IMG/VR virus record: IMGVR_UViG_3300012007_000010 | Location: 64,001-128,000 of that record | Source of the DNA: a virus | Taxonomy: Duplodnaviria > Heunggongvirae > Uroviricota > Caudoviricetes | Length of the DNA stretch: 64,000 nucleotides | Direction: 5' to 3' (one strand) | Shown here: in pieces, positions 1-64,000 of the stretch | How positions within the stretch are numbered: position 1 is the first letter of the stretch | Layout of the letters: each line of letters begins with the position of its first letter | Translations under genes and position numbers: made by a program | The notes under the pieces: generated by a model | The model's database searches: none | Told to the model about the DNA's origin: nothing | Seen by the model: only the letters and a program-made list of their open reading frames with translations

Positions 1-1
1 G

Positions 2-1066
2 AAGCGGCATTTCCATACTGACTACACAGACGAAGAACTGAAGGACATCGCTTCGGAATACAATACGAGAGACGAGTTTCGTAGGGGAGATGCGGGCGCA
101 TATCTTACTGCCCACAGGCGAGGTATCATGGATGACATCTGTAGTCACATGAAAGAAGTGAGGCGACCTAAAGAGTTCTACTCAAAAGGCTATTGCCACG
201 TCATTGCTTTGGGCTACAAGACGAGAGGCGAGTTCCAGCATGGGAGCAGATACACTTACAACCGCGCTTTCAAAGAAGGCTGGCTTGATGACATTTGCAG
301 TCACATGGAGGTCGAGAATAAATGGAATAAGCGCAAGGTGTATGTCTATACGTTCAAAGATGGGTATGCCTATGTGGGGCTGACCGACGATGTGAAACGG
401 CGGAAGAATGAGCATCTGCACAAATACTCGCACAAGAAAGTATCACCCGTGCTTCGGCATTGCCGAGAGACCGGAGAAAGCTACGAGTACAAGGAACTGA
501 CCGATTGGCTCGACGCTGAAACTGCGGGCAAGATGGAGGACAAGTACATCAAGCAATATAGAGCTGACGGATGGAAGATGCTGAACCGGATGCGGGGCGG
601 CGGGCTTGGCGGCAATGTCAGGAAGGAGCATAAGGACAAGGCTGTACGGACAATCGTTAGCCGTTATGAATATGTAGAGGACTTCAAGGAGAACGAGCCA
701 GAGATTTACGAAGAGCTTTGCGGTAATCATCAGTTCAGCAAATACTGCTCCGGACTGAAACACCGCAGGAAGCCCGGCGGATACTGGACGCTGGAGCGTG
801 CGCTCGCCGTGATACCAGAGTGTGAGACCGCTGCCATCTTCCGCAAGCGTTATAGCCAGGCGTACAAGATAGTAAAGGCGGCAGGGCTGATAGCCGAATG
901 CTATCCCAATAAGCCTGTGCCGCACAATAAGCTGTTGCTGGAGGATTGCGCCAACGCTGCCCGCTACTGTGAGACGAAAGCGGAGTTCCGCAAGAAGCAC
1001 CGCCGCGCCTACGAGCGGCTGAAGAAGGAAGGTTTGCTCGACGAATTGTTTGAGGATAAGGAGTAA
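2..1066 (+). CDS. GIY-YIG homing-endonuclease-like protein with repeated helical modules (5' end truncated by window)
   Basis: Frame open from base 2; YVYTFKDGYAYVGLT..RRKNEH is a GIY-YIG motif; the GxxDDICSHM module repeats before it. Confidence 0.7.
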   Translation, partial: KRHFHTDYTDEELKDIASEYNTRDEFRRGDAGAYLTAHRRGIMDDICSHMKEVRRPKEFYSKGYCHVIALGYKTRGEFQHGSRYTYNRAFKEGWLDDICSHMEVENKWNKRKVYVYTFKDGYAYVGLTDDVKRRKNEHLHKYSHKKVSPVLRHCRETGESYEYKELTDWLDAETAGKMEDKYIKQYRADGWKMLNRMRGGGLGGNVRKEHKDKAVRTIVSRYEYVEDFKENEPEIYEELCGNHQFSKYCSGLKHRRKPGGYWTLERALAVIPECETAAIFRKRYSQAYKIVKAAGLIAECYPNKPVPHNKLLLEDCANAARYCETKAEFRKKHRRAYERLKKEGLLDELFEDKE

Positions 1067-1069
1067 GCG

Positions 1070-1106
1070 AAAGGAGGCCGACATGCGCGTCAGCCTCCTT
1101 TTTTTT
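1070..1106. terminator. Intrinsic terminator between convergent genes
   Basis: AAAGGAGGC/GCCTCCTTT stem followed by T-run. Confidence 0.75.
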
Positions 1107-1133
1107 ATCATTTTCGTGAGGTCACGAAAATGG

Positions 1134-2969
1134 TCAGGCCCCCTGGGCGGATAGTGTCTCAATAGTTCCCGTTGGGTTACGGTCCAGGGTCGTAAAACTC
1201 ATTTGCTTGACCACTGGCTCTAAATGGCTGTCGAACCTATTAAATGCAAATACATCGGACAGGAACTTCAAATACATGCGCTGCCGCACGTTGAGCAGCT
1301 GCTGCTTCATCAGACGTATCTCGCGCAGGGCGGTGCCGCCGTTCGAGGCGCTGACCATCGGCACACCGATGTCGCGGGGGTCAACACCAAAGGCAAGGAA
1401 CATGGGCGAGGTCGATAGTTCCAGTTCCTCCTTGCCTGCCTTCACCGCGTCGTTGATGGTCTCCCTTACATCAACTATCTCCACATTGTGGTGCTCCTTG
1501 CCGTCCGGTCCTATCCACATCCATTGCCGCATGGTCTTGCCGGTGTTCTCTCGGTGCTGCAAAAATTCCTCTACATTCTGATCGAGATTGTCGATAAATT
1601 CCTGCTGTTTTTCTTTGTCGCCACTAATTCCAAGGTCTCCAAAAATGAGGTCAAGATAATCAATACTGTAATAAATTATTCTACCAAAAGTGGTGTTGTT
1701 CTCGCGCTGCTTGGCCTTGTCGTAGAGGATGGTGCTGGAGAAATCGTAAGCCTTCGAGGTAAAAATGCTCCACCAGTCGGGCTGTTGATAGTAGTTCTTA
1801 TTACCGTAATACACGGGGCAGACTGCCCACGTCGGACGGGCATTGATGCGGGTGCGCTGGTTCGACGATACGAGGTAGCGCATGTCGCTGACGCGGGCGG
1901 TAGCCTCACAGACGGGGTACATCTTCACCTTGTCGTCGTTGGAGCCGATGGTGTGGTGCTCGCCGATGTTCTTCGCCCTGAAGCGCTCACCGAAGTACAC
2001 GTGCTGGATATGGCGGTATTCCGACATCGCCTCATAGCGGATGCCGTCTACGATTTTCAGTTGACTTATCTTCACGATGCGCGGGTCCCAGCGACCACTG
2101 CGGCCTTGCTCGAATCCGACGGTGGGGAAGAAGAGGTCGTAGTACATGAAGTCGAGCATACACTGCGAGAGGTGTAGGTCGAGGTTGTTCTCCTCCAGGA
2201 ACTGCTTCACGCCTGGCACGTGGCGCGTGATGCCGCCGTCGTCGGTCTCGTCGTAGCCCTCCCACGTGTGCTCCCACTCGTAGTAGGCCTGCTCCCAGTA
2301 GTCGGGGCCGATGCCCTGCAGCCGCTTCTTCGGACGGTTCTCGGGGGCTATCTCGGTGATGGGCTTCAGCGGATCTTCACCGGGGGCGGCAGCGGGGTCG
2401 ATGGCCATGTCGCCGCCGTACTCGTCTTGTTGCTCTCCCCGTCGTGCCTGGTCATAGCGCAGCCGCAGGTTGTAGCCCGCGTGCTTGAACTCGCAGTAGG
2501 TGTCGTCCTCAAAGTGGTACATCAGCCTTACGCCCAGCCCCGTGGCCAGGTCGGCCAGGTAGCGCAGCGGCGCAGAGGTGTAGGGGCTTGCCTTTGCCAA
2601 CGAGTAGATGACGCCGGGCAGATTGTCCTTCGGCCCCCACTTCACATAGCCGCGACCGAGGGGTTTGCCGTCGGGTCCGCTGACGGAGGTCGGCATGGAG
2701 TCGGTGCTGTCAAACGACCATGCCACCTGCGACAGCGGACCGTTGCTCAGCGAGCCACAGCCCATGCCTGTGGCCATCGACTGCGCCTCAGTGGCCGACG
2801 GGTCGCGGTCGCCGAGTGAGAGCGAACGCACCTTGCCGTTGAGCACGTCGAGTGCCACAAACCCGCGCTCCCGCAGCGAGCGGTCGAGCTTCTGATATTC
2901 CGAGAAGGTCTTCGGGCGGTGGATGATGCTGCCCGAACCCATGCTCCTGTTTTTCTTATTCTTAGCCAT
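1134..2969 (-). CDS. Putative portal protein
   Basis: ~611 aa, directly downstream of terL in the same orientation; start placed at MAKNKK (2969); call is by size and position. Confidence 0.55.
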   Translation of the reverse strand: MAKNKKNRSMGSGSIIHRPKTFSEYQKLDRSLRERGFVALDVLNGKVRSLSLGDRDPSATEAQSMATGMGCGSLSNGPLSQVAWSFDSTDSMPTSVSGPDGKPLGRGYVKWGPKDNLPGVIYSLAKASPYTSAPLRYLADLATGLGVRLMYHFEDDTYCEFKHAGYNLRLRYDQARRGEQQDEYGGDMAIDPAAAPGEDPLKPITEIAPENRPKKRLQGIGPDYWEQAYYEWEHTWEGYDETDDGGITRHVPGVKQFLEENNLDLHLSQCMLDFMYYDLFFPTVGFEQGRSGRWDPRIVKISQLKIVDGIRYEAMSEYRHIQHVYFGERFRAKNIGEHHTIGSNDDKVKMYPVCEATARVSDMRYLVSSNQRTRINARPTWAVCPVYYGNKNYYQQPDWWSIFTSKAYDFSSTILYDKAKQRENNTTFGRIIYYSIDYLDLIFGDLGISGDKEKQQEFIDNLDQNVEEFLQHRENTGKTMRQWMWIGPDGKEHHNVEIVDVRETINDAVKAGKEELELSTSPMFLAFGVDPRDIGVPMVSASNGGTALREIRLMKQQLLNVRQRMYLKFLSDVFAFNRFDSHLEPVVKQMSFTTLDRNPTGTIETLSAQGA

Positions 2970-3085
2970 ATTTCTGTGTCGGATTTTTGAGGTGAAGATA
3001 TGCGCGGATAGGCGGTTAATCAAGGGCAGAGGGCGCTTCGCTAAATGATAAATGATAAATGATAAAGGCTGCCGCCCTACCCTAC

Positions 3086-5005
3086 TCAGTGAGGAATAAT
3101 CAAGTTCTGAAACCTTCCGCGCAGCCTGCCGCCGATGGCCCTGACACCGTTGGTATAGAATTTACAGCCTATCAACAGCGTGTCGAAGGCATCTGTTACG
3201 TCGGTTCTGACTCTTGGGTCAATCGCGCCTTCCGCACCCTCGGTGGTGGCTTTTAATTTCTCACCCCCCTTATATTTGCGTATGCCGGTGGCGGTCTGCT
3301 CGGTGGCGCAGTTTTCCATGGCCGTTATTAGGTATTCGTTGCGATCCTCGTCGGCGTTGATGCGCACGGCGGGACCCTGCTGGAAGCTGAATACGTCGCA
3401 TATCATCTGGAACTTCTGATTGTGCTTCATGGGTGCGCCGATGTCAACAGGTACGACTCTGGCACCGTGGCGGCGCATCTCCTCGATGACCACATCGTTG
3501 AAGTTCTGCGCCTGTGCTCCCTCCACGGCGTAGGCCAGCGAGGCTCCCTGTTTTGCCGTCGAGTCGAAGTAATAGATGAAGTCGCCGCCACGGTCGATGA
3601 ACGGGCGGTAGTAAGTGCAGATGTTCTTGCAGAGGGCTCGTATCTTCTGCTCGTTCATGGTGAACATGCTCTTCAGTACCATGAGCGATTCGCGTCCGTC
3701 GAAGCGGCGCAACTGACCCAGCACGGCGCAGTTCAAGTTGGCGTTATAGTCGAAGGCGAGCCGGATGGGAAGCGAGTAGTCCAGGTCAACGTCCAGCGAG
3801 CAGTCGCTGACCTTGGCGGTGCGCCGCAGGTCGATGGCCTCGTACTCTATCTCAGTAGGGTTGTGCGCCTGGTCCAGTCCAGTGCGCGAGTAGTGGGTGG
3901 TGTAGTTGGAGAGCAGACGGTCCATCGTCTCCATATCACTCTGATGATAGCCGTGGATGTCGATATCGAAGTTACAATAGTACCCATCGCGGGCCAGTCC
4001 CTTGCGCTGACCGAGTATCTGGATGCGGTACATGATGTCGGGCAATGAGCGGCGCATCTCGCGGAACCAGTCCTCGCCCAGTATCTCGATATTGGCAAGA
4101 CTACTGAAACGGAAGAAAATCTTACTCTGGCAACGGAGCTGGTTGATGCGCTTTAGGAACCCGTCAACGTGCCACAGTTCGGGCATCTCCTCGGCTTCGG
4201 CCAGCATGAGGTCTATCTCGTGGTTGATGTCTACGGTCTGGTTCAGCTCCTCCTGCTCCCAGACGGCCTGTTTCTGCGTGATGGCAGGGTCGCTGACAAA
4301 GAACTTCGAGAGATACAGTGGGTTGTAGTCCTTGTTGTAGCCAAAGGTGTACTTGGCGGTATTGCGGAATCCGTCGCCAGTCAGTCCGCTACCCTTGGCT
4401 ATCAGCTCGGGGCGCAGGGCAGGAAACAGTTCCTCCTTGATTTTCTGGAAAGGCAGATAGCGCGTCTCGTCGCTGGCTGCCGACGAGAGTGTCATACCGT
4501 TCACACTGGCGCGTACTGCCATTGATATCGAATACCAGGCCGCGCCCGTGGGGAAGATAGTTACGTTCTCCCATGAGCGGGGCTTCGAGAGCGGCATCGG
4601 CCAGTGCAGTTTTGCGGGCGGTCGCTGGCGCATGAAGTCGCGTCCCTCCACCATGCCCATCATCTCCAGTCCCTTCACCACGGCGGGCCACGTCTTCAGG
4701 TAGAGCTGCTTCACGCTGCAGCCCAGGAACACGTTGGTAGAGCGGGGTATGCGCATCGACACCTCCTTCACGTGCTCGGCTATGTCGGTGGTCTTGCCCG
4801 TACCGCGCCCTGCCACCTCGTAGGTCTCGCGGCAGCGGTAGGTGCGGCGTTTCGACTGTGCCTCGTTCTCGTAGATATATCGCCGCGAGGGTGCCTGTCG
4901 CTCGCCGTCCTCGTCCTCGTCGTAGTCTTCCGCAGGCCCCGAGAGTGGCAGCATGCGCCCCAGCGTGGCGTCGCTGTCCGTGTCGCTGAATCCCTTTCTT
5001 GCCAT
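3086..5005 (-). CDS. terL: Terminase large subunit
   Basis: Walker A AGRGTGKT, Walker B SDETRY, C-terminal RNase H-like nuclease (AFDYN, YFDST, DVTDAFD). Confidence 0.85.
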   Translation of the reverse strand: MARKGFSDTDSDATLGRMLPLSGPAEDYDEDEDGERQAPSRRYIYENEAQSKRRTYRCRETYEVAGRGTGKTTDIAEHVKEVSMRIPRSTNVFLGCSVKQLYLKTWPAVVKGLEMMGMVEGRDFMRQRPPAKLHWPMPLSKPRSWENVTIFPTGAAWYSISMAVRASVNGMTLSSAASDETRYLPFQKIKEELFPALRPELIAKGSGLTGDGFRNTAKYTFGYNKDYNPLYLSKFFVSDPAITQKQAVWEQEELNQTVDINHEIDLMLAEAEEMPELWHVDGFLKRINQLRCQSKIFFRFSSLANIEILGEDWFREMRRSLPDIMYRIQILGQRKGLARDGYYCNFDIDIHGYHQSDMETMDRLLSNYTTHYSRTGLDQAHNPTEIEYEAIDLRRTAKVSDCSLDVDLDYSLPIRLAFDYNANLNCAVLGQLRRFDGRESLMVLKSMFTMNEQKIRALCKNICTYYRPFIDRGGDFIYYFDSTAKQGASLAYAVEGAQAQNFNDVVIEEMRRHGARVVPVDIGAPMKHNQKFQMICDVFSFQQGPAVRINADEDRNEYLITAMENCATEQTATGIRKYKGGEKLKATTEGAEGAIDPRVRTDVTDAFDTLLIGCKFYTNGVRAIGGRLRGRFQNLIIPH

Positions 5006-5008
5006 GTC

Positions 5009-5713
5009 CTATTCCTCCTCGTCTGGTTCTGTGGGCTGCTGTATTTCCGCTGCTCCTGTTTCCTCGTCCTTCGTCGGCTGTCCGCCTACCACCTTTCCGT
5101 CCTTGTCTATCAGCACGCCGTGCTCGTCAATGTGTGCGCCCCACTTCGATGCCAGCTCCTTCCGTCGTGCGGCACTGATGCGCTTGCGGTCGGGATCTAC
5201 CTTGGTCACGTCGGTCGTCGGTATCAGCTCCTGGTAGGCGGCATCGTTCACATGCTGCGGGTCTTCCTCCGGGCGGTCCAGTCCGCCGAACCTATACATC
5301 TGCTTCAGTCCGTCGTTCACCGTCAGCCAGTTGCCCGCCTCCCTGCCTGCAATGATCATGTCGTCGGCAGTGCGCAGCCCCTTGTATTGCAGCTCCTTGC
5401 GCGAGGGCAGTTCGAGGTAGTGCTTCTGTACCCACTTAAACCACTCCACGTCCTTCTTTGCCGCGTTCAGCAGGTTACCCGCGTCGGTGCGGTTACCCTT
5501 CTCGCTGCTCTCAGCCTTCAGCATCGAGCGCGACATTTCCAGCGGATTGATGTATGGATTACTCAGCCATGCCATATAGATGGCCTTCACCCGCGTGAGG
5601 CGCGTCTTCTGCGGTTTCGTCAGGTCGAGGTCCACGATGGGTACGTCCATCTCGAAGTGCATGGCGATGCCGCGCTGCACTTCCACAGGAATGTTGTATG
5701 CGAAATTAGCCAT
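5009..5713 (-). CDS. Putative terminase small subunit
   Basis: 234 aa helical protein immediately upstream of terL; positional call. Confidence 0.5.
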   Translation of the reverse strand: MANFAYNIPVEVQRGIAMHFEMDVPIVDLDLTKPQKTRLTRVKAIYMAWLSNPYINPLEMSRSMLKAESSEKGNRTDAGNLLNAAKKDVEWFKWVQKHYLELPSRKELQYKGLRTADDMIIAGREAGNWLTVNDGLKQMYRFGGLDRPEEDPQHVNDAAYQELIPTTDVTKVDPDRKRISAARRKELASKWGAHIDEHGVLIDKDGKVVGGQPTKDEETGAAEIQQPTEPDEEE

Positions 5714-5776
5714 TGTCGTTATCTCGTTTTTGCGTTTGTGTCATTATCGTTCAGTGTGCTGCTGTATCACGGCGGC

Positions 5777-6118
5777 CTACACCTCCTCGGCCTCGGTCCA
5801 GCCGTCGGCCTCTATGAAGTCGTCTCGCTCGCGGAGGAACATCACCCGCATGTTGCCCATCCTGTGCAGTATCATGCCGTGCTCCTTCAGCATCTGCTCG
5901 GCAGCCTGCCATGCGTCGCCCTCTGGCATCACGCGCAGCCCCATCGCGTCGCGCAGCTGTCCGATATCCATCACCTCGCACGGCATTATCAGCCGTGGCA
6001 GTGAGATATACTGCTGGCAGAACGCCACCACCCGATCCTCGATGCTCTCGTAGATTTCCTCGACGGTCATCAACCGTTTTACCTCCTGCTCGTCGTCATC
6101 ATTACGCTTGCGTGCCAT
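5777..6118 (-). CDS. Hypothetical protein
   Basis: 113 aa ORF collinear with the packaging operon. Confidence 0.7.
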   Translation of the reverse strand: MARKRNDDDEQEVKRLMTVEEIYESIEDRVVAFCQQYISLPRLIMPCEVMDIGQLRDAMGLRVMPEGDAWQAAEQMLKEHGMILHRMGNMRVMFLRERDDFIEADGWTEAEEV

Positions 6119-6276
6119 CGTTCATTTCTGTGTTTAATGCCTTACATTGACTTTCCTCACGCTCGGCCATCTTCAAGCGAGTTTGGAAGGCTCTCGCTTA
6201 ATCGGAAAGTTGTGTTATTGTCTGTGTTGTCGTCTGTGTTCTCGTTCAGTAAGCTGCGGTAATTCCGCAGTCCCTC

Positions 6277-6915
6277 TCATACCCCCAGCATCTGCTTCAT
6301 CCTCATGGTGATATACTCCCGCTGCTCCAGCCCGTTCAGCCCGCCGTTGATGCGTCGCGTCACGGCCTTCACGTCGTCGCGGTCGGCCAGCTCGTTCAGC
6401 CCTCTTGTCTGCCAGAACCACATCGCGCTCTTGATGGCCCCTGGAAACTGCGCCAGCCACTCCGGATGCGCCATCAGGTCGCCCTTGCAATGCTCACTGT
6501 AGGCATACGCCTGATAGTTCTCTCTCCCTGTCAGCTGTATAAGTCCGCGCCCACGGAACCGCCACCCGTCGCCGCTGGCCTCCGGGCCGTTGCCCATTCG
6601 CCCGGCATACACGCGGTTGGCTATCGCCTGCGGCTTCCTTGCATACCGCTGCGCCTCCGTGACGGTACGGAACCGTCCCGGCCACGTCTTCATCAGCCCC
6701 TGTGCCGAGTAGTTCAGGTTCTCCTCCACGTGCCGCAGACAGCCGCTCTCATACCACAGCTGCCCCAGCAGATGCGCCATTCGCAGGTCGCTCGTCACGC
6801 CGAACTTCTCAGCCCACTCGTTCAGGTATTTCACGCACTCCCCCACCCTGCCCCGGTCAGTCACCGGTGCCGCGTCAAGTATCATCTCCGTCGTAACCTT
6901 CTTCTTCGTTGTCAT
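6277..6915 (-). CDS. GH19 family endolysin
   Basis: QLWYESG, EENLNYS, FRGRGLIQLTGRENY, INGGLNG motifs. Confidence 0.9.
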   Translation of the reverse strand: MTTKKKVTTEMILDAAPVTDRGRVGECVKYLNEWAEKFGVTSDLRMAHLLGQLWYESGCLRHVEENLNYSAQGLMKTWPGRFRTVTEAQRYARKPQAIANRVYAGRMGNGPEASGDGWRFRGRGLIQLTGRENYQAYAYSEHCKGDLMAHPEWLAQFPGAIKSAMWFWQTRGLNELADRDDVKAVTRRINGGLNGLEQREYITMRMKQMLGV

Positions 6916-7679
6916 GTCTTTATTTCGTTTCCGTTTTTGTGTTGTTCTTGTTCGATCTGTTGCTGTATCACAGCAGCCTCTATCCTCTCCATCGCCACGC
7001 GGCAGTACTCGCCGTCTATCTCATACCCTATATACCGCCTACCCTCCATCACAGCCGCCACCGCCGTCGTTCCGCTCCCCATATACGGGTCGAGTACTAC
7101 CCCATCCACCGGGCAACTGTTCACGATCAGGTTTCTCACCAGTGGCAGCGGCTTCACCGTCGGATGGTGGTAGCGCACATTGTCCTCCTGGTTGCGCAGC
7201 GACGTGTAGAACGTCCGCTTCGTGGCATACGAGCCCGCTATCCTCACGCCCCTCTCTCGAAAGAAGAGAATGTACTCCGTATCGCTCAGATACTTGTTGC
7301 CGCACGCAGGTATCGGGTTGGTCTTGTGCCACGTGAGCAGGTTCCAGTTGCATCCGCGCCGTGTTACGAAGTAGTCGAGCAGCGGCATCAGCTGTTTCTG
7401 TGAGCAGAAGATGTAGATGTTCACCCACTTCATCACCCTGCACAGCTCGTCGAGTACATCCTCTGGGAATCCGTCCTTGATGGCTCCCAGCCGTTCCATG
7501 CCTTTGCGCGTACCCCGTGCGTTGTAGTGGTTGCCCTCCGCCGCCTTGCTCCAGAACCCGCCGCCCTGGTTGCCTATCACATACGGCGGGTCGGTCACGC
7601 ATAAATCCACGCAACCGTCCGGCAGGCTCTTTAACCCCTCCAGGCAGTCGCCGTGGATTATCTCGTCGAGTCTTGTCAT
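6912..7679 (-). CDS. Orphan DNA methyltransferase (N6/N4, beta class)
   Basis: TDPPY near N-terminus, HPTVKP and LDPYMGSGTT near C-terminus. Confidence 0.9.
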   Translation of the reverse strand: MTRLDEIIHGDCLEGLKSLPDGCVDLCVTDPPYVIGNQGGGFWSKAAEGNHYNARGTRKGMERLGAIKDGFPEDVLDELCRVMKWVNIYIFCSQKQLMPLLDYFVTRRGCNWNLLTWHKTNPIPACGNKYLSDTEYILFFRERGVRIAGSYATKRTFYTSLRNQEDNVRYHHPTVKPLPLVRNLIVNSCPVDGVVLDPYMGSGTTAVAAVMEGRRYIGYEIDGEYCRVAMERIEAAVIQQQIEQEQHKNGNEIKT

Positions 7680-7899
7680 CGTCCTTGTGTTGTTCTCGTT
7701 CAGTCTGCTGCGGCATCACCGCAGCCTCTCGTTGCTAAAGTCGCAGCGGCCCATGCCGAGGATAACGTAAGGCGGCAGGAGCCGCTGCGGTAGTTATTAT
7801 CCGAAGGAAAATGACGCTGGCGCAGATTTAAAGTCTGCCGCGTCGTTGTGGGGATGGGACGTCGTCAGTCCCGTCGTGGGACTATATCGCCCATCCCCG

Positions 7900-8550
7900 T
7901 TATTGTCGCGAGAACGACGGATCGTAATCTCTGATTTCGCCGGTCACCGCGTCTATAAACAGCACGTCATACACATCCCCGAACACCCACTGCACGTTGC
8001 AGTCCTTCGGTCCTACGGGCAGTCGGAGCGTGAGAAAGTTGCAGTCCTTGGGAAGGATACCGTTCCATTCTTTCAGTCGCATGAGAGCCTGCTCTGCAGA
8101 AATCTTAATCGGCTGTTCGCTCATGTCGGCATCCTCAATCCATACGTCGTTAATAGGATATGGAATCTGCACGCCATACTTCACGTGCGAGTTGATGTAC
8201 TGCACCATCGGTCCTTTCTGGCTGTCCCAATAGAAAAAGACATCGTTCACCGCTGCCACGTGCAGGTCGTCGATATTCTCCATCGTCACCGTGTCGTTCA
8301 GAATCACGCGGCTGTTGCGCCACTGGTATTCCTTGCCGCCAGTCAGCGAAGACATCGTCTGCCTGTGCAGCGCCTGGATATGGCCGACACCAGCCGTGAA
8401 GTCCTGCACCACCCCGTCGTAATCATGGTACAACACCACGGGGTCATCAATCTTCGGGGTCTCCCCCTTGCAGCCGTTACAGCTGCACACGAGGGCCATC
8501 ACTGCCAACAGCAGCACGCCCATCAACTTTTCAAAGAAATTCTTTTTCAT
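7900..8550 (-). CDS. Putative lipoprotein
   Basis: MKK + hydrophobic stretch + LVCSC lipobox-like cysteine. Confidence 0.65.
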   Translation of the reverse strand: MKKNFFEKLMGVLLLAVMALVCSCNGCKGETPKIDDPVVLYHDYDGVVQDFTAGVGHIQALHRQTMSSLTGGKEYQWRNSRVILNDTVTMENIDDLHVAAVNDVFFYWDSQKGPMVQYINSHVKYGVQIPYPINDVWIEDADMSEQPIKISAEQALMRLKEWNGILPKDCNFLTLRLPVGPKDCNVQWVFGDVYDVLFIDAVTGEIRDYDPSFSRQ

Positions 8551-8584
8551 CGTCGTTAAAATAATTAAGTTAATACTATGGGCT

Positions 8585-8653
8585 TCAAGCCCGGTTTATA
8601 CCTTCGATGTCCGTCACCTTCAGCGGAGCCTTCTCTTCGTGGCTCTTTGCCAT
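8585..8653 (-). CDS. Possible 22-aa micro-ORF (MAKSHEEKAPLKVTDIEGINRA)
   Basis: ATG follows the junction hairpin/ACTGAACGA element exactly as other genes do; fills the operon gap. Confidence 0.4.
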   Translation of the reverse strand: MAKSHEEKAPLKVTDIEGINRA

Positions 8654-8698
8654 ATCTATTCCGTTTCTCGTTCAGTATGCTGCGGTAGTGCCGCAGCC

Positions 8699-9199
8699 CT
8701 ATTCCTCCACATACATCTCTGGATCGACGCACAGGTCAATCTGCTCCATCCTTTCAAACTGCATCATCACCGCTACCCAGCCATCCTCCAGCGGTCCGGC
8801 AGGCAGCACGTCGAAGCCATGCTCGAAGTCTATCCGTCCGTACTCTCCCGCTGGATCCTCGTCGCGGTCGTGACGGTCCTTCAGCCACGTATAGAACTGC
8901 AGCGCATGATACAGCGCTTCCTCGTAGGCCACCACCTGCGCGTCGTTATCCACCTGACGATCCACCCTCACGAAGAAGTACACCGCATAGTTTCTCGTCA
9001 TCAGCCCCCCGTCGATGCTCCCCTCCGCACCGTTCTCCATCACCACACACGGCGAGAACTCCGTCGATATACTCTTCGGCATCGCCTTCACGCCGTCCCA
9101 GTCGTCAGCCAGGTAAAACCGCCTGTTCCCATTATGCGTATTGTCCAGCATCGGCTTGTACGTCCGGCACCATTCCCTTACGATTGAATGAAAAGTCAT
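8699..9199 (-). CDS. Hypothetical protein (possibly neck/tail-completion type)
   Basis: 166 aa acidic alpha/beta ORF in the late operon; function is a guess. Confidence 0.6.
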   Translation of the reverse strand: MTFHSIVREWCRTYKPMLDNTHNGNRRFYLADDWDGVKAMPKSISTEFSPCVVMENGAEGSIDGGLMTRNYAVYFFVRVDRQVDNDAQVVAYEEALYHALQFYTWLKDRHDRDEDPAGEYGRIDFEHGFDVLPAGPLEDGWVAVMMQFERMEQIDLCVDPEMYVEE

Positions 9200-9228
9200 A
9201 GTCTATTCCGTTTTTTATATTGTTATCG

Positions 9229-9299
9229 TTGGCCGTACAGGGGTCGAACCCACACTTCATGAGCCAGAGTCATGCGTGCTACCATTACACCAACAGCCA
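9229..9299 (-). tRNA. tRNA-Gln(CTG)
   Basis: Acceptor TGGCTGT/ACGGCCA, anticodon arm CATGA-CTCTGGC-TCATG, TTCGA T-loop; T-stem has three G-U pairs; no encoded CCA. Confidence 0.85.
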
Positions 9300-9311
9300 A
9301 TTTCTGTTTCG

Positions 9312-9587
9312 TTATTCTTTCTCCCGCTTCAGGTGTTCATTGAACTCCATAATACGCTGCCTAACCACTTCGTTCGTAAATTCCTGCACGGAATCGTCTT
9401 TCTTTATTCCGCAGTGCAGGGCTGACATCGCCCTTTCCATATACCTCTTTGCGAGACAGTTTATCGTAATCTCAATGGACTTCTGTTCCTCCTCGCTCAT
9501 ACGGCTATTTTCAACTACCTGTACGTCTCTTAATACCGACCATGCAAACATATACATGTCGCACACCGTCATCTTCTTTTCTTCCAT
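9312..9587 (-). CDS. Hypothetical protein
   Basis: 91 aa ORF, collinear. Confidence 0.65.
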   Translation of the reverse strand: MEEKKMTVCDMYMFAWSVLRDVQVVENSRMSEEEQKSIEITINCLAKRYMERAMSALHCGIKKDDSVQEFTNEVVRQRIMEFNEHLKREKE

Positions 9588-9609
9588 ATCGCCTAAGTTC
9601 TATTTGTGG

Positions 9610-10887
9610 TCAATTTGTGGTAATTTGTGTTAGGTCAATCCCGAAGTGCTTTGCCGCCTCCAGAATCTTCTCGTCCTCCAGAGCTTTCTCCCTCGGCTCC
9701 AGCGTCAGGTATTCCTGCCAGTTCACGCGCCACTGTTCTATACGCTTCTCCCTGTCCTTCCCCTCCTTGCCACGCCGCAGGTCGATGAGCCATTTTCGTA
9801 GTTCCCTGCGCCGCTTCCTCTGCTCGCTGGTAAGCTCCGCAGGCTCCCGCTCTCCGCCTTCACCGCCAGCCGATGTGCCGTCCTCGTTCAGTGCCGCGTT
9901 GCATTGCGACGTGGGAACGAGATGCGCCATCCCCAGGTCATCAATCACCACATGCCCGTTCTCCGCCACCTTCTTCCACTCCCGGTCCAGTTCGTCGCGT
10001 ATCGCCCGTATCTTCTTGTCAATGCGCGTCGCCTGCTTTGCCCACTGCTCGCGGCTCTTTGCGCTCGCATGATCATCGTCCATCAGCAACTGCATATTGT
10101 CACGTGCCTCGCCCAACTGCCGCATCAGTTCACTATATCCCGCAGCCCGTTCCTGCGTCTCTTTCGGCAACAGATGAACATACTGGTCAATATGTTTCGG
10201 ACGGGCCGGCACCATTTTAGAGGTGAGAGGTGAAAGGTGAGAGATGAGAGATGTGTCCGTCGGCTGATATTCCTTCTTTGTCTGTTGCGTGGCAATTACA
10301 TCGCCGCCCTGCCTCTTACTGCCAGGGCAGACTGTCGCTCCAACAGGAGTGGAGAGTGTCTGCGGTTTGTCCGCTCCGGCTCCGGCGGCGCGTTTTGGCT
10401 CATGGTTGTAGTGCGCAGCCGCATTCCCGGTCTCTGGCCGCCTACCCGTAGCCTTTCCCCTCTGTCCTGTTGCAGTCTGTGCGACGGTCTTAATGTTTCG
10501 CTCGACCTCTGGTCGCTTGCTACCGTCGGGACGCAAGAATGTCACATGTCCAATGTTTAATGAACTCAGCACCTCCACCACCTGCCTCACGGCCCGATAT
10601 GCCGACTTCATATAGATCTGCGTAGGCAGCCACGTGTCGGCCACGCCGACGAGCGCCGACATCAGTGTGATGCCATCCGTCACCGCTCTGGCGTCATCTG
10701 TAGTCCACCGCGTCGTGATCGTCATCAGGCTCTGACTTCGAGCCATCGGCCTGTCCGTCATCGCCAGCAGCCGCGCCCCGTCGGAGGTCAGCCACTCCCC
10801 CACCCTGCCGACGAACGCTTTGCGCTCCTCCGCCGTCATATCACCATACCCTTTCAGGTAGTCGCGTACAAGTATCTTCCTGATCAT
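9610..10887 (-). CDS. Hypothetical protein with low-complexity insert
   Basis: 425 aa; in-frame heptamer repeat at 10220-10254. Confidence 0.75.
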   Translation of the reverse strand: MIRKILVRDYLKGYGDMTAEERKAFVGRVGEWLTSDGARLLAMTDRPMARSQSLMTITTRWTTDDARAVTDGITLMSALVGVADTWLPTQIYMKSAYRAVRQVVEVLSSLNIGHVTFLRPDGSKRPEVERNIKTVAQTATGQRGKATGRRPETGNAAAHYNHEPKRAAGAGADKPQTLSTPVGATVCPGSKRQGGDVIATQQTKKEYQPTDTSLISHLSPLTSKMVPARPKHIDQYVHLLPKETQERAAGYSELMRQLGEARDNMQLLMDDDHASAKSREQWAKQATRIDKKIRAIRDELDREWKKVAENGHVVIDDLGMAHLVPTSQCNAALNEDGTSAGGEGGEREPAELTSEQRKRRRELRKWLIDLRRGKEGKDREKRIEQWRVNWQEYLTLEPREKALEDEKILEAAKHFGIDLTQITTN

Positions 10888-11059
10888 ATCGCCGTTAATT
10901 TGTCTTTTCGTTCAAAATACAATAGACAAAATCCAAAAGCAAGGGCAGTGCGAGGCGAGAGCAGAATCCACGAGCTTGCTCGATGGTTATGCCGAGGCGA
11001 AGCCTGCACTCGGCAAAGCCAAGGGCAAGAAAGATGGCTGATGTGTGATGGCTGATGGA

Positions 11060-11705
11060 AGATAACCAATCTCAACCGCATAACTACACAACTGCCAAAC
11101 TGCATAGCCGAATAACCATGCAGCCACCTAACCACACAACCGCCCGATTGTGCAGCCGCACAAAGTTAATTTATCATAATACTTTGCGGTTTTGCGGTTG
11201 CAAAGTTGTGCGGTTGCAAAATTATTCCTATCTTTGCCATCGCTACAACGAAACCGCTCCAAGCAGGAATTAGCTACAGCACCCGGCAAACGAGCATAAC
11301 ATTTATTTAAGCTACACGAAATAATGAAGTATAGTTCGTTACATCCCATCACTGGGAGTTTTGTATTCGCACAGTTGTGCGGTTGTGTGATTCGGCGGTC
11401 ACACACTTGTGCAGTCGCAGGGTTACATACTTACACAGATGTAGGAACGAGCAACCTCATAACCGCACAATCGCAAAATTACATAGTTGTGCAGTTGCGC
11501 GACAGTATAACGCTGCAATCGCCTGTTTGTGCAGTTGTGCGGCTGTGCGGTCGCATAATTATATATTTGCAGCACCGCACAGCTTGGCGGCTGCACAAAT
11601 GTGCGGTTATGTATTTGCATAATCACACAACCGCATAACTGTCATGCCGCACAACCGTGCAGCCGAGTAACTGAGCAACCGCACAACTGCAAAACCGCAA
11701 AAAAG
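11060..11705. repeat. Centromere-like (parS/parC) array of degenerate AACCGCACAA/TTGTGCGGTT repeats
   Basis: Perfect copies at 11206, 11375, 11461, 11677 plus many degenerate copies in both orientations upstream of parA; small second cluster at 12608-12656. Confidence 0.8.
11217..11236. promoter_or_regulatory. Back-to-back Bacteroidota sigma-A -7 elements
   Basis: TAATTTTG on minus (11217-11224) and TATCTTTG on plus (11229-11236), each with TTG 20-21 nt upstream. Confidence 0.65.
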
Positions 11706-11737
11706 TCACATTATTATAATATAAAAGCTACACACTT

Positions 11738-12604
11738 ATGACACGTAAAAAAGCTACACATCTGCGGCACATCGTCGCCGTATCGAACAACAAGGGTGGG
11801 GCAGGCAAGACCACCACAGTACTTAATCTCGCTGCAGCCATCGCACAGCGCGGCTACCGCGTACTTGTCATCGACACAGACCCGCAGTGCAACCTCTCGC
11901 TCTCCGTGGGCTGGGACCCGCAGCGCGAGGGCACCAAGACGGCCCCCGGCGAGCCTACCATCTTCAATGCCATCTGCCTCGGACAGAACATCCCCGTCTA
12001 TCGCAACGCCATCGGGCTCTACTACACGCCATCGTCGTCACGCATGGAGGATGCCGACGTGCATCTGAACTCCGCCGACGTCACCGACCCCGTGCGCGTA
12101 CTGAAGGCGCTCTTTGCTGAACCTATCGACGACCATACCGGCGAGGGACTGACGGAGTGGGAGAGTAGCTTCGACTTCATCTTTATCGACACTCAGCCCG
12201 CTATGAGCCGTGTGACGGTCAACGTCATCTGCGCCGCCACCGGCATTATCATCCCTGTGGAGCTGGAGCCGCTGGCCGTCGATGGCTACGTGAAGACCAT
12301 CGGAAAGATTATGAAGATTAAAAAGGTGTCGAACCCAGCCCTGCAGATACACGGTGTACTGCTCACCAAGAAGGACTCGCGCCTGAACTCCGCCAAGAGT
12401 TTAGAGGAACTGCTGCGCGACGAGGGCGATGTGTTCAAGACTACCATCCGCCGCACCAACGACGTGCCCTCTTCCCAGGATCGCGACTTCGACCCGGAGC
12501 CAGGCATCTGTCACGATATCTTCTCTTACCGCCGCAAACGTGGCCATGCCGACGAGGACTTTGTTGCCCTGGCCGACGAGTATCTGAAGCGTTGGGGAAA
12601 ATAA
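11738..12604 (+). CDS. parA: ParA family partition ATPase
   Basis: NNKGGAGKTTT deviant Walker A, IDTDPQCN, DFIFIDTQP. Confidence 0.95.
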   Translation: MTRKKATHLRHIVAVSNNKGGAGKTTTVLNLAAAIAQRGYRVLVIDTDPQCNLSLSVGWDPQREGTKTAPGEPTIFNAICLGQNIPVYRNAIGLYYTPSSSRMEDADVHLNSADVTDPVRVLKALFAEPIDDHTGEGLTEWESSFDFIFIDTQPAMSRVTVNVICAATGIIIPVELEPLAVDGYVKTIGKIMKIKKVSNPALQIHGVLLTKKDSRLNSAKSLEELLRDEGDVFKTTIRRTNDVPSSQDRDFDPEPGICHDIFSYRRKRGHADEDFVALADEYLKRWGK

Positions 12605-12681
12605 TACAACCGCACACTTTTGTAATTGTGCGGTTGCAGAACCGCAAAACCGCAAAGTCATAAATCAAAAGCGATAACATC

Positions 12682-13128
12682 ATGGCAACAAAGAAAGAAC
12701 AACCGCGCCGCCGTTCATTGAACGACCGTCTCGATGCCGAACTGGCCAGTGCTGAGAGCATACCCGTGGCAGGCATCACCAATGAACAGCCAGCACCAGC
12801 TGAAGTGCAGAACCAACAGATGGAAGTCGTACAATCTGAGCAGGGTAGGGTAGAGTCGTCCACAGCAGTCTCCGAGGCAAATTCCACCCGGAACGCCGCT
12901 GCCAAGGCAAGTCCCGACTTCCCCACCAAGAAGGCCACGACCATCATGCCCAAGGAAGTGTTCGCCGCCCTGCAGCACTACTGCATCGACACTGAGACCC
13001 CGAAGCACCGTGCCCTCTACCTGTTCATCATCGACGGTCTGCACGCCAAGCACGTCATCACCGACGACGACTACCAGCGCTTCCGCGACATGGCATCGCA
13101 GCTCACCACCACCTACGAAAAGAAGTAG
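12682..13128 (+). CDS. Putative centromere-binding protein (type Ib ParB-like)
   Basis: Small ORF after parA with disordered N-terminus and short C-terminal strand-helix-helix (ATTIMPKEVFAALQHYC...). Confidence 0.55.
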   Translation: MATKKEQPRRRSLNDRLDAELASAESIPVAGITNEQPAPAEVQNQQMEVVQSEQGRVESSTAVSEANSTRNAAAKASPDFPTKKATTIMPKEVFAALQHYCIDTETPKHRALYLFIIDGLHAKHVITDDDYQRFRDMASQLTTTYEKK

Positions 13129-13157
13129 GCAGCTCCCAATAGGACAAACCTCGCCGC

Positions 13158-13373
13158 CTACAGCTCAATCTTCGCGCACGCCCGTTGCGACAGCAGCACG
13201 CAGAACTTCTCTTCCGGACATCGCCCCAGTGTGGGCTTCCGGTCCTTCACCGTCAGCGTGTGGAATGTTGTGACGGGCGTGCAGCGTTTGCACTCGACAC
13301 AAGTGTGTTTCAAATACTCTTTACCATTGCCGCTGTTCTGAGCGGCGGTCGTGGTTCTGTAGTTCTTTGCCAT
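13158..13373 (-). CDS. Small Cys-rich (putative zinc-binding) protein
   Basis: CVECKRC...RCP...C...C in 71 aa. Confidence 0.55.
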   Translation of the reverse strand: MAKNYRTTTAAQNSGNGKEYLKHTCVECKRCTPVTTFHTLTVKDRKPTLGRCPEEKFCVLLSQRACAKIEL

Positions 13374-13432
13374 GCACGCAATATAGTGCAGCAGGCAGAT
13401 AGATGCAAGGGGCAATCAAAAGCATGTATCCA

Positions 13433-13977
13433 CCTACTAATTCGGAAAACTTTAAAACTGTACATCGGCAGCCAAGCATGCCATATAAAAACCTACCAAC
13501 TCGGAAAACTTCACGCAGGCGATAACACGCCTACGATTTCGGGAAACTCCAGCAGACAGCGGGCTTCTCCAGTACTGCACATCCACCTACCAACTCGGAA
13601 AACCTTGCGCATATCCTTTAGTATCAATCATTTGTATTCTTTGAAAAAAAATAAAAAATCTTTCGCCCGAATCGTTATGGAGATTCGTCTCTATATCGTA
13701 TAATATATCGTATATTATATAAGACCATCAGACTGCCATTGATTTTCAGCGAGTTACGTATAAAAGTTTACCGAGTTCGTAGGTGTAGGTTTTCCGAGTT
13801 GGTAGGTACTTGTTGTCCGTGATGGTAGGGTAGGGTTGCCCGAGTTCGTAGGAGAAAGTTGCCCAAATTGGTAGGTTAGGAAGCTGATGTTTACCGAGTT
13901 CGTAGGTGTAGGTTTTCCGAGTTGGTAGGTGGTTGTGATTATCCGAAATTGCAGGAACGGTTTACCGAATTAGTAGG
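13433..13977. repeat. Iteron-containing plasmid replication origin
   Basis: Four CCTACYAAYTCGGAAAAC-type copies (13433, 13492, 13530, 13586) face eight or more inverted copies (13766, 13789, 13812, 13835, 13858, 13889, 13912, 13960; mostly 23-bp spacing) across an AT-rich core; directly upstream of rep. Confidence 0.85.
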
Positions 13978-14062
13978 CGAGGATTACCGAAACAAAAGTA
14001 TATCATTCGTAACCGTCTAAAAATAAAATTCTTACAGAAAACGAAAATTTTCCTCAAAATCA

Positions 14063-14093
14063 TTGCGAATTTCAAATACTTTGTTTATCTTTG
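14063..14093 (+). promoter_or_regulatory. Sigma-A promoter for rep
   Basis: TTG (14063)-N20-TATCTTTG (14086). Confidence 0.7.
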
Positions 14094-14127
14094 CACCGCT
14101 ACAACGAATTTTAATGCTACACGAATC

Positions 14128-15396
14128 ATGACAACAAAGAAGAAAACGACCGACGCTGCCAAGCCAAAACCAAGGAAGTCACGCAAGAAGAAGGCCGTTA
14201 CCCTGAGTCTTCAGGATCTGATGACACAGCCGAGCCAGCTGGCCCATCTGCCGATGATGAACAAGGTGACGGGCTACCGTGTGCTCATCGCCGTGCTACA
14301 GCGACTGCAGGGCCTGTGGAAGATTGCCAAGATGCAGAAGCAGATGCCCGTGGCTGACAAGACAGGGCAGCTCTACCTGAACTTTGTCACCGACGAGTTC
14401 GAGGTGAAGCGGCAGAACGAAAGTGCCTACAACGAGGGCGACGTGGTGTTCAAGCTCAACCTCTCCGACATTGCCGACGACCCGCACTACGAGGAAGCCC
14501 GCACCGCCCTGCAGTCCATTACCCATGTGCAGTGCTTCGTGCCCGACAAGGAAGCACCCGGGTATTTCGTCACTGAGAACCTGATGCAGATACGCGGAAA
14601 GCGCGAGAACGGGAAGTTTGTGGGTACGAAGTTCGAGGTCATCGTGCCCCGCAAGACCGCCGAGAATATCCTCGACATCAACCTCTTCGGCAACTACACC
14701 CGCTTCTTGGGCTACACCGCCGGCAAACTGCGCTCCAGCTTCTCCTATCCGCTCTACATCTATCTCTCCGAGGAATGGCGGCAGCATGGCGACCGTTTCG
14801 TCATACCCATGTCGAAGCTGCGCTACCGCCTGGGCTTTGTGAAGGGGACCGACGACCCGGAGCGCGAACACCGTTACAGCTCGTGGAGCCAGTTCTGTGA
14901 CAAGGTGCTCAACCAGGCGCAGCGCGAACTCGACAAGCTCGCCGAGGGTGGGGGAGCCGACTTTACTTTCACCTATCAGGGACTGCTTCATGGTACGTCG
15001 CTGCCACCTTATAAACGCCCCGATGCCGTGGCCTTCACCATCACGCCAACCGAGGCAGGACGAGTCATCAAGGAGGAAAACGACTACGCCCCCAACCGAG
15101 AAATGGCGCAGCAGCTGATGGTCGATTTCTTTCACCTGCATATCAAACAGGCCCGCGCCTTTCTCCGTCGTGTCACGCCTGTCATCATGTCTGGCTTCAT
15201 CGCTCACCTTCAGATGCGACGCGACGAGTTCGATGCCCACCGGCATCCCGATGTGAAGAATATCGCCGGATGGATGTACGACGACATCGACCGATATATC
15301 CGCACAGAGGAAGACAAGTTCTTCACCCCCGCCGAAGAAGTGGCCACCGCCGAGGCAGTCCCCGCCACCGACATCCCTCAGATGCCCGAATGGTAA
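14128..15396 (+). CDS. Rep_3-type plasmid replication initiator
   Basis: Winged-helix initiator pattern LYIYL...IPMSKLRYRLG...YSSWSQFCDKVLNQAQREL...FTFTY; adjacent iterons. Confidence 0.8.
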   Translation: MTTKKKTTDAAKPKPRKSRKKKAVTLSLQDLMTQPSQLAHLPMMNKVTGYRVLIAVLQRLQGLWKIAKMQKQMPVADKTGQLYLNFVTDEFEVKRQNESAYNEGDVVFKLNLSDIADDPHYEEARTALQSITHVQCFVPDKEAPGYFVTENLMQIRGKRENGKFVGTKFEVIVPRKTAENILDINLFGNYTRFLGYTAGKLRSSFSYPLYIYLSEEWRQHGDRFVIPMSKLRYRLGFVKGTDDPEREHRYSSWSQFCDKVLNQAQRELDKLAEGGGADFTFTYQGLLHGTSLPPYKRPDAVAFTITPTEAGRVIKEENDYAPNREMAQQLMVDFFHLHIKQARAFLRRVTPVIMSGFIAHLQMRRDEFDAHRHPDVKNIAGWMYDDIDRYIRTEEDKFFTPAEEVATAEAVPATDIPQMPEW

Positions 15397-15418
15397 CAAC
15401 CGAAACATCGCTACGACT

Positions 15419-16306
15419 ATGGAACAGAAAGACTACGAAGAGAAGTGGGCCGCGTGTCTCACGATGATCCGCGAGAAGTTAGGCGAGCAGTACCGCCACT
15501 GGTTCGACGTATGGTTTGCCGACGTTCGCTTTGAGCAATACAACCCCGACGCGCACATGCTGCTGGTGCAGGTGCCGAGCCGTTATGTCTATGAGTACTT
15601 GGAGATGCACGGTGTGAAGACCATCCGCGAGACTGCCCGCAAGGTGTTCGGCACGGACATCACCTTGCAGTACCGCATCCTGAAAGAGCCGCAGTTTGCC
15701 GACGTGGCCGCCTACCTCGCACAGCACAGTGCCTACGACACGCGACGCGACCCCTACAATATCCATGTGGCTGATGCCGAGAAACGCTTGCGCGACGGTC
15801 TGCACTACTTCCTGAAGGGTAGCGAGCAATGGCTGCCTGCCTACGGCCAGATAGCTGCATGGCTACAGGATAATAAGGGTAGGGGACTGCTCTGTGTAGG
15901 ACATCCGGGGCTGGGGAAAACGCTTATCTGCGAGAAAATCCTGCCCGTCATCCTCGGCAACGGCGGACGGCCCATCGTCAGTGTCAAAGCCACCGAACTG
16001 CACGACCGCCTGCCGGAACTGATGAAGGAGCGTATCGTCATCATCGACGACCTGGGCAAGGAGCCCGCCAAGCACTACGGCGACATCGACCGTTCCTTCT
16101 TCGAACTCTGTAATAACGCCGAGCGCACCGGACAACTGCTCGTCATCACCACCAACCTCGCCACCGCCCGCCCTGCCTCCTGGCCTGCCGACCGTCCGTG
16201 GCCGTGGCCCGACAGTATCGAGCACCGCTACGGCACCGAAGTGCTCGACCGCCTGAAGGTCATCACCAGCGTCGTGCGCATCGAGGGCGAGAGTATGAGG
16301 AAGTAG
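15419..16306 (+). CDS. DnaA domain-I fused to DnaC/IstB-like AAA+ ATPase (putative helicase loader)
   Basis: N-term W..CL..IREKL...F..WF..V.F...LLVQVPSRY..EYLE; C-term GHPGLGKT, IIDDLGKE, ITTNL. Confidence 0.8.
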   Translation: MEQKDYEEKWAACLTMIREKLGEQYRHWFDVWFADVRFEQYNPDAHMLLVQVPSRYVYEYLEMHGVKTIRETARKVFGTDITLQYRILKEPQFADVAAYLAQHSAYDTRRDPYNIHVADAEKRLRDGLHYFLKGSEQWLPAYGQIAAWLQDNKGRGLLCVGHPGLGKTLICEKILPVILGNGGRPIVSVKATELHDRLPELMKERIVIIDDLGKEPAKHYGDIDRSFFELCNNAERTGQLLVITTNLATARPASWPADRPWPWPDSIEHRYGTEVLDRLKVITSVVRIEGESMRK

Positions 16307-16367
16307 CAGATGGAAGATGTTCCCTTTTTGTGGCGGCAGTCATTTTTCATTTCTCATTTGTCATTTC

Positions 16368-16982
16368 TCATTTAGAGCCATGCGCTGTGCGCTTGGCTCG
16401 CCTCTGCCACTCCCTCCTGATCGCCTCGATATGCAGCTCGCTGGTCTTGGTCATCTTGCAGAACGCCGCTATCATATCCTCCTGCGCATATTTCTCGCCC
16501 TCATGCTCACGGGCATAGCGCCTGGCAAACTGTTCCACGCTCTCCCAGAAGTATTGCCGCAGCAGGCGTAGCAGTTCCTTGGCCTGCTGCTCGCCGAACA
16601 TCGCGTCGCCGCCCCACGGGCGCAGTAGCCCCTCCTCGGTCAGCCTCACGCGCGGCACTTCTATCGGTACAAAACTCAGCAGCTCCTCTAACGACAGATG
16701 ATACAACCGCTCCGTAGCCTCCGGACTCAGCGTCATCGCTGCCGAGATAACACCGTAGCGTGAGGCCGACAGCGATAGTTCCACCGGCAGGTCCGGCGAC
16801 AGTTCCATGTCATCGACGGTCTCCATGCGCAGGATATCGCGCACACCGTCTAAATGATGCAGGCAAACGACGCGACGACCGTTCACCTGTACCTTGCTTC
16901 CAAACTCGTAATCTAACCACCCCCTTATAAACTCCGTTACCCGCAGCCAGGCAATCGCCGGCATCTTAAAGCTCTTAGCCAT
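16368..16982 (-). CDS. Hypothetical protein
   Basis: 204 aa ORF with own promoter (TAACTTTG at 17007-17014, minus). Confidence 0.7.
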   Translation of the reverse strand: MAKSFKMPAIAWLRVTEFIRGWLDYEFGSKVQVNGRRVVCLHHLDGVRDILRMETVDDMELSPDLPVELSLSASRYGVISAAMTLSPEATERLYHLSLEELLSFVPIEVPRVRLTEEGLLRPWGGDAMFGEQQAKELLRLLRQYFWESVEQFARRYAREHEGEKYAQEDMIAAFCKMTKTSELHIEAIRREWQRRAKRTAHGSK

Positions 16983-17762
16983 TCAGGTAAATAGTAATAA
17001 CGTGCGCAAAGTTACTAATTATTTTCGAGAAATTCGTGGCCCATTCATGGAAATTCTTCGCTTGTATTTTTTTAATAGGTACTCAGGCGAGCAAACTCTG
17101 AACGTGTTAAAAGAGTCTTGATGTGCTCTTGTGAATTGACTGCGCACCGAGGGAGAAGCCACCTCAAACCAACTCACAACAAAAAACCGCTGAAAATCAA
17201 GCAGTTACGAAACGCTGTGAGAAGACCCCTTGAATGAGGGAGAACTATGGCATACCAGTTCACAAATTGCAACCGCCTGAATATCAAATACTTAACAAGT
17301 GGTCTGCGCGGTCAGGGAGAGGAATAGGCCAAAAACGCCCAAAACTTTCTCTCTATATATAAAACATATATTTTAACCGTCACCCGCACGACAATTCCCC
17401 GCACCCCAAATAAAATAAAATTGGAATCAGAAAAGAAGAAAAGTGGTTGATTATCAATAAGTTATATAATATGCTATATACGCTTTGCGATTTTTTTAAA
17501 TTAAATTTTATAAGAAAAACATACTAAAGTTCTAAAGAGAGCACATAATTACCGCAAATTTACCGCGATTTTTGCGCGAAACTAATTGATTATCAGCGAG
17601 TTATAAAGATATTGCCGCAATTTTTTTTCGGCGCGAAAATGGAAAGCCGCCAACTCACAGCCGGAAATTCTTGTCGCCGCGAAATACCGATGTGCAGGGC
17701 ATTTGCGGCCTCTCGTCCATCAACTCCGAACCTACTCCCCGTCAATTCACAACCGCGCACCC

Positions 17763-17793
17763 TTGTCCGTCTCGCGGAATTTGAGTAACTTTG
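17763..17793 (+). promoter_or_regulatory. Promoter for tRNA pair
   Basis: TTG-N20-TAACTTTG. Confidence 0.65.
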
Positions 17794-17833
17794 CCCCCGC
17801 AAAGCGATCTCTGACAGCTCTGTGAACAAACAT

Positions 17834-17905
17834 CGCGGAATGGAGCAGCAGTAGCTCGCCGGGCTCATAACCCGGAGGTCGATGGTGCGAACCCATCTTC
17901 CGCAA
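17834..17905 (+). tRNA. Initiator tRNA-fMet(CAT)
   Basis: C1:A72 mismatch, CCGGG-CTCATAA-CCCGG anticodon arm with three G-C pairs. Confidence 0.9.
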
Positions 17906-17982
17906 CATAGCGGCGCAGTTCACCCGACAGCCAAAACGCGGATCTCCCTCCACACCACCGCTCCGCGTCTGCGCCGCTTTCT

Positions 17983-18068
17983 GGGTAAGCGCCGAAGTTG
18001 GAGAGTCGGGGCAGACTGTAAATCTGCTGGCTTGATGCCTGAGTAGGGTCCGAATCCCACCTTGCCCA
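17983..18068 (+). tRNA. tRNA-Tyr(GTA) with atypical T-arm
   Basis: GGGTAAG/CTTGCCC acceptor, GCAGA-CTGTAAA-TCTGC anticodon arm, long variable arm; T-arm GTAGGGTCCGAATCCCAC deviates. Confidence 0.8.
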
Positions 18069-18242
18069 CATAGGATAAATTTCTTTTCACACCACCGCCG
18101 CGAGGCGCTTCTTGTACTACAATTTCTTTGCCGCTGTGAAGCGGGTGACACCAGTTTTTTGATTTGTTTTAGTAGATTAGTTTTTTTGCCGGGTCACTCC
18201 GGCAACCCATCGGGAGGTTCACGTGTAGCTCCTCTCGTTTCG

Positions 18243-18282
18243 GCAGCCGCTCCGTTGTAGCATTCGGGCGGCTGCTCTTTTT
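18243..18282 (+). terminator. Intrinsic terminator after tRNA cluster
   Basis: GCAGCCGCTCCG/CGGGCGGCTGC stem + T-run. Confidence 0.7.
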
Positions 18283-18418
18283 GATGTCTGAGGGCTGATG
18301 TCTAAAGGCTGAGTATCTTCCATCTTCCATCATCCATCTTCCATCGCATCCCGCCCTTGCGCACACGCACACGAAACACTATATTTCTCAAAAATGTCAC
18401 ACTGATTTAACAATCTTT

Positions 18419-19144
18419 ATGGACTATCACCCCTACAACCCCATCGGTCTCATGCCGCAGGAACTGCCGGACATGAAGAACCTCACGCCCGAGGAGCAGG
18501 AGCAGCTGTGCTACTCCACTGCCTTCTGCGGCTGTGCCACCTATGCCGTCGCCTTTGTCGTCGCCGTCATCCTCTGCGCCCTGCTCGGCTCCTGCGCCGC
18601 TCCGAAGGCCATCAACCGCACGGAGCATCACCACAGTGCCATCGACACGCTCAGCATCCAGGCCGCCGTCGATGCCCACATGACCAGCTGGCACCAGCGC
18701 ATGGACTCCCTCTTCCGCGAGCGCACCAGTCAGTCCAGTTTGGAGCAGCACAGCAGCACCGACCAGAAGGAACTCATCACCGAGACCGTCACCACCACCA
18801 CCGACTCCCTCGGTCGCAGCATCCGCCAGGAGCAGCGCACCATCTCCCGCGACCTCCACCAGGAGCAGCAGCAGCTCGCCCTTCGTCTGGAGCGCGAGAT
18901 GGAGAGCCGCCTGCAGACCGCCCTCGACCGTCAGGACAGCATCTGGCAGCAGCGCCTCGATGCCGCCATGAGCCACCGCGAGCAGACCGACTCCGCCCGC
19001 CACACCGTCACCCCCGTACCCCAAGACAACCGCCCCTGGTACCGCCGCTGGTCCGACCACCTGCAGTGGCTCGCCGTCGGCATCATCCTCGCCGTCGTCC
19101 TCTGGATCACCCGCCGTTGGTGGTTAGGGGTATTCCGGCGTTAA
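18419..19144 (+). CDS. Putative unimolecular spanin-like lipoprotein
   Basis: Hydrophobic helix ending LLGSC, coiled soluble middle, C-terminal TM helix followed by RRWWLGVFRR. Confidence 0.55.
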   Translation: MDYHPYNPIGLMPQELPDMKNLTPEEQEQLCYSTAFCGCATYAVAFVVAVILCALLGSCAAPKAINRTEHHHSAIDTLSIQAAVDAHMTSWHQRMDSLFRERTSQSSLEQHSSTDQKELITETVTTTTDSLGRSIRQEQRTISRDLHQEQQQLALRLEREMESRLQTALDRQDSIWQQRLDAAMSHREQTDSARHTVTPVPQDNRPWYRRWSDHLQWLAVGIILAVVLWITRRWWLGVFRR

Positions 19145-19198
19145 CCATGGTGTCGGAATAACGATATATCGAAACATCGAAATCTCAAAAAAGAAACG

Positions 19199-19528
19199 AT
19201 GATAGTAATAAGAAACAACCTCATACCCTTCCCGGACTACAAGGCCATCACCATCTGGCCCTTCATCTTCGTCCGCAAGAGCGCATGGTACAGCAACGAC
19301 ACCGACCGTCACGAGCGCATTCACGGGCGGCAGCAGCTGGAGATGCTGCTCCTGCTGTTCTATCTTTGGTATGGTCTGGAGTACATCATCCGCCTCTGGA
19401 TCACGCGCGACCACGAACGTGCCTACCGCTCCATCAGCTTCGAGCAGGAAGCCTACGCCAACGAGCGCGACGAGCAGTACCTTCAGCACCGCCGCTGGTA
19501 CGCCTGGCTGAAGTACCTCTTTAAGTGA
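19199..19528 (+). CDS. Small HExxH protein (putative metallopeptidase-like)
   Basis: RHERIH motif and ISFEQEAY distal Glu. Confidence 0.6.
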   Translation: MIVIRNNLIPFPDYKAITIWPFIFVRKSAWYSNDTDRHERIHGRQQLEMLLLLFYLWYGLEYIIRLWITRDHERAYRSISFEQEAYANERDEQYLQHRRWYAWLKYLFK

Positions 19529-19682
19529 AAAGTGAAAGGCTACGGGTAGGCGAGCTTTGCTCGGGAATGGAGTGGAATGCTACCGCAACTATTTGATAAT
19601 CAAGTAGTGGGCAAAAGCCGCAAATTTGTCACACACATTTTAAATAGTTTAACAACATAGTTTCAAGTATTAAGTTTCAAGT

Positions 19683-19991
19683 ATGGCACAACAACTCAAA
19701 ACATTGGCTCTCTCAGAACTCCGTCGCGTGGCCGAGCGCACACGGCTCGTCAATCGCCGCCTGCCCGACGGCAAGGGTGGCTACAAGGTGGAACAGGTCG
19801 TGGAGCGCATACCCTGGCGCGTCTGGTATATCGCTGCCTCCAATGGCGACGTGATCCGTGGTGAGAAATGCGTCACCATTGCCGTATATCCACAGGAGGG
19901 AACGCGCTTGGTGCAATTCACCAGCGGCCAGACGAGGAAACTTCGCGACTGCTGCATCCTCCGGGCCGACGACTTCCGGCTGACGGTGTGA
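19683..19991 (+). CDS. Hypothetical protein
   Basis: 102 aa beta-rich ORF. Confidence 0.65.
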   Translation: MAQQLKTLALSELRRVAERTRLVNRRLPDGKGGYKVEQVVERIPWRVWYIAASNGDVIRGEKCVTIAVYPQEGTRLVQFTSGQTRKLRDCCILRADDFRLTV

Positions 19992-20095
19992 TGGTATCGG
20001 CTACAGTCTGAAAATTTCTGCGCGAAGAGCACCCGTGCGGCGGCAGCAGCTTAATGTTCAATGTTCAATCTTCAATGTTCAATAGCAAAAAAAAA

Positions 20096-20539
20096 ATGAG
20101 TCCAGGAAAATATAAAAGCATACTTATTGCAGCAGTGGTGAAGCGATCAGGCATCTGCAGGGCCACCGTCGAGCAGGTGCTCGCGGCGACCTTCGACGAA
20201 ATCCGTTTCCAGATGGCCGAGGGTGCGGGCTGCGTGCCTATTGAGAGTTTCGGCACGTTCTACACCGTTGACATTCCGGAACGGGAGCACTGGTACTCCT
20301 ACAAGGATAAGCACGAGCTGCGCCACCTGCCACCCACCAAGCGGCTGAAGTTCAAGCCCACGAAGTCGTTCAAGCGCGAGGTTATCGACGACCAGCGCTT
20401 CGACCCCACGCGCCGCTCCTTCGAGCGCCATCCCGAGGACCCGCCCATCAAGGCCCGCATGGCCTTGAAATACCAGGGCGGCAACGGGAAGACCGTGCAT
20501 AAGGGCAAGACGGTATATCTGAAAAGTGATGAAGGATAA
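20096..20539 (+). CDS. HU/IHF-like DNA-binding protein
   Basis: LIAAVVKRSGI...VEQVLAATFDEI...VPIESFGTF...LKFKPTKSFK. Confidence 0.8.
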   Translation: MSPGKYKSILIAAVVKRSGICRATVEQVLAATFDEIRFQMAEGAGCVPIESFGTFYTVDIPEREHWYSYKDKHELRHLPPTKRLKFKPTKSFKREVIDDQRFDPTRRSFERHPEDPPIKARMALKYQGGNGKTVHKGKTVYLKSDEG

Positions 20540-20572
20540 TATCAACCAGTAGTTGCCGTTACCCTGACATCG

Positions 20573-20604
20573 GCCTGCCTCACGAGCTGTGGCAGGCTTT
20601 TTTT
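20573..20604 (+). terminator. Intrinsic terminator
   Basis: GCCTGCC/GGCAGGC stem + T7. Confidence 0.75.
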
Positions 20605-20959
20605 GTTGGTCGCCAAGACTCCTTGAAGCACCCCAAAAATCACACTCGTCGCTCGGCTCTGACGCTTTCGTCAAGCAAAGCGACTTAAAGAACTATCTGA
20701 TTATCAGCCTTTTGGAAAATCGCGTAAATTTGTCGCATGCTTTTAACATTTATTTTATACCACCTCGCGCGCCGCATCCTCCATCCTCCATCAGTCGCCA
20801 CACATCAAAATGTCGCACATTGTTAGCATAGTTTAACGTCAGTCCGCACAGTCTTGAACCTTGAACCTAAATTTATTCTCCATCTTCCATCAGTCATCAG
20901 CCATCGAAATGAGGCGAAAATATTAAAAACCAGGCGATGAAAAATAATTTGGAAAAGGT

Positions 20960-20990
20960 TTTGAAGGTAAAGAAAAAGTTTGTATCTTTG
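20960..20990 (+). promoter_or_regulatory. Sigma-A promoter
   Basis: TTTG-N19-TATCTTTG; implies true start at ATG 21025. Confidence 0.7.
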
Positions 20991-21024
20991 CAGACGGAAA
21001 TTAAGTATAAAACTACATGTTAAT

Positions 21025-21540
21025 ATGAATAAAACTAAGGTAACACAAGACACACTCTATGAGTATCTGCTGGCCCACGACGTCATCCTGGCGCGGCTTG
21101 CCGAGTTGAGCCACATCGATCAGAATGTAGTATTATCATGCTTCAAGCATCACAACAACTGGCACGGCAACCCCCGTCGGTTTAATGCCGAGCATATAAG
21201 TGCCATCAACCAGGCGCTGCCTCTGCTGGCCGACGAGTTGCGCAGCAGACTGCTGATCTTCGGCAGTACGCAGACGTTTACCAACAGGCGGGGCAAGACC
21301 TACGACCCGGCGCTGGTGGAACCGATGAAGGAACTGGGTAAGTATCTGAATGTCATGTCGATGACTAAAAGGCTGCTGGGGTGGTCGATGCTAAAAAAGA
21401 ATAATGTATTGAGCAACACCGCATCGAACATGTACGGCAATATCAGTCAGGCCGACACCGTAACCATCAACGCCGAGATACTGTCGGTGGCAGGGGTGCT
21501 CGACTGTTATGAGGTGGTGGCCGACGGCGATGTCAAATAA
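21025..21540 (+). CDS. Hypothetical protein (possible HTH-like N-terminus)
   Basis: 171 aa, monocistronic with own promoter. Confidence 0.65.
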   Translation: MNKTKVTQDTLYEYLLAHDVILARLAELSHIDQNVVLSCFKHHNNWHGNPRRFNAEHISAINQALPLLADELRSRLLIFGSTQTFTNRRGKTYDPALVEPMKELGKYLNVMSMTKRLLGWSMLKKNNVLSNTASNMYGNISQADTVTINAEILSVAGVLDCYEVVADGDVK

Positions 21541-21776
21541 GTATCAGTAACGTGTTAAAATAGTATCAGTCGCAAGTTAAGGTAATACTATTTTGTTTTG
21601 TGCTGCGGGCTTTCTTTTTAGAAAGTTCGCAGCATTGTTTTTTTTGGAAAGTACCATATATCATTTTCCATAATACTTTTTTTTTTGAAAACATGTGCGT
21701 GTCACGACGAACATCCCGCGCCTCGCTGGGGCGGACGGCTGTCCGCGCCCTGAACGCCGTCTGGGTGCAAATATGC

Positions 21777-21825
21777 TGCAAAGGTAGGGTGCAAAGGTAG
21801 GGTGCAAAGGTAGGGTGCAAAGGTA
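21777..21825. repeat. Tandem 13-mer TGCAAAGGTAGGG x3.8
   Basis: Three exact copies plus a partial copy. Confidence 0.9.
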
Positions 21826-21905
21826 TGCAGCTCAATTCTTTAGATAAGGTACGCGAAAGGGACTGCTTTTTTTCTAAAATCATAGCAAATTTTTTTGCTT
21901 TTTGT

Positions 21906-21936
21906 TTTGCAAGTAAATGAAAATTTTATATCTTTG
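21906..21936 (+). promoter_or_regulatory. Promoter heading the early region
   Basis: TTTG-N19-TATCTTTG. Confidence 0.75.
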
Positions 21937-22225
21937 CAATAGTTCCAAACGAAACGAGAACGGAAACAAACAAACGGAACAAGCGAACTTTGACATACTT
22001 ACATATCCAAAGAAAAAGCGAACGTATTTTTCAGTACGGCCGTGTAAAACATACCAATGGGGTCATGTGCGAACGTGTAAGCGGAAACGAACTGCATGGA
22101 CAATATCGTGGGGTCACGTGTGTGGGCGGCTAAAGTTCCCGATATGATGGGCAAAGGGCTGATTGATAGTAACTTTTATGTATGGTTTATGTAATGCACA
22201 ACGGCGGCAACGGCAAAATATTGCT

Positions 22226-22520
22226 ATTGTGCCCAGGTAGCCCGTAAAACGGCTAAAGCGGTAAAACGCTTGCATGGGTGCAAGGTAGTATCGAGCGGAC
22301 TATAATGCAGTCGGTAGTAAACGAAAGGGAATCCCGCCACGACCTGACGTGATGTCAGATTAGCAGGAAAGGCCCGGGTAGGCACTACAGACGCCAGTCT
22401 GTAGGGACAAGTGTACATTGGAGTGAACAGAACTACCGCCAGCAATGGCGGACACTATAGCCCATAGAGCAAGTGAGCACTACAGGTGCAGGGGGATCGG
22501 CACCCCCCTATGGGCACAAT
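22226..22520 (+). ncRNA. Candidate structured ncRNA / leader (~295 nt)
   Basis: 10-bp closing stem ATTGTGCCCA/TGGGCACAAT enclosing at least eight short hairpins; non-coding. Confidence 0.5.
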
Positions 22521-22557
22521 GACGCTTTTGTCAGAATCATCAAAATCAATTAAAGTT

Positions 22558-23238
22558 ATGACACAGAATGCAGTGGTCATGGAGCAGACCGTAAACGCTC
22601 CCGCTATCAATGTAGAGAACAATGTCGAGAACGTATTGGCTAACATGGAGGCTAACACCCCTGCTATCAGTCTCGACCTGTCTTTCAGTGCTATGAATAA
22701 GGCTCTGGGTGCAGTGTTCACCGAGACTATGAAGTTCAAGCAGGCTCTCAGAGTGTTCGACGGCATGGGCTCCCTCATGGTTCCTATCAGCGACAAGAAG
22801 AAGATGAAGTTCGCCGACATCCTCAGACAGGTGGGTGTGAAGTATAAGGTCGGACGTATCGACGTCGAGAGCCTGAAGAGCGCATGGAAGGTGTTCACCG
22901 AGGACGGCTACATGGCTATCTACCGGGGCGTGCCCGGCTACGAGGCTACCGAGGGCGACGAGAAAGGCCGCAAGGTCTACACATGGGACGAGAAGAAGAG
23001 CCAATATATGGGTGTATCAGTGCAGAAGATAGTGGCCGTCGAGAAGTGGAACGCCCGCCTTATACTGACGGGTATCCTGCAGGCTGCCTTCACCGAGAAG
23101 TTCGAGAAGGCGGCCAAGGAGAGCCTGGAGGCATGGGACAAGTTCGAGGGCGAGCTCTATGTGTTCGACAAGGTGACCAACAAGGACGGCGTGAACAACA
23201 AGGCCAAGGCTATCCGCAAGAGTCAGGTGGAGTTCTAA
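22558..23238 (+). CDS. Hypothetical protein, first gene of early region
   Basis: 226 aa, strong codon bias. Confidence 0.8.
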   Translation: MTQNAVVMEQTVNAPAINVENNVENVLANMEANTPAISLDLSFSAMNKALGAVFTETMKFKQALRVFDGMGSLMVPISDKKKMKFADILRQVGVKYKVGRIDVESLKSAWKVFTEDGYMAIYRGVPGYEATEGDEKGRKVYTWDEKKSQYMGVSVQKIVAVEKWNARLILTGILQAAFTEKFEKAAKESLEAWDKFEGELYVFDKVTNKDGVNNKAKAIRKSQVEF

Positions 23239-23261
23239 TCGGGGTCGGACTATCTCAGGTA

Positions 23262-23321
23262 ACAAGGGAGCGGATATGGGCACCCCTATCGGGGCGGAGG
23301 GTTCGACTCCCTCCCCTTGTG
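23262..23321 (+). ncRNA. tRNA-like mini-element (acceptor stem + T-arm, no canonical D/anticodon arms)
   Basis: ACAAGGG/CCCTTGT stacked on GAGGG-TTCGACT-CCCTC. Confidence 0.5.
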
Positions 23322-23350
23322 CAAATATTAACATCTAAACGCAAGAAGAC

Positions 23351-23767
23351 ATGACAGAAAAAGCTATCATTGCACGGATGAGACAGATTCGTGAGAGCCG
23401 CACGTTTCATCACACCAAGACCGTGACCAAACGCCAGGTGGTGGAGTACGAGAGCACTATGGTGGTCCGGGGTGGTCACAAACTGAAGGGAGCCTATCGC
23501 ACCAGCCTCCAGGTGATGAAGACCTATGAACAGGAGGAGTGGGGCGGACTGGAGAGCCGCCGTCAGATGTTCGAGGCCGGTAAGGGTACGCGCTTCACTA
23601 AGCGCACCCATGTGAACACCGGAGCCCACTATACGAAGAGCGGCGGTGTGACCTCTACCAAGCGCCCGACGGCGCATGGCGAGGTGTGCAGCGTGGGCAG
23701 GGTTATCACGGTGAAGCGGTTCAGCAACAGCCGCCTGACGTGTGTATGCAAGAGCTTGATGTATTAA
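23351..23767 (+). CDS. Hypothetical basic protein
   Basis: 138 aa. Confidence 0.65.
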   Translation: MTEKAIIARMRQIRESRTFHHTKTVTKRQVVEYESTMVVRGGHKLKGAYRTSLQVMKTYEQEEWGGLESRRQMFEAGKGTRFTKRTHVNTGAHYTKSGGVTSTKRPTAHGEVCSVGRVITVKRFSNSRLTCVCKSLMY

Positions 23768-23945
23768 GCGAGAAATAACTATCGGTAGGTTGTAGCATGT
23801 CCGGGAGCATCGCCCACAGGCACAGGCACTTGAAAGCCCACTTCTATAGGACTATCGGGAGGTGGTGAGCGGAGTGTGCGAGCTAATTGGTGCGAGGATT
23901 ATCGGCAGGCGGCAGCGTGCGGACTAAATATCGGAGGACAGAACT

Positions 23946-24092
23946 ATGACAGCGAAAGAACGTATCGACGATCTGAAGAGTGTCTATGACATCCTGAGCA
24001 AGCAGGCGCAGGGCGAAGAAGTGACAGACGTGGAGTTTAACATAGCCCGCCTATTGCTTCACAGAGTGATAGGCGACATGGAGCAAACCTAA
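23946..24092 (+). CDS. Small hypothetical protein (48 aa)
   Basis: GGAGG-N8-ATG; MTAKERIDDL... Confidence 0.65.
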   Translation: MTAKERIDDLKSVYDILSKQAQGEEVTDVEFNIARLLLHRVIGDMEQT

Positions 24093-24094
24093 CT

Positions 24095-24274
24095 ATGGCA
24101 GAACAGGCACTAATCGTAAAGCTGCGCCCCAAGTTTCAGGAACTGCGGGACGCGAGAACGTATGACGAGGCAGGCGTGAAGCGCATCCTTTACAAGTTTG
24201 CACGCAGTATTGGGTGCAAGTGGAACGACGCGAAGTTGCAGGCGTTTATAGAGCAATGCTTCAACTACGACTGA
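24095..24274 (+). CDS. Small hypothetical protein (59 aa)
   Basis: MAEQALIVKL..., abuts previous stop. Confidence 0.6.
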   Translation: MAEQALIVKLRPKFQELRDARTYDEAGVKRILYKFARSIGCKWNDAKLQAFIEQCFNYD

Positions 24275-24357
24275 TGTGACTATCGGGGCGCACGGCTGCA
24301 GGGCTGTGCGCCCCGGTTGTATCTGGACGAGACGAAAAATTATCGGAGGACAAGACT

Positions 24358-24558
24358 ATGCAAGGATTTATCGGAATCTATGCCATCTATTTCCATTCGC
24401 GGAAACGTATGGCAGACACAAGTACCTGGGGCAAGGAGAAAATGCCAAGTGACTACACGGAGCAGGAAGTGGCTCAGGCCGCACGCCTCGCAGGCTGCGA
24501 GGGCTACGCTATCGTGAAAGACAATCAAGTGAAGACTATGAAGTGGTTTGTGAACTAA
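24358..24558 (+). CDS. Hypothetical protein
   Basis: GGAGG-N8-ATG. Confidence 0.65.
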   Translation: MQGFIGIYAIYFHSRKRMADTSTWGKEKMPSDYTEQEVAQAARLAGCEGYAIVKDNQVKTMKWFVN

Positions 24559-24580
24559 AACATATCTGGAGGACAAAATC

Positions 24581-24955
24581 ATGGAGAGAACAATGACTAT
24601 CGCACAGGCCAAGGCATTTATGGCCGATGTGCAGGCTATCGTGGATCGCGAAGACCACGGCTTTTGTGACTATCAGACCTGGCAGCACCGCCACCAGGGC
24701 GCAGTGTGGGGCGAGGGTATCAGCGTGGACGTGAGCCACGACGAGGACCACGGCTGCTATCACGAGACGGTGGGCATCCACTACTACGTGCAGCATCACG
24801 AGGGCGAGGGCATTGCCTGTCTGCGCATGGACTCGCGCGAGGGTGGCACGCTGGCTAACGACAAGCCTTTCTACGGCAGCGCACAGGAGGCCGCCGACTA
24901 TCTGCTGAAGGACTATCGCGAGTGCTTCGACGACGAGAACGTGGAGTGTGTCTAA
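24581..24955 (+). CDS. Hypothetical protein
   Basis: GGAGG-N8-ATG. Confidence 0.7.
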   Translation: MERTMTIAQAKAFMADVQAIVDREDHGFCDYQTWQHRHQGAVWGEGISVDVSHDEDHGCYHETVGIHYYVQHHEGEGIACLRMDSREGGTLANDKPFYGSAQEAADYLLKDYRECFDDENVECV

Positions 24956-24980
24956 TCAAAAAAAACTGGAGGACAAAGCA

Positions 24981-25331
24981 ATGAAGACTTTTGCAAAAAT
25001 GATTGTGGCCGCTATCGTGGCCGTGTTTATGGGCGTCATGGTTATTGCCTGCGACGCAAGTGATAGCCTGGTAATCGTGACTATGTTTGCTACCGCGATC
25101 GCGGCGAGTGGGCTGCTGGGTGTGTTCGATATGCCCGCTGAGCGCACGAAGCACGACTCTATCCGCCACAAGACAGGTAACTATAGCCAGGCAGCTATAT
25201 TCGTAGGCACGGCCTGTTTGTTCATGGGCACGCAGCAGGAGTGTGAGGAACTGGCTGACGACCTGCAGCACTATGCCCAGCAGGCCCGCGTGGAGATGCT
25301 GACGGGTGAGGAGACGTTTAACGTAATCTAA
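24981..25331 (+). CDS. Hypothetical membrane protein (two N-terminal TM helices)
   Basis: GGAGG-N8-ATG; hydrophobic N-terminus. Confidence 0.65.
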   Translation: MKTFAKMIVAAIVAVFMGVMVIACDASDSLVIVTMFATAIAASGLLGVFDMPAERTKHDSIRHKTGNYSQAAIFVGTACLFMGTQQECEELADDLQHYAQQARVEMLTGEETFNVI

Positions 25332-25346
25332 TGGGAGGACTGAGTT

Positions 25347-25676
25347 ATGAAGAAGACTATCGTATGCACGTGGGTTGCTATCTGTGTGGCCATGCTGGCC
25401 TTTAACTTCAACTACACGTATAAGGCCAGCCGCGAGGCTCGGCTGTGCTATCATCTGGCCCATGCTAATGTGCGCGACGGCTATATGGACGAGGCAGACA
25501 TGGCGAGGGTGAAGCGCTTCGTGAGCCGCCAACACTCTATCATGTTTCCCGGATCGGCGTATGAGCGCCTGCGCTGCTATCGCAACAACCTGCAGCGCCA
25601 GCGCCTGTCGGCTATCGACCGCGAGATGCGTGGCGCGGTCAATGGCGCGTATTGCGCCCTGAAAGTGAACAAGTAA
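25347..25676 (+). CDS. Hypothetical protein with N-terminal TM/signal
   Basis: GGAGG-N8-ATG. Confidence 0.65.
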   Translation: MKKTIVCTWVAICVAMLAFNFNYTYKASREARLCYHLAHANVRDGYMDEADMARVKRFVSRQHSIMFPGSAYERLRCYRNNLQRQRLSAIDREMRGAVNGAYCALKVNK

Positions 25677-25723
25677 ATCTATCAAAACATCAATAACACT
25701 CAAATCAAAAGGAGAACCGAGTT

Positions 25724-25930
25724 ATGAAGAGAATCAAGACTATGGCACGCGCCGCCAAGAAGAGCGCACGTATTGTTGCTATGACCGCTGCTGTTGCAGC
25801 AAGTATGAACACCAGCATGAGCCAGGCAGAGAAGGCCGCTATGGAGTGCGCCTTCGCCGACATGGTCGATGAATACGGGCATAAAGCCCTTATCATCGAC
25901 CTGCACCCGTTCCACGGGTTTATCGCGTAA
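25724..25930 (+). CDS. Hypothetical protein
   Basis: GGAGA-N8-ATG. Confidence 0.6.
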   Translation: MKRIKTMARAAKKSARIVAMTAAVAASMNTSMSQAEKAAMECAFADMVDEYGHKALIIDLHPFHGFIA

Positions 25931-25948
25931 AGGAGGGAGGACTGGAGT

Positions 25949-26266
25949 ATGACTATACATTGCCAGGAGCGTTTCGACGCTGCACGTGCCTATGCTAAGA
26001 GCGTGGGCCTGCTGGAGAATTTCGACGAGGTGTTCAACCGCCTGAAGTCGTGGGAGGAGCGCGACTATTGCCCCGTGGAGATACACATCGGGAGCGACTT
26101 CGAGAAGCACTCGTTCACGTTCCGCGAGGAGTATCTGCGCGAGGACCTGAAGGGCCGCGACGGCATCTGCGGCGGCATCATCTATCACGGCTGCCCGAAG
26201 GAGGGCTACCGCCCGGCCATGAGCACCCAAATGTGCCCGAGCTACGGATGGCAGATACACACATAA
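25949..26266 (+). CDS. DUF4120-like protein
   Basis: CQE.FD...YA..., GGIIYHG...GWQIHT terminus recalled from DUF4120. Confidence 0.7.
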   Translation: MTIHCQERFDAARAYAKSVGLLENFDEVFNRLKSWEERDYCPVEIHIGSDFEKHSFTFREEYLREDLKGRDGICGGIIYHGCPKEGYRPAMSTQMCPSYGWQIHT

Positions 26267-26287
26267 AAGCGAGTGAGGACTGTGACT

Positions 26288-26506
26288 ATGAAAGAGCCTA
26301 AGAACGTCTGCGAGATGAGCCGCAGGCAGATTAACGCCTATTTCCGCCAGCACGACGAGAGCCGACTATGGCCCGTCTGCGGGCGGTTCAATGCCACGGA
26401 GCGGGCCATCAGGCGCACAAGGCGCAACGGCTTCGGGGCAAACGGCGGCCTGGAGTACTATCTGGCCGTGGAGAGAGAGTTAAGTGAAATCGTAAATGCA
26501 GCGTAA
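26288..26506 (+). CDS. Hypothetical protein, ends -NAA
   Basis: TGAGG-N9-ATG. Confidence 0.6.
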   Translation: MKEPKNVCEMSRRQINAYFRQHDESRLWPVCGRFNATERAIRRTRRNGFGANGGLEYYLAVERELSEIVNAA

Positions 26507-26526
26507 CAATAAAATCAGAAACAAGT

Positions 26527-26649
26527 ATGGCAAAGACTGTATCAATCAACAAGACACGCAAGGCCATCGCCTATGCGTATAACGTGAGTATCGACAATAT
26601 TCCCGAGGAAATCGAGGATCAGTTTATCAACTATCGCAAAGCAGCATGA
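26527..26649 (+). CDS. Small hypothetical protein (40 aa), ends -RKAA
   Basis: Translated by hand: MAKTVSINKTRKAIAYAYNVSIDNIPEEIEDQFINYRKAA. Confidence 0.6.
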   Translation: MAKTVSINKTRKAIAYAYNVSIDNIPEEIEDQFINYRKAA

Positions 26650-26652
26650 CCT

Positions 26653-26922
26653 ATGGCAATAATGAGCGACGCGCAGATTGCTGCGCAGTATTCGGACTTC
26701 AAGATTCTGACACTATCGGTGGAGGAGAAGGACGACTATTTCACGGGGTGCGTAGAGATAGAGTTTCCTAATGCCGACAACATCACGTTCGACGGCTATA
26801 AGTGTGACAACTTTATCGGCTATGACAAGACTGGCAACCGTATTGCCTTCGACAACTGGTACCCAGACGAGGTGTACTACAATCTGTGTCAACGAATCAA
26901 CAAACAACGTAAAGCAGCGTGA
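26653..26922 (+). CDS. Hypothetical protein, ends -RKAA
   Basis: 89 aa. Confidence 0.7.
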   Translation: MAIMSDAQIAAQYSDFKILTLSVEEKDDYFTGCVEIEFPNADNITFDGYKCDNFIGYDKTGNRIAFDNWYPDEVYYNLCQRINKQRKAA

Positions 26923-26926
26923 GACT

Positions 26927-28036
26927 ATGGCAAACGAGATTAAGACAGCGAACGGAGTGGAGTACCGCTTCGTGGGCGAGTATGGCAGCATCCGCATGGA
27001 GAACGCCAAGACCATCAACCGCTATCTGGAACTGAAGAGCGACGAACCTGACACGGAGAAGTATGGCGTGTTCTTCGCCTTCGGCAACGACCAGTTTGAG
27101 GAGGGACGCAAACGCCTTATCGCCAAGGGCTACCTGAAGGAGGGCGAGAAAGTGTGCTCGGCTGGCATGGGGCTGTATGGCATCAGCGAGGAGATAGACC
27201 GCTATCTGGGTTTCTATAAGCAGCGTCACAAGCTGCAGGGGCAGGAGTGTAGCCCGCAGGAGGTGTACTTCTACGAGTGGAACAACCACGAGTGCATGGT
27301 TTCTATGGACGACGATCCTGCGCTGAAACTGATTATCGACATCTTCGGCAAAGAGGCGGCGCACAAGATTAAGCGCGTCTATCCCGGCACTCCTACCAAC
27401 ATACTGGCACCGCTGACGGAGCGCGACAAACATCTGGGCGAGTATGACCACACGCTGAGAATGCTGGGGCGCATGGAGTTCGACCTGCACGGGTTCTTCA
27501 GCGATGGCGACTGTCGCTATCAGCGGCCCGAAGACCTATGGGCGGGCTGCGTAAAAGGCGAGATACAGAAGACAAGGGAACTATACAATGCCCTGCCAGA
27601 CGACATTAAGGACGCTTCGCCTATGACGAAGCAGGAGATAGACGACTATGCCCGACGGCTGGAGCAGTGGGCTGACGCGGAGTTCTCGAAAGCGGAGTAC
27701 GACCCCGTGCCAACGACCCGGCGCGAAGACTTGCCGCAGGAGATTGAACTGCAGAACAAACTCTACTATCGTGACGACGACGGCAACTATCAGACACCGA
27801 CGCACGTATGGTTCTCGTGCGACTCGCGCCGCTGGCACCAGGACGAGCGCATGACGCACGGCAGGGCTATGACAGCCTATCTGGGCAAGAATGGTACGAC
27901 GCTGACGCCGGTACTAATCAGCTGCTCGACCGCGCTGGGCATGAAGCCCTATCGGAGGGACGACCTGTGCAACGTGTCGGCCAAGTATGAGTATAAGCCG
28001 CTGCACGGCAGACTGTATGGGTTCTATTACGAGTAA
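26927..28036 (+). CDS. Multidomain protein with LPD11-like central domain
   Basis: VFFAFGNDQFEE module, then MLGRMEFDL..FF..LWAG....Q..RELYNALP..MT..EID.Y resembling LPD11. Confidence 0.6.
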   Translation: MANEIKTANGVEYRFVGEYGSIRMENAKTINRYLELKSDEPDTEKYGVFFAFGNDQFEEGRKRLIAKGYLKEGEKVCSAGMGLYGISEEIDRYLGFYKQRHKLQGQECSPQEVYFYEWNNHECMVSMDDDPALKLIIDIFGKEAAHKIKRVYPGTPTNILAPLTERDKHLGEYDHTLRMLGRMEFDLHGFFSDGDCRYQRPEDLWAGCVKGEIQKTRELYNALPDDIKDASPMTKQEIDDYARRLEQWADAEFSKAEYDPVPTTRREDLPQEIELQNKLYYRDDDGNYQTPTHVWFSCDSRRWHQDERMTHGRAMTAYLGKNGTTLTPVLISCSTALGMKPYRRDDLCNVSAKYEYKPLHGRLYGFYYE

Positions 28037-28079
28037 ATAAATTCATTCATCAACAAATCAAAATTCGGAGGACGAAGTT

Positions 28080-28946
28080 ATGGCAAACGAGACAATGAAG
28101 GTGGCCGACCTTATCGGCAAGAGTATCAGCAACGGCGGCAACGCCAAGTACACAATCAACAGCATCGAGGGCGACAAGGTGAAGGTGACGTTCCAGATGG
28201 GCGATAGCGAGGGTAAGCCTATGACTATGGGTGTGGCCCAGGTGGAGAAGCTGTTGCAGGGTGGCTGGACTGTTCAGGGAAGTGAAGAGTGTAGAGTGAA
28301 GAGTGAAGAGTTTGCTACCGCACAGGAGGCTCCCAAGGGCGAAGAGCCGAAGGCTAAGACGGTGAAGATGGAGCCGGAGCCTAAGCCCAAGCAGGAACAG
28401 CCCGCCAAGCCCAAGGTGACGCTGAAGCGCAAGCAGCCGCAGGCGGAGACTGAAACCAAGGCGGGCAAGCTGGTGTATAGCACTTATACGAATGCGAAGG
28501 GCAAGACGTGCGCCAAAATCAGCGGATTCACTGAGACGGACGCTGCCTATCAGAAGGAGGCCGCTGCCAGCCTGCACGGCTCGGCTACCTACGAGAACAC
28601 GAAGCAGGGGCGCGTGCAGGGGCGCGTGAACTTCCTGCTATTCGGTCCCCGCTATGCGGGGGTGGCAAAGACCATCTGCCAGATGCTCAACGAGGGCAAG
28701 ACGGTGGCCGACTGTCAGGCGGTGGTGGATGCCGCCACCGAGGAGCGTATGGCAAAGCGCGAGGAGTGGAAGCAGAAGCGCGAGACCTACCGCCAGGAGC
28801 GCGAGGAACATGGGGCAGCCAACCCTGAAACCAAGGTAAATGGAAAGGCTTACTCATCGGCTGACGTGGCCGCTATCCTACAGAAAGTGATGGCGGGCGG
28901 AAAGTTGCCCAAGGACATCGAGGAAGCTATGATGAAGGCGGCATGA
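28080..28946 (+). CDS. Hypothetical protein, ends -MKAA
   Basis: 288 aa; in-frame heptamer repeat at 28281. Confidence 0.8.
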   Translation: MANETMKVADLIGKSISNGGNAKYTINSIEGDKVKVTFQMGDSEGKPMTMGVAQVEKLLQGGWTVQGSEECRVKSEEFATAQEAPKGEEPKAKTVKMEPEPKPKQEQPAKPKVTLKRKQPQAETETKAGKLVYSTYTNAKGKTCAKISGFTETDAAYQKEAAASLHGSATYENTKQGRVQGRVNFLLFGPRYAGVAKTICQMLNEGKTVADCQAVVDAATEERMAKREEWKQKRETYRQEREEHGAANPETKVNGKAYSSADVAAILQKVMAGGKLPKDIEEAMMKAA

Positions 28947-28979
28947 GGGAGAATTGAAGAATTGAAAAATTGAAGAGTC

Positions 28980-29474
28980 ATGGATAAGGATTTCTATAAA
29001 GACCTGACGGCTGCCCTGCGTAATTCGGGGGCAGCTGGTCAGGCTGCACCGAAAGGTGACAGCAATAAGAGTGCGCCTAAGACGAGCACCGCCAAGACTG
29101 CGCCCAAGACCGACACACCCAAGACGAAGGGCGGGGCGAAGGCTGCGAGTGAGCGAGGGCAGAACGGAACTCGTTCAGGTTCTGCTGAGCGTGAGCAGGC
29201 TCGACCGAAGGTCAAGTATGTCATCCCCAAGGAGTTTAAGCAGGCTATCGAGGACTATCTGACGGGTCGGCCAGACATGAGCGAGAAGCTGAAGCAGACG
29301 GGGAAGTCGATAGACAAATGCTGCGAGTATATCTATGGCCGCATGCTGAAGCGGGCGCAGAAGGAGCGCGGCGGGGCTACCACCGTAGGGATGTATGTGG
29401 CACCGGAGGAAATCTTCGGCATGGCCGTGCATTACTACGACGAGACCGACGAGAGTTTGAAGAAGGAGGCGTAG
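28980..29474 (+). CDS. pcfK: PcfK-like protein
   Basis: FKQAIEDYL...KSIDKCCEYI...EEIFGMAVHYYDE. Confidence 0.8.
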   Translation: MDKDFYKDLTAALRNSGAAGQAAPKGDSNKSAPKTSTAKTAPKTDTPKTKGGAKAASERGQNGTRSGSAEREQARPKVKYVIPKEFKQAIEDYLTGRPDMSEKLKQTGKSIDKCCEYIYGRMLKRAQKERGGATTVGMYVAPEEIFGMAVHYYDETDESLKKEA

Positions 29475-29478
29475 GACT

Positions 29479-30792
29479 ATGACACAGAAGGAGTTTGAAC
29501 GGCAGTGTATCGCCATCAACAACCGGCTGCGGGAGCCGGGCGAGGCGACCCAGAAGTGGATAGCCGCCAAGATATTTCCCGCAGGACTTATCAGTAGGTC
29601 ATATCGCCGCCGAAGGGTGCAGTATTGCTCGGAGTGCGGCAGCGAGATAGGCGTGCCGACACAGAAGGTGTGTCCCTGCTGTGGCGCACAGTGGACGGCA
29701 GAGCCGGAGGAGTGGGAGACGCGCCAGTCGGACTACCACATGGTAATGGAGGCCAAAGGCGATATCCAGGTGTGCCGCATCTACCGCGCCGACCGCTATA
29801 CGCACATCTACAAGAAGGTGCGTATGTATGTGGCCGAGGTGGAGCGCATTATGTATGCTCCGACGGGCGAGCGCAGGGTATTCGCCAAGTCGATACAGGG
29901 CATGTCTTATTACTACGACGCCTTCAGCTGGGGTTCGCCTATCACGCTGAAGCGCGAGGGCAAGGGGATGTCGTGGAGCGCCATGATGCGCTACAACCTG
30001 ACGGTGGCGGGCTATACTATCAAAAGCCTCACACAGCAGTGGCAGCACAAGGAGATACCGGCACTGCTGAACCGCTGGGAGGGCAACACCAGTGCGCTGC
30101 GGGTGATAGCCTATCCGTGGGGCGAGACGCTGGCGAAGACGGGGCAGGTGAAACTCTTCAGCTACTTTGTCAAAGAAAAGGAACTGCTGCCACGTGGAAT
30201 GGAACATGCGCTGAACATCTGCACCCGTAATCACTACGAGATAAGCGACCCGACGATGTGGCTCGACCATATCGCTATGCTCCGACAGTTTGGGCTCGAC
30301 ACCCACAACGCCCACTATGTGTGTCCCAAGGACCTACGGGCAGCGCACCAGCTGCTGGTTGACCGCCGCAACCGTGAGCGAGTGAAGCGAGAGGCAGAAC
30401 AGCGTGCCCGCCGCTATGCTGAGCGGCTGCAACAGATGGGGCAGGAGAAGGCCGACTATCAGCAGCAGTGGGGCAAGATGCTATCACTGCAGTTGACGGC
30501 AAAGAACCTGGACATACAGCCGCTGCACACAGTGGATGAATTTGCCGCAGAAGGTGCCGCCATGCACCACTGCGTGTTCGAGAATGGCTACTACAAGTCG
30601 AAGACAAACCTTATCCTCTCGGCCAAAGACGATGAGGGGCATCGGTTGGCCACTATTGAGTACAGCATAGGCACGGGCAGCATCAAACAGTGCCGTGCGG
30701 CCTGCAATGCCGTGCCAGAGAGGGATGCGGAGATACGGACGCTTATCACCAGTCACCGGCAGGACTTCGAGCGGCTGATGAAGGCGGCGTGA
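29479..30792 (+). CDS. pcfJ: PcfJ-like protein, ends -MKAA
   Basis: N-terminal CxxC/CxxC ribbon, C-terminal EFAAEGAAMHHCV domain; follows pcfK. Confidence 0.85.
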   Translation: MTQKEFERQCIAINNRLREPGEATQKWIAAKIFPAGLISRSYRRRRVQYCSECGSEIGVPTQKVCPCCGAQWTAEPEEWETRQSDYHMVMEAKGDIQVCRIYRADRYTHIYKKVRMYVAEVERIMYAPTGERRVFAKSIQGMSYYYDAFSWGSPITLKREGKGMSWSAMMRYNLTVAGYTIKSLTQQWQHKEIPALLNRWEGNTSALRVIAYPWGETLAKTGQVKLFSYFVKEKELLPRGMEHALNICTRNHYEISDPTMWLDHIAMLRQFGLDTHNAHYVCPKDLRAAHQLLVDRRNRERVKREAEQRARRYAERLQQMGQEKADYQQQWGKMLSLQLTAKNLDIQPLHTVDEFAAEGAAMHHCVFENGYYKSKTNLILSAKDDEGHRLATIEYSIGTGSIKQCRAACNAVPERDAEIRTLITSHRQDFERLMKAA

Positions 30793-30823
30793 GTTGAGAA
30801 TTGAAATTTAAACATTCAAAGTT

Positions 30824-31897
30824 ATGGCAACAAAAAGAAACAACGGAGGCCAGCAGAAGAAGCGCGGCTTCCAGATGAACGATCGGCAAAAAGAGAAGTA
30901 TGCCGAGTTATTTACAAGTGCGCTCGACCAGATGGAGGACGCACAGTGGACGAAGCCGTGGGTGGCACCCCGGCACATGGAACCCGCGAACTATCAACGC
31001 AGGAACAAGCCCTATCGAGGGATGAACAACTTCATCCTGACCCTGCTATGCGCTATCAAGGGGTGGGAGACACCGCTGTTCCTCACCTTCGACCAGCTGA
31101 CGGACATGGGGCTATCGCTCAATATGATGACGGACGAGGACGGGAATGTTATCCTGAAGGACAACGGCATGCCGCTGTTCGAGGGTAGCTTCCCAGTGGT
31201 GAAGATGCTGCCTCACTTCTATAAGGACGGCAAGCGGCTCACACCAAAGGAGTATGACGAGCTGGACGAGGAAGAGCAGGAGAAGTGCCGCAAGTTCTTC
31301 AGCATGAGAGCCTGGCCTGAGTTTAACCTATCGCAGACGGACTTCAAGGCGAAGTTCCCGGAGAAGTGGGAGGAGCTGACCCGTCTGCCGGAGCACGACT
31401 ATCAGGCTGGTACCCGCGATGAAGTGCTGGAGCGGATGATCATGCAGGGCGAGTGGCGCTGCGCTATCAAGTTCACGGGACACGAGAGCTACTACAGCCC
31501 CTCGAAGGACATCATCTGCCTGCCGGAGCGCAGCCACTTCCTCGGCGACGAGCTGTTCTATTCGACGGCTATTCACGAGATGGCGCACTCTACGGCGGGC
31601 GAACTGAAGCGCGACATGGGCGGTGGAGGCTTCGGCAGCGAGGGCTATGCCCGTGAGGAGTTCTGCGCCGAGCTGACGGCGGCGTGCGTCTGCTCTATGC
31701 TGGGCATCGGGCGACTGCTCGACGAGCAGCACATTGCCTACGTCAACAGCTGGCGCAAGGCTATCCGCGACGACAAGGACTTCATTCCGCAGGTCATCGA
31801 CCATGTGCAGCGGGCCACAAATTATATCCTGCGCCGCTACGACGAGGTGAACAAGGCGATGCACCCGCTGATGCTGCCTATGCCGATGGCGGCGTGA
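30824..31897 (+). CDS. ardC: ArdC-like antirestriction ssDNA-binding/zincin protein, ends -MAA
   Basis: WTKPW, YRGMN, FLTFDQ; IHEMAHST zincin; YAREEFCAEL. Confidence 0.9.
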   Translation: MATKRNNGGQQKKRGFQMNDRQKEKYAELFTSALDQMEDAQWTKPWVAPRHMEPANYQRRNKPYRGMNNFILTLLCAIKGWETPLFLTFDQLTDMGLSLNMMTDEDGNVILKDNGMPLFEGSFPVVKMLPHFYKDGKRLTPKEYDELDEEEQEKCRKFFSMRAWPEFNLSQTDFKAKFPEKWEELTRLPEHDYQAGTRDEVLERMIMQGEWRCAIKFTGHESYYSPSKDIICLPERSHFLGDELFYSTAIHEMAHSTAGELKRDMGGGGFGSEGYAREEFCAELTAACVCSMLGIGRLLDEQHIAYVNSWRKAIRDDKDFIPQVIDHVQRATNYILRRYDEVNKAMHPLMLPMPMAA

Positions 31898-31969
31898 AGC
31901 CCCACCCCCGCCCCTCCCCGATTGGAGAGGGGAGTATATAGACTATTCAAAGAAAAAATTCAAACGACT

Positions 31970-32173
31970 ATGACAAAAGAAGAAATTGCAAGACAGAAAG
32001 TAATTGAGAATATCACAGGTATGCTCCAGACCACGCCGTTCACCTTCGAGTTCAAGGTGGTGAAGAAGCCCAAGGGCATCAAGATTATCCACGAAGTGAC
32101 GCAGGAGCAGATGGACGCGCTGACCCTTCAGATGGTGGAGCGCAGTAGCAGTATCGAGAAAGTGGAGGAGTGA
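31970..32173 (+). CDS. Hypothetical protein
   Basis: ACGACTATG start. Confidence 0.65.
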   Translation: MTKEEIARQKVIENITGMLQTTPFTFEFKVVKKPKGIKIIHEVTQEQMDALTLQMVERSSSIEKVEE

Positions 32174-32188
32174 AAAACGATTACGACT

Positions 32189-32707
32189 ATGGCAACATTA
32201 GCAGACGAGCTGCGCAGTGAGATTATGCAGCAGTGCAAGGAGAATACAAAGAGCTTCCTTACAAGACGGGAGCATGTTATCAACGAGATAAGGAGCGGCA
32301 AACGTGAGGTGTTCTTTACATTGAGACGTCACTATTGCAATTACGAGGACGAACGTAAAGCAGAGCGTGAAGTGGAAAAGAATGTCGCCCATCCTGAAGG
32401 CTATCGCCTGTCGAGCTCAGGATGTGTGGACAACGTGGGCATCACCTACCGCAACGGGAAGCACTATGCGCAATTCATTAAAGGCAACAACTGGTACGAC
32501 AAGTCGGACTGTCAGTATGTGGACGTTGACGATACGCCGTATTGGAGAAAGGACTATCTGTATAACCGTGAGGAACTGCTCGATCTGGGCGGTTATTTCG
32601 AGCGTGAGGGCTTCCGGGTGTTCGTCAGCCTGTGCAGCGACTACGACGCACGATATCCTTATACCTACAACGCATTTAATATTGCTGACTTGATAGTGAC
32701 ACTCTAA
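32189..32707 (+). CDS. Hypothetical protein
   Basis: ACGACTATG start. Confidence 0.7.
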   Translation: MATLADELRSEIMQQCKENTKSFLTRREHVINEIRSGKREVFFTLRRHYCNYEDERKAEREVEKNVAHPEGYRLSSSGCVDNVGITYRNGKHYAQFIKGNNWYDKSDCQYVDVDDTPYWRKDYLYNREELLDLGGYFEREGFRVFVSLCSDYDARYPYTYNAFNIADLIVTL

Positions 32708-32720
32708 CAGCGTAACAACT

Positions 32721-33086
32721 ATGGCTAACGACTATCAGACATACGGTGAGCGGCGCATGATTGACGGTGTCGCTCACTATAGCCGAGATGAGCGCAGCGA
32801 CGGGCTGACCTACGGCTACGTGTACTGGAACGAGCGGGCCTTCAGGGAGCAGCCCGACGAGGTGTGCTACATTCCGGAGCACGCCTTCGACGACGTGCAG
32901 CCGGTGAGGGTGGACGGCACGGACTACTATCCCGCCGAAGAAGTGGAAGGCTATACGAGGCGCGACCTGGAGCGGATGCTGGAGGGCGAGACCGACGAGG
33001 ACGGCGACGCTATCACGGTGGAGGACTTCTTTCAGTCGCTCTTCTGGTGCTACCCCGAAACGAGACTGATGGAACTGACGTATTAA
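32721..33086 (+). CDS. Hypothetical acidic protein
   Basis: 121 aa. Confidence 0.7.
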   Translation: MANDYQTYGERRMIDGVAHYSRDERSDGLTYGYVYWNERAFREQPDEVCYIPEHAFDDVQPVRVDGTDYYPAEEVEGYTRRDLERMLEGETDEDGDAITVEDFFQSLFWCYPETRLMELTY

Positions 33087-33108
33087 CAAACAGAAAACGA
33101 AACGAACT

Positions 33109-33609
33109 ATGGCAGTAAGAAACATGGACGCTATTGAGCGTCATGGCAACATGATTGCCGAGCAGAAGGCCAACGAGCGCAAGATGCGTGAGGAGAGTTT
33201 CTGGCAGAGAGTGAACACTATCAGGGCGTGCCACGATGATGCGGTGGACTTCATCGACACGGTGGATGCGCTGGCTAAGAACGGACTGTGCGGCAGGTTC
33301 GACGAGTGGATGAAGCAGCAGAACGTGACGTTTGAAGGGTACAGGGGATTGATACGAGTATGCTGCCTGTCTGGGCGCAAGGAGTCGGCACTGGTCGGCT
33401 ACTATCCGAAGAAAGACGAGGTGCATTTCGGATGGAACGGCTACGGTATGGGCGAATCATACGACGTGAAGTCGCCGGGACAGATGGCCGACTATGTGAT
33501 ACACACCCGTATGGTGGCCGACCGTCACTACGACGAGGGCCTGACCAAGCTGGCCGCACGGCTGCAGCCGTTCCTGACGGCATTCTTTGAGTGGGTGAAA
33601 ACGATTTAA
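33109..33609 (+). CDS. Hypothetical protein
   Basis: 166 aa. Confidence 0.7.
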   Translation: MAVRNMDAIERHGNMIAEQKANERKMREESFWQRVNTIRACHDDAVDFIDTVDALAKNGLCGRFDEWMKQQNVTFEGYRGLIRVCCLSGRKESALVGYYPKKDEVHFGWNGYGMGESYDVKSPGQMADYVIHTRMVADRHYDEGLTKLAARLQPFLTAFFEWVKTI

Positions 33610-33621
33610 ACGATTACGACT

Positions 33622-34011
33622 ATGGGACAATGTTATTCTGTGGAAATCAAAGCGAGATTCACTGACGAGGAGGGCGCAAAGAAAGCGCTGCAGGCCAAAC
33701 TTGACAGGCATGAAGAGGAGCGTGTCTGCTACAACCTGGACCACTTCAAGGAACTTGGCATAGGCACTGACAACCTGCACGACCTGATTGGCATATTCTT
33801 CGGCGGATGGAAGGGGAGACTCGAAACTGCACCTGCCGACAAAACGTGGGAGTTTGCCGACTTCGATGCCTCCTATGGCTGGGAGAGTGTTATGATGGAA
33901 GCCTTCGAGGTAATCGCGCCCTACTTGTCTGACGACTCTGAAATTATGATCTGGCCCGATTCCGGCTGCGACCACGGAACGGTCAGGAACGGGAAATGCA
34001 AATGGGCATAA
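33622..34011 (+). CDS. Hypothetical protein
   Basis: ACGACTATG start. Confidence 0.7.
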   Translation: MGQCYSVEIKARFTDEEGAKKALQAKLDRHEEERVCYNLDHFKELGIGTDNLHDLIGIFFGGWKGRLETAPADKTWEFADFDASYGWESVMMEAFEVIAPYLSDDSEIMIWPDSGCDHGTVRNGKCKWA

Positions 34012-34029
34012 CTAAAACGAATAACGACT

Positions 34030-34419
34030 ATGAAGCATAAAGATTTCTATGCAGAAATCATGAATCTGCACAAAAACATCGTGGCCGAGACGGTGGCCCT
34101 GATGGTGGAGCATGGTGTGAAGGAGGTTGAACTGCTGGGTAGCGACTGCGACCATGCCTACATAGTTGGCTATCCGGGCGACGGTGCCGACGTGATGGAG
34201 ATGGAGGTGAACAAGGTGTACTACCGCGACTGCCAGCTGATGCTCGACGTTATCCTCGACATCGACACCGAGGAACTGGCCGAGCAGAGCGAGAACGGCG
34301 ACATCGGCGATGCCTACCAGTGCTGGCGTGCCAACGACTTCGAGCACTTCAAGCCCTGCGGCGGTATCGAGATGGTGTATGAGAGCGTATGGCAGGTGTT
34401 GAACAAATCAAACAAGTAA
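34030..34419 (+). CDS. Hypothetical acidic protein
   Basis: ACGACTATG start. Confidence 0.7.
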   Translation: MKHKDFYAEIMNLHKNIVAETVALMVEHGVKEVELLGSDCDHAYIVGYPGDGADVMEMEVNKVYYRDCQLMLDVILDIDTEELAEQSENGDIGDAYQCWRANDFEHFKPCGGIEMVYESVWQVLNKSNK

Positions 34420-34424
34420 TGACT

Positions 34425-34580
34425 ATGGCAGAAGAAGTAACTACAGAGAAGAAGTACAAGAACTGGAACGTGTGGCGTGACGGCAAGATGAAGAAAATAA
34501 TAACCGTGCCGATGACTACCGGACAGGCGCTGAAGCATTTCAAGGCTGACGCGGTGGAAGGATGTGAGTTGAACGAGTAA
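34425..34580 (+). CDS. Small hypothetical protein
   Basis: GACTATG start after previous stop. Confidence 0.55.
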   Translation: MAEEVTTEKKYKNWNVWRDGKMKKIITVPMTTGQALKHFKADAVEGCELNE

Positions 34581-34590
34581 AACAAGAACT

Positions 34591-35070
34591 ATGAATTTCA
34601 GAAACGACTGGGAGACCACCCTTGAAATGGCTAACAAGGACTTGAAAAAATATGGGATGGAAATCCGAGTGTTGAACGACCCAGACGAGGGCATCTATTC
34701 GTGCGACATACACGACGGCTTTGAGTGGGTGAATTTCGCCGACAACTACTATGAGAATGAGCTGGGCGAGCTGGTGAACGATGCCTGGACACACGCCAGA
34801 GCCAAGGCCAAGGCGAAGGAGCCGGTGAAGGTGTGGGTGGTTACGTTCATCAACGACCATGAGTGGGAACTACCTAACGTGTCGGTCAACGTGTTCGGCA
34901 CGAAGGAGGAAGCCCGTCAGTGTTTGGACGATGAGTGGCAGACGCTGACCACGGAGGGCGGCGAGTGGCAGGAGGACGTGAGCCGTAAAGGCGACGACGA
35001 TTTCATGTTTGTGGACAGTTGCGAGAACCGCGTCATCGGCGAGATCAAGGAGAAGGAAGTGAAACTTTAG
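34591..35070 (+). CDS. Hypothetical acidic protein
   Basis: 159 aa. Confidence 0.7.
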   Translation: MNFRNDWETTLEMANKDLKKYGMEIRVLNDPDEGIYSCDIHDGFEWVNFADNYYENELGELVNDAWTHARAKAKAKEPVKVWVVTFINDHEWELPNVSVNVFGTKEEARQCLDDEWQTLTTEGGEWQEDVSRKGDDDFMFVDSCENRVIGEIKEKEVKL

Positions 35071-35081
35071 CAACAAGAACT

Positions 35082-35474
35082 ATGGGAAAGAAATTCAGGT
35101 GCGAGGCACCTATTGACAACAAGAACCTGATGGAGGACGGGTTTGAGGACGATGTGTTCCAAGACCTCTATGCAGCGAGCGACCACCGCAAGCGTGGTAT
35201 GCGCCACCTGATAGGCCATCACATGGAGTGGGGCAGTGAGGTGGGTGGTGCTATCATCGAAGCCAAGTGGCACTACGGCGAGCACATGGTGGTCATCAAC
35301 GTGCTGGCCGCTGCACCGACAGAGGACTTCGAGGAGGTTCGCAAGGAGGTATTTGCCGCCGCTACCGACACGTTCAAGGAGTGGCAGTGCGACGACAACC
35401 CCGGTCTCGTGGTAGAGACCGAGGTGAGGGACGGTTCTCTGATTGTAAGTTTTTATTTTGAGACGGACGATTAA
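35082..35474 (+). CDS. Hypothetical acidic protein
   Basis: Start ACTATGGGAAAGAAATT. Confidence 0.7.
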   Translation: MGKKFRCEAPIDNKNLMEDGFEDDVFQDLYAASDHRKRGMRHLIGHHMEWGSEVGGAIIEAKWHYGEHMVVINVLAAAPTEDFEEVRKEVFAAATDTFKEWQCDDNPGLVVETEVRDGSLIVSFYFETDD

Positions 35475-35486
35475 AACAGAGAGACT

Positions 35487-35933
35487 ATGGGAAAGAAATT
35501 TAACGTGGATGTGGATATCACCATGTCGTGCCGCATCGAGGTGGATGCGGAGAGTGAGGAACAGGCGAAGACTATCGTGGGCAACTGGATAGGCGATGAC
35601 CCGTGGCAGTACGTCAGGGACGGGCACTACATCAAGCATGAGTTTGAGGAGGTGAGCGAGTGCAGCGACGACCCGAAGGACGAGGTGCTGGAGCAGTGGT
35701 CGATGACGTTCAAGGAGGCGGTGCTCTATGCTCGTGACCAGATGGACGAGGACGACCTGGCTATCCTGCGGGCTCAGGTGAGCAAGAACTACAAGCAGCA
35801 CAATGCACCGGCGACGGACATTGACGACTCGAAGGTTATCGACCTGCTGGAAGAGTACGGCGAGGATCACGACCTGCCGGAAGGTTGGTATCTGGACGAG
35901 TACGATGCCGACGACGTGATGCTGGTGCTGTAA
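35487..35933 (+). CDS. Hypothetical acidic protein
   Basis: Start ACTATGGGAAAGAAATT. Confidence 0.7.
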   Translation: MGKKFNVDVDITMSCRIEVDAESEEQAKTIVGNWIGDDPWQYVRDGHYIKHEFEEVSECSDDPKDEVLEQWSMTFKEAVLYARDQMDEDDLAILRAQVSKNYKQHNAPATDIDDSKVIDLLEEYGEDHDLPEGWYLDEYDADDVMLVL

Positions 35934-36160
35934 CCTATCAGCCCCGCACGGATTATCCTACCCTTCGATGGGATGCGGGGCACGAAGACTCGGGCGGCAA
36001 ATCCGTCTGAGCGTAACGTGAAAAAGCGTTTTCATAACTTGTAATGCCCAAGCCGGGTGCTCCGGCTGGGCTAAATTGATTTTGAATGTTGACTGTGCAA
36101 CTGGGCTGTGAAGTTCGGTTGCATTTTTCTACGATTATTGACCTCAAAACATATACGACT

Positions 36161-36358
36161 ATGACGAAGAAAGCTATCGACCGGGCCTTGGACGAAGGAC
36201 AGGTGGTGGTGCTCAGGCACGACCCTATGAGCCGTCTGTGCCGAGACCTCTTCGGAAATCTGGTGGTGGTGTCGCTACGCCACGACGAAGCGGAGCCCAT
36301 ACGGCTGGCTACCGCAAGCGACAGGAGAGCAGCAACAATATACGAACCAAAACAATAG
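36161..36358 (+). CDS. Hypothetical protein
   Basis: ACGACTATG start. Confidence 0.6.
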   Translation: MTKKAIDRALDEGQVVVLRHDPMSRLCRDLFGNLVVVSLRHDEAEPIRLATASDRRAATIYEPKQ

Positions 36359-36369
36359 GAGGACAGACT

Positions 36370-37317
36370 ATGGCATACAAATTTTCAGAACTGAACAAAC
36401 TGGGCGACAAGTTTATGGCGGTGTTCGGCATCGGCTTCAAGCCGTTCTACGACGGACTGATGTCGGTTGTCTCTAAGCAGCTGTGCATCGACATCATGAA
36501 GTTCGACGAGTGGCTGCACGAGAAGCACGGAGACTATGAGGATGCAGGTCAGAGCATGGATGACTGTATCCGTGAGCACTATGGCGACGAAGGAGCGAGG
36601 CTGATAAACGAAGTGATTGGCATGGACGGCGATGATGTTCCGCCTGAACCTGAGCCGGAGGAGCCGAAGAGAAAGCCCAAGGCCAAGGCGAAAGGCAAGG
36701 CTAAGACGAAGCCCGTGGATGATCAGAGAGCATTTAACAACAGGATTGCACTGTCGCTGCTGCGGCAGTGTGCATGGATGTGGGAACACTGCATGCGGAG
36801 CAACAACGAGGGCTCGTTCACGATGAAGGACGTGCGGATGGGTTTGCTCCATCTTGACCGCTATAAGAGTCCTGCGGGGGTTATCATGTTCGACCTTTGC
36901 AGCTGCGAATACTGGGATGTGTTCGACCGACAGGACATCGAGGGCGTGAGCTACGATGCAAAGAATGAGAGGATGAGTATGTTCCTGTCCCACGACCCGC
37001 AGGGCGACCAGACGCTGGGATTCGGATGCAGTTTCGAGGCGAAGGATGTTTTTGACGTGACGGATCAGGTGTGTAGCCCGAGCCTGTTGCAGAAGGTGCG
37101 CTTCTGCTATAAGGACGGCGAGCGGTGGACGGACATCCCCGACATCGACGTGAAGCCTGTGAAGAATAAGGCGACTACGAAAAAAGCAAGACCCAAGGCG
37201 AAGGCTGCCAAGGAGGCGAGGGCTGCGGAGATACCGCAGCAGACGGAACAGGCGGAGCCGACGTTTGCGGAGCGGCTGCGAGAGGCGCTGCTGAAGCACT
37301 ATAAGGCAGCGGCATGA
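36370..37317 (+). CDS. Hypothetical two-domain protein, ends -KAAA
   Basis: GGAGG-N7-ATG. Confidence 0.75.
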   Translation: MAYKFSELNKLGDKFMAVFGIGFKPFYDGLMSVVSKQLCIDIMKFDEWLHEKHGDYEDAGQSMDDCIREHYGDEGARLINEVIGMDGDDVPPEPEPEEPKRKPKAKAKGKAKTKPVDDQRAFNNRIALSLLRQCAWMWEHCMRSNNEGSFTMKDVRMGLLHLDRYKSPAGVIMFDLCSCEYWDVFDRQDIEGVSYDAKNERMSMFLSHDPQGDQTLGFGCSFEAKDVFDVTDQVCSPSLLQKVRFCYKDGERWTDIPDIDVKPVKNKATTKKARPKAKAAKEARAAEIPQQTEQAEPTFAERLREALLKHYKAAA

Positions 37318-37331
37318 GTCTTAAATGAAGA

Positions 37332-37574
37332 ATGAATAAAACAGTAACGACTATGGATTACGGCTATAAGGAAACGGTGCGCTACGGCGTTAGCGCATAC
37401 TCCTTCCTGATACTGGGACAGGAGATGGACGGGGCCTCGTTTGTGGAGGTCATCAAGAAACGCTACGATATGAGCAACCCACGGACAAAGGCTGTCGTGG
37501 GCGCTCTTGAAAGACATCTTGTAAGAATCAAGGTAAGGCGTGACGGAAAGACGGAGTATCAAGTAAAACCCTAA
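37332..37574 (+). CDS. Hypothetical protein
   Basis: 80 aa. Confidence 0.6.
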   Translation: MNKTVTTMDYGYKETVRYGVSAYSFLILGQEMDGASFVEVIKKRYDMSNPRTKAVVGALERHLVRIKVRRDGKTEYQVKP

Positions 37575-37579
37575 CGACT

Positions 37580-38998
37580 ATGAACTATTTCGAGCATTGT
37601 ATGACCCACGAGCAGCTGGAGCAGGAGCACCGGCGGCTTGTAATAAAGATGCACCCTGACAGGAATCCTAACGACCCGGAGGCTACGGCTAAGTTCCAGG
37701 AGATGCAGCAGCAGTATGAGGAACGCAAAGCCGAGCTGAACGGCGACTATACCAAGTCGGCAAGAGGGCGCGAGCGGAGAGAGCGGGAACGTCGGGAGCG
37801 TGAGGAACGGGAACGCAAGGAGCGCGAACGAAACCGGCTGGCAGAGGTGCTGGAGCAGGCACGGCTGAACAAGCAGAAACGGCACACGGAGCTGAAGAAG
37901 GGCGACTTCGTGTATGCTCAGATGGTGCCGAATGTGGGCGGCACGCCTAACGGCTGGGCTGACATGACAGTAGAGGACATCCTGCGGGTGTCACTGAAGG
38001 ACGACATGAACGGCGAGACGGTGGTGATGGTGGAAGAGATTATCGAGTGCCAGGACTACGACATGATGAACTGTTCGTTGAGCAAGCTGATGGGCAGCAC
38101 GGAGACAGGGCGTATCTATGGCGGCTGGGAGACGATACAGAGTGCCGACCCCGCTAACGGCATCCGCAAGGCAAAGCGCGTGGCGAAGGTGGTGATGTTC
38201 CGCTCGACAGACTACTGCGCCTTCGGCAATCCGCAGGGCGACCCCTTTGTCAGCGACTACTATATGCGTCCCGACTTCGGTACGATGTACTCCGACCACC
38301 TGCACCGCATCTACCAGCGTATGCGGCAGGAGGAAGAAAATAAGGCTCGCATCGAGGCGGAGCGCAAGGCTCGCATCGAGGCGGAGCAAAGGCCGCTGAT
38401 AGACGAGTGGGTGCCGAAGCTGATTACTATCAGCCGGGGACTGACCGACGCGGAGCAGCAGACGGTGGCAGTCTCTAACCTGAAGACGGTGCTGAAGAGG
38501 AAGTTCCCTGGGGTGACGTTCACCATCAAGACCAACCGCCACGGCGAGACATCGGTGACATGGGAGGACGGGCCGACGGTGACGGAGGTGATAACGGTAG
38601 CCGACCTGTTCAACGACTGGCTACAGCTGACGGAGCCTACACCCTGGCAGGAGCGCTTCGGACGGGTGACGGTCAACGCTGCCGACTTCAACCGCAAGAT
38701 GAACGTGCTGACGAAGGCTCGCATCCTGCAGCAGTTGGGCGGCGTGACGGAGGCGTTCAGCCAGGGCGACATCGACGACGAGGTGACAGTCAGTGACGAA
38801 GACTGGACAATGCTGCACCTGATGGTGGGTGTGAGTGTCGGCGACAAGGACGCTACGCTGTGCCGCTGCCACGATCAGGCTGACGGCACACGGCGGGTGC
38901 ATATCGGCACGGCAGTCCGCTATGTGTTTGAGCATACAAGCTATGTGAAGGCGAAGGTCACACGGAAATCACAGAAAGCACAGAAGCAGGCGGCGTGA
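37580..38998 (+). CDS. J-domain protein with LPD29-like C-terminal domain, ends -QAA
   Basis: KMHPDRNP J-domain; NLKTVLKRKFPGVTF...VTWEDGPT resembles LPD29. Confidence 0.75.
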   Translation: MNYFEHCMTHEQLEQEHRRLVIKMHPDRNPNDPEATAKFQEMQQQYEERKAELNGDYTKSARGRERRERERREREERERKERERNRLAEVLEQARLNKQKRHTELKKGDFVYAQMVPNVGGTPNGWADMTVEDILRVSLKDDMNGETVVMVEEIIECQDYDMMNCSLSKLMGSTETGRIYGGWETIQSADPANGIRKAKRVAKVVMFRSTDYCAFGNPQGDPFVSDYYMRPDFGTMYSDHLHRIYQRMRQEEENKARIEAERKARIEAEQRPLIDEWVPKLITISRGLTDAEQQTVAVSNLKTVLKRKFPGVTFTIKTNRHGETSVTWEDGPTVTEVITVADLFNDWLQLTEPTPWQERFGRVTVNAADFNRKMNVLTKARILQQLGGVTEAFSQGDIDDEVTVSDEDWTMLHLMVGVSVGDKDATLCRCHDQADGTRRVHIGTAVRYVFEHTSYVKAKVTRKSQKAQKQAA

Positions 38999-39032
38999 TT
39001 GGATTTTATAACGACAACGAATTAAACGAACT

Positions 39033-39299
39033 ATGGAAAAGAAGAAACTGAACGTGGTAATCAGCGGGTGCTTCACGGAGAGTGCCATCGGACATTACGG
39101 AAGGACGGCAGCGCGTGAGGCCATCATCGGCATGGGCTGCAACGTGAAGAGCGAACTGAACAAATTGACGGACTATCTGGTAGTAGGCACGGCCAACGTA
39201 CCGGGGCGAGGCGTGGGGCCGGCAAAGTTGAAGCAGGCCAAGGCACTCGACATCCCCGTGGTGACGCTCGACGAACTGAAGCGCCGCCTGGCGGCGTAG
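39033..39299 (+). CDS. Stand-alone BRCT domain protein, ends -LAA
   Basis: VVISG...GRTAAREAII..G..V...LNKLTDYLVVG...GPAKLKQAKALDIPVV, like the NAD+-ligase BRCT. Confidence 0.8.
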   Translation: MEKKKLNVVISGCFTESAIGHYGRTAAREAIIGMGCNVKSELNKLTDYLVVGTANVPGRGVGPAKLKQAKALDIPVVTLDELKRRLAA

Positions 39300-39363
39300 G
39301 ATTTTTGGGGTCGCCTGTCGGCGAGAAATTAACAGAAAATTTAATTAAAAATTATTTGAGACT

Positions 39364-39516
39364 ATGGCAAGTAAAGTTGAAAGAGTTCAAATCGGTGTGA
39401 GAACCGAGAATTACAAGGAGTCGTATTTCTTCTACGACAAGTCTATCCTCGAAGCCTTGCAGGAGGCTAACGAGAAGAACATGTTCAAGATGGCCTGCAA
39501 GAAGAGCCACGAGTAG
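39364..39516 (+). CDS. Small hypothetical protein (50 aa)
   Basis: ACTATG start; MASKVERVQIG... Confidence 0.55.
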   Translation: MASKVERVQIGVRTENYKESYFFYDKSILEALQEANEKNMFKMACKKSHE

Positions 39517-39519
39517 CAC

Positions 39520-39884
39520 ATGAGTATAAGTGTGGTTGTTGAAGGTGTGGAACTGGAGTCGGACAGATATGTCTATGACCGCAAACTACTGAACGACCTC
39601 TTGTCTGTAGAAGGTGTGATGCTGACCCGTGTGCTGAACGTGCTCAGTGCGTTGCGCTATCTGCTGGACCATCCTGAAATGGAGATAGAGGATTTTGAGA
39701 ATGTGGTGAGAGCCCGCGACTTGCTAAAGGCATCGAAATGCGATACGCAGAATACATAGATGCAGACATGCGGGAACTGCTCGACGCACTCGGCAAGTGC
39801 ATCGTGCCTAACCACAAGGCGGTGTGGCGCACTAACTACCACACACCCTACTACTCACGGGGCCGCTACAAACGGGTGGCCTGA
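39520..39884 (+). pseudogene. Hypothetical gene, apparently frameshifted near 39720 (or two overlapping ORFs 39520-39759 and 39738-39884)
   Basis: Gene-like codons continue in the -1 frame after ...RARD. Confidence 0.4.
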
Positions 39885-39903
39885 AAATTTTTTCCGCAAA
39901 AAG

Positions 39904-39935
39904 TTTGCAGGGATGGAATAAAGTTCTTATCTTTG
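39904..39935 (+). promoter_or_regulatory. Sigma-A promoter for C4-like locus
   Basis: TTTG-N20-TATCTTTG. Confidence 0.75.
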
Positions 39936-40033
39936 CAGCGTCAAATTCTACTTGCGGCATGAAGAGAGCCGCGCCGAGCGGCATTTTTTGTGCCCGTACC
40001 GTGGAGGTACATTTATATTAAACAAAGAAACAG

Positions 40034-40107
40034 ACTGCACCGGGTGGGGTATCGGACAACGACCCCAAGGTCTTCGCAAGTAGAAACCTGACAGCCCGTA
40101 GTGCAGT
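40034..40107 (+). ncRNA. C4/CI-like antisense RNA
   Basis: ACTGCAC/GTGCAGT closing stem, two inner hairpins; loop CGCAAGTAGAA complementary to targets at 39946 and 40123. Confidence 0.65.
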
Positions 40108-40135
40108 TTTTAATTGTCAAAATTCTACTTGTATT

Positions 40136-40435
40136 ATGAGCAACATGAAGAAGATGCTGGAAAGCCAGCAGAAGGTGAGCGAGGCGGTGAAGGCCATCAC
40201 CAACTATTTTGAGGACAGCTCGTATGAGACCGACCTGGAGCTGATGCTTGACGCCACGACGCAGATTGTCGGGCTGATGGAGCTTGCCAAGCAGCAGATG
40301 GTCGTCACGCACGGCATGGACGAACTGGTGTTCAAGACCGACGAGATCACAATATTCCTGCGCGTGGTGAACGAGCACCTGAAGATGCTCCGTCCGTTTG
40401 CCATGATGACGGAAGGAAAGGAGGTGGAGCTATGA
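40136..40435 (+). CDS. Hypothetical helical protein (first gene under C4-like control)
   Basis: 99 aa; start overlapped by antisense target. Confidence 0.7.
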   Translation: MSNMKKMLESQQKVSEAVKAITNYFEDSSYETDLELMLDATTQIVGLMELAKQQMVVTHGMDELVFKTDEITIFLRVVNEHLKMLRPFAMMTEGKEVEL

Positions 40436-40830
40436 GCAATACACGTATCTACCGCCTGAATCTGATGGGCTGGCGTCTCTATCTGTCCAACTGCCGCATG
40501 AAGAAGATGAACCCCTCTGCCGTCGCCCGCCACAAGGGATTCTACTCAGCTGCCATGAAGTCGAAGAAGAAGCGTATGTTTGCCGTCAGCGGCGGCACCT
40601 GCAACATCTGCGGGCGACAGATGTCGCAGGACGATCTGCAGCTGCACCACATCCTGCCCTACTCCGAGTTCCCTCAGTACGGCATGAACCCCTCGAACCT
40701 GGAAATGGTGTGCGACGAGTGTCACCACGCCATCCACATGAACCCCTACGAGAACCTGCGCCGCATGGAGCAGAAGGCCCGCGAGCTGGGCTTCGACCTG
40801 CGGGAGTATTACATGAAAGAGAAGAAATAA
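40432..40830 (+). CDS. HNH endonuclease
   Basis: CNICG...LQLHHILP...NPSNLEMVCDECHHAIH. Confidence 0.9.
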   Translation: MSNTRIYRLNLMGWRLYLSNCRMKKMNPSAVARHKGFYSAAMKSKKKRMFAVSGGTCNICGRQMSQDDLQLHHILPYSEFPQYGMNPSNLEMVCDECHHAIHMNPYENLRRMEQKARELGFDLREYYMKEKK

Positions 40831-40845
40831 AAAATCTATCCGCTT

Positions 40846-41961
40846 ATGCTACGCGCTTATAAATACCGCATCTATCCCACCGACGAGCAGAAACAGATGC
40901 TCGCCAAGACCTTCGGCTGCTGCCGCTATGTGTATAACTGGGCGCTGAGGAAAAGAGAAAGTGTCTGGAAAAAGGAACATCGACGGATACAGGAAGCAGA
41001 AATGAAAAGACTGATAGTCTCAGAATTGAAACATGGGAAAGCAAAATGGCTGTTAGAGGTAAGCGACAGCGCTGTTAGTTTCGCTATCGACAATCTTTAT
41101 GAGGCGTATGACAGGTATTTCGATAAGAAGGCAAACCTGCCGAAGTTTCATGTAAAGGAATCGCATCAAAGTTTTCGAGACCGAAGGAAGAAAAACAGAC
41201 GGAATATTCGTGTGGATTTTAAGAAATCGACACTAACAATTCCGAGGATTAAAAAAATTCCATGCCGATTCCATCGCGAATTTGATGGCGAAATAAGACA
41301 AGTTCACGTATCGAAGACGGCCTCTGGCAAATACTTTGCGAGTCTGTTGGTTGAAACGGGAGAACCATTGCCTATTGTTCCGCAGATTGACGCGGAAAGT
41401 ACGATAGGAATAGATACAGGCATTCATACCTATGCAACGCTTTCAGACGGCGAAGTTTTTGATAAACCTCCACGAAACAAAAAGGAATATCGAAGAATCA
41501 AGATATTGGAACGTCGAATGCAAAAGATGACAATTGGTAGCCGTAAATATAACATTTTGAAACGTCGGCGTGCTGCATTGTATGAGAAAGATACTAATCG
41601 CAGACATGATTACATTCATAAGAAAACGCATTATCTTGCATACGAAAAAGAGGCCAGTGCATATAGCGTGGAAACTTTGTGTGTTAAAGAAATGACAAAA
41701 AATGAGCGGATTTCAAAGCAGGTTAGGTATAATTATTTTCAAGGGTTCTATAGGCAATTGGAATATAAATGTGCGTGGAACGGGAAGCGTCTCTTGAAGA
41801 TTGATCGCTATGCCCCATCATCAAAAATATGTAGCGTTTGCGGTTATGTAAATCCAAATGTCAAATGGGGTATGTATAAGTGGGTATGTCCTGCTTGCGG
41901 TACACAACATGACCGTGATTTGAATGCGGCTATGAATATAAAAGCCATTAGTCTTGGTTAA
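40846..41961 (+). CDS. tnpB: IS200/IS605-family RNA-guided nuclease TnpB
   Basis: MLRAYKYRIYPT HTH; RuvC D (GIDTG), E (SVETL), D (HDRDLNAA); CxxC/CxxC zinc finger. Confidence 0.95.
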   Translation: MLRAYKYRIYPTDEQKQMLAKTFGCCRYVYNWALRKRESVWKKEHRRIQEAEMKRLIVSELKHGKAKWLLEVSDSAVSFAIDNLYEAYDRYFDKKANLPKFHVKESHQSFRDRRKKNRRNIRVDFKKSTLTIPRIKKIPCRFHREFDGEIRQVHVSKTASGKYFASLLVETGEPLPIVPQIDAESTIGIDTGIHTYATLSDGEVFDKPPRNKKEYRRIKILERRMQKMTIGSRKYNILKRRRAALYEKDTNRRHDYIHKKTHYLAYEKEASAYSVETLCVKEMTKNERISKQVRYNYFQGFYRQLEYKCAWNGKRLLKIDRYAPSSKICSVCGYVNPNVKWGMYKWVCPACGTQHDRDLNAAMNIKAISLG

Positions 41962-42123
41962 AAAGACTCTACCTTTGGGGCGAAGGGAAGTAATGTCCGT
42001 GGAGATTGGGGTATCGGTCACCAGCCGTTGCGCTTAACAAAGTAAAACGGAATGTCTATGAAGCGGAAAGACAAAGAGGATTTTCCTCGATGTTGTAGCT
42101 CACTTTGGAGACTCTAAGTTCAA
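41962..42123 (+). mobile_element. TnpB omega-RNA scaffold / IS605 right end and probable guide
   Basis: GAGGATTTTCCTC hairpin then GTAGCTCAC ending at 42103, typical of IS605 right ends; guide would begin TTTGGAGACTCTAAG. Confidence 0.6.
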
Positions 42124-42188
42124 GTTTCACAGGTTCATATTTGTGGGACTTGAACTTAAATTTTATTATGAATTTAAATTTTACAACA

Positions 42189-45100
42189 ATGAGTAAATTA
42201 CAAAGACTGCGCGACAACATAGCCGCGCTAAAACATGCACTGTCTTCATGCAGCGAGTACGACAACACTATCTTGAACAAGTATAGTGGCTTTGGTGGGA
42301 TGACATTTGTGCTGAACCCGCTGGAGCCGACGGCGTGGAGCAAGAGCGACATGGTGTACTATCAGGACACCGTGCGGCTGCACGAGCTGCTGAGAGAGGA
42401 AGCAGGGAGCGACAAGGAGTATCAGGCGTGGGTGGAGAGTCTGAAGGCGAGCACGCTGACGGCTTACTATACGCCACGGGAGATTGCGGAAGCCATCTTC
42501 AAGGCTATCTACTGCCACGGCGAGAAGACATTCTATGCCAAGCGCTTCCTGCCTAAGACGATGCTCGACCCTGCGGCTGGCATGGCGGTGTTCGGACGCG
42601 CCGCCATGCTCAGTTCGGCAGGCAGCCGTCAGCCGGACGTGACGATGTATGAGAAGGACTTGCTGACGGGGCTGCTTCTCAAACGAATGTACCCTTGGGC
42701 TGAGATTTATAACAAGGGCTTCGAGACTATCCCGGCTTCGGAGCTGGGCAAGTATGACCTGGTGAGCACGAATGTTCCGTTTGGGGATGTGCGCATTTTC
42801 GACCCGGAGTATAGCAACTCGAAGAGCCAGGTACGCAGGGAGGCGGCGAAGATGATTCACCGCTACTATGTGCTGAAAGGACTGGACTGCCTGCGAGAGG
42901 GTGGTGTACTGGCGTATATCATCACGAGTAACTACCTGAACCGTGACGGTGAGCAGTTGGGCGAGGCACTGAAGCAGGCACGACTCATCGGGGCGTATCG
43001 GTTGGCGAACAATCTCTTCAAGGAGAGTGGTACCGAAGTAGGTACCGACCTCTTAGTGATGCAGAAGGACTCGAAGCGAGGCGAGCTGACCGAGGAAGAG
43101 ACGATGCTGCTGACGCAGTATGAGGACGGGGGATGCCCGACGAATATGTACTTCGATATGTGGCCGGAGCGGGTGATTGCTACGGCGTGGACGGTTGATA
43201 CGGATGCCTATGGGAAGCGGGCGTTTGTGTATAAGCACCGCGACGGGGTGCAGGGGATTGCACGGCAGCTGGGCGAGGTGCTGAGCAGGGATCTGAAGGA
43301 ATACCTCACCCCCGACCCCTCTCCGAAGGGCGAGGGGAACTTTGAGGGCGAGGGGAGTGACGATCAAAAAGGCAAGGCGAAGGAGAGGGAAGATAGTGAC
43401 CCCACCCCTGGCCCCTCCCCTACAGGGGCGGGGAGCGGCTACCGCAAGAGCGAGAAGAAGCAGGAACCAAGGATGACGGAGAAGCAGAAGGCTATCATCG
43501 CTATACACAAGGCTTACACTGCACTTTACGAATACGAGGCCAAGGAGATGACTGAGGGTGTGGAATTGCGCAAGGAGCTGAACCGACTGTATGATGCTTT
43601 CGTTGCTGAGTATGGCCCGCTGAACTATGCCCCGAACCTCGGTGACGTGAAAAAGGTGGCAAAGGAACTGCGCTCGTTGGAGTATCGCTCTACTGAGAAC
43701 GGACGTTGGACGAAGGCTGACATCTTCGACAGACCAGTGGCATTCTCGACTGACGAGATGCACAGCGTGACAGATGCTCACGAGGCGCTGGCGCAGTCGC
43801 TGAATGACTATGGCAAGCCCGATGTGCGCTATATGGCGGCACTGACGGGGAAGAGCGAGGAGGAAATCTGCGACGAGCTGGACGGGGAAATTTACTATAA
43901 TCCTCTGAGTGATGAGTGGGAGATTAAGGCGAGGTTCATCTCAGGGAATGTGATTGAGAAGATAGAGCGCATTGAAGCGCTGGTTTCAAGTTTCAATTTT
44001 CAAGTTTCTGGTGACGAACCTGGCGCAAAGGACTTGAAACCTGAAACTCGGAACTTGAAACTGGCGAGAGCGCAGAAGGCGCTCGCTGCCCTGCAGGCCG
44101 CCGTCCCTGAGCCTATCCCCTTCGACGAGCTGGACTTCAACTTGGGTGAGCGATGGGTGGACACGAAGATTTACGAGGACTTTGCCAGTGAGTTCTTCTC
44201 GATGGCTGGCAATGACTACGGCGCAAAGGTGGAGGTGACGGTGAAGTATGACCGTAACCTGGACCAGTATGCCTGCGACAACGACCGGGGCAACGAGAAA
44301 ATATATACGCAGTATGCCGTGAGCAGCGAGGCGAGCCAGTCGCTCGACGGTATGGATCTGCTGCAGCACGCACTGCAGAACAGCTGCCCGAAGATGATGA
44401 AGTATCGCCGCGACGAGATGGGGCGCAAGATTCAGCAGGGCAAGAGCTATGCCAAGGACGAGGATCCGGAGGCTACTCAAAAAGCTAACACGCTCATTGA
44501 GGAAATCCGACAGGGCTATCAGGACTGGCTCTTGCGACAGCCGAAGACGCTGCGCGACGGGCTGGCTGATAAATACAACCGATTGTTCAACTGTCATGTG
44601 AAACCGCAGTTCGACGGTTCACACCAACGATTCCCTGGCATCGACTGGGCAGGACTGGAGCAGAAGTACGGCATACCGCAGCCGGTGTATAAGGACGGCA
44701 AGAAGGTGAGCGGCGGCCTGTATAAGAGTCAGGAGGACTGTATCTGGATGCTGGTGATTAACGGCGGTGGCATCTGCGACCACGAGGTAGGCAGCGGCAA
44801 GACGCTCATTATGTGTCTCGCTGCTCACGAGATGAAGCGGTTGGGCTTCTGCCACAAGCCGATGATCATCGGACTGAAAGCCAACGTGGCTGCCATTGCC
44901 GAGACTTACATGACGGCTTATCCCAAGGCTCGTGTGCTCTACGCCAAGCACGCCGACTACAGCGGAAAGGAGCGTGAGAACTTCTTCAATCGCATGAAGA
45001 ATAACGACTGGGACGTAGTGATTATGAGCCACGACCAGTTCGGCTTCATCCCGCAGTCGGACGAGGTACAGGCCGATGTCATCCGTGAGGAGCTGAACCA

Positions 45101-47339
45101 CCTGAACGAGAGCCTGAAGGCGTTGTATGGCTCGTATGATAGCGTATCGAGCCGACTGAAGCGCGGGCTGGAGAAGAAGAAGGCCAACCTGGGAGCTAAG
45201 TTGCAGGGCTTGTTACAATCCATCGAGAAGCGTAAGTCCGACGTAGTGGACTTCAAGATGATGGGCATCGACCACATCTTCATTGACGAGAGCCACCAGT
45301 TCAAGAACCTCGGCTTCACCACCCGTCACGACCGTGTGGCAGGCTTAGGCAACTCGGAGGGCTCGAAGCGAGCATACAATCTGCTCATGGCTATTCGCAC
45401 CATTCAGCAGCGCACGGGGCGCGACCTCGGCGCGACGTTCCTCAGTGGTACGACGATTACGAATAGTCTGACGGAGCTGTACTCGCTGTTCCGTTATCTG
45501 CGACCGCAGGCGATGGCAAAGCAGGGTATCACCTGTTTTGATGCCTGGGCAGCAATATTCACCCGCAAGACTCAGGAATACGAGTTCGGACTGACCAACC
45601 AAATTGTGCTGAAGGAGCGCTTCCGCTACTTTATCAAGGTGCCTGAGCTGGCGCAGTTCTACAACGAGATAACCGACTACCGAACGGCAAAGGACGTAGG
45701 CATAGAGCGGCCTGAGAAGTATGCACGATTGATGCACATCGAGCCGACCCCCGACCAGGAGGAGTTTATACACACGCTGATGAAGTTTGCCGAGACGGGT
45801 GACTTCTCACTTATTGGTATCAACAACCCCACCAAGCAGCAGGAGATGGCGAAGATGCTGTACGCCACCGACCTCGCCCGCAAGATGTCGCTCGACATGC
45901 GGCTGATTGACCTGGCGTATGGCGACCATCCACGGAGCAAGGCGAGCATGTGCGCCAAGATGGTAGCTCAGTACTATCACAAGTTCGAGGATGTGAAGGG
46001 CACGCAGATGATTTTCAGTGACCTCTCGACCTGGCAGAACGATGGCAAGTTTAATATATATGCAGAGATAAAGCGAAAGCTGGTGGAGGACTACGGCATA
46101 CCCGCCCGCGAGATACGCTTCATACAGGAGGCACGGTGCGACACGAAGAAGAAGAAGCTCATCCACGAGGTGAACGACGGCGACGTGCGTATCCTCTTCG
46201 GCAGCACCTCAATGCTCGGAACTGGTGTGAACGCCCAGGAGCGCGTCGTGGCGGTGCATCACCTTGATACACCGTGGCGCCCCGCCGACCTGGAGCAGCG
46301 CGACGGCAGGGCCGTGCGTAAGGGCAACGTCGTTGCCCGTGACTACGGCGACAACAAGGTGGATGTGATTATCTACGCCGTAAAGCGAAGTCTGGATGCC
46401 TATAAGTTCAATCTGCTGCACTGCAAGCAGACCTTTATCCAGCAGTTAAAGCAGGGGCAGTTGGGCAAGCGTACCCTTGACGAAGGTAGCATGGACGAGA
46501 AGGGCAACATGAACTTCGCTGAGTACATGGCTATCCTCTCTGGCAATACCGACCTGCTGGAGCGTGCCAAGCTCGACAAGAAGATTGCCGCCTTAGAGGT
46601 GGAGAAGAAAAATTTCCACCGCGACCAGCGTCAGGCAGAGGAACGCCGCGACCGCCTGCAGAAGGATGTGGAGCGGCTGAAGCAGGATGTCCGGGATGCA
46701 CAGGCCGACCAGCAGCAGTATGACGCACAGAAGCAACTGGGCGAGCAGGGCGAGGTGCTGAACGCCCTGGTGCTCGACGGCTTCACCGTGCCCGAGACCG
46801 ATGCCGACGGCAAACCTCTCGACTATGCAGGACAGCAGAAGACCCTCGGTGAGCGGTTGTGGCGCATCGAGCAGACGGCTCACACACAGGGCATTCCCCT
46901 GAAAATAGGCTCGCTTTACGGCTTCGACCTGATGGTGAAGACCAACGAGCAGATTGTCCGCGATGCCGACGGCAACGAGGATGTCCTCTACACCAACTAC
47001 TTCACCGTGCAAGGCTGTCGCATCCTGCATAAGGTGAACGACGGTTATCTCTCGCACAAGTCGCCCCGTCTGGCAGCGGAGTATGGTCTGCGCTGTCTGC
47101 AGGAGCTGCCACGCCGCATCGCCAGTTGGCAGCAGTGGATAGCCGACAACAACGTGACTATTCGCCAGCTCAACGAACTGCTGAAGCAGACGTGGAGCAA
47201 GGAGGACGAGCTGCGCCGAGCCAAGGCCGACCTCGCCAAGCTCGACCGCAAGATCAACGCTGAGATGAACGGCAAGCAGTCCGGCGGATCATCGTCGGAG
47301 GGCAACACCTCCGACGGCGGAATGAAGCGGGCGGCGTAA
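42189..47339 (+). CDS. DarB-like N6-adenine methyltransferase-SNF2 helicase fusion (1716 aa), ends -RAA
   Basis: LDPAAG and TNVPFGD MTase motifs; HEVGSGKT, IDESHQFKN, HHLDTPWRPADLEQRDGR helicase motifs. Confidence 0.9.
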   Translation: MSKLQRLRDNIAALKHALSSCSEYDNTILNKYSGFGGMTFVLNPLEPTAWSKSDMVYYQDTVRLHELLREEAGSDKEYQAWVESLKASTLTAYYTPREIAEAIFKAIYCHGEKTFYAKRFLPKTMLDPAAGMAVFGRAAMLSSAGSRQPDVTMYEKDLLTGLLLKRMYPWAEIYNKGFETIPASELGKYDLVSTNVPFGDVRIFDPEYSNSKSQVRREAAKMIHRYYVLKGLDCLREGGVLAYIITSNYLNRDGEQLGEALKQARLIGAYRLANNLFKESGTEVGTDLLVMQKDSKRGELTEEETMLLTQYEDGGCPTNMYFDMWPERVIATAWTVDTDAYGKRAFVYKHRDGVQGIARQLGEVLSRDLKEYLTPDPSPKGEGNFEGEGSDDQKGKAKEREDSDPTPGPSPTGAGSGYRKSEKKQEPRMTEKQKAIIAIHKAYTALYEYEAKEMTEGVELRKELNRLYDAFVAEYGPLNYAPNLGDVKKVAKELRSLEYRSTENGRWTKADIFDRPVAFSTDEMHSVTDAHEALAQSLNDYGKPDVRYMAALTGKSEEEICDELDGEIYYNPLSDEWEIKARFISGNVIEKIERIEALVSSFNFQVSGDEPGAKDLKPETRNLKLARAQKALAALQAAVPEPIPFDELDFNLGERWVDTKIYEDFASEFFSMAGNDYGAKVEVTVKYDRNLDQYACDNDRGNEKIYTQYAVSSEASQSLDGMDLLQHALQNSCPKMMKYRRDEMGRKIQQGKSYAKDEDPEATQKANTLIEEIRQGYQDWLLRQPKTLRDGLADKYNRLFNCHVKPQFDGSHQRFPGIDWAGLEQKYGIPQPVYKDGKKVSGGLYKSQEDCIWMLVINGGGICDHEVGSGKTLIMCLAAHEMKRLGFCHKPMIIGLKANVAAIAETYMTAYPKARVLYAKHADYSGKERENFFNRMKNNDWDVVIMSHDQFGFIPQSDEVQADVIREELNHLNESLKALYGSYDSVSSRLKRGLEKKKANLGAKLQGLLQSIEKRKSDVVDFKMMGIDHIFIDESHQFKNLGFTTRHDRVAGLGNSEGSKRAYNLLMAIRTIQQRTGRDLGATFLSGTTITNSLTELYSLFRYLRPQAMAKQGITCFDAWAAIFTRKTQEYEFGLTNQIVLKERFRYFIKVPELAQFYNEITDYRTAKDVGIERPEKYARLMHIEPTPDQEEFIHTLMKFAETGDFSLIGINNPTKQQEMAKMLYATDLARKMSLDMRLIDLAYGDHPRSKASMCAKMVAQYYHKFEDVKGTQMIFSDLSTWQNDGKFNIYAEIKRKLVEDYGIPAREIRFIQEARCDTKKKKLIHEVNDGDVRILFGSTSMLGTGVNAQERVVAVHHLDTPWRPADLEQRDGRAVRKGNVVARDYGDNKVDVIIYAVKRSLDAYKFNLLHCKQTFIQQLKQGQLGKRTLDEGSMDEKGNMNFAEYMAILSGNTDLLERAKLDKKIAALEVEKKNFHRDQRQAEERRDRLQKDVERLKQDVRDAQADQQQYDAQKQLGEQGEVLNALVLDGFTVPETDADGKPLDYAGQQKTLGERLWRIEQTAHTQGIPLKIGSLYGFDLMVKTNEQIVRDADGNEDVLYTNYFTVQGCRILHKVNDGYLSHKSPRLAAEYGLRCLQELPRRIASWQQWIADNNVTIRQLNELLKQTWSKEDELRRAKADLAKLDRKINAEMNGKQSGGSSSEGNTSDGGMKRAA

Positions 47340-47343
47340 AACA

Positions 47344-47403
47344 CGGGGTGGACTTTTACCATCGGCTCTCATTAACCAGAGCCATAGGTAAAAGTTAACC
47401 CCC
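47344..47403. terminator. Long hairpin after darB-like gene
   Basis: GGGG..ACTTTTACC..GGCTCT / AGAGCC..GGTAAAAGT..CCCC. Confidence 0.5.
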
Positions 47404-47459
47404 AGTTTTCATGCCCTTTTAAATCAACGAAGAATTTCACTAATTAAAACTGAACGACT

Positions 47460-47729
47460 ATGGCAAAAGACTATGAGCGCATCTACGACGAGGCGGTGCA
47501 TCTCTGTGAGAACGGCAGTAAGATACAGGCTCTCGTACACATCCTGGGGTGCTACGGCTGTAAAAGCGAATGGCGGGAGATACGCCGCCTGCTGATGCAC
47601 GACCATCCCCTGAACTTCCGCTATACCAGCTCTTTCTTCTGGGCTATCAGCTGCGCCTATAACAATGGCTGCCACAAGATTGAGAAGAAATACGGACGGC
47701 TGGCATGGCGCAACACACTGTCCTATTAA
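47460..47729 (+). CDS. Hypothetical protein
   Basis: ACGACTATG start. Confidence 0.65.
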   Translation: MAKDYERIYDEAVHLCENGSKIQALVHILGCYGCKSEWREIRRLLMHDHPLNFRYTSSFFWAISCAYNNGCHKIEKKYGRLAWRNTLSY

Positions 47730-47750
47730 CAAACAATAAACCTTACGACT

Positions 47751-48179
47751 ATGGCATACTGGAAAGAAAACATCAACGTCGAGGTGCTGCTGCCCTTCGA
47801 TACCCCGAACTGTACCACGTCTTGGTACTGGGTAATGTTCTCCATCGCATTGGAAGAGACATGGTATCATGAAGATGCCTGGATGTATAACGCCAGCACA
47901 TATACCAACCACCGCATCAATATTTGCGGCAAGGCCAATTTGAAGAGTCTATACACAGACCCGAAGCGCGGCACCGTGGCAGACATTGACTACACCACTT
48001 ACAAACTGATGGCCTGCCGGGCCTACAGTGATACGACCGACCCACGTCACAGCAAGACGGAGCACTTCAAGGTGCGCTATGTGAGCCGTGACAAAACTCT
48101 CTCCCGCGACGAGCAGCGCAGCATGCGGCTGCACTGTATCGACTACGGAACCCACAAGGAATACAGAAACCAGAAATAA
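47751..48179 (+). CDS. Hypothetical protein
   Basis: ACGACTATG start. Confidence 0.65.
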   Translation: MAYWKENINVEVLLPFDTPNCTTSWYWVMFSIALEETWYHEDAWMYNASTYTNHRINICGKANLKSLYTDPKRGTVADIDYTTYKLMACRAYSDTTDPRHSKTEHFKVRYVSRDKTLSRDEQRSMRLHCIDYGTHKEYRNQK

Positions 48180-48196
48180 TAAATCCCCGTAAGATT

Positions 48197-48916
48197 ATGA
48201 GCAAGACAAAGAACACGGTCATCGACCAACAGAACGAGAACAACGAGAACAAGAACCAGAGTATCAACCCCCGCCAGCGAGACCAGCGCCGCCTGAGCAT
48301 CGAGACCCTGACGGCACTCAACCGCGCCGCCATCGACGCCATGAAGGAGATACGGGGAGACCGCACCACGGCAGAGGCAGCCTGCGACAGCGAACTCTAC
48401 TGCGACCTCATGCAGATATCGCTGCTCGGCTATAACCGCTGGCTCGACTACGAGCGCAAGAAGCAACAGTACCGCGACATGAAGATGAACGACCTGCTGC
48501 GGGAGCTCTACCAGCGCATGCAGATGTATCACCACTACCAGGAGTGCAAGGGCCGCGAGCTGAAAGGCATCACGTGCCGCATGGAGCAAAGCGGCGTGTT
48601 CGCCCTCGTGCTCGGAGAGTGCGCCCTCAATCTGGAGCACACCTTCGAGGACCCCGACGCCGAGTACTATGACCACCAGCGCGAAGGCCGCCTGTTCTGC
48701 ATCGGCCTGAACCTGCCCCTGCTCGAAACGGAAGATCCGGAGAATCCGGAGAGCCACCTGTCAGGCGAGTACGACGAGTTCCTGTCGTTCTGCTGCGAGT
48801 TCGACGCCGACAAGGAGTTCCGCGACGTCTATCCCTGCGAGTACAGCCACGAGGCCGCCATCCGCTCCATCCTCGCCCAGCTCGACCAGATAACCGGGCT
48901 GACTAACAAGCAGTAA
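48197..48916 (+). CDS. Hypothetical protein
   Basis: 239 aa. Confidence 0.7.
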   Translation: MSKTKNTVIDQQNENNENKNQSINPRQRDQRRLSIETLTALNRAAIDAMKEIRGDRTTAEAACDSELYCDLMQISLLGYNRWLDYERKKQQYRDMKMNDLLRELYQRMQMYHHYQECKGRELKGITCRMEQSGVFALVLGECALNLEHTFEDPDAEYYDHQREGRLFCIGLNLPLLETEDPENPESHLSGEYDEFLSFCCEFDADKEFRDVYPCEYSHEAAIRSILAQLDQITGLTNKQ

Positions 48917-48970
48917 TCACGACGAGAGAGAAATAACTAACATTTTTAACCCCCTAAAAACAAGTAACGA

Positions 48971-49039
48971 ATGATAGAAAATTGGATTATGGGCTTCTTC
49001 GCCTGGCTCTGGTTCATACAATGGGCATGCAAGAAGTGA
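48971..49039 (+). CDS. Possible 22-aa Trp-rich membrane peptide (MIENWIMGFFAWLWFIQWACKK)
   Basis: AACGAATG start context; single hydrophobic helix. Confidence 0.35.
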   Translation: MIENWIMGFFAWLWFIQWACKK

Positions 49040-49062
49040 GTATAACGAGTAAAAACAAGTAA

Positions 49063-49299
49063 ATGACTATGGCACAGAAAATCATACAGAACGGACAAAC
49101 GGTGATGAATGCGCCGGGCGAGGGGAATCCTACCTGCGCCATCATCTTCAACAACCTGACAGGAGTGAACATACAGGGCAAGAGAGAACTACAGGCGTAT
49201 CTCGCCATGATGTTCCACGATTTCCCAAAACTCACATACGGGGAAATAGGACTCTGGGAGGACGGGAAGCTAATAGACAAAGGAAACATAAACAAGTAA
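49063..49299 (+). CDS. Hypothetical protein
   Basis: 78 aa. Confidence 0.6.
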   Translation: MTMAQKIIQNGQTVMNAPGEGNPTCAIIFNNLTGVNIQGKRELQAYLAMMFHDFPKLTYGEIGLWEDGKLIDKGNINK

Positions 49300-49304
49300 C
49301 GGCT

Positions 49305-49649
49305 ATGGAATCAACAATCAAAGTGAAGGCAACGAGAAGCGAGTGGGAAATCATCGCACGCTTCTTCTGTGTGAAATACTGCTATGACAGTGTGTATGAC
49401 GGTGTGAGGAAGAGCGATGGCGAGAGCGTGTTTCTCTACAAGATAGACCTGCGACACGCCGAGGAAGTAGGACGGCTGCACGGAACCTATACCGCCAAAG
49501 GACTGGTGAAGAAACTGGCTCCTGAACACCCGTACATCGGAACGGGCTATGTGGATGACATCATAAAAGCCCTTTGCACAATCACGAAACTCTTCGGCAA
49601 TGACCTTGGATTAAAGCAACTCTTAATGGAAAAATTAAAGGCAGCGTGA
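49305..49649 (+). CDS. Hypothetical protein, ends -LKAA
   Basis: 114 aa. Confidence 0.7.
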   Translation: MESTIKVKATRSEWEIIARFFCVKYCYDSVYDGVRKSDGESVFLYKIDLRHAEEVGRLHGTYTAKGLVKKLAPEHPYIGTGYVDDIIKALCTITKLFGNDLGLKQLLMEKLKAA

Positions 49650-49651
49650 CT

Positions 49652-49954
49652 ATGGCATACATTGACAGAGAGCATCAGGCTGCACAGTATATCATCGAAG
49701 ATCTGGCAGCCAAGGTTGAGAGAGAAAGCGGATACAAGGTTCTGAAGACAAAAGACGGCTACAATGTAGATGTGTATGTGTATAACCATGGGGATTATTC
49801 CTGTCACGTCTTTGTGTGCAAGGAACCTGGCGTGAGCGTCAACAGCTCAAACAGCGACCTCTATCACTTGCACGGAAGGGATAGCTACGAGGTTCTTGTA
49901 AGTGACTGCAAGAACATGACGAGAGAAGAAGTTATCAGAATGTTTTTCAAATAA
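49652..49954 (+). CDS. Hypothetical protein
   Basis: GACTATG start. Confidence 0.65.
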   Translation: MAYIDREHQAAQYIIEDLAAKVERESGYKVLKTKDGYNVDVYVYNHGDYSCHVFVCKEPGVSVNSSNSDLYHLHGRDSYEVLVSDCKNMTREEVIRMFFK

Positions 49955-49962
49955 TTACGACT

Positions 49963-50172
49963 ATGGTTTACAGAGCAAAGATTACAAGGATTCAGAGTTG
50001 GGTGGAAAATCACTACAACATCAACGCCTACACGATGGTACGCGACGCAAAAGATGTGTATATCGAGGTGAAGGACGAGGACGAGGCAGAACTGCTGGAG
50101 TCCATCAACAGGAAACAAGAAGAACTGCTGTTGCTGAAAGCACAGTGGTATGAGAAGTACGATAACGAGTAA
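49963..50172 (+). CDS. Hypothetical protein
   Basis: ACGACTATG start. Confidence 0.6.
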   Translation: MVYRAKITRIQSWVENHYNINAYTMVRDAKDVYIEVKDEDEAELLESINRKQEELLLLKAQWYEKYDNE

Positions 50173-50177
50173 CGACT

Positions 50178-50345
50178 ATGACAAAGAAAGATTTGCGACA
50201 TGAGTATTTCGCAGCCAAGGACGAGCTGCGACAGATTATGCTGGACGAGTATGCCCGCCACGGCGAGCAGACCAAGGTGCCGGAAATGTGGAACGCCCTG
50301 CACCAGCTCTGGGACAGGATGAACAAGCTCTGCGAGAAGCTATGA
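50178..50345 (+). CDS. Small hypothetical protein (55 aa)
   Basis: ACGACTATG start; MTKKDLRHEY... Confidence 0.6.
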   Translation: MTKKDLRHEYFAAKDELRQIMLDEYARHGEQTKVPEMWNALHQLWDRMNKLCEKL

Positions 50346-50488
50346 CCATCCCCGTCTATCCCCTCACCCTCACGGCCCCCGACGGCAGGGAACTGCGCAC
50401 CCTCGTATGGTTCCCAACGCCGGCGTGCCGCGAGGACTTCTACGAGAAAGCCGCCAAACGCGACCTGACCGTGACAGAGAACAAATAG
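50342..50488 (+). CDS. Small hypothetical protein (48 aa)
   Basis: ATGA overlap with previous stop. Confidence 0.55.
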   Translation: MTIPVYPLTLTAPDGRELRTLVWFPTPACREDFYEKAAKRDLTVTENK

Positions 50489-50525
50489 AATTAATGATAT
50501 ATTTGATATATTTTTTAATGATTTA

Positions 50526-50557
50526 TTTGGTATATTCAAATAGAATATCTACCTTTG
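50526..50557 (+). promoter_or_regulatory. Sigma-A promoter of AT-rich cassette
   Basis: TTTG-N20-TACCTTTG. Confidence 0.7.
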
Positions 50558-50620
50558 CAACATCAAACTTAAAGTCAAACTTAAAACACCGGCGGCAACG
50601 GGTAACAGCGGCACAGAATT

Positions 50621-51295
50621 ATGAGCAAAAAAATTACAGAAGTTACAAACATTCTCAACGCTTATCTGCAGGATATGCGAAAGACTTCCTCTGACTTGCA
50701 GGAGGAAGCAGGGAAATTGGCTATTAAGTTGGCAGAAGGAATGGAAATGCTTGGGATTAAGAGCGTTTCTTCTTCTGAAATAAAGATTTCTTACGAATCT
50801 GACTATTACGCATATCCGAATTACTCATTTATCGGATTTTCTGGAGTAATAGGTGGTAATTCTTCTATTCACATCCTTGCTTACAAGAAAGATGAGCATT
50901 GGGCTACTGCTGACAGCTGGACGGACGATGATGATTTCCAGATCTTCAAGGCAGATACCTCTCAACAGTATGCTTTCCTGAGAAACTACGCAACATTGTT
51001 TGCAAAGTTGCAAGGAAGAGCAATGGAGATACGACATAACTTGAACTATGTATATTATCGTGTCGATCTTAAAAACGATGATGCGTCTCATGCTTATTTT
51101 GGAGATGTAGAAGTCCCGTTCTATGAAAATGGAATAATGAACGACGATGTATTCAAGTGGGGCAAGTGGTGTGGATATTGGACTGGAATGCAATGGACCT
51201 CGCGTATGCTGAGAGTTCATCGTGATTACATAGAGTATATTCGTGACAAGTACGATGGTGTGGAACTTTACATTTCAGACTCAAAAGAATTTTAA
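50621..51295 (+). CDS. Hypothetical protein (AT-rich, foreign-looking)
   Basis: 224 aa, visibly lower GC than flanks. Confidence 0.7.
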   Translation: MSKKITEVTNILNAYLQDMRKTSSDLQEEAGKLAIKLAEGMEMLGIKSVSSSEIKISYESDYYAYPNYSFIGFSGVIGGNSSIHILAYKKDEHWATADSWTDDDDFQIFKADTSQQYAFLRNYATLFAKLQGRAMEIRHNLNYVYYRVDLKNDDASHAYFGDVEVPFYENGIMNDDVFKWGKWCGYWTGMQWTSRMLRVHRDYIEYIRDKYDGVELYISDSKEF

Positions 51296-51306
51296 TACGT
51301 TAGATT

Positions 51307-51729
51307 ATGCTGAAAATTGACAATTACACAGAAATCAAACGGGAGGGTGATGTAGTACACGTCACCCTGCCCTTCAGCCGTGACTTTCCATTGCTTCGCT
51401 TCAACTTCGACGTAGACAACGCGGAAGTGGTGGTTGACGGCAAGCAGTACACCGTTGTTGACTGTCTTGTGAGCGACAACGGAGAGTGGATTATTCTGAT
51501 TGCCAACCGCATCTTCGACGAAATCGAGGAGCGCAAGCGCATAGGCCACCGCATAGCCGAACTGCGCAAGGAGCAGAACATGACGCAGGCTCAACTGGCT
51601 GAGCGGTGCGGCATCGCCCAAGCACACATCGCACGTATCGAGACGGGCCGCTACAGCGTAGGACTCGACACGCTGACGCAGATAGCCACCGCTCTCGACA
51701 GGGAACTGGAGTTCGTTAGGACGGACTAA
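51307..51729 (+). CDS. XRE-family HTH regulator with N-terminal extra domain
   Basis: RIAELRKEQNMTQAQLAERCGIAQAHIARIETGRYSV. Confidence 0.85.
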   Translation: MLKIDNYTEIKREGDVVHVTLPFSRDFPLLRFNFDVDNAEVVVDGKQYTVVDCLVSDNGEWIILIANRIFDEIEERKRIGHRIAELRKEQNMTQAQLAERCGIAQAHIARIETGRYSVGLDTLTQIATALDRELEFVRTD

Positions 51730-51732
51730 AAA

Positions 51733-51764
51733 TTGAACTCTCTCGAAAATTATTATTATCTTTG
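51733..51764 (+). promoter_or_regulatory. Sigma-A promoter
   Basis: TTG-N21-TATCTTTG. Confidence 0.65.
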
Positions 51765-51847
51765 CAACCGAAAGTTGTTGCTACAACGAACATTTTAAAC
51801 GCTGCGCCAGATAGCAAAACAAGTCCCAAGGGCATGGGCAAGAGACA

Positions 51848-52894
51848 ATGAAGACTTTTAATACCGAGAATGTATTCAAGAGTATCTACAGCAAGCAGGA
51901 GATTCGCTATTGCGAATACCAAGGATGGGCATTGACCACCGAGGCTGGCAGAAGCATTAGCATCTATGTGAAAGATGGGGAGGAAATTGGCGAAGGGCAC
52001 TATGAGTATCCTTTAGAGAAGAAGGACATCTTTGTCAAAGAGACCAAGAAGCGCGCTTCTTACCTTCGCAAGAAAATCAACGATGAGTTCGCAAAACGTG
52101 GTAGTGACAGTTGGTATCGCAAGTATTACCAAGACGAGCTGACGCTCGACGCATGGTATGAGAAGAAACTGAAGGAGGACAGGAAGAAGGCACTGCTTGA
52201 CCGTGATGAGAAGAAAATCGAGGCCATGGTCAAGAAGAACGTCAAGAAGTATTGGGATCATCCATTCCGTATTCTGCGAACAGGCACTCATACCGGCACT
52301 CACACTATGGCATACGGGAAAGAGAACAGCGTAGTCTGCAGTGAAATAAACGACTGGAAAGGCTATAGCAGAAGCACTAAATTCCCGATGGTAGTCCGTT
52401 CGCTACACCTCACCATACGTCGCGGTTATAGTCTGTTTGTCATCGGTGGCCTGATTACCTTTGTCAAGGGTGACAGAATAGACCGCCGGGGAATGGCTTG
52501 CGAATGGATTGAACAGGGCAAGGCCATTGCCGACATCCGCACCGTGAAAGGCTACCTGGTACGTGGTGAGCACATCGAAGCCAAGAGTCTGAAAGAGGCG
52601 CAGGAGGTCAGTGCCGAGCGTCGCACGCTGTTGCTTGCACAGGCCGTCGCGGAGCACAAGAAACTGCGCATCCGCAATCAGCAGAAAGCCGACGGCACGC
52701 TGATGATTACCTTCGAGGACTCGTTGAAGTCTGGCAACTGCCGCCCGGGAACCGCGAGCTTCAAGCACAAGTATGAGGAAGCCATCGGACACGAGGCTAC
52801 GAGCATCAGTATCGACGACCTCCGTAAGTATGCCAAGCAGTTCGGGGTTGAATACTATGCAGAGAGAGCTATCAGATATGCACTTAGTCATTAA
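51848..52894 (+). CDS. Hypothetical protein
   Basis: 348 aa. Confidence 0.75.
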   Translation: MKTFNTENVFKSIYSKQEIRYCEYQGWALTTEAGRSISIYVKDGEEIGEGHYEYPLEKKDIFVKETKKRASYLRKKINDEFAKRGSDSWYRKYYQDELTLDAWYEKKLKEDRKKALLDRDEKKIEAMVKKNVKKYWDHPFRILRTGTHTGTHTMAYGKENSVVCSEINDWKGYSRSTKFPMVVRSLHLTIRRGYSLFVIGGLITFVKGDRIDRRGMACEWIEQGKAIADIRTVKGYLVRGEHIEAKSLKEAQEVSAERRTLLLAQAVAEHKKLRIRNQQKADGTLMITFEDSLKSGNCRPGTASFKHKYEEAIGHEATSISIDDLRKYAKQFGVEYYAERAIRYALSH

Positions 52895-52899
52895 ACATT

Positions 52900-53118
52900 A
52901 TGAAAGTTTTACAGTTGTCAAAAGTCGCACAGGCATATTACGAGGGGCTTCGCGCCCCCAGCCTGGCGCAAGGGTGGGATAAGTATGTCGCCACCGACGG
53001 GGAACAGTGTCTCTTCGTAAAGAGTGACTACGAGCCTAAAGAGGGAGAGGCTGTGTTCTTCCTCACAGTGAGAAACAGGAACGTGGCCTGCACGCTCCAC
53101 AAATCAAACGTGCAATGA
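52900..53118 (+). CDS. Hypothetical protein
   Basis: 72 aa. Confidence 0.6.
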   Translation: MKVLQLSKVAQAYYEGLRAPSLAQGWDKYVATDGEQCLFVKSDYEPKEGEAVFFLTVRNRNVACTLHKSNVQ

Positions 53119-53759
53119 ATAAAGAGCGATTTACGGTCACACCGTCAGAACACTCCATGTGGACGGTCAATGACAGCGAAAGCGGATTCAGCATCAAGTT
53201 CCGCGAAGGTATGTTCAACGAGACACAGGAAGTAGTCAATCCGGATAAGTTGCCTGACCACGTGACCGGCGACGAACTGGCGCAATGGGCAGCACAATCT
53301 ATGAGAGAGATAGGCGACTATATGGCACTGGAACATCCGTTGCTGGTCAGCTGTGACATTTACGCCCGGCGCTCAGCCTTGTGGCAACTGTCGCACGAAA
53401 GCTGGTGGGTGACGCTCGTCTCCGCATGCAACGGACTGCTGATAGACTCGGAGGTGGGAGACCTTACGGATAATCTCTTCGACGAGCTTGACGACTTCTT
53501 CAACCTGTCAGGCGAGAATCCTGCCGACCTGAAGACGAACGAGAAGCAGAACCTGCTCGGCATGGTGTCGCTGCTCGACGAGGACGAAGCCCGCGAGGTG
53601 TTCGACATCATCCACACCTACTGGAATGAATACCACGATGCTCACTATGACATCGAGAAATGGGCACGCGACTTGCTGTGGTGGCCATGCTGGGCCAACC
53701 CTGTCATCGACAAGATGGAGGAAGAAGCCGAGGACGACGAGGACGACGAGGACGCATGA
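53115..53759 (+). CDS. Hypothetical acidic protein
   Basis: 214 aa, D/E-rich tail. Confidence 0.7.
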   Translation: MNKERFTVTPSEHSMWTVNDSESGFSIKFREGMFNETQEVVNPDKLPDHVTGDELAQWAAQSMREIGDYMALEHPLLVSCDIYARRSALWQLSHESWWVTLVSACNGLLIDSEVGDLTDNLFDELDDFFNLSGENPADLKTNEKQNLLGMVSLLDEDEAREVFDIIHTYWNEYHDAHYDIEKWARDLLWWPCWANPVIDKMEEEAEDDEDDEDA

Positions 53760-53929
53760 AGTACACCTTCTTCACAGATCTTTATCCCGACTGCCCAATG
53801 TCTGAGGATAAGGATTTCGACAGCGACGAGCAGGCACTGGCACACGCCCGGTGCCTGTTCGCCCAGTGTAACGCCCCGAGCATCACCGTCATCGACGAAG
53901 GCGGGAACGAAATCGGGGAGATAGATTAA
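53756..53929 (+). CDS. Small hypothetical protein
   Basis: ATGA overlap; MKYTFFTD... Confidence 0.55.
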   Translation: MKYTFFTDLYPDCPMSEDKDFDSDEQALAHARCLFAQCNAPSITVIDEGGNEIGEID

Positions 53930-53949
53930 ACTAAAAACGAAGCGAAATT

Positions 53950-54771
53950 ATGAAACGGATGACACGAGAAAATTTTGAATATGTCCTGTCGAAACTTGCA
54001 ATAGGAGAGACATGGACTGTTCAGACGATGACAGAGCACGGTGCCGCCGGCGGTGGCTACCAGTTGCAACGTGACGAGCATGACGGACAGATAATTTGCA
54101 ACGGACATAAGCCCTTCCCATCCGATGATGGAAGCAACGACCGCGTAATGTGGGACTACTTCACACAGGAGTTGCACCGATGGCCTCGCGGGAAAGCACC
54201 GTTGTTTGCACGTAAAAAGGTCAACGAAATGAAAGGCGTATTTACAACAGAACAGGCTATAAAGATAGCACGGATGATGTTGCATGCTGCAACTTTTGAT
54301 GGGGCATTCCTTGTGCTCCATCCCATAGTAACACAGAGAGACGGGCGTGAGGATGTGCTGACCATGATAGCGCAGGCACTTGAAGAACTGTCTGGCGTTG
54401 GTGCAGACGTCCTGTACGGACACTTGCGTTTCTCCAACGGGCATAACCAAATGGAGGTTAACGGGCTTGGTAGTGAGCGCGTAGCCGAGTTGCAGAAAGA
54501 ATGGCAGACGGCTCCGGTCTATAAAGACGCAAAAGGGCGGTCATACGTCATGTATGAAGGAGTATATACGCAGGACTATTGTTACCAGACGATTGATGTC
54601 GCACGGTATGTTGACTTTGAACCGACGGGGCATAGCCGCAATATATTCAAGTTGCAAAAAAGGCTCCAGAGAATTTCAGATCACGCAGAACTCGAAGCAC
54701 TCGAAGAAAGCGGGGCCATCGACAAAATGACTGACGAAGAATATCTCCGGATAGCTCATCTGTATCATTAA
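53950..54771 (+). CDS. Hypothetical protein
   Basis: 273 aa. Confidence 0.7.
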   Translation: MKRMTRENFEYVLSKLAIGETWTVQTMTEHGAAGGGYQLQRDEHDGQIICNGHKPFPSDDGSNDRVMWDYFTQELHRWPRGKAPLFARKKVNEMKGVFTTEQAIKIARMMLHAATFDGAFLVLHPIVTQRDGREDVLTMIAQALEELSGVGADVLYGHLRFSNGHNQMEVNGLGSERVAELQKEWQTAPVYKDAKGRSYVMYEGVYTQDYCYQTIDVARYVDFEPTGHSRNIFKLQKRLQRISDHAELEALEESGAIDKMTDEEYLRIAHLYH

Positions 54772-54793
54772 ACAGAGTACGAATATCACACCG

Positions 54794-54826
54794 CCGCCGT
54801 CGCAAACCACGACGGTGGTTTTCTTT
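54794..54826 (+). terminator. Intrinsic terminator
   Basis: CCGCCGTCG/CGACGGTGG stem + T-rich tail. Confidence 0.65.
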
Positions 54827-54861
54827 CAACCGAGTATTAACAATCAAAACAAGCAACAAAC

Positions 54862-55725
54862 ATGGCATTTGAGAATTTCACAGTAAACGGCCAGTCGATG
54901 GAAGACTGGATTAAGCAACAACAGGAGAAGGACGGCGTGCTCACCATCCGCCAGGCCACGCAGCGCAACGAGTGGGGCACGACCGTGCTGAAAGGCAGTA
55001 TCACCACACTGAGCGAAGATCAGGACGCGGAGTTCCTGAACGCCGACATGGACATCCGCATCGACGGCAAACTCTATACGATGCGGGGCCGCCGCGTGGA
55101 GCGCAAGAACGGCATCTGGTATGTGGACGGCAAGCGGCAGGAGTTTCCTGCCGACGAAGGCAAGGCTACCACCAAGGCCCACGAAGAACTACAGCAGGAA
55201 ATCAGCGAGGCCATGAGCGCAGCCTTCGGAGGTGGCATCGTGAACTATAACGGCAGGGTAGGGCAGAGGCACATTCATAGCGGCGAGCACGTGGTGAAGA
55301 CCACCGTGAGGAATGAGTTCTCGGGCGGTACCGTCATCAAGCAAGGCCGCAATATCTCCATGCCCAACGGCGGCACGGTGAGGATAAACCGTGGCGGCAA
55401 GAGCTACACCATCAGCGGCAAGAGCCTGGAGCGGCGCGACGGTGTGTGGTACCGCGACGGCAAGCCCGTCAGCGACGGAGACACCGGCGGCGCATACGAC
55501 GACCTCGACGTGGTGACGCTGGAGATACACGGCAACGTGGAGCAACTGTCCACCGTGAGCGGCGACGTGAGCGTATCGGGCGACGTAGGCAATATCTCAA
55601 CCGCCTCGGGCAACATCCGCTGCCAGACCGTGCGCGGCTCCGTATCGACCGCCAGCGGCGACGTGCATTGCGGCAGCATCGGCGGCTCGGTATCCACCAT
55701 GAGCGGCGACATCTACGAGCGATAG
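54862..55725 (+). CDS. Protein with duplicated module and C-terminal DUF4097-like beta-solenoid
   Basis: Two I.I.GK.YT..G...ER..G.WY.DGK repeats; SGDVSV/SGNI/SGDV repeats. Confidence 0.65.
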   Translation: MAFENFTVNGQSMEDWIKQQQEKDGVLTIRQATQRNEWGTTVLKGSITTLSEDQDAEFLNADMDIRIDGKLYTMRGRRVERKNGIWYVDGKRQEFPADEGKATTKAHEELQQEISEAMSAAFGGGIVNYNGRVGQRHIHSGEHVVKTTVRNEFSGGTVIKQGRNISMPNGGTVRINRGGKSYTISGKSLERRDGVWYRDGKPVSDGDTGGAYDDLDVVTLEIHGNVEQLSTVSGDVSVSGDVGNISTASGNIRCQTVRGSVSTASGDVHCGSIGGSVSTMSGDIYER

Positions 55726-55764
55726 CCGCCGCGATACTACGCACACATTATATATATTATATAC

Positions 55765-55804
55765 GCCGCTGCCCTGTATCAGGGCGGCGGCAGCATTTTT
55801 TTTT
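55765..55804. terminator. Terminator between convergent early and middle blocks
   Basis: GCCGCTGCCCTG-TAT-CAGGGCGGCGGC + T9. Confidence 0.75.
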
Positions 55805-55853
55805 GTCGCGCGGGCGGGTGTTCGGATGCCGCAACCGTGTTGCAGTACTTCGT

Positions 55854-56330
55854 CTACTCTCCCCACATCGCGCGGTCGAGTTCTTCGATGAACGGGTCGG
55901 GGGGTGGCTGCAGGAAGCGCTCGGGGATGGGCGCGGCGCGGAGCAGATACAGCGGGAGCCAGGCTTCCTCGCTGACACACTGGTAGAGGTCGGCAAAGCG
56001 CAGACGCAGGAAGTCGTGACGACTGCCGACATACTGGCCCGTGCGCCCGCCCCACCGCTCTACGAGCTGCTGCAGGGCGCGGCGGAAGTCGGCCAGGTCT
56101 TCGTAGCCGTGGCTGGAATGGTCGCGCAGGTTGATGCCGTCGAGGGTGTTGCTGACGCGGAAGAAGCCCGTGGCCGCTTCCTCTAAGCGGTAGCAGTCCT
56201 CGTCCTCGCGCAGGCAGAAGCCCCCGCCCTCGAAGTAATAGGCCGTCTCGTTCATGTCGTGGACGGTCTCGACAGGGCCGCCCGCCTTGCGGCGGATGCG
56301 GTCGCCGTAGGTGAATTTAGGTTTGGTCAT
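55854..56330 (-). CDS. Hypothetical protein
   Basis: 158 aa. Confidence 0.65.
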   Translation of the reverse strand: MTKPKFTYGDRIRRKAGGPVETVHDMNETAYYFEGGGFCLREDEDCYRLEEAATGFFRVSNTLDGINLRDHSSHGYEDLADFRRALQQLVERWGGRTGQYVGSRHDFLRLRFADLYQCVSEEAWLPLYLLRAAPIPERFLQPPPDPFIEELDRAMWGE

Positions 56331-57138
56331 TGTTGTTTTGTGATTTACGATCTTTCCTTAGTCTTCGCAACTGTTCACTGCGATACTCGCGGGTTTTCTT
56401 CAGCCCAAGCCTCCAAGCCATCTGTTTTACATACTTGATGCTGATGCCAAGCCGACGGGCCAGCTCGTCGTTGTCGGCGGTGGCATACTCGCGTTGCACC
56501 ACGGCTTCCATCTGGCGGGTCTTTCCGCGTTTCAATTTTCCTTCGGCGGCCAGCCGTTTACTGATTTCACCTATTTTCTGCTGATGACGACGGATGCACT
56601 CTTCTGAGCGGCGGATGTTATAATCTCTGGCTATCATCTGAATATAACCGAAACAATAACCTGTACGCCTTACAAGCTCCTCGTCGTGCAGGCCGTCTGG
56701 GTAGAGTTCGTGGACGGTGGCCACCAACTGAAAGCGCTGTTCGGGCGTCATGCCGTGTCTGGCGGCACGGTGCATCCTTACCCAGTCGCTGTCCTTGCGC
56801 AGCGCGAGTCTGTCGGCCCAGCGGCGGATGGTGCGGTCGTTCACATGGAAGTGGGCGGCCAGCACGCGGTTGTCGGTCGTGGCATAGTGGCGGCGCAGGT
56901 ATTCCGTCACCTCTGCCGAGAGTTTTGCGCCCTCGCCTTTCGGACGGTGACTCCAGTCGCGCTCCATGCTGCCGGCAATGGCGCTGATGCCCTGCCGGAA
57001 ATCCTCATGTTTCTTCAGTCCGAGGTTGGCTGCCCACCGGCACACGGTGCGGTAGCTAACGCCCAGCGCGGCGGCCAGCCGGTCTGTCCGCGTGTCGGCG
57101 AAATGCCTGCGCAGCAAGTTTTCTTGTTCGGCTGTCAT
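56317..57138 (-). CDS. Tandem multi-HTH DNA-binding protein
   Basis: Three clear (four likely) repeats L.R.Y/F.......LA...GVS..TV.RWA..LGLKK. Confidence 0.75.
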   Translation of the reverse strand: MTAEQENLLRRHFADTRTDRLAAALGVSYRTVCRWAANLGLKKHEDFRQGISAIAGSMERDWSHRPKGEGAKLSAEVTEYLRRHYATTDNRVLAAHFHVNDRTIRRWADRLALRKDSDWVRMHRAARHGMTPEQRFQLVATVHELYPDGLHDEELVRRTGYCFGYIQMIARDYNIRRSEECIRRHQQKIGEISKRLAAEGKLKRGKTRQMEAVVQREYATADNDELARRLGISIKYVKQMAWRLGLKKTREYRSEQLRRLRKDRKSQNNNDQT

Positions 57139-57623
57139 GTCGGATTTTCCTTTTCTGTGTAGTCGATGGCTTCGATGGTGTCAACGGTGCGCCATGCAGT
57201 GCGCCATGAGCGCTTCTGCGTGAGCAGCAGCGTGAGCAGCAGGTCGTGGGGGTAGTCCTCCTTGACGATGTGGACGGCGAAGGGCTGCGAGAAGTAGGCG
57301 GTCAACTCCTCGATGGGAATGACGGGTATCTCAGCATCGGGGTCGTTTATGTCGACGGGGTGCTGCTGGCCGACGGCTGGGGCCGAGCGGTAGGCTGCGT
57401 AGGCACGGAGGCGGGACAGGGTGTCGGCGAGGGCTTTGCCGTTGGCGGCATCCCCCTCTCCTTCGGGGGGGGCCGGGGTGGGGCTGAGTGTCAGCAGCGC
57501 TGCGCGAGTGACGTAGGCCTCGTGCTCCTGGGGCTTTATCTCCAGGAAGCCTTTCTGCTCGTACCGCTGCAGCATCTTGAAGTAGTCGAGCCAAGGCTGG
57601 AGGTTAGTTTTCTTCTTTGTCAT
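57135..57623 (-). CDS. Hypothetical protein
   Basis: 162 aa; in-frame C-rich palindrome. Confidence 0.65.
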   Translation of the reverse strand: MTKKKTNLQPWLDYFKMLQRYEQKGFLEIKPQEHEAYVTRAALLTLSPTPAPPEGEGDAANGKALADTLSRLRAYAAYRSAPAVGQQHPVDINDPDAEIPVIPIEELTAYFSQPFAVHIVKEDYPHDLLLTLLLTQKRSWRTAWRTVDTIEAIDYTEKENPT

Positions 57624-57795
57624 GATTGCGGGGCTTTAAGTCTTGGATTACTGCGCCCACAATGATGAACGTGAGCAGTTGTGTAACGGCCAGGATGCCC
57701 ACCATCAGACGGACGGGCAGCAGCCAGGCAAGGGCCATCGGCACTGCTATGAAGAGCAGCGCCAGGACCAAGTAGTAGATGATTTTCTGTGTCAT
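57604..57795 (-). CDS. Small two-TM membrane protein
   Basis: Two hydrophobic helices in 63 aa. Confidence 0.6.
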   Translation of the reverse strand: MTQKIIYYLVLALLFIAVPMALAWLLPVRLMVGILAVTQLLTFIIVGAVIQDLKPRNHDKEEN

Positions 57796-58256
57796 AATGT
57801 ATTATAATTAAATTCCAGTTCGCCTCCGGTAAGGAAGCGCATAATGTTCTGTAGCTGATGGACGTAGAGACAACTGATACTGACATACGTCTTGCGGTAA
57901 GTAGACTTAAACCTGAAGGATGCCACCTGCCGATGGTTGTCGTAGCGGTAGAGCAGTTTCATCTCCATCCCGAACCAGTACACCAGTCGCCAGCCACGCT
58001 CGTCAGAGTCTGTGAAGCCAAGCCGCCGCAGCGGTACTTCGGCAATGCTCATGCCAAACACATCGGAGAGCGGAAAAGTGTAGATCCGCCCGATGGTGTA
58101 GGGAGCATCCTTGTCCGAGACTTCGAATATGACAGCACCGATGCGGTCGCCGCGCAGAATCTCTACTACCAGACAGGTCATCAGGTACTGGCCGTTAGCC
58201 TGCACCCGGACATAGCTTCCTACTGGGATTTCCCTGATATTGACTGGTTCTTTCAT
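57792..58256 (-). CDS. Hypothetical protein
   Basis: 154 aa. Confidence 0.65.
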   Translation of the reverse strand: MKEPVNIREIPVGSYVRVQANGQYLMTCLVVEILRGDRIGAVIFEVSDKDAPYTIGRIYTFPLSDVFGMSIAEVPLRRLGFTDSDERGWRLVYWFGMEMKLLYRYDNHRQVASFRFKSTYRKTYVSISCLYVHQLQNIMRFLTGGELEFNYNTL

Positions 58257-58276
58257 CGTTCTCTGTCTTTATCGGG

Positions 58277-58768
58277 TTAAACATTCAGCACCACATACTT
58301 TCCCTCGATGCCCGACTGGCGCAGGCGGCGGTCGCACGTCGCGCCCCAGGCCACGAGGCAGGAGCCGAAGAAGGGCGAGCCGGTGGTGCCGTCGGGTCGG
58401 ATGAAGCGGACGCGATGCCGCATAAAAATCATCGACGCGGCGGTTGGGAAGATGACCTCCTGCCAGAGCAGGTTGTCCTGCCGGTTGACGAGCAGGGCAA
58501 TGCCGTCGCCGTGCCGTGCCATCCGCTCGCAGAACTGGCGGAGCAGGGCGCGGCTGTAGGGCGGGTTCATCCACACCGTGCCGTGCCACTCGTGGGCGAG
58601 GCCGTCGTCCTGCCGGGTCAGCATCGTCGTGGCGGTGGGGAACGGGCGCACGCTCTCCGGTGCTGCGCAGGGGTCGAGGTCGAAGGGTCCGAGCGTGTCG
58701 ATAAGCCACCGTGGCGTGTACCAGTCGTCGGTGGAGGTCGTGGGATTATGTTGCTGTCGGGTGTCCAT
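58277..58768 (-). CDS. Phage-type N6-adenine DNA methyltransferase
   Basis: TDDWYTP, FDLDPCA, VWMNPPYS. Confidence 0.85.
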   Translation of the reverse strand: MDTRQQHNPTTSTDDWYTPRWLIDTLGPFDLDPCAAPESVRPFPTATTMLTRQDDGLAHEWHGTVWMNPPYSRALLRQFCERMARHGDGIALLVNRQDNLLWQEVIFPTAASMIFMRHRVRFIRPDGTTGSPFFGSCLVAWGATCDRRLRQSGIEGKYVVLNV

Positions 58769-58825
58769 TGGTTGCTTTTTGGGTCGGGCTGTCGCCCGAG
58801 AAATTATTATTAAAATTCCTTGTGC

Positions 58826-59245
58826 CTACCAGATGGCCATGTCGGGGAGGTTGTCGGGAGGGGTATCAGACCCCACCCCTGCCCCTCCCCTTGATGGGAG
58901 GGGAGCGGCTGCGCCATCGTGTGCGCTGATAGTGCGGCAGTTGTCGCGGCGGTCTGTGCGGTAGCCGCTCCCCACCCCTGTAGGGGCGGGGCTGGGGGCG
59001 GGGTCAGTATCTGCTTCATCCTCCCACCGGCGGTGGTTCAGATACCCTTGGGCATACATGCGCTGGATGCCCCGTGCCTCGCAGTCGTCGCGGTAGCGCT
59101 GGATGCCGGCGAGGGCGGCGCGACGGTCGCCCTTGCTGAGTTTCCGCCACGCCCGCTCGGCAGCCACTCGGTCGCGCTTCAGGCCGTAGGCGTCCCAGAA
59201 CTTCTGGAACTCCGGGTCAACAGGTGTTGATGTTTTCTTTGTCAT
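58826..59245 (-). CDS. Stand-alone replication-initiator C-terminal-like domain
   Basis: FQKFWDAY..K.DR.AA.RAW.KL...YLNHRRWEDE; C-terminal half is a repeat insertion. Confidence 0.55.
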   Translation of the reverse strand: MTKKTSTPVDPEFQKFWDAYGLKRDRVAAERAWRKLSKGDRRAALAGIQRYRDDCEARGIQRMYAQGYLNHRRWEDEADTDPAPSPAPTGVGSGYRTDRRDNCRTISAHDGAAAPLPSRGGAGVGSDTPPDNLPDMAIW

Positions 59246-59260
59246 AATGATTTTTAGAAT

Positions 59261-60073
59261 TTAATCAGTTGCGAAATCGAGTGCAGGCTGTTGTCGTTCA
59301 CGATTGATGCGCTCCACAGCCTTGTCGTAGTATTCCTTGTTGAGCTCGAAGCCCACGAAGTGTCTCTTCTCCCTCATGGCCGCAATAGCCGTCGTGCCAC
59401 TGCCCATGCAGTTGTCGAGAATTACCCCCCCCGTTTCGCTGTAAGTGCGGATAAGGTAGCGGATAAGCTCGACGGGCTTCTGCGTGGGATGGAGCACGGT
59501 GGTTTCGTGTTCTTTCTTGATGCGGATAATACTCATGGGAAACTTCTCGCCCGGTCGTGTCGGCTCCACCTTGCGTATCTGCTTGTCGTAGTCGTAGGTT
59601 CGCCCGCTTTTAAACTTGCCGTAGCAACTGTTGGTTTCCTTGTGCTTGCCGTTTCCCTGCGGATGACTTGGTGTGCCGGCGGTCATCTGCGGATGATAGA
59701 CAGGTAGCGATTTGTAGAACACGGCGATATCCTCATGGCAGCGCAGCGGCATGCGGTTGGCATTAAGGAAGCCTGTCGTGCGACACTTGTCCCAGACAAG
59801 GTTGTAGCGCCAAAGTTTCGGCTGCGACATCATCAGCTGTGCCGTGAACATCCCCTGGCAGAACAGCAGTATGGCCCCATTGTCCTTGATGACGCGCTTG
59901 TACTGCTCCCATAGCGGCTCCATCGGAATCATCCTGTCCCATTGTGCGTTGGGGTTGTTCTTGTGCAGCACCTCGTAGGGCAAGTCGCAGATGATGGCAT
60001 CCACCGACCCGTCGGGAATCATCTTCATCCCTTCGAGGCAGTCCATGTTGTATATCTTGTCGAGTTCTATCAT
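59261..60073 (-). CDS. Orphan DNA methyltransferase (N6/N4, beta class)
   Basis: ICDLPY, HPTQKP, LDNCMGSGTT. Confidence 0.9.
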   Translation of the reverse strand: MIELDKIYNMDCLEGMKMIPDGSVDAIICDLPYEVLHKNNPNAQWDRMIPMEPLWEQYKRVIKDNGAILLFCQGMFTAQLMMSQPKLWRYNLVWDKCRTTGFLNANRMPLRCHEDIAVFYKSLPVYHPQMTAGTPSHPQGNGKHKETNSCYGKFKSGRTYDYDKQIRKVEPTRPGEKFPMSIIRIKKEHETTVLHPTQKPVELIRYLIRTYSETGGVILDNCMGSGTTAIAAMREKRHFVGFELNKEYYDKAVERINRERQQPALDFATD

Positions 60074-60089
60074 ATCACTCTTATATATA

Positions 60090-60896
60090 TTATATGTGTG
60101 CGTCCTTCGCCTTGCCCTTCTTCTTCTTACTCTTGACAATCACGCTCTTCACGCTACCTATCGCCTGGCCGCCGAGGAAGGCCTTCATGGGAATGACCTC
60201 CAGACGGCGTTCCTTCACCACCTGCAGACGGTTGGCCGTATAGAGGCGGTCGGGGTCTGCGGCACTCATGCGCTTGGCCACCATCTGCACGTCGGCCTTG
60301 CCGATGCCACGCTCCACGCAGGTCATCGTGTTCGTGTCCTCGTGAGGGTCGCTGCTGAAGACGGCCCACTCATCGCGCTCCGTCTCGTCGTCCTCTATCG
60401 GCTCACTCTCGGCCACGTCGCGGTAGAGTCGCCAGATGCTGTCGTCGCGGTCAATCTCTATCAGCGGCTCGGTTTCGCGCGGTGCTTCCTGCGGGTCGCC
60501 CAGCTGCCAGCGGACGGGCAGCCCGGCCCAGCGCATGTACTGCTCCACGAGGTCTTCGGCCTCGCGGTTCATCTCCTGCACGCCGCCCACGGTCTGATAC
60601 TCGCGCCAGAACTTGTACCAGCGGTCGTAGGCTTGCTGGAACTCCTGGCAGGCGCGTTTGATTTCGTGCTTCTTTATCTGAGCCATGTCGAAGAGGGCGT
60701 TCACCTGTCCGTACAGGCTGTTGGATACCATCGTCAGACAGTGCATGGCGCAGAGCAGGTTGCTAATACGGCTCATCAGCCCCAGCTCCTCGGCCTTGTC
60801 GATGTCGAGCCCCTTCACGCCGACGTGCTGGATGCGCTTGCGGATGGCCTCCTTGCCGATGGCGCGGTGAAGGGGAATGTGTAGTTCGTTTTTCAT
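60090..60896 (-). CDS. Hypothetical protein
   Basis: 268 aa. Confidence 0.7.
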   Translation of the reverse strand: MKNELHIPLHRAIGKEAIRKRIQHVGVKGLDIDKAEELGLMSRISNLLCAMHCLTMVSNSLYGQVNALFDMAQIKKHEIKRACQEFQQAYDRWYKFWREYQTVGGVQEMNREAEDLVEQYMRWAGLPVRWQLGDPQEAPRETEPLIEIDRDDSIWRLYRDVAESEPIEDDETERDEWAVFSSDPHEDTNTMTCVERGIGKADVQMVAKRMSAADPDRLYTANRLQVVKERRLEVIPMKAFLGGQAIGSVKSVIVKSKKKKGKAKDAHI

Positions 60897-60955
60897 ATCG
60901 CCTGAAAAATTTTAAACAGAATTTTAAAAATAATTTTGATTGTGGCGACCCTGTA

Positions 60956-61369
60956 TCAGAATGGCAGGTCGTCGGTGCCGTTGCCTTGCTGCACGGGCTG
61001 GCCCTGGGCGTTGGTCTGCGGCGGGAAGGGCGACTGCGATGGCTGAGGGCTGACGGCTGACGGCTGAGCCTGCTGCTGATACGGCTGCTGCCCTACGGAG
61101 CGAAGCACGTTGTAGCAGCGGACCTCATTGAACCAGCGTCCGTTGTACTCGTGTGCGTCGATGTCGAACTGTATTGTGACATTCTGCTCGCCCTGACGGA
61201 GGGCGAACTGCTTGATGCGGTCTTCGCCGAAGATGCGGAAGACGATGTGGCGCGGCCACTGGCCGGGGATTTCCATTACATACTCCTGCGACATCCACGG
61301 GTTGCCCGTGCGGTTTGATGTGCCAGACTGGGCGGGCATCACTTGAATGATTGTTCCTGTTAAATCCAT
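60956..61369 (-). CDS. DUF3127 OB-fold (SSB-like) protein
   Basis: GTIIQVMPAQSG.S...W..QEYVME...FDIDAHEYNGRWFNEVRCY; acidic DDLPF tail. Confidence 0.85.
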   Translation of the reverse strand: MDLTGTIIQVMPAQSGTSNRTGNPWMSQEYVMEIPGQWPRHIVFRIFGEDRIKQFALRQGEQNVTIQFDIDAHEYNGRWFNEVRCYNVLRSVGQQPYQQQAQPSAVSPQPSQSPFPPQTNAQGQPVQQGNGTDDLPF

Positions 61370-61373
61370 TTTG

Positions 61374-61805
61374 CTATTCCTTGTTTGTTGTTTCCGTTAA
61401 TTTACGCTTCTTCTTGTCCTTCTGAAAGGGCATGAGCCGTTGCTGCTTCGGGTCGTAGGTGTGCGAGCGGACGATGCCAAGGCGGAAGGCAAAGCCCTCC
61501 TCAATCTTCGCGCCCCTCGACAACTGCCAGCCGTCTATCATGCAGATGGTGTCCGAGCGCGACAGCAGCCAGAGATCATAGACGAGCACCGTGCGGTAGG
61601 CACCGTCCTTGCCCAGCACGCGCTCCATCGCCTTGTAGAGCCACTTGAACCGGCAGGGCCAGGCGTTGGCGGGGTTGACGGCGCGAAGTCCCGTATGGCT
61701 GTTGATAAGGGTGGCGCAGTCGTGGAACGCCTGTACGTTCCGCTCCTGCTGCTCCTGCGTCGGGGCGGTCATTGCCCCAGAGATATAGATACGTTGCTTC
61801 TTCAT
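61374..61805 (-). CDS. DUF4406 (nucleoside deoxyribosyltransferase-like) protein
   Basis: RIYISGAMT, VNPA, DTICMIDGWQLSRGAKIE. Confidence 0.8.
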   Translation of the reverse strand: MKKQRIYISGAMTAPTQEQQERNVQAFHDCATLINSHTGLRAVNPANAWPCRFKWLYKAMERVLGKDGAYRTVLVYDLWLLSRSDTICMIDGWQLSRGAKIEEGFAFRLGIVRSHTYDPKQQRLMPFQKDKKKRKLTETTNKE

Positions 61806-61826
61806 TTTGTTTCTTGTTATCAATAA

Positions 61827-62057
61827 TCAGAATATCGTCGATGTTGTTTCCTCAGAGAACAATATATTGCATACTGCCACACGATGCTTCTTTTGCTCTC
61901 TAACCGCAGTAAAAGCCGTGTTGTCGTTATCGGGGTAAACCTCTCTGGCGTAAATTCTCACTTCGGATGCCTTTGCACCCAGTTCATTTTCCATATCGCG
62001 GAACAATCTCTTAAAAGCATCCTGATAGTCCGCAATAGTCTTTTTCTTCTGTGCCAT
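61827..62057 (-). CDS. Hypothetical protein
   Basis: 76 aa. Confidence 0.6.
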   Translation of the reverse strand: MAQKKKTIADYQDAFKRLFRDMENELGAKASEVRIYAREVYPDNDNTAFTAVREQKKHRVAVCNILFSEETTSTIF

Positions 62058-62127
62058 AATCGTTTATTCGTTTCTGTTTTTATTGATGGCCTGTCGGCCA
62101 GGAATTTGTTAAATAAAAACTTCTCGC

Positions 62128-62337
62128 TTATCTGTGTCTATGCCTTTTGTTCATCAGGTAGATGCCGTATTCTTTTGGTGACATAGTATTGTATGCGTTC
62201 TCTATCCGTTGCCGTTCAGCCTCGATGCTGGCAGCGGCCTCGATGCCGTATTCATCCTTCATGACCGTTGCCAGTTCGTTAACCTCCTTGGTCGAAAGTC
62301 TAACCAATGCTTCGGCTATTGATTTGATGTCTGCCAT
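62128..62337 (-). CDS. Ribosomal protein bL12 (L7/L12) N-terminal domain fused to a novel basic tail
   Basis: [36 protein letters not shown] closely matches the recalled Bacteroidota bL12 N-terminus; no hinge/CTD. Confidence 0.85.
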
Positions 62338-62341
62338 ACGC

Positions 62342-62671
62342 TCATTCCTTTCCATTTAGTTTTGCATCGAGCATGGCACTGAGGGCTTCGTCGCCGCGCC
62401 CCATCTTGATCATCAGCTTTGCCACCATCGTGTTGAAGTCGTCCGACTGCACCAGCAGCAGGGCTATCAGTGCGAGGTGTTTGATCTGCTGCGACTGGAT
62501 GGCTGAGATTTCCAGTACCTTGTCGAGCATTCCCTGCTCCGACCATCCGCGTTGGCGCAGTTCGGGCAGATTGCGGGCGAACTTGTCGCTTGATGCTATC
62601 ATGTCGAGTACGTACTTCAGCAGTGCCGACTTGTCCTTCAGCAGGTTCAGAATATCTACTTGTTCGTTCAT
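62342..62671 (-). CDS. Hypothetical helical protein
   Basis: 109 aa. Confidence 0.7.
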
Positions 62672-62749
62672 ATCGCTTTTATTTTTACAAGTTACTGACC
62701 CCACTCCTGCCCTCCCCTACGATGTGAGGGCAGGGCTGGGGCTCATTCT

Positions 62750-63214
62750 TTACTCTTCGCTGTCCTCCTCTTTCTTGTACTCGAAGACATCCATGATCTT
62801 AGTCTCGGCGATGTTCGACTTCTCGTAGTCAATCATCGTGCCGTCCATCACTTCGTTGATGTTCTTGACTGCGCCGTCGAGCGTGGCGGCCTGTACGAGG
62901 TAGGTGACGTTGCTGCGCTTCTCCTTCTCGGTTTTCTCGTCGATGGTGATGAATACGAGCTTGGCCTTGTAATAGCGGTCGCTCATTTCCGCATCGTCGA
63001 AGAACACCTCCTTGTACTGTGCCTTTTTCACGTCAGTGATTTCAAACTCGCCGCTGATGTAGGCGGACATTTCCTCGGTGATGCGCTTCTCGGCCTCACT
63101 GAAGCTGATGGCATCCACCACATACTGTTCTGTCACTTTCTTCTGCAAGCCGTCCTCCATTGCCTTCTCGTAACGAATCTTGCACTCAAACCATGTTGCT
63201 GTTGTTGATCTCAT
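62750..63214 (-). CDS. DUF4494 domain protein
   Basis: WFECKIRYEK..EDGLQKKVTEQYVVDAISFSEAEKRI. Confidence 0.85.
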   Translation of the reverse strand: MRSTTATWFECKIRYEKAMEDGLQKKVTEQYVVDAISFSEAEKRITEEMSAYISGEFEITDVKKAQYKEVFFDDAEMSDRYYKAKLVFITIDEKTEKEKRSNVTYLVQAATLDGAVKNINEVMDGTMIDYEKSNIAETKIMDVFEYKKEEDSEE

Positions 63215-63265
63215 TGTTGTTGATGTTTTAAGCCTGCTGTCGCAGGGAAATTAGTTAAAAATTAC

Positions 63266-63439
63266 TCACTGCTTCACAATGATGTCCTTATACTCCGTTT
63301 CAATATATTCCTTCAGTCCATAGAATGTCCTGCGCTCCATGAGCGAAGATGAAACAATCATGCGACGCATGGCCTCGATGTCTTGTTCGGTGACGATGAT
63401 TTGCAGCTCGTCGTCCTGCGTTTTACCAAAATGTACCAT
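63266..63439 (-). CDS. Small hypothetical protein
   Basis: 57 aa. Confidence 0.55.
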   Translation of the reverse strand: MVHFGKTQDDELQIIVTEQDIEAMRRMIVSSSLMERRTFYGLKEYIETEYKDIIVKQ

Positions 63440-63443
63440 AATG

Positions 63444-63998
63444 CTATTTGTTTTGAGGGTTAAACATACTCCAGTCCTTGCCAACGGCATTGGGATAGTC
63501 GTCGAAGATCTTGTGCAGCTCGTCGTCGCTGAACAGGCGGTGCTTGCCGGTGCCGCCGATAAAGTCGCGAAACGACTGCTTCCAGTACACTGTGGCGCGG
63601 TCTCGCGTCTGCTGCATCACGTCCTGCACGAAGGCCAGACAGCGGGCGGGGTCATAGGGCTCGAATGTCTTTCCGCCCAGCGTGAAGCCGCTGCGGCATA
63701 CCTTCGTGCCACGGGTCATCAGCCCGATCTTGAAGTGCTCGCAGCCCGCGTCGAGCGCCTGCTGTATCATGCGGAAGCTGGAGTCGAAGTCAATGACCGG
63801 CTCGATGCTGGCCCAGGTCTTGAAGCCAGCGGCGGCCATGTCCTGCATTGCAGCGATGCGCCGGGCGTTGGTGGCGGCGTTCGGCTCCAGCTCGTCGTGG
63901 CCTGTCAGCGTCCAGCCGAGGGCGATGCACTGAAAGTCTGGTGTGGTGAGGTCGGCATGGGGTGCCCAGATGTATCGCTCACAATGCCGTATGCAGTC
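63444..63998 (-). CDS. Radical-SAM/SPL-like protein, C-terminal part (5' end beyond window)
   Basis: Frame open to window edge; GWTLTGHDELEPNA...RI.A...GFKTWASIEP. Confidence 0.55.
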   Translation of the reverse strand, partial: DCIRHCERYIWAPHADLTTPDFQCIALGWTLTGHDELEPNAATNARRIAAMQDMAAAGFKTWASIEPVIDFDSSFRMIQQALDAGCEHFKIGLMTRGTKVCRSGFTLGGKTFEPYDPARCLAFVQDVMQQTRDRATVYWKQSFRDFIGGTGKHRLFSDDELHKIFDDYPNAVGKDWSMFNPQNK

Positions 63999-64000
63999 GA

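What the first reader, a model, noticed from the sequence alone, without database searches (positions are those of the whole stretch)
17834..62337. Possible integrated translation/turnover control system: bL12-NTD chimera + SD-marked early mRNAs + own tRNA-fMet + degron-tagged products
Inference joining separately observed parts. One gene class is marked at initiation (GGAGG-N8-ATG), along the transcript (CTAT excess) and at the protein end (-AA). A gene in the middle block encodes a stalk-binding bL12 fragment lacking the IF2/EF-recruiting domain, and the phage supplies its own initiator tRNA. Together these could form a timer that switches ribosomes away from early mRNAs while early proteins are degraded. 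The linkage is unproven.
Basis: inference. Interest (0 to 1): 0.7.

Follow-up and report, generated by a model that had tools for sequence, protein, structure and literature searches.

The report
Early anti-defence block; unlinked translation genes

Summary
The window is half of a 129.7-kb uncultured phage of Bacteroidales, with plasmid-like ParA and c4-type RNA.

All five observations hold:
- GGAGG-N7-9-ATG starts on 10 genes, in a genome otherwise free of Shine-Dalgarno (SD) motifs.
- A 4-fold, strand-specific CTAT excess.
- Eleven proteins ending in -AA (about 1.1 expected).
- A 69-aa protein made of the bL12 N-terminal domain plus a conserved basic tail.
- A tRNA with initiator hallmarks.

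The first three mark one rightward block at window 22.4-50.5 kb. It starts at a canonical Bacteroides promoter and encodes ArdC-type, PcfJ/K, DnaJ-LPD29, BRCT and methylase-helicase proteins. CTAT and -AA recur around ArdC in all 17 related viral contigs examined; the GGAGG starts recur in 16 of the 17. None of the three occurs around the chromosomal ArdC homologues. Within the block, SD and -AA do not mark the same genes (3 shared of 10 and 10; P=0.67).

Among 13 near-complete relatives, the bL12 fragment occurs in 2 and tRNA-fMet in 2, together only here. The fragment also occurs in an unrelated low-GC phage.

So the proposed timer fails its own refutation test. My best reading is an early burst module whose flexible -AA tails copy the end of the host ssrA tag (…LAA). 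CTAT is unexplained. The scan had noted the single parts before on this same DNA.

The parts
17834..17906 (+). Initiator-type tRNA-Met(CAT). Accessory gene, not part of the block.
   Evidence: ARAGORN; Rfam 58.6 bits. C1xA72, three G:C pairs in the anticodon stem and A11:U24 read. 78-80% identical to host-lineage initiators, with an A18/G55 double change.
21906..21936 (+). Canonical Bacteroides-type promoter (TTTG-N19-TAnnTTTG) in front of the block.
   Evidence: 6 matches in the window against 0.38 expected. This one lies about 550 nt upstream of the first block gene.
22486..50488 (+). Rightward early anti-defence/establishment block of 45 called genes. It carries all three cis marks. CTAT density is highest at 22.4-33.7 kb and decays rightwards.
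   Evidence: Gene call. CTAT. Pfam/PHROG hits. No CTGCCC word in block intergenic regions.
23933..26266 (+). Cluster of eight small genes. Six are led by GGAGGAC-N6-ATG (starts 23946, 24358, 24581, 24981, 25347, 25949) and one by a weaker GGAGA (25724). The last one is DUF4120.
26273..26506 (+). 77-aa protein ending -NAA.
26527..26649 (+). 40-aa protein ending -KAA. The G001 orthologue also ends -KAA.
28067..28946 (+). SD-led 288-aa protein of unknown family ending -KAA.
   Evidence: The G001 orthologue ends -MAA.
29465..30792 (+). SD-led (N9) PcfJ-like protein, 437 aa, ending -KAA.
   Evidence: Pfam PF14284, 112 bits.
30824..31897 (+). ArdC-N plus zincin MPTase protein, 357 aa, ending -MAA.
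   Evidence: Pfam and PHROG hits. 111 of 120 homologues end -AA. The last 8 residues have pLDDT below 50.
36358..37317 (+). SD-led (N7) 315-aa protein ending -AAA.
   Evidence: The orthologue ends -QAA.
37580..38998 (+). DnaJ plus LPD29 protein, 472 aa, ending -QAA.
39033..39299 (+). BRCT-domain protein, 88 aa, ending -LAA.
40420..40830 (+). SD-led (N7) HNH endonuclease, 132 aa. It does not end in -AA.
42105..47339 (+). Eco57I-type methylase plus SNF2 helicase, 1744 aa, ending -RAA.
   Evidence: The orthologue ends -QAA.
49305..49649 (+). 114-aa protein ending -KAA.
62128..62337 (-). 69-aa protein: bL12 N-terminal domain plus a conserved tail (SPKxYG[IM]xL..basic). Accessory gene in the leftward DNA-metabolism block.
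   Evidence: Neighbours are DUF4494, DUF3127, DUF4406 and Dam.

Best explanation
There are two separate things here.

(A) A conserved early block of anti-defence/establishment genes. It contains ArdC-MPTase, PcfJ/PcfK, DUF4120, LPD11, DnaJ-LPD29, BRCT and a methylase-SNF2 helicase. A clade of 100-145-kb Bacteroidales phages shares it.
- Shown: it starts at a host-type promoter. It carries three cis signatures that are specific to this clade's version of these genes: GGAGG(AC)-N7/8-ATG initiation regions, a polar CTAT(S) excess written with synonymous codons, and [R/K/A]-[K/Q/M]-A-A C-termini on about ten unrelated proteins.
- Inferred: the block is built for a short burst of expression after entry. 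The host RNA polymerase would transcribe it. The SD-led genes would be read best by host ribosomes whose anti-SD is free, because Bacteroidia normally hide it under bS21/bS18/bS6. Host ClpXP would remove the products through the exposed di-alanine end, which copies the last residues of the host ssrA tag.
- CTAT acts through density rather than fixed sites. Its reader, on RNA or on DNA, is unknown.

(B) Two unrelated accessory genes. One is an initiator tRNA. The other is a 69-aa protein that keeps only the dimerisation/uL10-docking domain of host bL12 and adds a conserved basic tail. Each comes and goes among relatives independently of the block and of the other. I see no evidence that (A) and (B) form one system.
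For: Host and genome:
- The record is a 129,669-bp virus record, CheckV 100%.
- Most genes have A-rich leaders without SD.
- The nearest ArdC homologues lie in rumen Bacteroidaceae/Prevotellaceae MAG contigs.
- The bL12 N-terminal domain is 72% identical to Bacteroidaceae bL12.

Block content.

Promoter. No CTGCCC word in block intergenic regions.

Conservation of the trio:
- CTAT excess and -AA tails recur around ArdC in all 17 clade loci; GGAGG-led starts recur in 16 of the 17.
- In the 12 clade loci profiled, CTAT rises abruptly at the block start and decays slowly.
- 74 chromosomal ArdC loci and 26 distant viral ArdC loci lack the trio.

-AA acts at the protein level:
- 111 of 120 ArdC homologues (47-90% identity) end -AA.
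- Orthologue pairs keep AA while upstream residues change.
- All four Ala codons and all three stop codons are used in 92 tails.
- Host-lineage tmRNA tags end ALAA.
- The ArdC tail is coil with pLDDT below 50.
- In an unbiased E. coli screen the strongest C-terminal degrons were ClpXP-dependent, and 91% of the top 100 ended Ala-Ala (PMC10862746).
- The phage has no ClpP of its own.

SD:
- 67 unique sites in the clade, with spacing peaked at N8 (41) and N7 (19).
- The 16S rRNA 3' end of Phocaeicola vulgatus, a cultured Bacteroidales stand-in for the unknown host, pairs with GGAGG only.
- Bacteroidia hide the anti-SD, and ribosomes lacking bS21 gain SD-dependent initiation (PMC7797042, PMC9976891).

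CTAT:
- Sites fall in codon phases 1 and 2 and are made by synonymous choices.
- ArdC orthologues keep 7-15 sites per gene with 0-1 ATAG, while the individual sites turn over.

Independence of (B).
Against: - No expression, stability or ribosome-binding data exist. No RNA run holds this DNA.
- The residue at -3 is mostly K, Q or M, not the Leu of ssrA. In E. coli, terminal AA is necessary but not sufficient (PMC10862746). ClpX specificity in Bacteroidales is untested.
- The SD core is only 5 bp, whereas the known Bacteroidia case (rpsU) needs an extended SD (PMC9976891).
- The conserved AC after GGAGG is not complementary to the 16S tail of the stand-in host, so something else may read this motif.
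- GGAGG-led starts were absent from one of the 17 viral clade loci (L129) and from several clade contigs binned in bacterial MAGs that still have -AA and CTAT (the latter had only 6-kb flanks).
- The 17 loci share descent, so their agreement is not 17 independent events.
- With only 13 near-complete genomes, the independence test for bL12N and tRNA-fMet has little power to detect a weak association.
Confidence: 0.62

Rival explanations
1. The bL12 N-terminal fragment occupies the ribosomal stalk, and with the phage initiator tRNA it switches ribosomes away from SD-led early mRNAs while the -AA-tagged early proteins are degraded.
For: All parts exist in this one genome. The fragment's N-terminal domain is host-like (72%), so docking on uL10 or pairing with host bL12 is chemically plausible from established knowledge of the stalk.
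Against: The parts assort independently. The fragment occurs in 2 of 13 near-complete clade genomes and tRNA-fMet in 2 of 13, together only here. The fragment also occurs in an unrelated 29%-GC phage with no -AA genes among my calls and only 4 GGAGG-led genes. None of 22 other records with this tRNA type has the fragment. The fragment's gene sits at different places in G000 and G001. No known mechanism makes stalk composition discriminate between SD-led and SD-less mRNAs.
Confidence: 0.05
2. The -AA tail is an addressing signal for packaging into the virion and co-injection with the DNA, not a degron. The model is phage P1 Dar proteins or polyvalent proteins: anti-restriction proteins are loaded late and act on arrival.
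For: The block uses the 'polyvalent protein' domain vocabulary (ArdC-N, MPTase, LPD11, LPD29). Iyer et al. argue these proteins are often packaged or transferred with the DNA (PMC5512222). The 1744-aa methylase-helicase resembles P1 DarB in make-up (my knowledge). A shared terminal signal on many unrelated proteins is what a sorting tag looks like.
Against: The block starts at a host-type promoter, and I found no late-promoter word inside it. It lies apart from the head and tail genes. Proteins of 40, 77 and 88 aa carry the tail too. In my gene calls none of the head, tail or lysis genes ends -AA; the single -AA gene outside the block is the DGR reverse transcriptase. No known capsid-targeting signal is a bare C-terminal di-alanine (my knowledge). 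R388 ArdC is needed in the recipient, not the donor (PMC7213743).
Confidence: 0.17
3. The three marks are relics of ancestry rather than signals. The block was taken from a donor that uses SD, such as a Firmicutes conjugative element, and still carries that donor's ribosome sites, codon habits and protein ends.
For: PcfJ/PcfK and ArdC families are typical of conjugative elements. Homologues at about 33% identity occur in Lachnospiraceae, Streptococcus and Subdoligranulum bins. Codon use in the block differs from the rest of the genome.
Against: The marks persist down to 39% ArdC identity. CTAT sites turn over while their density and strand bias are kept. The enrichment is specific to CTAT and is not a general composition shift. 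AA is kept with all four codons while neighbouring residues drift. The conjugative-element homologues lack all three marks. Block GC equals that of the genome.
Confidence: 0.08
4. CTAT is a DNA-level polar signal, not an RNA signal. Examples would be a Chi-like motif that stops the host AddAB-type nuclease, or co-oriented sites that defeat a type III-like restriction enzyme. The block's marks would then serve different, unrelated purposes.
For: The strand bias is strict: 20-43 CTAT against 0-5 ATAG per 2 kb. Density is kept with site turnover, as for Chi or KOPS-type motifs. T7 escapes EcoP15I because all its sites share one orientation (my knowledge).
Against: Orientation alone needs no 4-8-fold enrichment. 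The block is not at a fixed distance from the terminal repeats in the four relatives that have them (coordinates; one search end types). The onset coincides with the start of a transcription unit, which fits an RNA-level or transcription-coupled reading equally well.
Confidence: 0.08

Closest known systems
ssrA (tmRNA) tag and natural ClpXP C-terminal degrons
   Same: A free C-terminal Ala-Ala on a flexible tail. Host-lineage tags end ALAA. Terminal AA is the critical determinant in E. coli (PMC10862746, PMC7652416).
   Different: The tail is encoded in the genes, not added by tmRNA. It sits on about ten different phage proteins. Position -3 is mostly K, Q or M rather than L. Degradation is untested.
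Phage T4 early-gene shut-off through RegB cleavage of GGAG in Shine-Dalgarno sites
   Same: A subset of early phage genes is distinguished by a GGAG-containing ribosome site.
   Different: This genome has no RegB homologue. The host phylum does not normally use SD at all, so here the motif sets these genes apart from both host and other phage mRNAs.
Specialised translation of strong-SD mRNAs (rpsU, rpsR) by Bacteroidia ribosomes lacking bS21/bS18 (PMC9976891, PMC7797042)
   Same: SD-led messages in an SD-blind host. Spacing is canonical and the GGAGG core is complementary to the 16S 3' tail of the stand-in host P. vulgatus.
   Different: The pairing is only 5 bp, against up to 13 bp for rpsU. 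The genes are phage genes. The phage has no bS21 gene. No functional data exist.
Virus-encoded ribosomal proteins (Mizuno et al. 2019, PMC6375957)
   Same: A phage gene derived from host bL12, one of the two ribosomal proteins most often found in viruses.
   Different: The published viral bL12 genes carry the C-terminal, factor-binding domain (Pfam Ribosomal_L12). This family keeps only the N-terminal dimerisation/uL10-binding domain and adds a new conserved basic tail.
Polyvalent-protein / leading-region anti-defence modules of conjugative elements and phages (PMC5512222; ArdC of R388, PMC7213743)
   Same: The same domain families: ArdC-N plus MPTase, LPD11, LPD29, PcfJ/K and a methylase-helicase. 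They are placed together as an establishment block.
   Different: The proteins are split into separate genes. They carry SD, CTAT and -AA marks that the Bacteroidales chromosomal homologues lack.
Phage-encoded initiator tRNAs
   Same: A tRNA-Met(CAT) with all bacterial initiator identity elements.
   Different: It has an A18/G55 double change at the D-loop/T-loop contact, relative to host G18/U55. The same T-loop recurs in 24 viral contigs.

Membership tests
Ribosomal protein bL12 (L7/L12) | N-terminal dimerisation/uL10-binding domain (Pfam PF16320) | tested here: met
   29.3 bits against a cut-off of 25. 72% identity over 32 aa to Bacteroidaceae bL12. Two helices at residues 4-12 and 16-30 in the model.
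Ribosomal protein bL12 (L7/L12) | Ala/Gly-rich flexible hinge followed by the factor-binding C-terminal domain (PF00542) | tested here: not met
   The protein ends at residue 69. After residue 36 it diverges from bL12 into a linker and the tail SPKxYG[IM]xL..basic. It is therefore not a bL12, only a derivative of its N-terminal domain.
Ribosomal protein bL12 (L7/L12) | Binds the C-terminal helix of uL10 on the ribosome | tested here: inconclusive
   The one complex prediction gave no verdict. No biochemical test was possible.
Bacterial initiator tRNA (tRNA-fMet) | CAU anticodon, C1xA72 mismatch, three consecutive G:C pairs in the anticodon stem, A11:U24 | tested here: met
   Read and aligned with three host-lineage initiators.
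Bacterial initiator tRNA (tRNA-fMet) | Canonical elbow contacts (G18-U55, G19-C56) | tested here: not met
   The phage tRNA has A18 and G55. The same pair is in the G011 copy. Function is not testable here.
ssrA-like ClpXP C-terminal degron | Terminal Ala-Ala with a free carboxylate on an accessible tail | tested here: met
   11 genes here and 92 unique tails in the clade. The last 8 residues of ArdC are coil with pLDDT below 50.
ssrA-like ClpXP C-terminal degron | Hydrophobic residue (Leu) at -3, as in the YALAA-like consensus | tested here: not met
   Position -3 is K 35%, Q 17%, M 12%, L 4%. The ArdC family does have L, M, I or V at -3.
ssrA-like ClpXP C-terminal degron | ClpXP-dependent degradation | not testable with these tools
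   This needs half-life measurements in wild-type and clpX/clpP strains.
Shine-Dalgarno-led initiation | Core complementary to the 16S 3' tail, at 5-9 nt from the start codon | tested here: met
   GGAGG against ...CACCUCCUUUCU of P. vulgatus, a stand-in for the unknown host. Spacing is N8 in 41 and N7 in 19 of 67 sites.
Shine-Dalgarno-led initiation | The host ribosome uses the pairing | not testable with these tools
   Published work says Bacteroidia ribosomes hide the anti-SD, except when bS21 is lacking (PMC7797042, PMC9976891).
   The bL12 fragment occurs in 2 of 13 and tRNA-fMet in 2 of 13 near-complete clade genomes, both in 1 of 13. The fragment also occurs outside the clade.
ArdC-type anti-restriction protein | ArdC-N ssDNA-binding domain plus a zincin HExxH metallopeptidase domain | tested here: met
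   PF08401 at 44 bits and PF18818 at 98 bits. HEMAHS is invariant in the alignment.

The most novel reading that the evidence does not exclude
A clade of Bacteroidales phages, probably phage-plasmids, writes a dedicated 'early-expression code' into its anti-defence block. The code would have three parts: SD sites that recruit only the sub-population of host ribosomes with an exposed anti-SD; a dense polar CUAU/CTAT word read by an unknown factor; and gene-encoded di-alanine degrons that hand the products to host ClpXP. Together they would give a self-limiting burst. Separately, a bL12 N-terminal-domain protein with a basic tail would remodel the ribosomal stalk in some members.
Probability: 0.2. 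Interest if true: 0.8.

Novelty: new variant of a known kind. Interest (0 to 1): 0.5.

Why it matters
The block-level reading gives three cheap, direct tests in Bacteroides genetics.
- Can natural mRNAs exploit ribosomes with a free anti-SD? This is an open question raised by the F. johnsoniae work.
- Do phages program the lifetime of their own anti-defence proteins with ssrA-like ends?
- What reads a four-letter polar word kept at 4-8-fold excess over more than 10 kb?

It also corrects an attractive but unsupported story. The truncated bL12 and the initiator tRNA should be studied as independent accessory genes, not as parts of a timer.

Tried and rejected
- **Complex prediction.** I folded the uL10 C-terminal region of a rumen Bacteroidaceae MAG with two copies of the bL12 fragment. 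The score was 0.20, below the mark of 0.32, so there is no verdict. Two earlier attempts with a Swiss-Prot reference were not accepted.
- **Fold search.** Foldseek of the fragment model against the PDB gave nothing at E<=0.001. A profile search of PDB sequences gave only weak bL12 N-terminal-domain hits, E 0.4-0.9.
- **Expression.** No RNA holder was listed for the block in public runs, so no reads were laid.
- **DNA similarity.** Megablast of 24 kb against deposited phages matched only the tRNA.
- **Genes sought in the phage and not found.** bS21, T4 RegB, ClpP.
- **Leader RNA.** The 546-nt leader after the promoter is not more stable than shuffles (z=0.57), so I dropped the structured-leader idea.
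- **CUAU-binding protein.** A literature look for a CUAU-binding protein in Bacteroides found none in the RbpB CLIP-seq paper or in the search.
- **Stop-codon or DNA-level reading of -AA.** I considered that the -AA ends reflect stop-codon recoding or a DNA motif (GCGGCGTGA). I rejected this because all four Ala codons and all three stop codons occur in 92 tails.
- **tRNA as attachment site.** I considered that the tRNA marks a prophage attachment site. I rejected this because the record is a complete virus genome and the tRNA lies inside it.
- **The 4187-aa protein** has no Pfam hit.

Full report
**What the window is**

The 64-kb window is bases 64,001-128,000 of a 129,669-bp IMG/VR virus record that CheckV rates complete. 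GC is about 55%.

My own gene call gives 148 genes. The other half of the genome holds a head-maturation protease, a tail protein, a diversity-generating retroelement reverse transcriptase and a 4187-aa protein.

The window holds ParA, a DnaA_N/IstB-like loader and several DNA methylases. It also holds a c4-2 antisense RNA and an IS transposase. This looks like a phage with a plasmid-like side.

Several results point to a Bacteroidales host:
- Most genes have A-rich leaders with no Shine-Dalgarno (SD) motif.
- The closest ArdC homologues lie on contigs binned with rumen Bacteroidaceae and Prevotellaceae.
- The captured bL12 domain is 72% identical to Bacteroidaceae bL12.

**Check of the five observations**

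*(i) tRNA at 17834-17906.* It is tRNA-Met(CAT). It shows C1xA72, three G:C pairs in the anticodon stem and A11:U24, so it is an initiator by sequence. It is one of only two tRNAs in the genome.

*(ii) The bL12 fragment.*
- The ORF 62128-62355 (-) matches Pfam Ribosomal_L12_N above its cut-off.
- Twenty-four close homologues are 69-89 aa long and start at MADIK, so the real protein is 69 aa, at 62128-62337.
- After residue ~36 the bL12 hinge and C-terminal domain are replaced by a variable linker and a conserved tail, SPKxYG[I/M]xL followed by basic residues.
- About 13 clusters at 50% identity share this build. One is a 52-aa form in which the tail follows the domain directly.
- The model has four helices, with mean pLDDT 79.

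*(iii) GGAGG-N8-ATG.* It occurs 15 times at N=8, against about 5.7 expected per spacing. Ten hits are real starts in window 23.9-40.4 kb. Two of them correct my first start calls (24981 and 36370).

*(iv) CTAT.*
- There are 142 copies on the + strand of 22.4-33.7 kb, against 34 expected from the other coding strands. The reverse word ATAG is not enriched.
- Sites fall in codon phases 1 and 2 and are made by synonymous choices: TAT over TAC, and more GCT.
- The only extra context is C or G after the word.

*(v) -AA ends.* Eleven of 148 proteins end -AA, against about 1.1 expected (P=2e-8). Ten of the 45 block genes do so, against 1 of 103 elsewhere (P=2.7e-5).

**Are the three cis marks one gene class?**

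They are not, at the level of genes. In the 45-gene block, 10 genes are SD-led and 10 end -AA. Three are both, which is what chance predicts (Fisher P=0.67). CTAT is a gradient over the region, not a property of particular genes.

They are, at the level of the region. All three sit in one rightward block. That block starts about 550 nt after a canonical Bacteroides promoter, TTTG-N19-TAnnTTTG at 21906-21936 (6 such matches in the window against 0.38 expected). I found none in the block's intergenic regions. I could not see the full motif, so this is weak evidence that the block is not late.

**What the block encodes**

Identified products:
- DUF4120
- an LPD11/DUF7659 protein
- PcfK- and PcfJ-like proteins
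- ArdC-N plus a zincin MPTase
- a DnaJ-LPD29 protein
- a BRCT protein
- an HNH nuclease
- a 1744-aa Eco57I-type methylase plus SNF2 helicase

This is the domain vocabulary of the 'polyvalent proteins' and leading-region establishment genes of conjugative elements and phages (PMC5512222). R388 ArdC acts in the recipient against type I restriction (PMC7213743).

**Relatives: the cis marks**

A scan of IMG/VR with an ArdC alignment found 17 loci on 55-144-kb contigs with at least 39% ArdC identity, plus 26 loci with distant ArdC.
- Around ArdC the 17 clade loci carry 2-9 -AA tails and strongly more CTAT than ATAG, for example 267 against 24. Sixteen of them also carry 1-10 GGAGG-N7-9-ATG starts; one (L129) has none. 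The distant loci carry none of the three marks.
- In each of the 12 clade loci profiled, CTAT jumps at the block start and declines over 15-20 kb.
- Seventy-four chromosomal ArdC loci of Bacteroidales, at about 30% identity, have CTAT 4.4/kb against ATAG 3.5/kb and 0.5 SD-led starts per locus. Their ArdC proteins end -LKI, -LSIV, -LSIA and the like, not -AA.

The trio is therefore specific to this phage clade's version of the block. SD is the least constant mark. Besides L129, I found no GGAGG-led start in several clade contigs binned in bacterial MAGs that keep -AA and CTAT, though these were seen with only 6-kb flanks.

**Relatives: the two trans parts**

Among 16 clade records, 12 of them at least 90% complete:
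- the bL12 fragment occurs only in G001, which has no tRNA at all;
- tRNA-Met occurs only in G011;
- tRNA-Gln occurs in three records and tRNA-Tyr in one.

Counting this genome, the fragment is in 2 of 13, tRNA-fMet is in 2 of 13, and both are in 1 of 13 (Fisher P=0.29).

Further results point the same way:
- The fragment is also in G002, a 158-kb, 29%-GC phage that shares 4 of this genome's 148 genes. G002 has no -AA genes among my calls, and its tRNAs are all tRNA-Arg.
- Twenty-four viral contigs carry an initiator-like tRNA with the same unusual T loop. None of the 22 that could be searched has the fragment.
- In G001 the fragment's gene lies beside the orthologue of window gene 9610-10887. 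Here it lies between DUF4494/120-aa and DUF4406 genes.

That is what I find, with the caveat that 13 genomes give little power against a weak association.

**How the -AA ends most likely work**

The signal acts on the protein, not the DNA:
- 111 of 120 ArdC homologues at 47-90% identity end -AA, and most of the rest end -VA, -AV or -SA.
- Orthologue pairs keep AA while the residues before it change: AMMKAA/VNAMAA, HYKAAA/HYQQAA, AQKQAA/TARQAA, GMKRAA/GLKQAA.
- In 92 unique tails all four Ala codons and all three stop codons are used.

The consensus is [R/K/A]-[K/Q/M]-A-A.

Several results fit a ClpXP-type degron:
- Host-lineage tmRNA tags are GNNEYALAA, GNENYALAA and GNNNFALAA.
- In the ArdC model the last helix ends at residue 346, and the last 8 residues are coil with pLDDT below 50.
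- In E. coli, an unbiased screen found that the strongest C-terminal degrons are ClpXP-dependent. 91% of the top 100 end Ala-Ala, and AA is necessary but not sufficient (PMC10862746).
- The phage has no ClpP of its own.

I therefore rank a host-ClpXP degron first, at about 45% on its own. A virion-packaging or injection tag comes second. The host-type promoter, the separation from head genes and the very small size of some tagged proteins argue against packaging, but they do not exclude it.

**How the SD sites might work**

Across the clade there are 67 unique sites with spacing N8 (41) or N7 (19). The shared form is AAAWTTY-GGAGGAC-WRAnnT-ATG.

The 16S rRNA of Phocaeicola vulgatus, a cultured Bacteroidales stand-in for the unknown host, ends ...GGAACACCUCCUUUCU. 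Only the GGAGG core can pair with it. The conserved AC cannot.

Bacteroidia ribosomes hide this tail under bS21/bS18/bS6 and ignore SD. Ribosomes lacking bS21 gain SD-dependent initiation, and Bacteroidales carry strong SDs on rpsR (PMC7797042, PMC9976891).

The inference is that these phage genes are read best by ribosomes with a free anti-SD. This is untested. The short pairing and the unexplained AC count against a simple version of the idea. The genome has no bS21 and no RegB homologue.

**CTAT**

In 11 ArdC orthologues there are 7-15 CTAT and 0-1 ATAG per ~1.07 kb. Close relatives retain sites more often than neutral decay predicts, for example 13 of 15 against 48% expected. Over longer distances the sites turn over while the density stays.

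This is the behaviour of a motif that works through density and polarity. The onset at the start of a transcription unit fits an RNA-level or transcription-coupled reader. A DNA-level polar signal (Chi-like, or co-oriented restriction sites) is not excluded. I found no known reader.

**The bL12 fragment**

Established knowledge of the stalk says that the N-terminal domain dimerises and docks on uL10, and that the missing C-terminal domain recruits IF2, EF-Tu and EF-G.

A host-like N-terminal domain with a new basic tail could take stalk positions or pair with host bL12. It could equally use the domain merely as a dimerisation module. Nothing here tests this.

The published viral bL12 genes are of the C-terminal-domain type (PMC6375957), so this build is a distinct small family.

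**Verdict**

The sequence observations are sound. The conserved, clade-specific trio on the early anti-defence block is interesting and, as far as my searches show, unreported.

The proposed integrated system that includes the bL12 fragment and the initiator tRNA is not supported.

The single parts were already noted by this scan on this same DNA.

Noticed in passing
window 17834-17906; L156:1500-1572: The phage tRNA-fMet has A18 and G55 where host initiators have G18 and U55. This is a paired change at the D-loop/T-loop contact. The copy in relative G011 is identical at 72 of 73 positions, and the same GGTGCGAA T loop occurs in initiator-like tRNAs on 24 IMG/VR contigs.
   Followed up: partly
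L160:2722-3031 (relative G011): A related 141.6-kb phage carries a bona fide tmRNA (Rfam RF00023, 64 bits, E 5e-24). ARAGORN reads its tag as ending ...QMLAAA. A clade that ends its own proteins in -AA thus has a member with its own tagging RNA.
   Followed up: partly
window 11738-12604, 15419-16306, 40033-40110: ParA ATPase, a DnaA_N/IstB-like loader and a c4-2 antisense RNA occur together. This suggests a P1-like phage-plasmid lifestyle in Bacteroidales.
   Followed up: no
window 21776-21830: Four tandem copies of a 13-nt unit (GGTGCAAAGGTAG-like) lie about 100 nt upstream of the early promoter. They could be an operator or iteron array.
   Followed up: no
window 23933-40424 and clade loci L113-L128: The ribosome-site motif is a 7-mer, GGAGGAC (39 of 67 sites), with an AAAWTTY flank. 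The AC cannot pair with the 16S tail of P. vulgatus (the stand-in host), so another factor may read it.
   Followed up: partly
L036-L109 (Bacteroidales chromosomes): Conjugative-element ArdC homologues have their own conserved hydrophobic ends (-KSLSIV, -SLSIA/-SLSMA, -HRMKI, -RGLKI). The C-terminus seems to matter there too, but with a different code.
   Followed up: no
window 9228-9299: tRNA-Gln(CTG) is found in three clade relatives as well as here. Among the relatives it is more widespread than the initiator tRNA.
   Followed up: partly
window 40846-41961: An IS-type transposase (PHROG 506, E 3e-96) is inserted in the block. It lies just after the SD-led HNH gene and the c4-2 RNA, and it was missed by my coding-potential gene call.
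   Followed up: no
G000 46692-59255 (-), outside the window: A 4187-aa protein lies next to the head genes and has no Pfam hit at all.
   Followed up: no
window 22366-22522: Parts of the long leader and the first gene start are conserved at 77-80% in distant clade members (L125, L126, L034). The leader as a whole is not unusually stable.
   Followed up: partly

Follow-up and report, generated by a model that had tools for sequence, protein, structure and literature searches.

In a large uncultured rumen phage of approximately 130 kb and its relatives, Shine-Dalgarno (SD) elements are probably used at internal, closely spaced cistrons of host-promoter operons, many of which encode accessory or anti-defence proteins, and these elements copy the start type of the rpsR, rplF, and rpmA genes of the host. 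We place this reading at a probability of about 0.6, jointly with the assignment of the eleven sites between 23933 and 36372 as genuine SD elements; these are built around GGAGG, mostly extended to GGAGGAC, at a distance of 8 nt from ATG. The window is the whole stretch of DNA that was analyzed (64,000 nt), and the whole phage record is 129,669 bp. The preliminary description had offered three readings of these sites: an SD-competent ribosome state, a GGAG mark for timed RNA cleavage or repression, and a non-Bacteroidota donor. The first is the best of the three, with SD/anti-SD pairing and the ribosome pool being inferred.

All eleven sites lie where the preliminary description had placed them, with spacers of 8 nt (eight sites), 9 nt (26274 and 29465), and 7 nt (36358), and its wording "usually GGAGGAC" holds for 8/11. 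GGAGGAC-N6-ATG occurs seven times in the window (0.13 expected; maximum of two in 100 shuffles), and all seven copies are on the + strand at 23.9–28.1 kb. The window contains ten copies of GGAGG-N8-ATG, whereas shuffles contain 1.9 ± 1.4. Genome-wide, GGAGG lies 7–9 nt before the ATG of 14 of 155 genes, compared with 1.1% of random ATGs. The spacer is 8 nt in ten of these 14 genes and 7–9 nt in all of them, and SD sites are found on both strands, each on the strand of its own gene. When the variants GGAGAAC, TGAGGAC, and GGAGGCG are included, 10 of 14 consecutive genes (23946–29479) carry an SD, versus 9 of 141 elsewhere. For GGAGG itself, the proportions are 8/14 in this block and 6/141 elsewhere (Fisher p = 1e-6, for a region picked after seeing the data). 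The SDs had been attributed to early genes; their clustering in the early block was upheld, although SD use extends beyond that block and beyond this genome.

The GGAGG core is complementary to CCUCC of the 16S tail, which reads GGAAUACCUCCUUUCU in a Prevotella-like relative. Contiguous SD/16S pairing spans 5–8 bp, and the near-fixed AC after GGAGG does not pair with this tail. The anti-SD pairing profile gives duplex energies of −9 to −13 kcal/mol at the SD sites and approximately 0 for other genes, which have A-rich leaders, as the preliminary description had stated. The SD leaders retain A-rich flanks and A at −3. Gene starts were taken from our own simple gene caller with a first-ATG rule. 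A pairing-energy cut-off of −7 kcal/mol was too lenient in this implementation, as 6% of random ATGs passed; therefore, GGAGG and its spacing were used as the criterion. The ATG of each site is the first of its frame, just past the preceding stop. The DUF4120 match spans the protein from residue 4 on, supporting its start, and the 28080 protein is conserved from Met1 on in six genomes. Folding of the 196-nt leader at 23765–23960 was no more stable than that of shuffles (z = −0.57). A scan of IMG/VR for the exact 16-nt junction GGAGGACTGAGCGATG gave at least 119 mostly single matches from all sample kinds; SD-using phages can have such a junction in common by chance, which makes the scan uninformative.

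Table 1 SD sites and flanking features in the window.
Feature	Position	Strand	Remarks
Strong terminator-like hairpin, 16 pairs + T-run	21600..21645	+	Closes preceding unit
Putative Bacteroidota-type promoter (TTTG, 19 nt, TATCTTTG)	21906..21936	+	Heads SD-block operon
GGAGGAC-N6-ATG, 48-aa gene 23946–24092	23933..23948	+	Motif, spacing, chance test
GGAGGAC-N6-ATG, 66-aa gene 24358–24558	24345..24360	+	
GGAGGAC-N6-ATG, 124-aa gene 24581–24955	24568..24583	+	
GGAGGAC-N6-ATG, 116-aa gene 24981–25331	24968..24983	+	G002 orthologue also GGAGGAC
GGAGGAC-N6-ATG, 109-aa gene 25347–25676	25334..25349	+	
GGAGAAC-N6-ATG, 68-aa gene 25724–25930	25711..25726	+	G002 orthologue GGAGGAC; G004 orthologue without SD
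GGAGGAC-N6-ATG, DUF4120 gene 25949–26266	25936..25951	+	
TGAGGAC-N7-ATG, 72-aa gene 26288–26506	26274..26290	+	
GGAGGAC-N6-ATG, 288-aa gene 28080–28946	28067..28082	+	TTCGGAGGAC(A/G)AAGTTATG invariant in six genomes
GGAGGCG, 9-nt spacing, PcfJ 29479–30792	29465..29481	+	SD within 3' end of PcfK gene (28980–29474); gap 4
Contrast set, ~17 SD-free genes, (T)AACGACT-ATG-GCA-type leaders	30824..39299	+	Genes up to 35933 precede terminator candidate 36095
GGAGGAC-N5-ATG, 315-aa gene 36370–37317	36358..36372	+	
GGAGGTG SD, HNH gene 40432–40830	40420..40434	+	ATGA overlap junction
GGAGGAA-N6-ATG, 639-aa gene 3086–5005	5003..5018	-	Gap 3

The SD block is predicted to occupy the promoter-proximal end of an early operon that has a host promoter and anti-defence-type genes. 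TTTG-N17-23-TAnnTTTG matches six times in the window versus 0.43 expected, and the + strand copies share TATCTTTGCA. The next good + strand terminator candidate lies at 36095–36124. The term "early" was borne out to the extent that a host-type promoter precedes the block and anti-defence-type genes lie within it. The first genes after the promoter, 22510–23238 and 23351–23767, are both SD-free; Atlas look-ups of these two genes gave nothing usable, and a score of 0.81 to a T4 RegA-type cluster does not exceed chance. The SD-led products comprise DUF4120, PcfJ, and small proteins without an assigned family, some of the products being membrane proteins; Pfam and PHROGs searches with the small SD-led proteins returned DUF4120 only. 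SD-led genes are more often accessory, with 56% unique to one genome versus 33% of other genes.

The host, as judged from the phage genome, appears to be a member of Bacteroidales (Prevotella-like). Bacteroidota relatives were found for PcfJ, DUF4120, and the bL12 domain as well as for structural and accessory genes, and all plasmid PcfJ matches (38/38) are from Bacteroidota. Most phage genes have host-like A-rich "ACT-ATG-GCA" leaders, and the start-site position profile of the SD-free phage genes matches that of Prevotella. The description of the element as a Bacteroidota phage was thus supported by its promoters, its PcfJ, DUF4120, and structural relatives, and its Prevotella-like start profile. 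A megablast search with 20 kb against cultured phages gave no matches. An early guess that the block is the leading region of a conjugative element from a Bacillota host was dropped on the basis of virion genes and Bacteroidota affinities. The phage also encodes an initiator tRNA and a bL12-domain protein, and it has plasmid-like or immunity features (ParA and a c4-type RNA).

The motif is kept in five related phages, in which GGAGG occurs at the starts of 9–14% of genes versus 1.1–1.9% of random ATGs, with a modal spacer of 8 nt. The SD load of the clade is 14–20 sites per 130 kb genome. The motif before the 28080 orthologue is invariant in six genomes at 60–78% protein identity, while the flanks diverge. 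Other orthologues also keep the motif, yet some alternate between SD and SD-free leaders; therefore, the SD is not indispensable. The SD of the core gene 3086–5005 differs from its 99%-identical G001 orthologue by a 3-nt GGA gain, indicating de novo origin. Four cultured Bacteroidota phages have one or two GGAGG start sites each, which is the control level.

The position of the SDs relative to the upstream gene is also distinctive: SD-led genes follow it at a median gap of 3 nt, other genes at 46 nt (p = 9e-12). GGAGG is present at 29–39% of junctions spaced by ≤10 nt in the relatives and at 0/47 first genes of a strand run, and the same pattern is seen in the host. Phage and host SDs are confined to internal cistrons, mostly ≤30 nt past the upstream stop. 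PcfJ, the HNH gene, 3086–5005, and most SD sites in the relatives lie near or overlap the upstream stop. The other SD sites in the block of the window have gaps of 15–179 nt, so coupling to the upstream gene accounts for only part of the pattern; in particular, the two SD genes that open the block, with gaps of 179 and 83 nt, cannot be explained by it.

The statement that the host phylum generally lacks SDs agrees with the 1.0% of genes found in a Prevotella sample with the same pipeline; the phage share is approximately one gene in ten versus approximately 1% in the Prevotella genome. In that genome, 3/289 genes have GGAGG, all as GGAGGAC at 8–9 nt, and GGAGGAC-N6-ATG precedes rpmA, rplF, and rpsR. 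Among 23 Prevotella-like genomes, rpmA is preceded at 8 nt by GGAGG in 13 and by GGAGA in one. In Bacteroidia, 1.7% of all genes have an SD, and strong SDs are present on rpsR, rplI, rplF, rplE, and rpmA (Jha et al. 2021, PMC7797042). The phage sites match the host lineage's own SD-led genes in form and spacing. The SD-competent ribosome state gains indirect support because the host's rare ribosomal-protein SDs share the GGAGGA(C) form and the 8-nt spacing. In Flavobacterium johnsoniae, bS21 is normally absent from more than 10% of ribosomes, and bS21-less ribosomes translate SD-led rpsU, which requires a 9–13 bp SD helix; wild-type ribosomes initiate slowly on this mRNA. A bS18-based analogue of this bS21 circuit has been proposed for Bacteroidales. 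A reporter in Prevotella bryantii gave unchanged output when an SD was added or removed (PMC3155529), which makes it unlikely that the SD is simply an enhancer in uninfected cells.

We propose that the phage SDs pair with the 16S CCUCC only in ribosomes whose 3' tail escapes bS21, bS18, and bS6. Candidate readers would be 30S subunits lacking one of these three proteins, or ribosomes fresh from termination on the upstream gene. Since pairing would be limited to ribosomes with a free 16S tail, the outcome would be reinitiation or privileged loading where a long A-rich leader is absent or short. A further proposal, which we put forward tentatively and regard as doubtful, is that the SD-led cistrons constitute a separate programme, reserved for ribosomes in which the anti-SD is exposed. 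Such ribosomes might be host 30S subunits without bS18, bS6, or bS21, nearly free of competition from host mRNAs, or they might arise when these proteins are stripped off by the product of 22510–23238 or 23351–23767. The choice between an SD and an A-rich leader would then act as a switch of translational timing or state, and the initiator tRNA and the bL12-domain protein could join the same takeover.

It is unlikely, in our view, that the SD serves as a throttle, i.e., a weak start on ribosomes with an occluded anti-SD that would keep potentially toxic early or accessory proteins low or track host ribosome assembly, and not a means of obtaining more translation. The slow initiation on rpsU in F. 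johnsoniae, the prevalence of small accessory proteins and some membrane proteins among SD-led products, and the presence of ParA and the c4-type RNA, features for which low constitutive expression would matter, are compatible with such a role. However, the retained A-rich flanks and A at −3 are as in good local start sites, and a positive signal would more typically show this conservation and strict 8-nt spacing.

T4 RegB cuts GGAG in early-gene SDs, and GGAGGAC may likewise be a mark for an RNA-binding repressor or endonuclease acting in the manner of T4 RegB or RegA, which would make the marked genes subject to timed shut-off and the SD look secondary. The AC extension is conserved though unable to pair with the 16S tail, and the marked genes are a coherent set behind a host-type promoter, but we consider this reading improbable. 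The RegB profile PF10715 found nothing at E ≤ 1 in the whole 129,669-bp record, and host ribosomal-protein genes carry the same GGAGGA(C) and spacing without a phage; on these two grounds, a RegB-like cleavage mark lacks support. Moreover, the motif follows gene junction spacing and not the early block alone. Masking of GGAGGAC by the c4-2 RNA (40033–40110) was rejected since complementarity to the motif is absent from its loops, one of which pairs instead with TTCTACTTG (39946 and 40124).

There is little chance that the host is not SD-blind (a non-Bacteroidota bacterium, or a lineage with an accessible anti-SD), which would make the sites ordinary. While the host is known by inference and the presence of the rpmA SD varies among Prevotella-like genomes, approximately 90% of phage genes lack an SD and match the Prevotella start profile, the promoters and relatives are of Bacteroidota type, and the Prevotella genome has 1% GGAGG SDs. 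Least credible is that the SDs are neutral relics that came with genes from SD-using donors such as Bacillota conjugative elements, where the PcfJ, PcfK, and ArdC families also occur: this reading fits the accessory enrichment, but SD-led genes are like other phage genes in GC, GC3, and codon adaptation, the nearest PcfJ relatives are all Bacteroidota and SD-free, the motif is invariant amid diverging flanks, and one SD was born de novo while the motif flavour is that of the host. The non-Bacteroidota donor was rejected on this equal composition, the Bacteroidota lineage of PcfJ and DUF4120, and the retention of the motif in relatives.

Bacteroidia ribosomes are the textbook case of an anti-SD that is carried but not usable, and to our knowledge, the natural SD-led mRNAs of Bacteroidia studied so far are limited to rpsU and a few ribosomal-protein genes. 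A literature search turned up no published account of such gene sets, led by SDs, in phages of Bacteroidota; according to a preprint, Cellulophaga phages lack the SD feature. Because the clade maintains 14–20 conserved, correctly spaced, host-flavoured, internal-only SDs per genome, our data suggest that some state of the Bacteroidales ribosome (post-termination, or in subunits without bS18/bS21) allows the hidden 16S tail to be read. The clade provides many independent natural test sequences for when Bacteroidales ribosomes read an SD. These results bear on gene calling and RBS-motif host prediction in gut and rumen viromes, on expression-cassette design for Bacteroides and Prevotella, and on phage competition for ribosomes.

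Several known systems resemble the one described here. SD-led ribosomal-protein genes of Bacteroidia (rpsU in Flavobacteriales; rpsR, rplI, rplF, rplE, and rpmA in Bacteroidales; PMC7797042, McNutt et al. 2023 PMC9976891, Naeem et al. 2026 PMC13000453, PMC13000457) likewise have rare strong SDs in an anti-SD-hiding lineage, on internal cistrons soon after the upstream stop. The phage sites differ in lying on accessory or anti-defence genes, in their helix of 5–8 bp instead of 9–13 bp, and in their number (14–20 per 130 kb versus ~1% of host genes). Since the SD-led genes do not encode platform or ribosomal proteins, an autoregulatory loop is not expected in the phage. As in the T4 RegB system, an early gene set of a phage is marked by GGAG-containing SDs, but this phage has no RegB gene and the host shares the motif. 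SD-assisted termination-reinitiation (Huber et al. 2019, PMC6728339) shares the SD in or just past the 3' end of the upstream gene and the overlaps or very short gaps, whereas the gaps in the block of the window are 15–179 nt. The strategy also resembles the phage-encoded bS21 of Bacteroidia phages (Mizuno et al. 2019 PMC6375957; Chen et al. 2022 PMC9723584) in its target, the anti-SD region and platform of the 30S subunit. No bS21 or bS18 gene was detected when the whole record was searched with profiles; in contrast to those phages, the mRNAs, and not the ribosome, would be adapted here.

The SD sites listed in the preliminary description are all present in the window, where GGAGG-N8-ATG occurs 10 times (1.9 expected) and GGAGGAC-N6-ATG seven times (0.13 expected), the latter exclusively on the plus strand, from 23933 to 28082. 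The whole record contains 37 copies of GGAGGAC, and most of those other than these seven lie deep within genes, many reading as Glu-Asp codons. With genes called by our own codon-usage caller and starts placed by a first-ATG rule, we found GGAGG 7–9 nt before the ATG of 14 of 155 genes, compared with 1.1% of random ATGs; the spacing is 8 nt in ten of these 14, and AC follows GGAGG in ten. Within the block at 23946–29479, GGAGG precedes 8 of 14 genes vs 6 of 141 elsewhere (Fisher p = 1e-6, for a region picked after seeing the data), rising to 10 of 14 when GGAGAAC and TGAGGAC are included. Each SD-led gene starts at the first ATG past the preceding stop, and Pfam and orthologue alignments agree where available.

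The A-rich leaders ascribed to the other genes were also borne out, and the anti-SD pairing energy is near zero for genes without GGAGG. Many of these genes have a regular leader, (T)AACGACT-ATG-GCA or GAGCGAT-ATG. The SD-free junction TAA-CGACT-ATG-GCA (stop, 5 nt, start; A at -3, G at +4) recurs at well over a dozen genes, and ACGACT-ATG-GCA also precedes a gene of a Phocaeicola plasmid (L011:4286). A third leader type, AAAGCTACAC with 3–5 nt between it and ATG, recurs before ParA and a few other genes (window 11738 and 14128, about 52.3 kb upstream of the window, and orthologues in the related phages G002 and G004); it may be a promoter or a start-site element.

No plus-strand terminator candidate comparable in strength to the hairpin at 21600 was found between the promoter at 21906 and position 36095. 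From this promoter, two SD-free genes are followed by an SD-led run (23946–26506), the LPD11/DUF7659 protein, the 288-aa gene, PcfK, PcfJ, and ArdC, and then by about ten genes with AACGACT-type leaders before 36095 and further ones beyond it. SD-type and SD-free leaders probably lie on one shared early host-polymerase transcript, and the difference between them would therefore act at translation, not transcription. Each tandem TACCTTTGCACCC copy in front of this promoter bears a -7-like TAnnTTTG box oriented away from the early operon. Three of the (A/T)TATCGG copies, each followed by nAGG, lie in the 180-nt leader of the first SD gene, a leader that does not fold significantly (z = -0.57); two copies are fused with an SD (TATCGGAGGAC).

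Features of the window discussed in the text
Feature	Position	Strand	Remark
ParA-like partition protein	11738–12604		
-7-like box TAACTTTG	17786–17793		directly upstream of tRNA-Met
tRNA-Met	17834–17906		initiator hallmarks
Terminator-like hairpin, strong	21600–21645	+	closes preceding unit
TACCTTTGCACCC (13 nt)	21779–21821	-	four tandem copies, between terminator and promoter
Host-type promoter	21906–21936	+	downstream of hairpin
(A/T)TATCGG	23779–24350	+	six copies in 580 nt
DUF4120 gene	25949–26266	+	SD-led
LPD11 polyvalent-protein domain	26771–28036		
288-aa gene	28080–28946	+	SD at 28067–28082
PcfK	28980–29474	+	
PcfJ	29479–30792	+	
TAA-CGACT-ATG-GCA junctions	30824–39364; 47460–50345		
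P1 immI-like module	39904–40830		
Host-type promoter	39904–39935		in immI-like module
TTCTACTTG	39946–39954; 40124–40132		complementary to c4-2 loop
c4-2 RNA	40033–40110		Rfam RF02944, 48.9 bits; downstream of promoter
99-aa gene	40136–40435		followed by HNH gene
DarB-like methylase-helicase	42168–47339		
69-aa bL12-domain protein	62128–62337	-	

The 129,669-bp IMG/VR virus record, of which the window covers bases 64001–128000, is rated complete. The window encodes virion and lysis proteins (head-maturation protease, a 4187-aa tape-measure-like protein, tail protein, and endolysin), as well as a reverse transcriptase, ParA, a DnaC-like loader, SSB, and several DNA methyltransferases. The element is a phage of large size that may also exist as a plasmid-like prophage; the ParA-like, DarB-like, and LPD11 proteins and the c4 RNA suggest a P1-like phage-plasmid lifestyle. 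In the immI-like module, the c4-2 RNA loop CAAGUAGAA is complementary to both copies of TTCTACTTG, the second of which directly precedes the ATG of the 99-aa gene, and the HNH gene is joined to the latter by an ATGA overlap. About 770 nt upstream of the window is a paralogous small gene (start MSNNMKKM). The phage tRNA-Met bears two hallmarks of an initiator: its first position is mismatched (C1:A72), and the anticodon stem is closed by three G-C pairs.

The Bacteroidota host proposed in the preliminary description is upheld by several independent lines, and a rumen Bacteroidales of the Prevotella type is most likely. All 38 PcfJ matches among plasmid records are in Bacteroides, Parabacteroides, Phocaeicola, Prevotella, or Myroides, and the head protease matches in 94 phage records comprise 87 Flavobacterium, two Porphyromonas, three cyanobacterial, and two unnamed phages. 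DUF4120, the product of one SD-led gene, also belongs to these lines. The 69-aa protein matches the bL12 dimerisation domain over residues 1–36 (PF16320, 29.6 bits) and then continues as an unrelated basic tail; the closest matches to this N-terminal domain are in genomes of Bacteroidota, among them a Prevotella assembly. Bacteroidota-type promoters (TTTG, 17–23 nt, TAnnTTTG) number six in the window vs 0.43 expected, and in their position profile the SD-free leaders (A-rich, with A at -3, C at -2, and T at -1) match 289 genes in the Prevotella assembly, our stand-in for the host.

In 365 kb of this assembly (same pipeline), GGAGG precedes 3 of 289 starts (1.0%), all three as GGAGGAC at 8–9 nt, and all six GGAGGAC-N6-ATG sites inspected in the genome are gene starts, including rpmA (bL27), rplF (uL6), and rpsR (bS18). 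Among 23 Prevotella-like genomes, rpmA has GGAGG 8 nt upstream in 13 and GGAGA in one, with A nearly always the next base. These sites, rare overall and on ribosomal-protein genes, agree with Jha et al. 2021 (PMC7797042), who reported strong SDs on 1.7% of Bacteroidia genes overall and on far larger shares of rpsR (66%), rplI (83%), rplF (54%), and rpmA (33%). Because the 16S tail of a relative is GGAAUACCUCCUUUCU, the AC after GGAGG cannot lengthen the helix.

The SDs are located at internal cistrons. In four complete genomes, the median gap to the upstream same-strand gene is 3 nt for SD-led genes vs 46 nt for others (p = 9e-12). GGAGG frequency is 11–39% at junctions of up to 10 nt, 10–17% at 11–30 nt, and 0–7% at longer ones, and none of the 47 genes that open a strand run has it. 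The Prevotella sample has the same confinement to internal short-gap junctions, and its SD-led ribosomal-protein genes are internal cistrons too. This placement in phage and host points to reading of the sites by ribosomes coming from the upstream gene. De novo loading must also take place, since the block's first two SD genes have upstream gaps of 179 and 83 nt.

According to the literature, bS21, bS18, and bS6 sequester the anti-SD in Bacteroidia; SD-led rpsU is translated by ribosomes without bS21, a protein missing from more than 10% of the ribosomes in F. johnsoniae, and Bacteroidales are suspected to have an analogue based on bS18. Given this sequestration, we infer from sequence that the phage sites are true SDs, which would draw on ribosomes whose 16S tail is free, either post-termination ribosomes or protein-depleted subunits. 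The preliminary description had also considered a GGAG mark for timed RNA cleavage and a search of the rest of the genome for RegB-like or bS21 genes; that search was negative, and no bS21, bS18, or RegB gene was found in the phage. Its third proposal, a non-Bacteroidota donor, fails: SD-led genes are no different from other genes in GC, GC3, or codon adaptation, and PcfJ and DUF4120 are of Bacteroidota lineage, findings that together exclude recent acquisition from a donor that uses SDs.

Five related IMG/VR phages (60–78% identity in the 288-aa protein) likewise use SD-led starts. The sequence TTCGGAGGAC(A/G)AAGTTATG before the 288-aa gene is invariant in 6/6 genomes, and the sequence further upstream diverges. 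Complete relatives each have 17–20 GGAGG-led genes, clustered, among them a second SD module with the dominant form GGAGGACTGA-N3-ATG. Some orthologues are SD-led in one genome and SD-free in another; compared with a 99%-identical orthologue, the gene at 3086–5005 gained its SD through 3 additional nt. Of the SD-led genes, 56% occur in a single genome, vs 33% of other genes (p = 3e-4). No SD precedes PcfK/PcfJ on a Prevotella nigrescens element or a Phocaeicola plasmid. In four relatives (L006:5653–6900, L009:3194–4474, G002, and G003), the 288-aa orthologue is an internal start within a longer open frame with 119–150 extra codons upstream, and its GGAGGAC-N6-ATG is fully conserved in all four. 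In L006 and L009, a separate GGAGGAC SD precedes the upstream start as well; such nested starts could yield two nested products.

SDs themselves are already known, as is the fact that Bacteroidia rarely use them. What is not described in the literature searched is clade-wide conserved SD use in the host's own motif form, tied to internal cistrons; we found there no account of a phage clade that infects an SD-blind host and yet uses SDs in a conserved, systematic way. The counts of GGAGG-N8-ATG in four cultured phages of Bacteroidota (B40-8, B124-14, crAss001, and FCV-1) are one or two each, the control level, compared with 15 in the present record. In a Prevotella bryantii reporter, an SD was without effect (Accetto and Avgustin 2011, PMC3155529). 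Huber et al. 2019 (PMC6728339) described Bacteroidetes as the only group using SDs neither for ribosomes coming from the upstream gene nor for de novo loading, whereas the phage SDs reported here are concentrated at short-gap internal junctions.

Follow-up and report, generated by a model that had tools for sequence, protein, structure and literature searches.

Ala-Ala C-termini shared by unrelated early proteins of a Bacteroidales phage: candidate ssrA-like degrons written in the genes

Why should eleven proteins of different kinds, encoded in a single early region of a phage genome, end in the same two alanines? The window studied here (the whole stretch of DNA analysed, 64,000 nucleotides) belongs to a 129,669-bp genome from a group of large gut or rumen Bacteroidales phages in which about one fifth of the early, anti-defence proteins end in Ala-Ala. 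These phages look like phage-plasmids, with a ParA-like protein, a DnaC-like loader and a c4-type RNA, and homologues labelled Prevotella sp. or Bacteroidaceae MAGs point to the host clade. Genes were called over the entire genome by codon usage, which gave 165 genes. Considering that the C-terminus is set by the stop codon alone, the choice of start is irrelevant to the count of -AA ends, and these were cross-checked with independent gene calls in related ENA contigs and with database proteins. The initial annotation had listed eleven such ends and none elsewhere. All eleven were recovered, on the plus strand within 26282-49649, and the observation turned out stronger than first put; the claim of exclusivity was nearly right, since 12/165 genes end in AA genome-wide and the twelfth lies in the DGR region, outside the window.

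The eleven genes fall in a same-strand early/anti-defence block (18419..53929, plus strand, 59 called genes). By domain searches its content is of the polyvalent-protein and plasmid leading-region type, with HU, LPD11, PcfK, PcfJ, ArdC, PcfM-like, DnaJ-LPD29, BRCT, DarB-like and HTH regulator modules. Pfam and PHROGs agreed with the named domains of the -AA proteins and recovered the polyvalent-protein and anti-restriction set (ArdcN, MPTase-PolyVal, LPD domains, PcfJ/K and the DarB-like methylase-helicase), whose modules are in this phage separate genes and not one giant protein. The late-promoter word CTGCCCTTGATT, present ahead of virion genes, was not found anywhere in the block.

All the genes that follow are on the plus strand. 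The series opens with three small proteins of 74 aa (26282..26506, end EIVNAA, codons GCA GCG TAA; EIVNAA and RIVNAA in orthologues from two relatives), 40 aa (26527..26649, NYRKAA, GCA GCA TGA; -RKAA in 5/5 orthologues with varying upstream residues) and 89 aa (26653..26922, KQRKAA, GCA GCG TGA). A 288-aa protein of a family without a name (28080..28946) ends in AMMKAA, and it is followed by a PcfJ-domain protein of 437 aa (29479..30792; PF14284, 2.5e-32) ending in RLMKAA, GCG GCG TGA, and by an ArdC-like anti-restriction protein of 357 aa (30824..31897; ArdcN plus MPTase-PolyVal) ending in LPMPMAA, with -AA in 5/5 orthologues. The 315-aa protein at 36370..37317, whose start is uncertain as the ORF is open from 36238, ends in HYKAAA, and its five orthologues all keep -AA (HYKAAA, HYRAAA, HYQQAA, QFRQAA). 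The DnaJ (J-domain) and LPD29 protein of 472 aa (37580..38998) has a basic tail ending in KAQKQAA; -QAA was found in 5/5 orthologues with varying tails and with the Ala codons GCG GCG, GCG GCC or GCC GCT. An 88-aa BRCT-domain protein (39033..39299) ends in KRRLAA, identically in one orthologue. The largest product is a DarB-like N6-methylase and SNF2 helicase of about 1676-1716 aa (42309..47339), whose tail, rich in Gly/Ser/Asp, ends in DGGMKRAA. Finally, a 108-aa protein (49323..49649) ends in EKLKAA; one orthologue ends alike, and two weaker relatives of 123 aa end in -INN and -IND.

The comparison with the amino-acid background proposed in the initial annotation gave an excess of about twenty-fold, which in this genome and in four complete relatives is seen only in the early block. 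The Ala-Ala dipeptide frequency of 0.97% predicts about 1.2-1.6 such ends genome-wide, and the binomial p values for the excess were 1e-7 (whole genome) and 2e-14 (region). In this genome 11/59 block genes end in -AA versus 1 of about 106 elsewhere (Fisher p = 7e-8), and when the five complete genomes were taken together the figures were 51/253 versus 6/620 (p = 5e-23), the latter rate of about 1% being the chance level. The contrast persisted when each family was counted once (21/155 block families versus 3/346 elsewhere; Fisher p = 6e-9), and the -AA families, at least 21, have no detectable mutual homology and differ in their tail sequences. Independent gene calls on three ENA contigs found the ending in 10/30, 10/25 and 8/31 genes. 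The usual motif was [K/R]-[K/Q]-A-A: position -4 is often R or K, and at position -3 the 21 family representatives include K (7), Q (3), E (3), M (2), A (2) and L (1).

It had also been proposed that orthologues would keep -AA while the preceding residues drift, and this is what the homologues show. Six core families have -AA in 5/5 orthologues while upstream residues change. In larger homologue sets the positional entropy was 2-3 bits in the upstream residues but dropped to 0.07-0.8 bit at positions -1 and -2, its minimum falling exactly on the final two positions; for PcfJ it was 0.07 bit at -1 and 0.82 bit at -2, with values of 2.2-3.3 in the residues before them. The ending was found in 119/120 homologues of the 288-aa family (52-100% identity; three different tails, MMKAA, NAMAA and KAKAA), in 101/120 PcfJ homologues, which often carry L-L-K-A-A and of which another 18 end in -[S/V/T]A, and in 111/120 homologues of the DarB-like protein. 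Within the 51-60% identity group of the latter (n = 61), 54 end in -AA and 6 in -[V/T]A, with about 40 distinct hexapeptide tails. For the PcfJ and DarB-like proteins, -SA, -VA and -TA are the sole common alternatives. Among divergent ArdC proteins, 11/53 clusters at 50% identity with a C-terminal ArdC domain end in -AA after unrelated tails (p = 3e-14), and the second commonest ending is -VA; in fused polyvalent forms of ArdC no AA was found at the domain junction. We read the terminal Ala-Ala as a signal that purifying selection maintains at the level of the protein and that many unrelated products of the block have acquired; its retention while the preceding residues drift suggests that short lifetimes are probably built into these proteins.

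Our preferred reading, to which we give a probability of about 0.55, is that the tails are hard-coded ssrA-like degrons read by the host ClpXP. Each tail would imitate the tmRNA (SsrA) tag while being encoded in the genome. The pore of ClpX would bind the free -A-A-COOH, which usually follows a K or Q that is itself preceded by a basic residue, and this unfoldase would pass the bound protein to ClpP; FtsH or Lon would be less likely readers. ArdC, PcfJ, the DarB-like methylase-helicase, the J-domain protein and their small partners would then have short half-lives, and their activity would track the burst of early transcription and be gone once transcription stops. The argument on timing draws on the missing late-promoter word in the block. 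Timing may be the selected benefit; a pulse followed by clearance before lysogeny or late growth, the purpose first suggested, is conceivable. The premise about ClpX, drawn from the tmRNA tag, has support in the presumed host clade: GETNYALAA, the native SsrA tag of Bacteroides, acts as a strong degradation signal in B. thetaiotaomicron, where a GFP fusion nearly loses its fluorescence (bioRxiv 10.1101/2025.03.18.644028), and a clpX model matched the control genome of that species. In a screen of random tags in E. coli, recognition by ClpXP depended critically on the terminal Ala-Ala, Arg at -4 was helpful and an -LVA tag was also functional (PMC10862746); the R or K often seen at position -4 of the phage tails is favourable by that screen.

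Regarding the accessibility of the tails, the AlphaFold model of ArdC (pLDDT 89.8) has its final helix stopping at residue 346, and the tail extends past it with pLDDT below 50 at residues 355-357, so that in the model it appears exposed. Judged by composition, the tail of the DarB-like protein is Gly/Ser-rich and that of the J-domain protein Lys-rich. The 288-aa family, modelled in the same way, has a short helix at its very end (pLDDT about 64-77) and not a free tail.

The strength of the putative degrons is a separate matter. In the same E. coli screen Ala-Ala was insufficient by itself (PMC10862746), and the C-motif 1 context is missing from most of the phage tails, where position -3 is mostly K, Q, M or E whereas ssrA has Leu; taken together, the tails may be weak degrons or none. 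Also, -AA ends outside the block occur at chance with no depletion, unlike what a universally potent degron would predict. Buried termini could escape a potent degron effect outside the block. The scarcity of Leu at -3, like the preference for GCA/GCG codons followed by TGA described below, is a complication new to the first reading.

By comparison with known systems, both the SsrA tag (AANDENYALAA in E. coli, GETNYALAA in Bacteroides) and the phage tails present a free C-terminal Ala-Ala, the critical ClpX determinant. However, the phage tail is written in the gene and the SsrA tag is added by trans-translation; only 2-4 residues are alike, with [K/R]-[K/Q] before AA in the phage and Y-A-L in SsrA, and the phage tails have no SspB-type upstream element. 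A tag added by tmRNA was rejected, as the Ala codons precede ordinary stops within the ORFs and the phage has no tmRNA. Alanine tails of the RqcH/NFACT kind were also discarded, the phage tails being genome-encoded and an NFACT_N model giving no match in the B. thetaiotaomicron control genome. In cells, Caulobacter CtrA ends in -AA and is stabilised by -DD, and the cleaved anti-sigma factors RseA (-VAA) and RsiW belong to the same class. Genome-encoded ssrA-like degrons are also described for mycobacterial anti-sigma factors (bioRxiv 491043). All these regulators have a C-terminal Ala-Ala, hard-coded or unmasked, for timed removal by ClpXP, but each is a lone protein of a cellular circuit, whereas in the phage about 11 unrelated products of one expression block share the ending and the trait goes with gene families of mobile elements (PcfJ, DarB-like, ArdC). 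Among phages, the C-terminus of the Mu repressor is under ClpXP control, and that of MuA, RRKKAI, is reportedly a ClpX C-motif 2 (Flynn et al. 2003, cited in PMC10862746). Mu also has a basic C-terminal ClpX recognition peptide governing a step of its life cycle; there, the signal serves to remodel or derepress one complex, has no terminal Ala-Ala and does not recur over a whole set of anti-defence proteins. The leading-region and establishment genes of conjugative plasmids and the polyvalent proteins (Iyer et al. 2017, PMC5512222) match the block in content (ArdC, PcfJ/K/M, LPD, DarB-like) and in the logic of a burst on entry, but in plasmid leading regions the burst is set by transcription. 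We found no report of a shared C-terminal tag in those systems, nor any earlier report in the literature of Ala-Ala tails such as these.

It is possible, though unlikely, that the ending is a shared address whose reader is not a protease but some other protein, of the phage or of the host, with affinity for free C-termini. It might serve to package these proteins in the capsid so that they are injected, as happens with DarB in P1, or to hand them over to a chaperone or adaptor. One C-terminal motif common to unrelated proteins looks like an address, and the lack of -AA depletion among non-block genes also agrees with one. Nevertheless, to our knowledge capsid-targeting signals are N-terminal, as in the T4 internal proteins, which counts against this explanation, as do the missing late-promoter word and the presence in the set of proteins of 37-40 aa and of a J-domain co-chaperone, expected to be cytoplasmic. 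The ArdC of a CTnDOT-like conjugative transposon in a chromosome, an element without any capsid, ends in -AA too, and domain searches found no candidate C-terminal reader among the block genes. The set does hold DarB-like, ArdC and polyvalent-protein modules, and such proteins have been proposed to travel with the DNA (PMC5512222; 10.1101/361121). Against this, ardC of plasmid R388 had to be expressed by the recipient but not by the donor (PMC7213743).

Quite unlikely, in our estimation, is that the tails engage ClpXP for a benefit other than clearance of their own proteins. Abundant early -AA proteins might act as decoys that saturate ClpXP, for example slowing antitoxin decay in abortive infection, or, by trans-targeting, they might bring the host defence proteins that they bind to the protease. 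Phages do inhibit another protease, Lon, to blunt toxin-antitoxin defence (T4 PinA, T7 Gp4.5), a parallel that favours the idea, and all the evidence for a selected ClpX-type signal applies to it equally. ClpXP is moreover already tied to restriction through the degradation of HsdR in restriction alleviation (PMC4231737, PMC11109961). Nonetheless ClpXP normally degrades the tagged chain alone, one dedicated inhibitor would be simpler than tagging about 20 families, and the retention of -AA on low-copy enzymes such as the 1,700-aa methylase-helicase fits self-regulation better.

A further alternative places the selection on RNA or translation, with a stop context R-GCR-GCR-TGA that would tune termination, read-through, reinitiation or mRNA processing and with Ala-Ala as its by-product. 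The codons lend it something: all 22 terminal Ala codons in the window are GCA or GCG, although GCC is the commonest Ala codon overall and GCR-GCR accounts for just 21% of the AA pairs inside proteins; relatives also use mostly GCA/GCG; TGA is over-used as the stop (16/21 -AA families versus 29/134 other block families); and -AA ends outside the block mostly have a GCC or GCT codon. In the BRCT gene the last codons, GCGGCG, double as the 3' arm of a hairpin that resembles a terminator (39281-39297), with a run of T after it. Still, orthologues differ in their synonymous Ala codons, GCC and GCT included, and freely exchange TGA, TAA and TAG. A distant element with 47% GC and an ArdC 36% identical ends 5/11 of its genes in -AA using GCT/GCA codons and mixed stops, and these codon changes indicate that the constraint is on the protein and not on the DNA. 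The tolerated substitutes -SA, -VA and -TA are similar amino acids with different codons, and the purine bias at the last two codons is general, being seen in non-AA genes too. No conserved sequence was found downstream of the -AA stops, the spacing to the next gene is that of other block genes, and the phage genome has no suppressor tRNA. We regard selection on the stop context as very unlikely. Away from gene ends GCRGCRTGA occurs at 14 sites against a rough estimate of about 5, with no marked over-representation. The GCA/GCG preference and the TGA excess are not predicted by a pure degron model.

That the ending has no function and stems from shared tail ancestry, helix capping or chance is a reading that the statistics by family come close to refuting. 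In its favour, Ala-rich helices form some of the tails (the 288-aa family is one case), and orthologous copies are not independent counts; against it, the families have no detectable homology and their tails differ, divergent ArdC clusters gained the ending convergently, and conservation peaks precisely on the last two residues. Relatives of the 288-aa family commonly have a variable N-terminal extension with a MutS_I domain.

The genes of the entire genome were called with a custom-written, codon-usage gene caller. Errors in the choice of start codon are immaterial here, since the C-terminus is set only by which stop-to-stop frame is taken as the gene. All eleven (11/11) proteins that the initial annotation had reported as ending in Ala-Ala (-AA) were found to do so at their stops. 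Its further statement, that none occur elsewhere, was nearly right and failed for one more -AA gene, located in the genome's other half, within the DGR region. Thus 12 of 165 genes end in -AA, 11 of them among the 59 genes of one plus-strand run (18,419-53,929), the early block. Since the dipeptide Ala-Ala has a frequency of 0.97%, the genome would be expected to have about 1.2-1.6 of these ends, and the excess is significant for the genome (binomial p = 1e-7), for the region (2e-14), and for the region against the rest (Fisher p = 7e-8). The -AA set includes PcfJ, ArdC (ArdcN + MPTase-PolyVal), the J-domain protein (DnaJ + LPD29, 37580-38998), a BRCT protein, and a DarB-like protein in which an Eco57I-type methylase is fused to an SNF2 helicase. 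Block neighbours lacking the ending include HU, LPD11/DUF7659, PcfK, a PcfM-like protein, HNH, TnpB, and an HTH regulator. Polyvalent proteins and the leading regions of plasmids have the same gene set (PMC5512222), which in this phage is divided into separate genes.

Many homologues of the 288-aa protein, an unnamed family encoded at 28080-28946 (+), lie on contigs of 110-150 kb, and in three ENA loci whose genes had been called independently -AA ends were present in 10/30, 10/25, and 8/31 genes. Four complete IMG/VR relatives were then taken whole and their genes called. In the five genomes, this one included, the -AA genes of the homologous same-strand block number 11/59, 11/49, 8/45, 11/53, and 10/47, and they are always found there: pooled, 51 of 253 block genes against 6 of 620 outside (p = 5e-23), where the 1.0% rate is that expected by chance. 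When proteins were clustered by homology extending to the C-terminus, the ending was seen in 21 of 155 block families versus 3 of 346 outside (p = 6e-9). In the relatives it is also carried by genes absent here, among them several small proteins and a 534-aa reverse transcriptase. The latter (RVT_1, about 535 aa, ending ...SWVAA) lies in the relatives' early block (related genome G002, 88205-89809 (-); related locus L007, 12912-14519), and no RVT_1 gene is present in the block of this genome.

It had also been proposed that orthologues keep the ending while the preceding residues drift, and this was borne out: six core families have -AA in 5/5 genomes. The tails of the J-domain protein read KAQKQAA, KKVKQAA, RTARQAA, and KKTKQAA, and those of the 315-aa family (36370-37317) HYKAAA, HYRAAA, HYQQAA, and QFRQAA; the Ala codons vary synonymously and the stop codons vary too. 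Over wider sets, -AA is present in 119/120 homologues of the 288-aa protein, 111/120 of the DarB-like protein, and 101/120 of PcfJ, in which 18 more end in -[S/V/T]A. In the DarB-like group of 51-60% identity, 54 of 61 members retain -AA, with some 40 distinct hexapeptide tails among them. With the sequences aligned on their C-terminus, entropy was 0.07-0.12 bit at the last residue (-1) and 0.07-0.8 bit at -2; it was about 2.2 bits at -3 (K/Q/E) and at -4 (K/R/A), and some 3 bits farther upstream. As for the architecture of the 288-aa family (homologues P0002-P0120), the C-terminal body is conserved and the N-terminal extensions are highly variable, giving proteins of 270-500 aa; the extensions often contain a mismatch-binding MutS_I domain. 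The form encoded here is the short one, and the AlphaFold model shows a disordered linker at residues 68-127.

A search for ArdC among 1.8 billion cluster representatives gave 53 divergent clusters with a C-terminal ArdC domain, 11 of which end in -AA with unrelated tails (p = 3e-14); the second commonest ending is -VA. One -AA ArdC sits in a CTnDOT-like conjugative transposon of a Bacteroidales-type chromosome, where it is the only one of 29 genes with the ending. In a distinct, distant element of 47% GC (L049), 5 of 11 genes end in -AA, including ArdC, PcfJ (...VALAA), and a DarB-like protein. In six IMG/VR loci the PcfJ is distant (37% identity) and ends in -RAAS or -RAVS, and no multi-gene -AA enrichment was seen. 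The ending as a property of any PcfJ neighbourhood was therefore rejected, the transposon and these six loci lacking the multi-gene pattern.

The best-supported reading, rated slightly more probable than not, is that of the initial annotation, in which the tails would imitate the SsrA tag while being encoded in the genes themselves. A screen of random C-terminal tags in E. coli found terminal Ala-Ala to be the critical ClpXP determinant, necessary but insufficient, with upstream Leu and an Arg at -4 favourable and an -LVA tag degraded too (PMC10862746). The native Bacteroides tag is GETNYALAA, and on GFP in B. thetaiotaomicron it nearly abolished the signal (bioRxiv 10.1101/2025.03.18.644028). 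A clpX model matches in the B. thetaiotaomicron control genome. AlphaFold models the ArdC-like protein (pLDDT 89.8) with a last helix that stops at residue 346 and an unstructured LPMPMAA tail, and the tails of the DarB-like and J-domain proteins are Gly/Ser-rich or Lys-rich. Against a degron, or leaving the matter open, are the rarity of Leu at -3, the end of the 288-aa family, which is modelled as helix, and the lack of -AA depletion among genes outside the block. The late-promoter word, the 12-mer CTGCCCTTGATT, has six copies in the genome (genome 27884, 40064, 43488, 46675, and 59902, and the window 3018 region (-)); the single copy in the window is upstream of a minus-strand 611-aa gene (1134-2969). 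The scan of the whole genome gave zero copies in the early block, which fits non-late expression and argues against loading into the virion.

Taken to its widest form, the SsrA-mimic reading would hold that a [K/R]-[K/Q]-Ala-Ala-COOH code wires the anti-defence arsenal to host ClpXP, and to this we assign a probability of about 0.12. The arsenal so marked would comprise PcfJ, the DarB-like protein, ArdC, and about 20 further families, in Bacteroidales phage-plasmids and related mobile elements. The tails might act as a post-entry timer, letting host ClpXP erase the arsenal after entry; in more radical versions the tagged proteins would serve as decoys clogging ClpXP, or as suicide adaptors delivering to it the host defence proteins that they bind.

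An alternative, rated as unlikely, is that selection acts primarily on a nucleotide signal. The terminal Ala codons of the window's -AA genes (stop contexts 26498-49649) are GCA or GCG (GCR) in 22/22 cases, whereas GCR-GCR makes up only 21% of the internal Ala-Ala pairs, the commonest Ala codon being GCC. TGA is used at 8 of the 11 stops, and by family it is over-used in 16/21 -AA families versus 29/134 other block families. Neither the GCR preference nor the TGA excess is predicted by a pure degron model. A nucleotide signal as the primary target is nevertheless argued against by six observations. Orthologues differ in stop codon and sometimes have GCC or GCT; L049 retains -AA with GCT/GCA codons (-AA ends outside the block and in L049 use GCC/GCT/GCA); the substitutes -SA, -VA, and -TA are chemically similar residues with dissimilar codons. 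The two final codons of non-AA genes also favour a purine as third base, and this general bias accounts for part, not all, of the GCR preference. GCRGCRTGA was rejected as a motif in its own right, there being no marked excess of it outside gene ends: of 22 sites on both strands, 8 are at -AA gene ends and the other 14 are scattered, against about 5 expected by a rough estimate. Finally, the sequence past the stop has no information content, against a conserved promoter, RBS, or recombination linker there, and -AA genes do not differ from the rest of the block in the gap to the next gene (Mann-Whitney p = 0.78), which disfavours translational coupling.

Suppression or recoding of TGA was rejected, no suppressor tRNA being found; the sole phage tRNAs are tRNA-Gln(CTG) at 9229-9299 (-) and tRNA-Met(CAT) at 17834-17905 (+). 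Remnants of polyprotein cleavage sites were dismissed because, among 96 fusion proteins that contain ArdC, no AA recurs at the boundary of the ArdC domain. Ala-tailing by RqcH is not a relevant analogue, since the B. thetaiotaomicron control genome gave no match to the RqcH/NFACT (NFACT_N) model.

The surroundings of the stops contain some further structures. The final five codons of the BRCT gene (RRLAA) lie in the arms of a GC hairpin resembling a terminator (39281-39297, +), with GCGGCG as an arm and a run of T behind the hairpin. GC-rich hairpins (CCCCGCCCC...GGGG) also follow several other -AA genes, for example ArdC (31899-31960). Short tandem repeats of 7-8 nt (AGAATTGA, AGTGAAG, ACTTGAA, and similar) were located at 28950-28976, 18315-18345, 20053-20083, 28281-28311, and 43983-44062; several occupy the spacers directly after -AA genes, and the arrays at these junctions are longer in relatives (for example, repeats of GTGAAGA or CTTGAAA).

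The principle is not new, since individual -AA degrons written into the gene are familiar from CtrA and from cleaved RseA and RsiW; those are single cases, whereas here one expression block of the phage has the ending on about 20 unrelated proteins. Full-text literature searches returned papers covering ssrA-like degrons, ArdC, and ClpXP in restriction alleviation, and no report of C-terminal Ala-Ala as a common feature of phage early or plasmid establishment proteins. What is new is this systematic use and its tight association with PcfJ, DarB-like, and ArdC proteins. If the tails are degrons, a whole anti-defence class would be under post-translational control through a host quality-control protease, an undescribed layer of phage and plasmid establishment biology that transcript-based timing could miss. 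A terminal -AA in an entry-expressed block would then be a simple rule for picking candidate anti-defence or host-takeover genes, applicable where genes of Bacteroidales phages and conjugative elements lack annotation, and there would be a testable reason for the removal of ArdC or DarB-like methylase-helicases after entry. Natural tags of graded strength would also become available for Bacteroides engineering, for which the native SsrA tag was reported as too aggressive (bioRxiv 10.1101/2025.03.18.644028).

Regarding the element itself, the whole IMG/VR record has 129,669 bp and is rated complete, the window being its second half (bases 64,001-128,000). The named homologues found come from Prevotella sp. 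and Bacteroidaceae MAGs, and no GenBank phage gave a megablast match to the region. In P1/P7-type immunity regions the antirepressor is controlled by c4 RNAs. The joint occurrence of a ParA-like protein (11738-12604), a DnaC-like loader (15419-16306), and a c4-2 antisense RNA inside the early block (40033-40110, +; Rfam RF02944, 48.9 bits) suggests a P1-like, plasmid-prophage (phage-plasmid) lifestyle. A low-GC patch inserted in the early block (40432-41961, +) carries an HNH endonuclease gene and a TnpB/IS605 OrfB gene with a Cas12f1-like TNB domain, and the nearest relatives of this TnpB among the searched genome contigs are only 36% identical.
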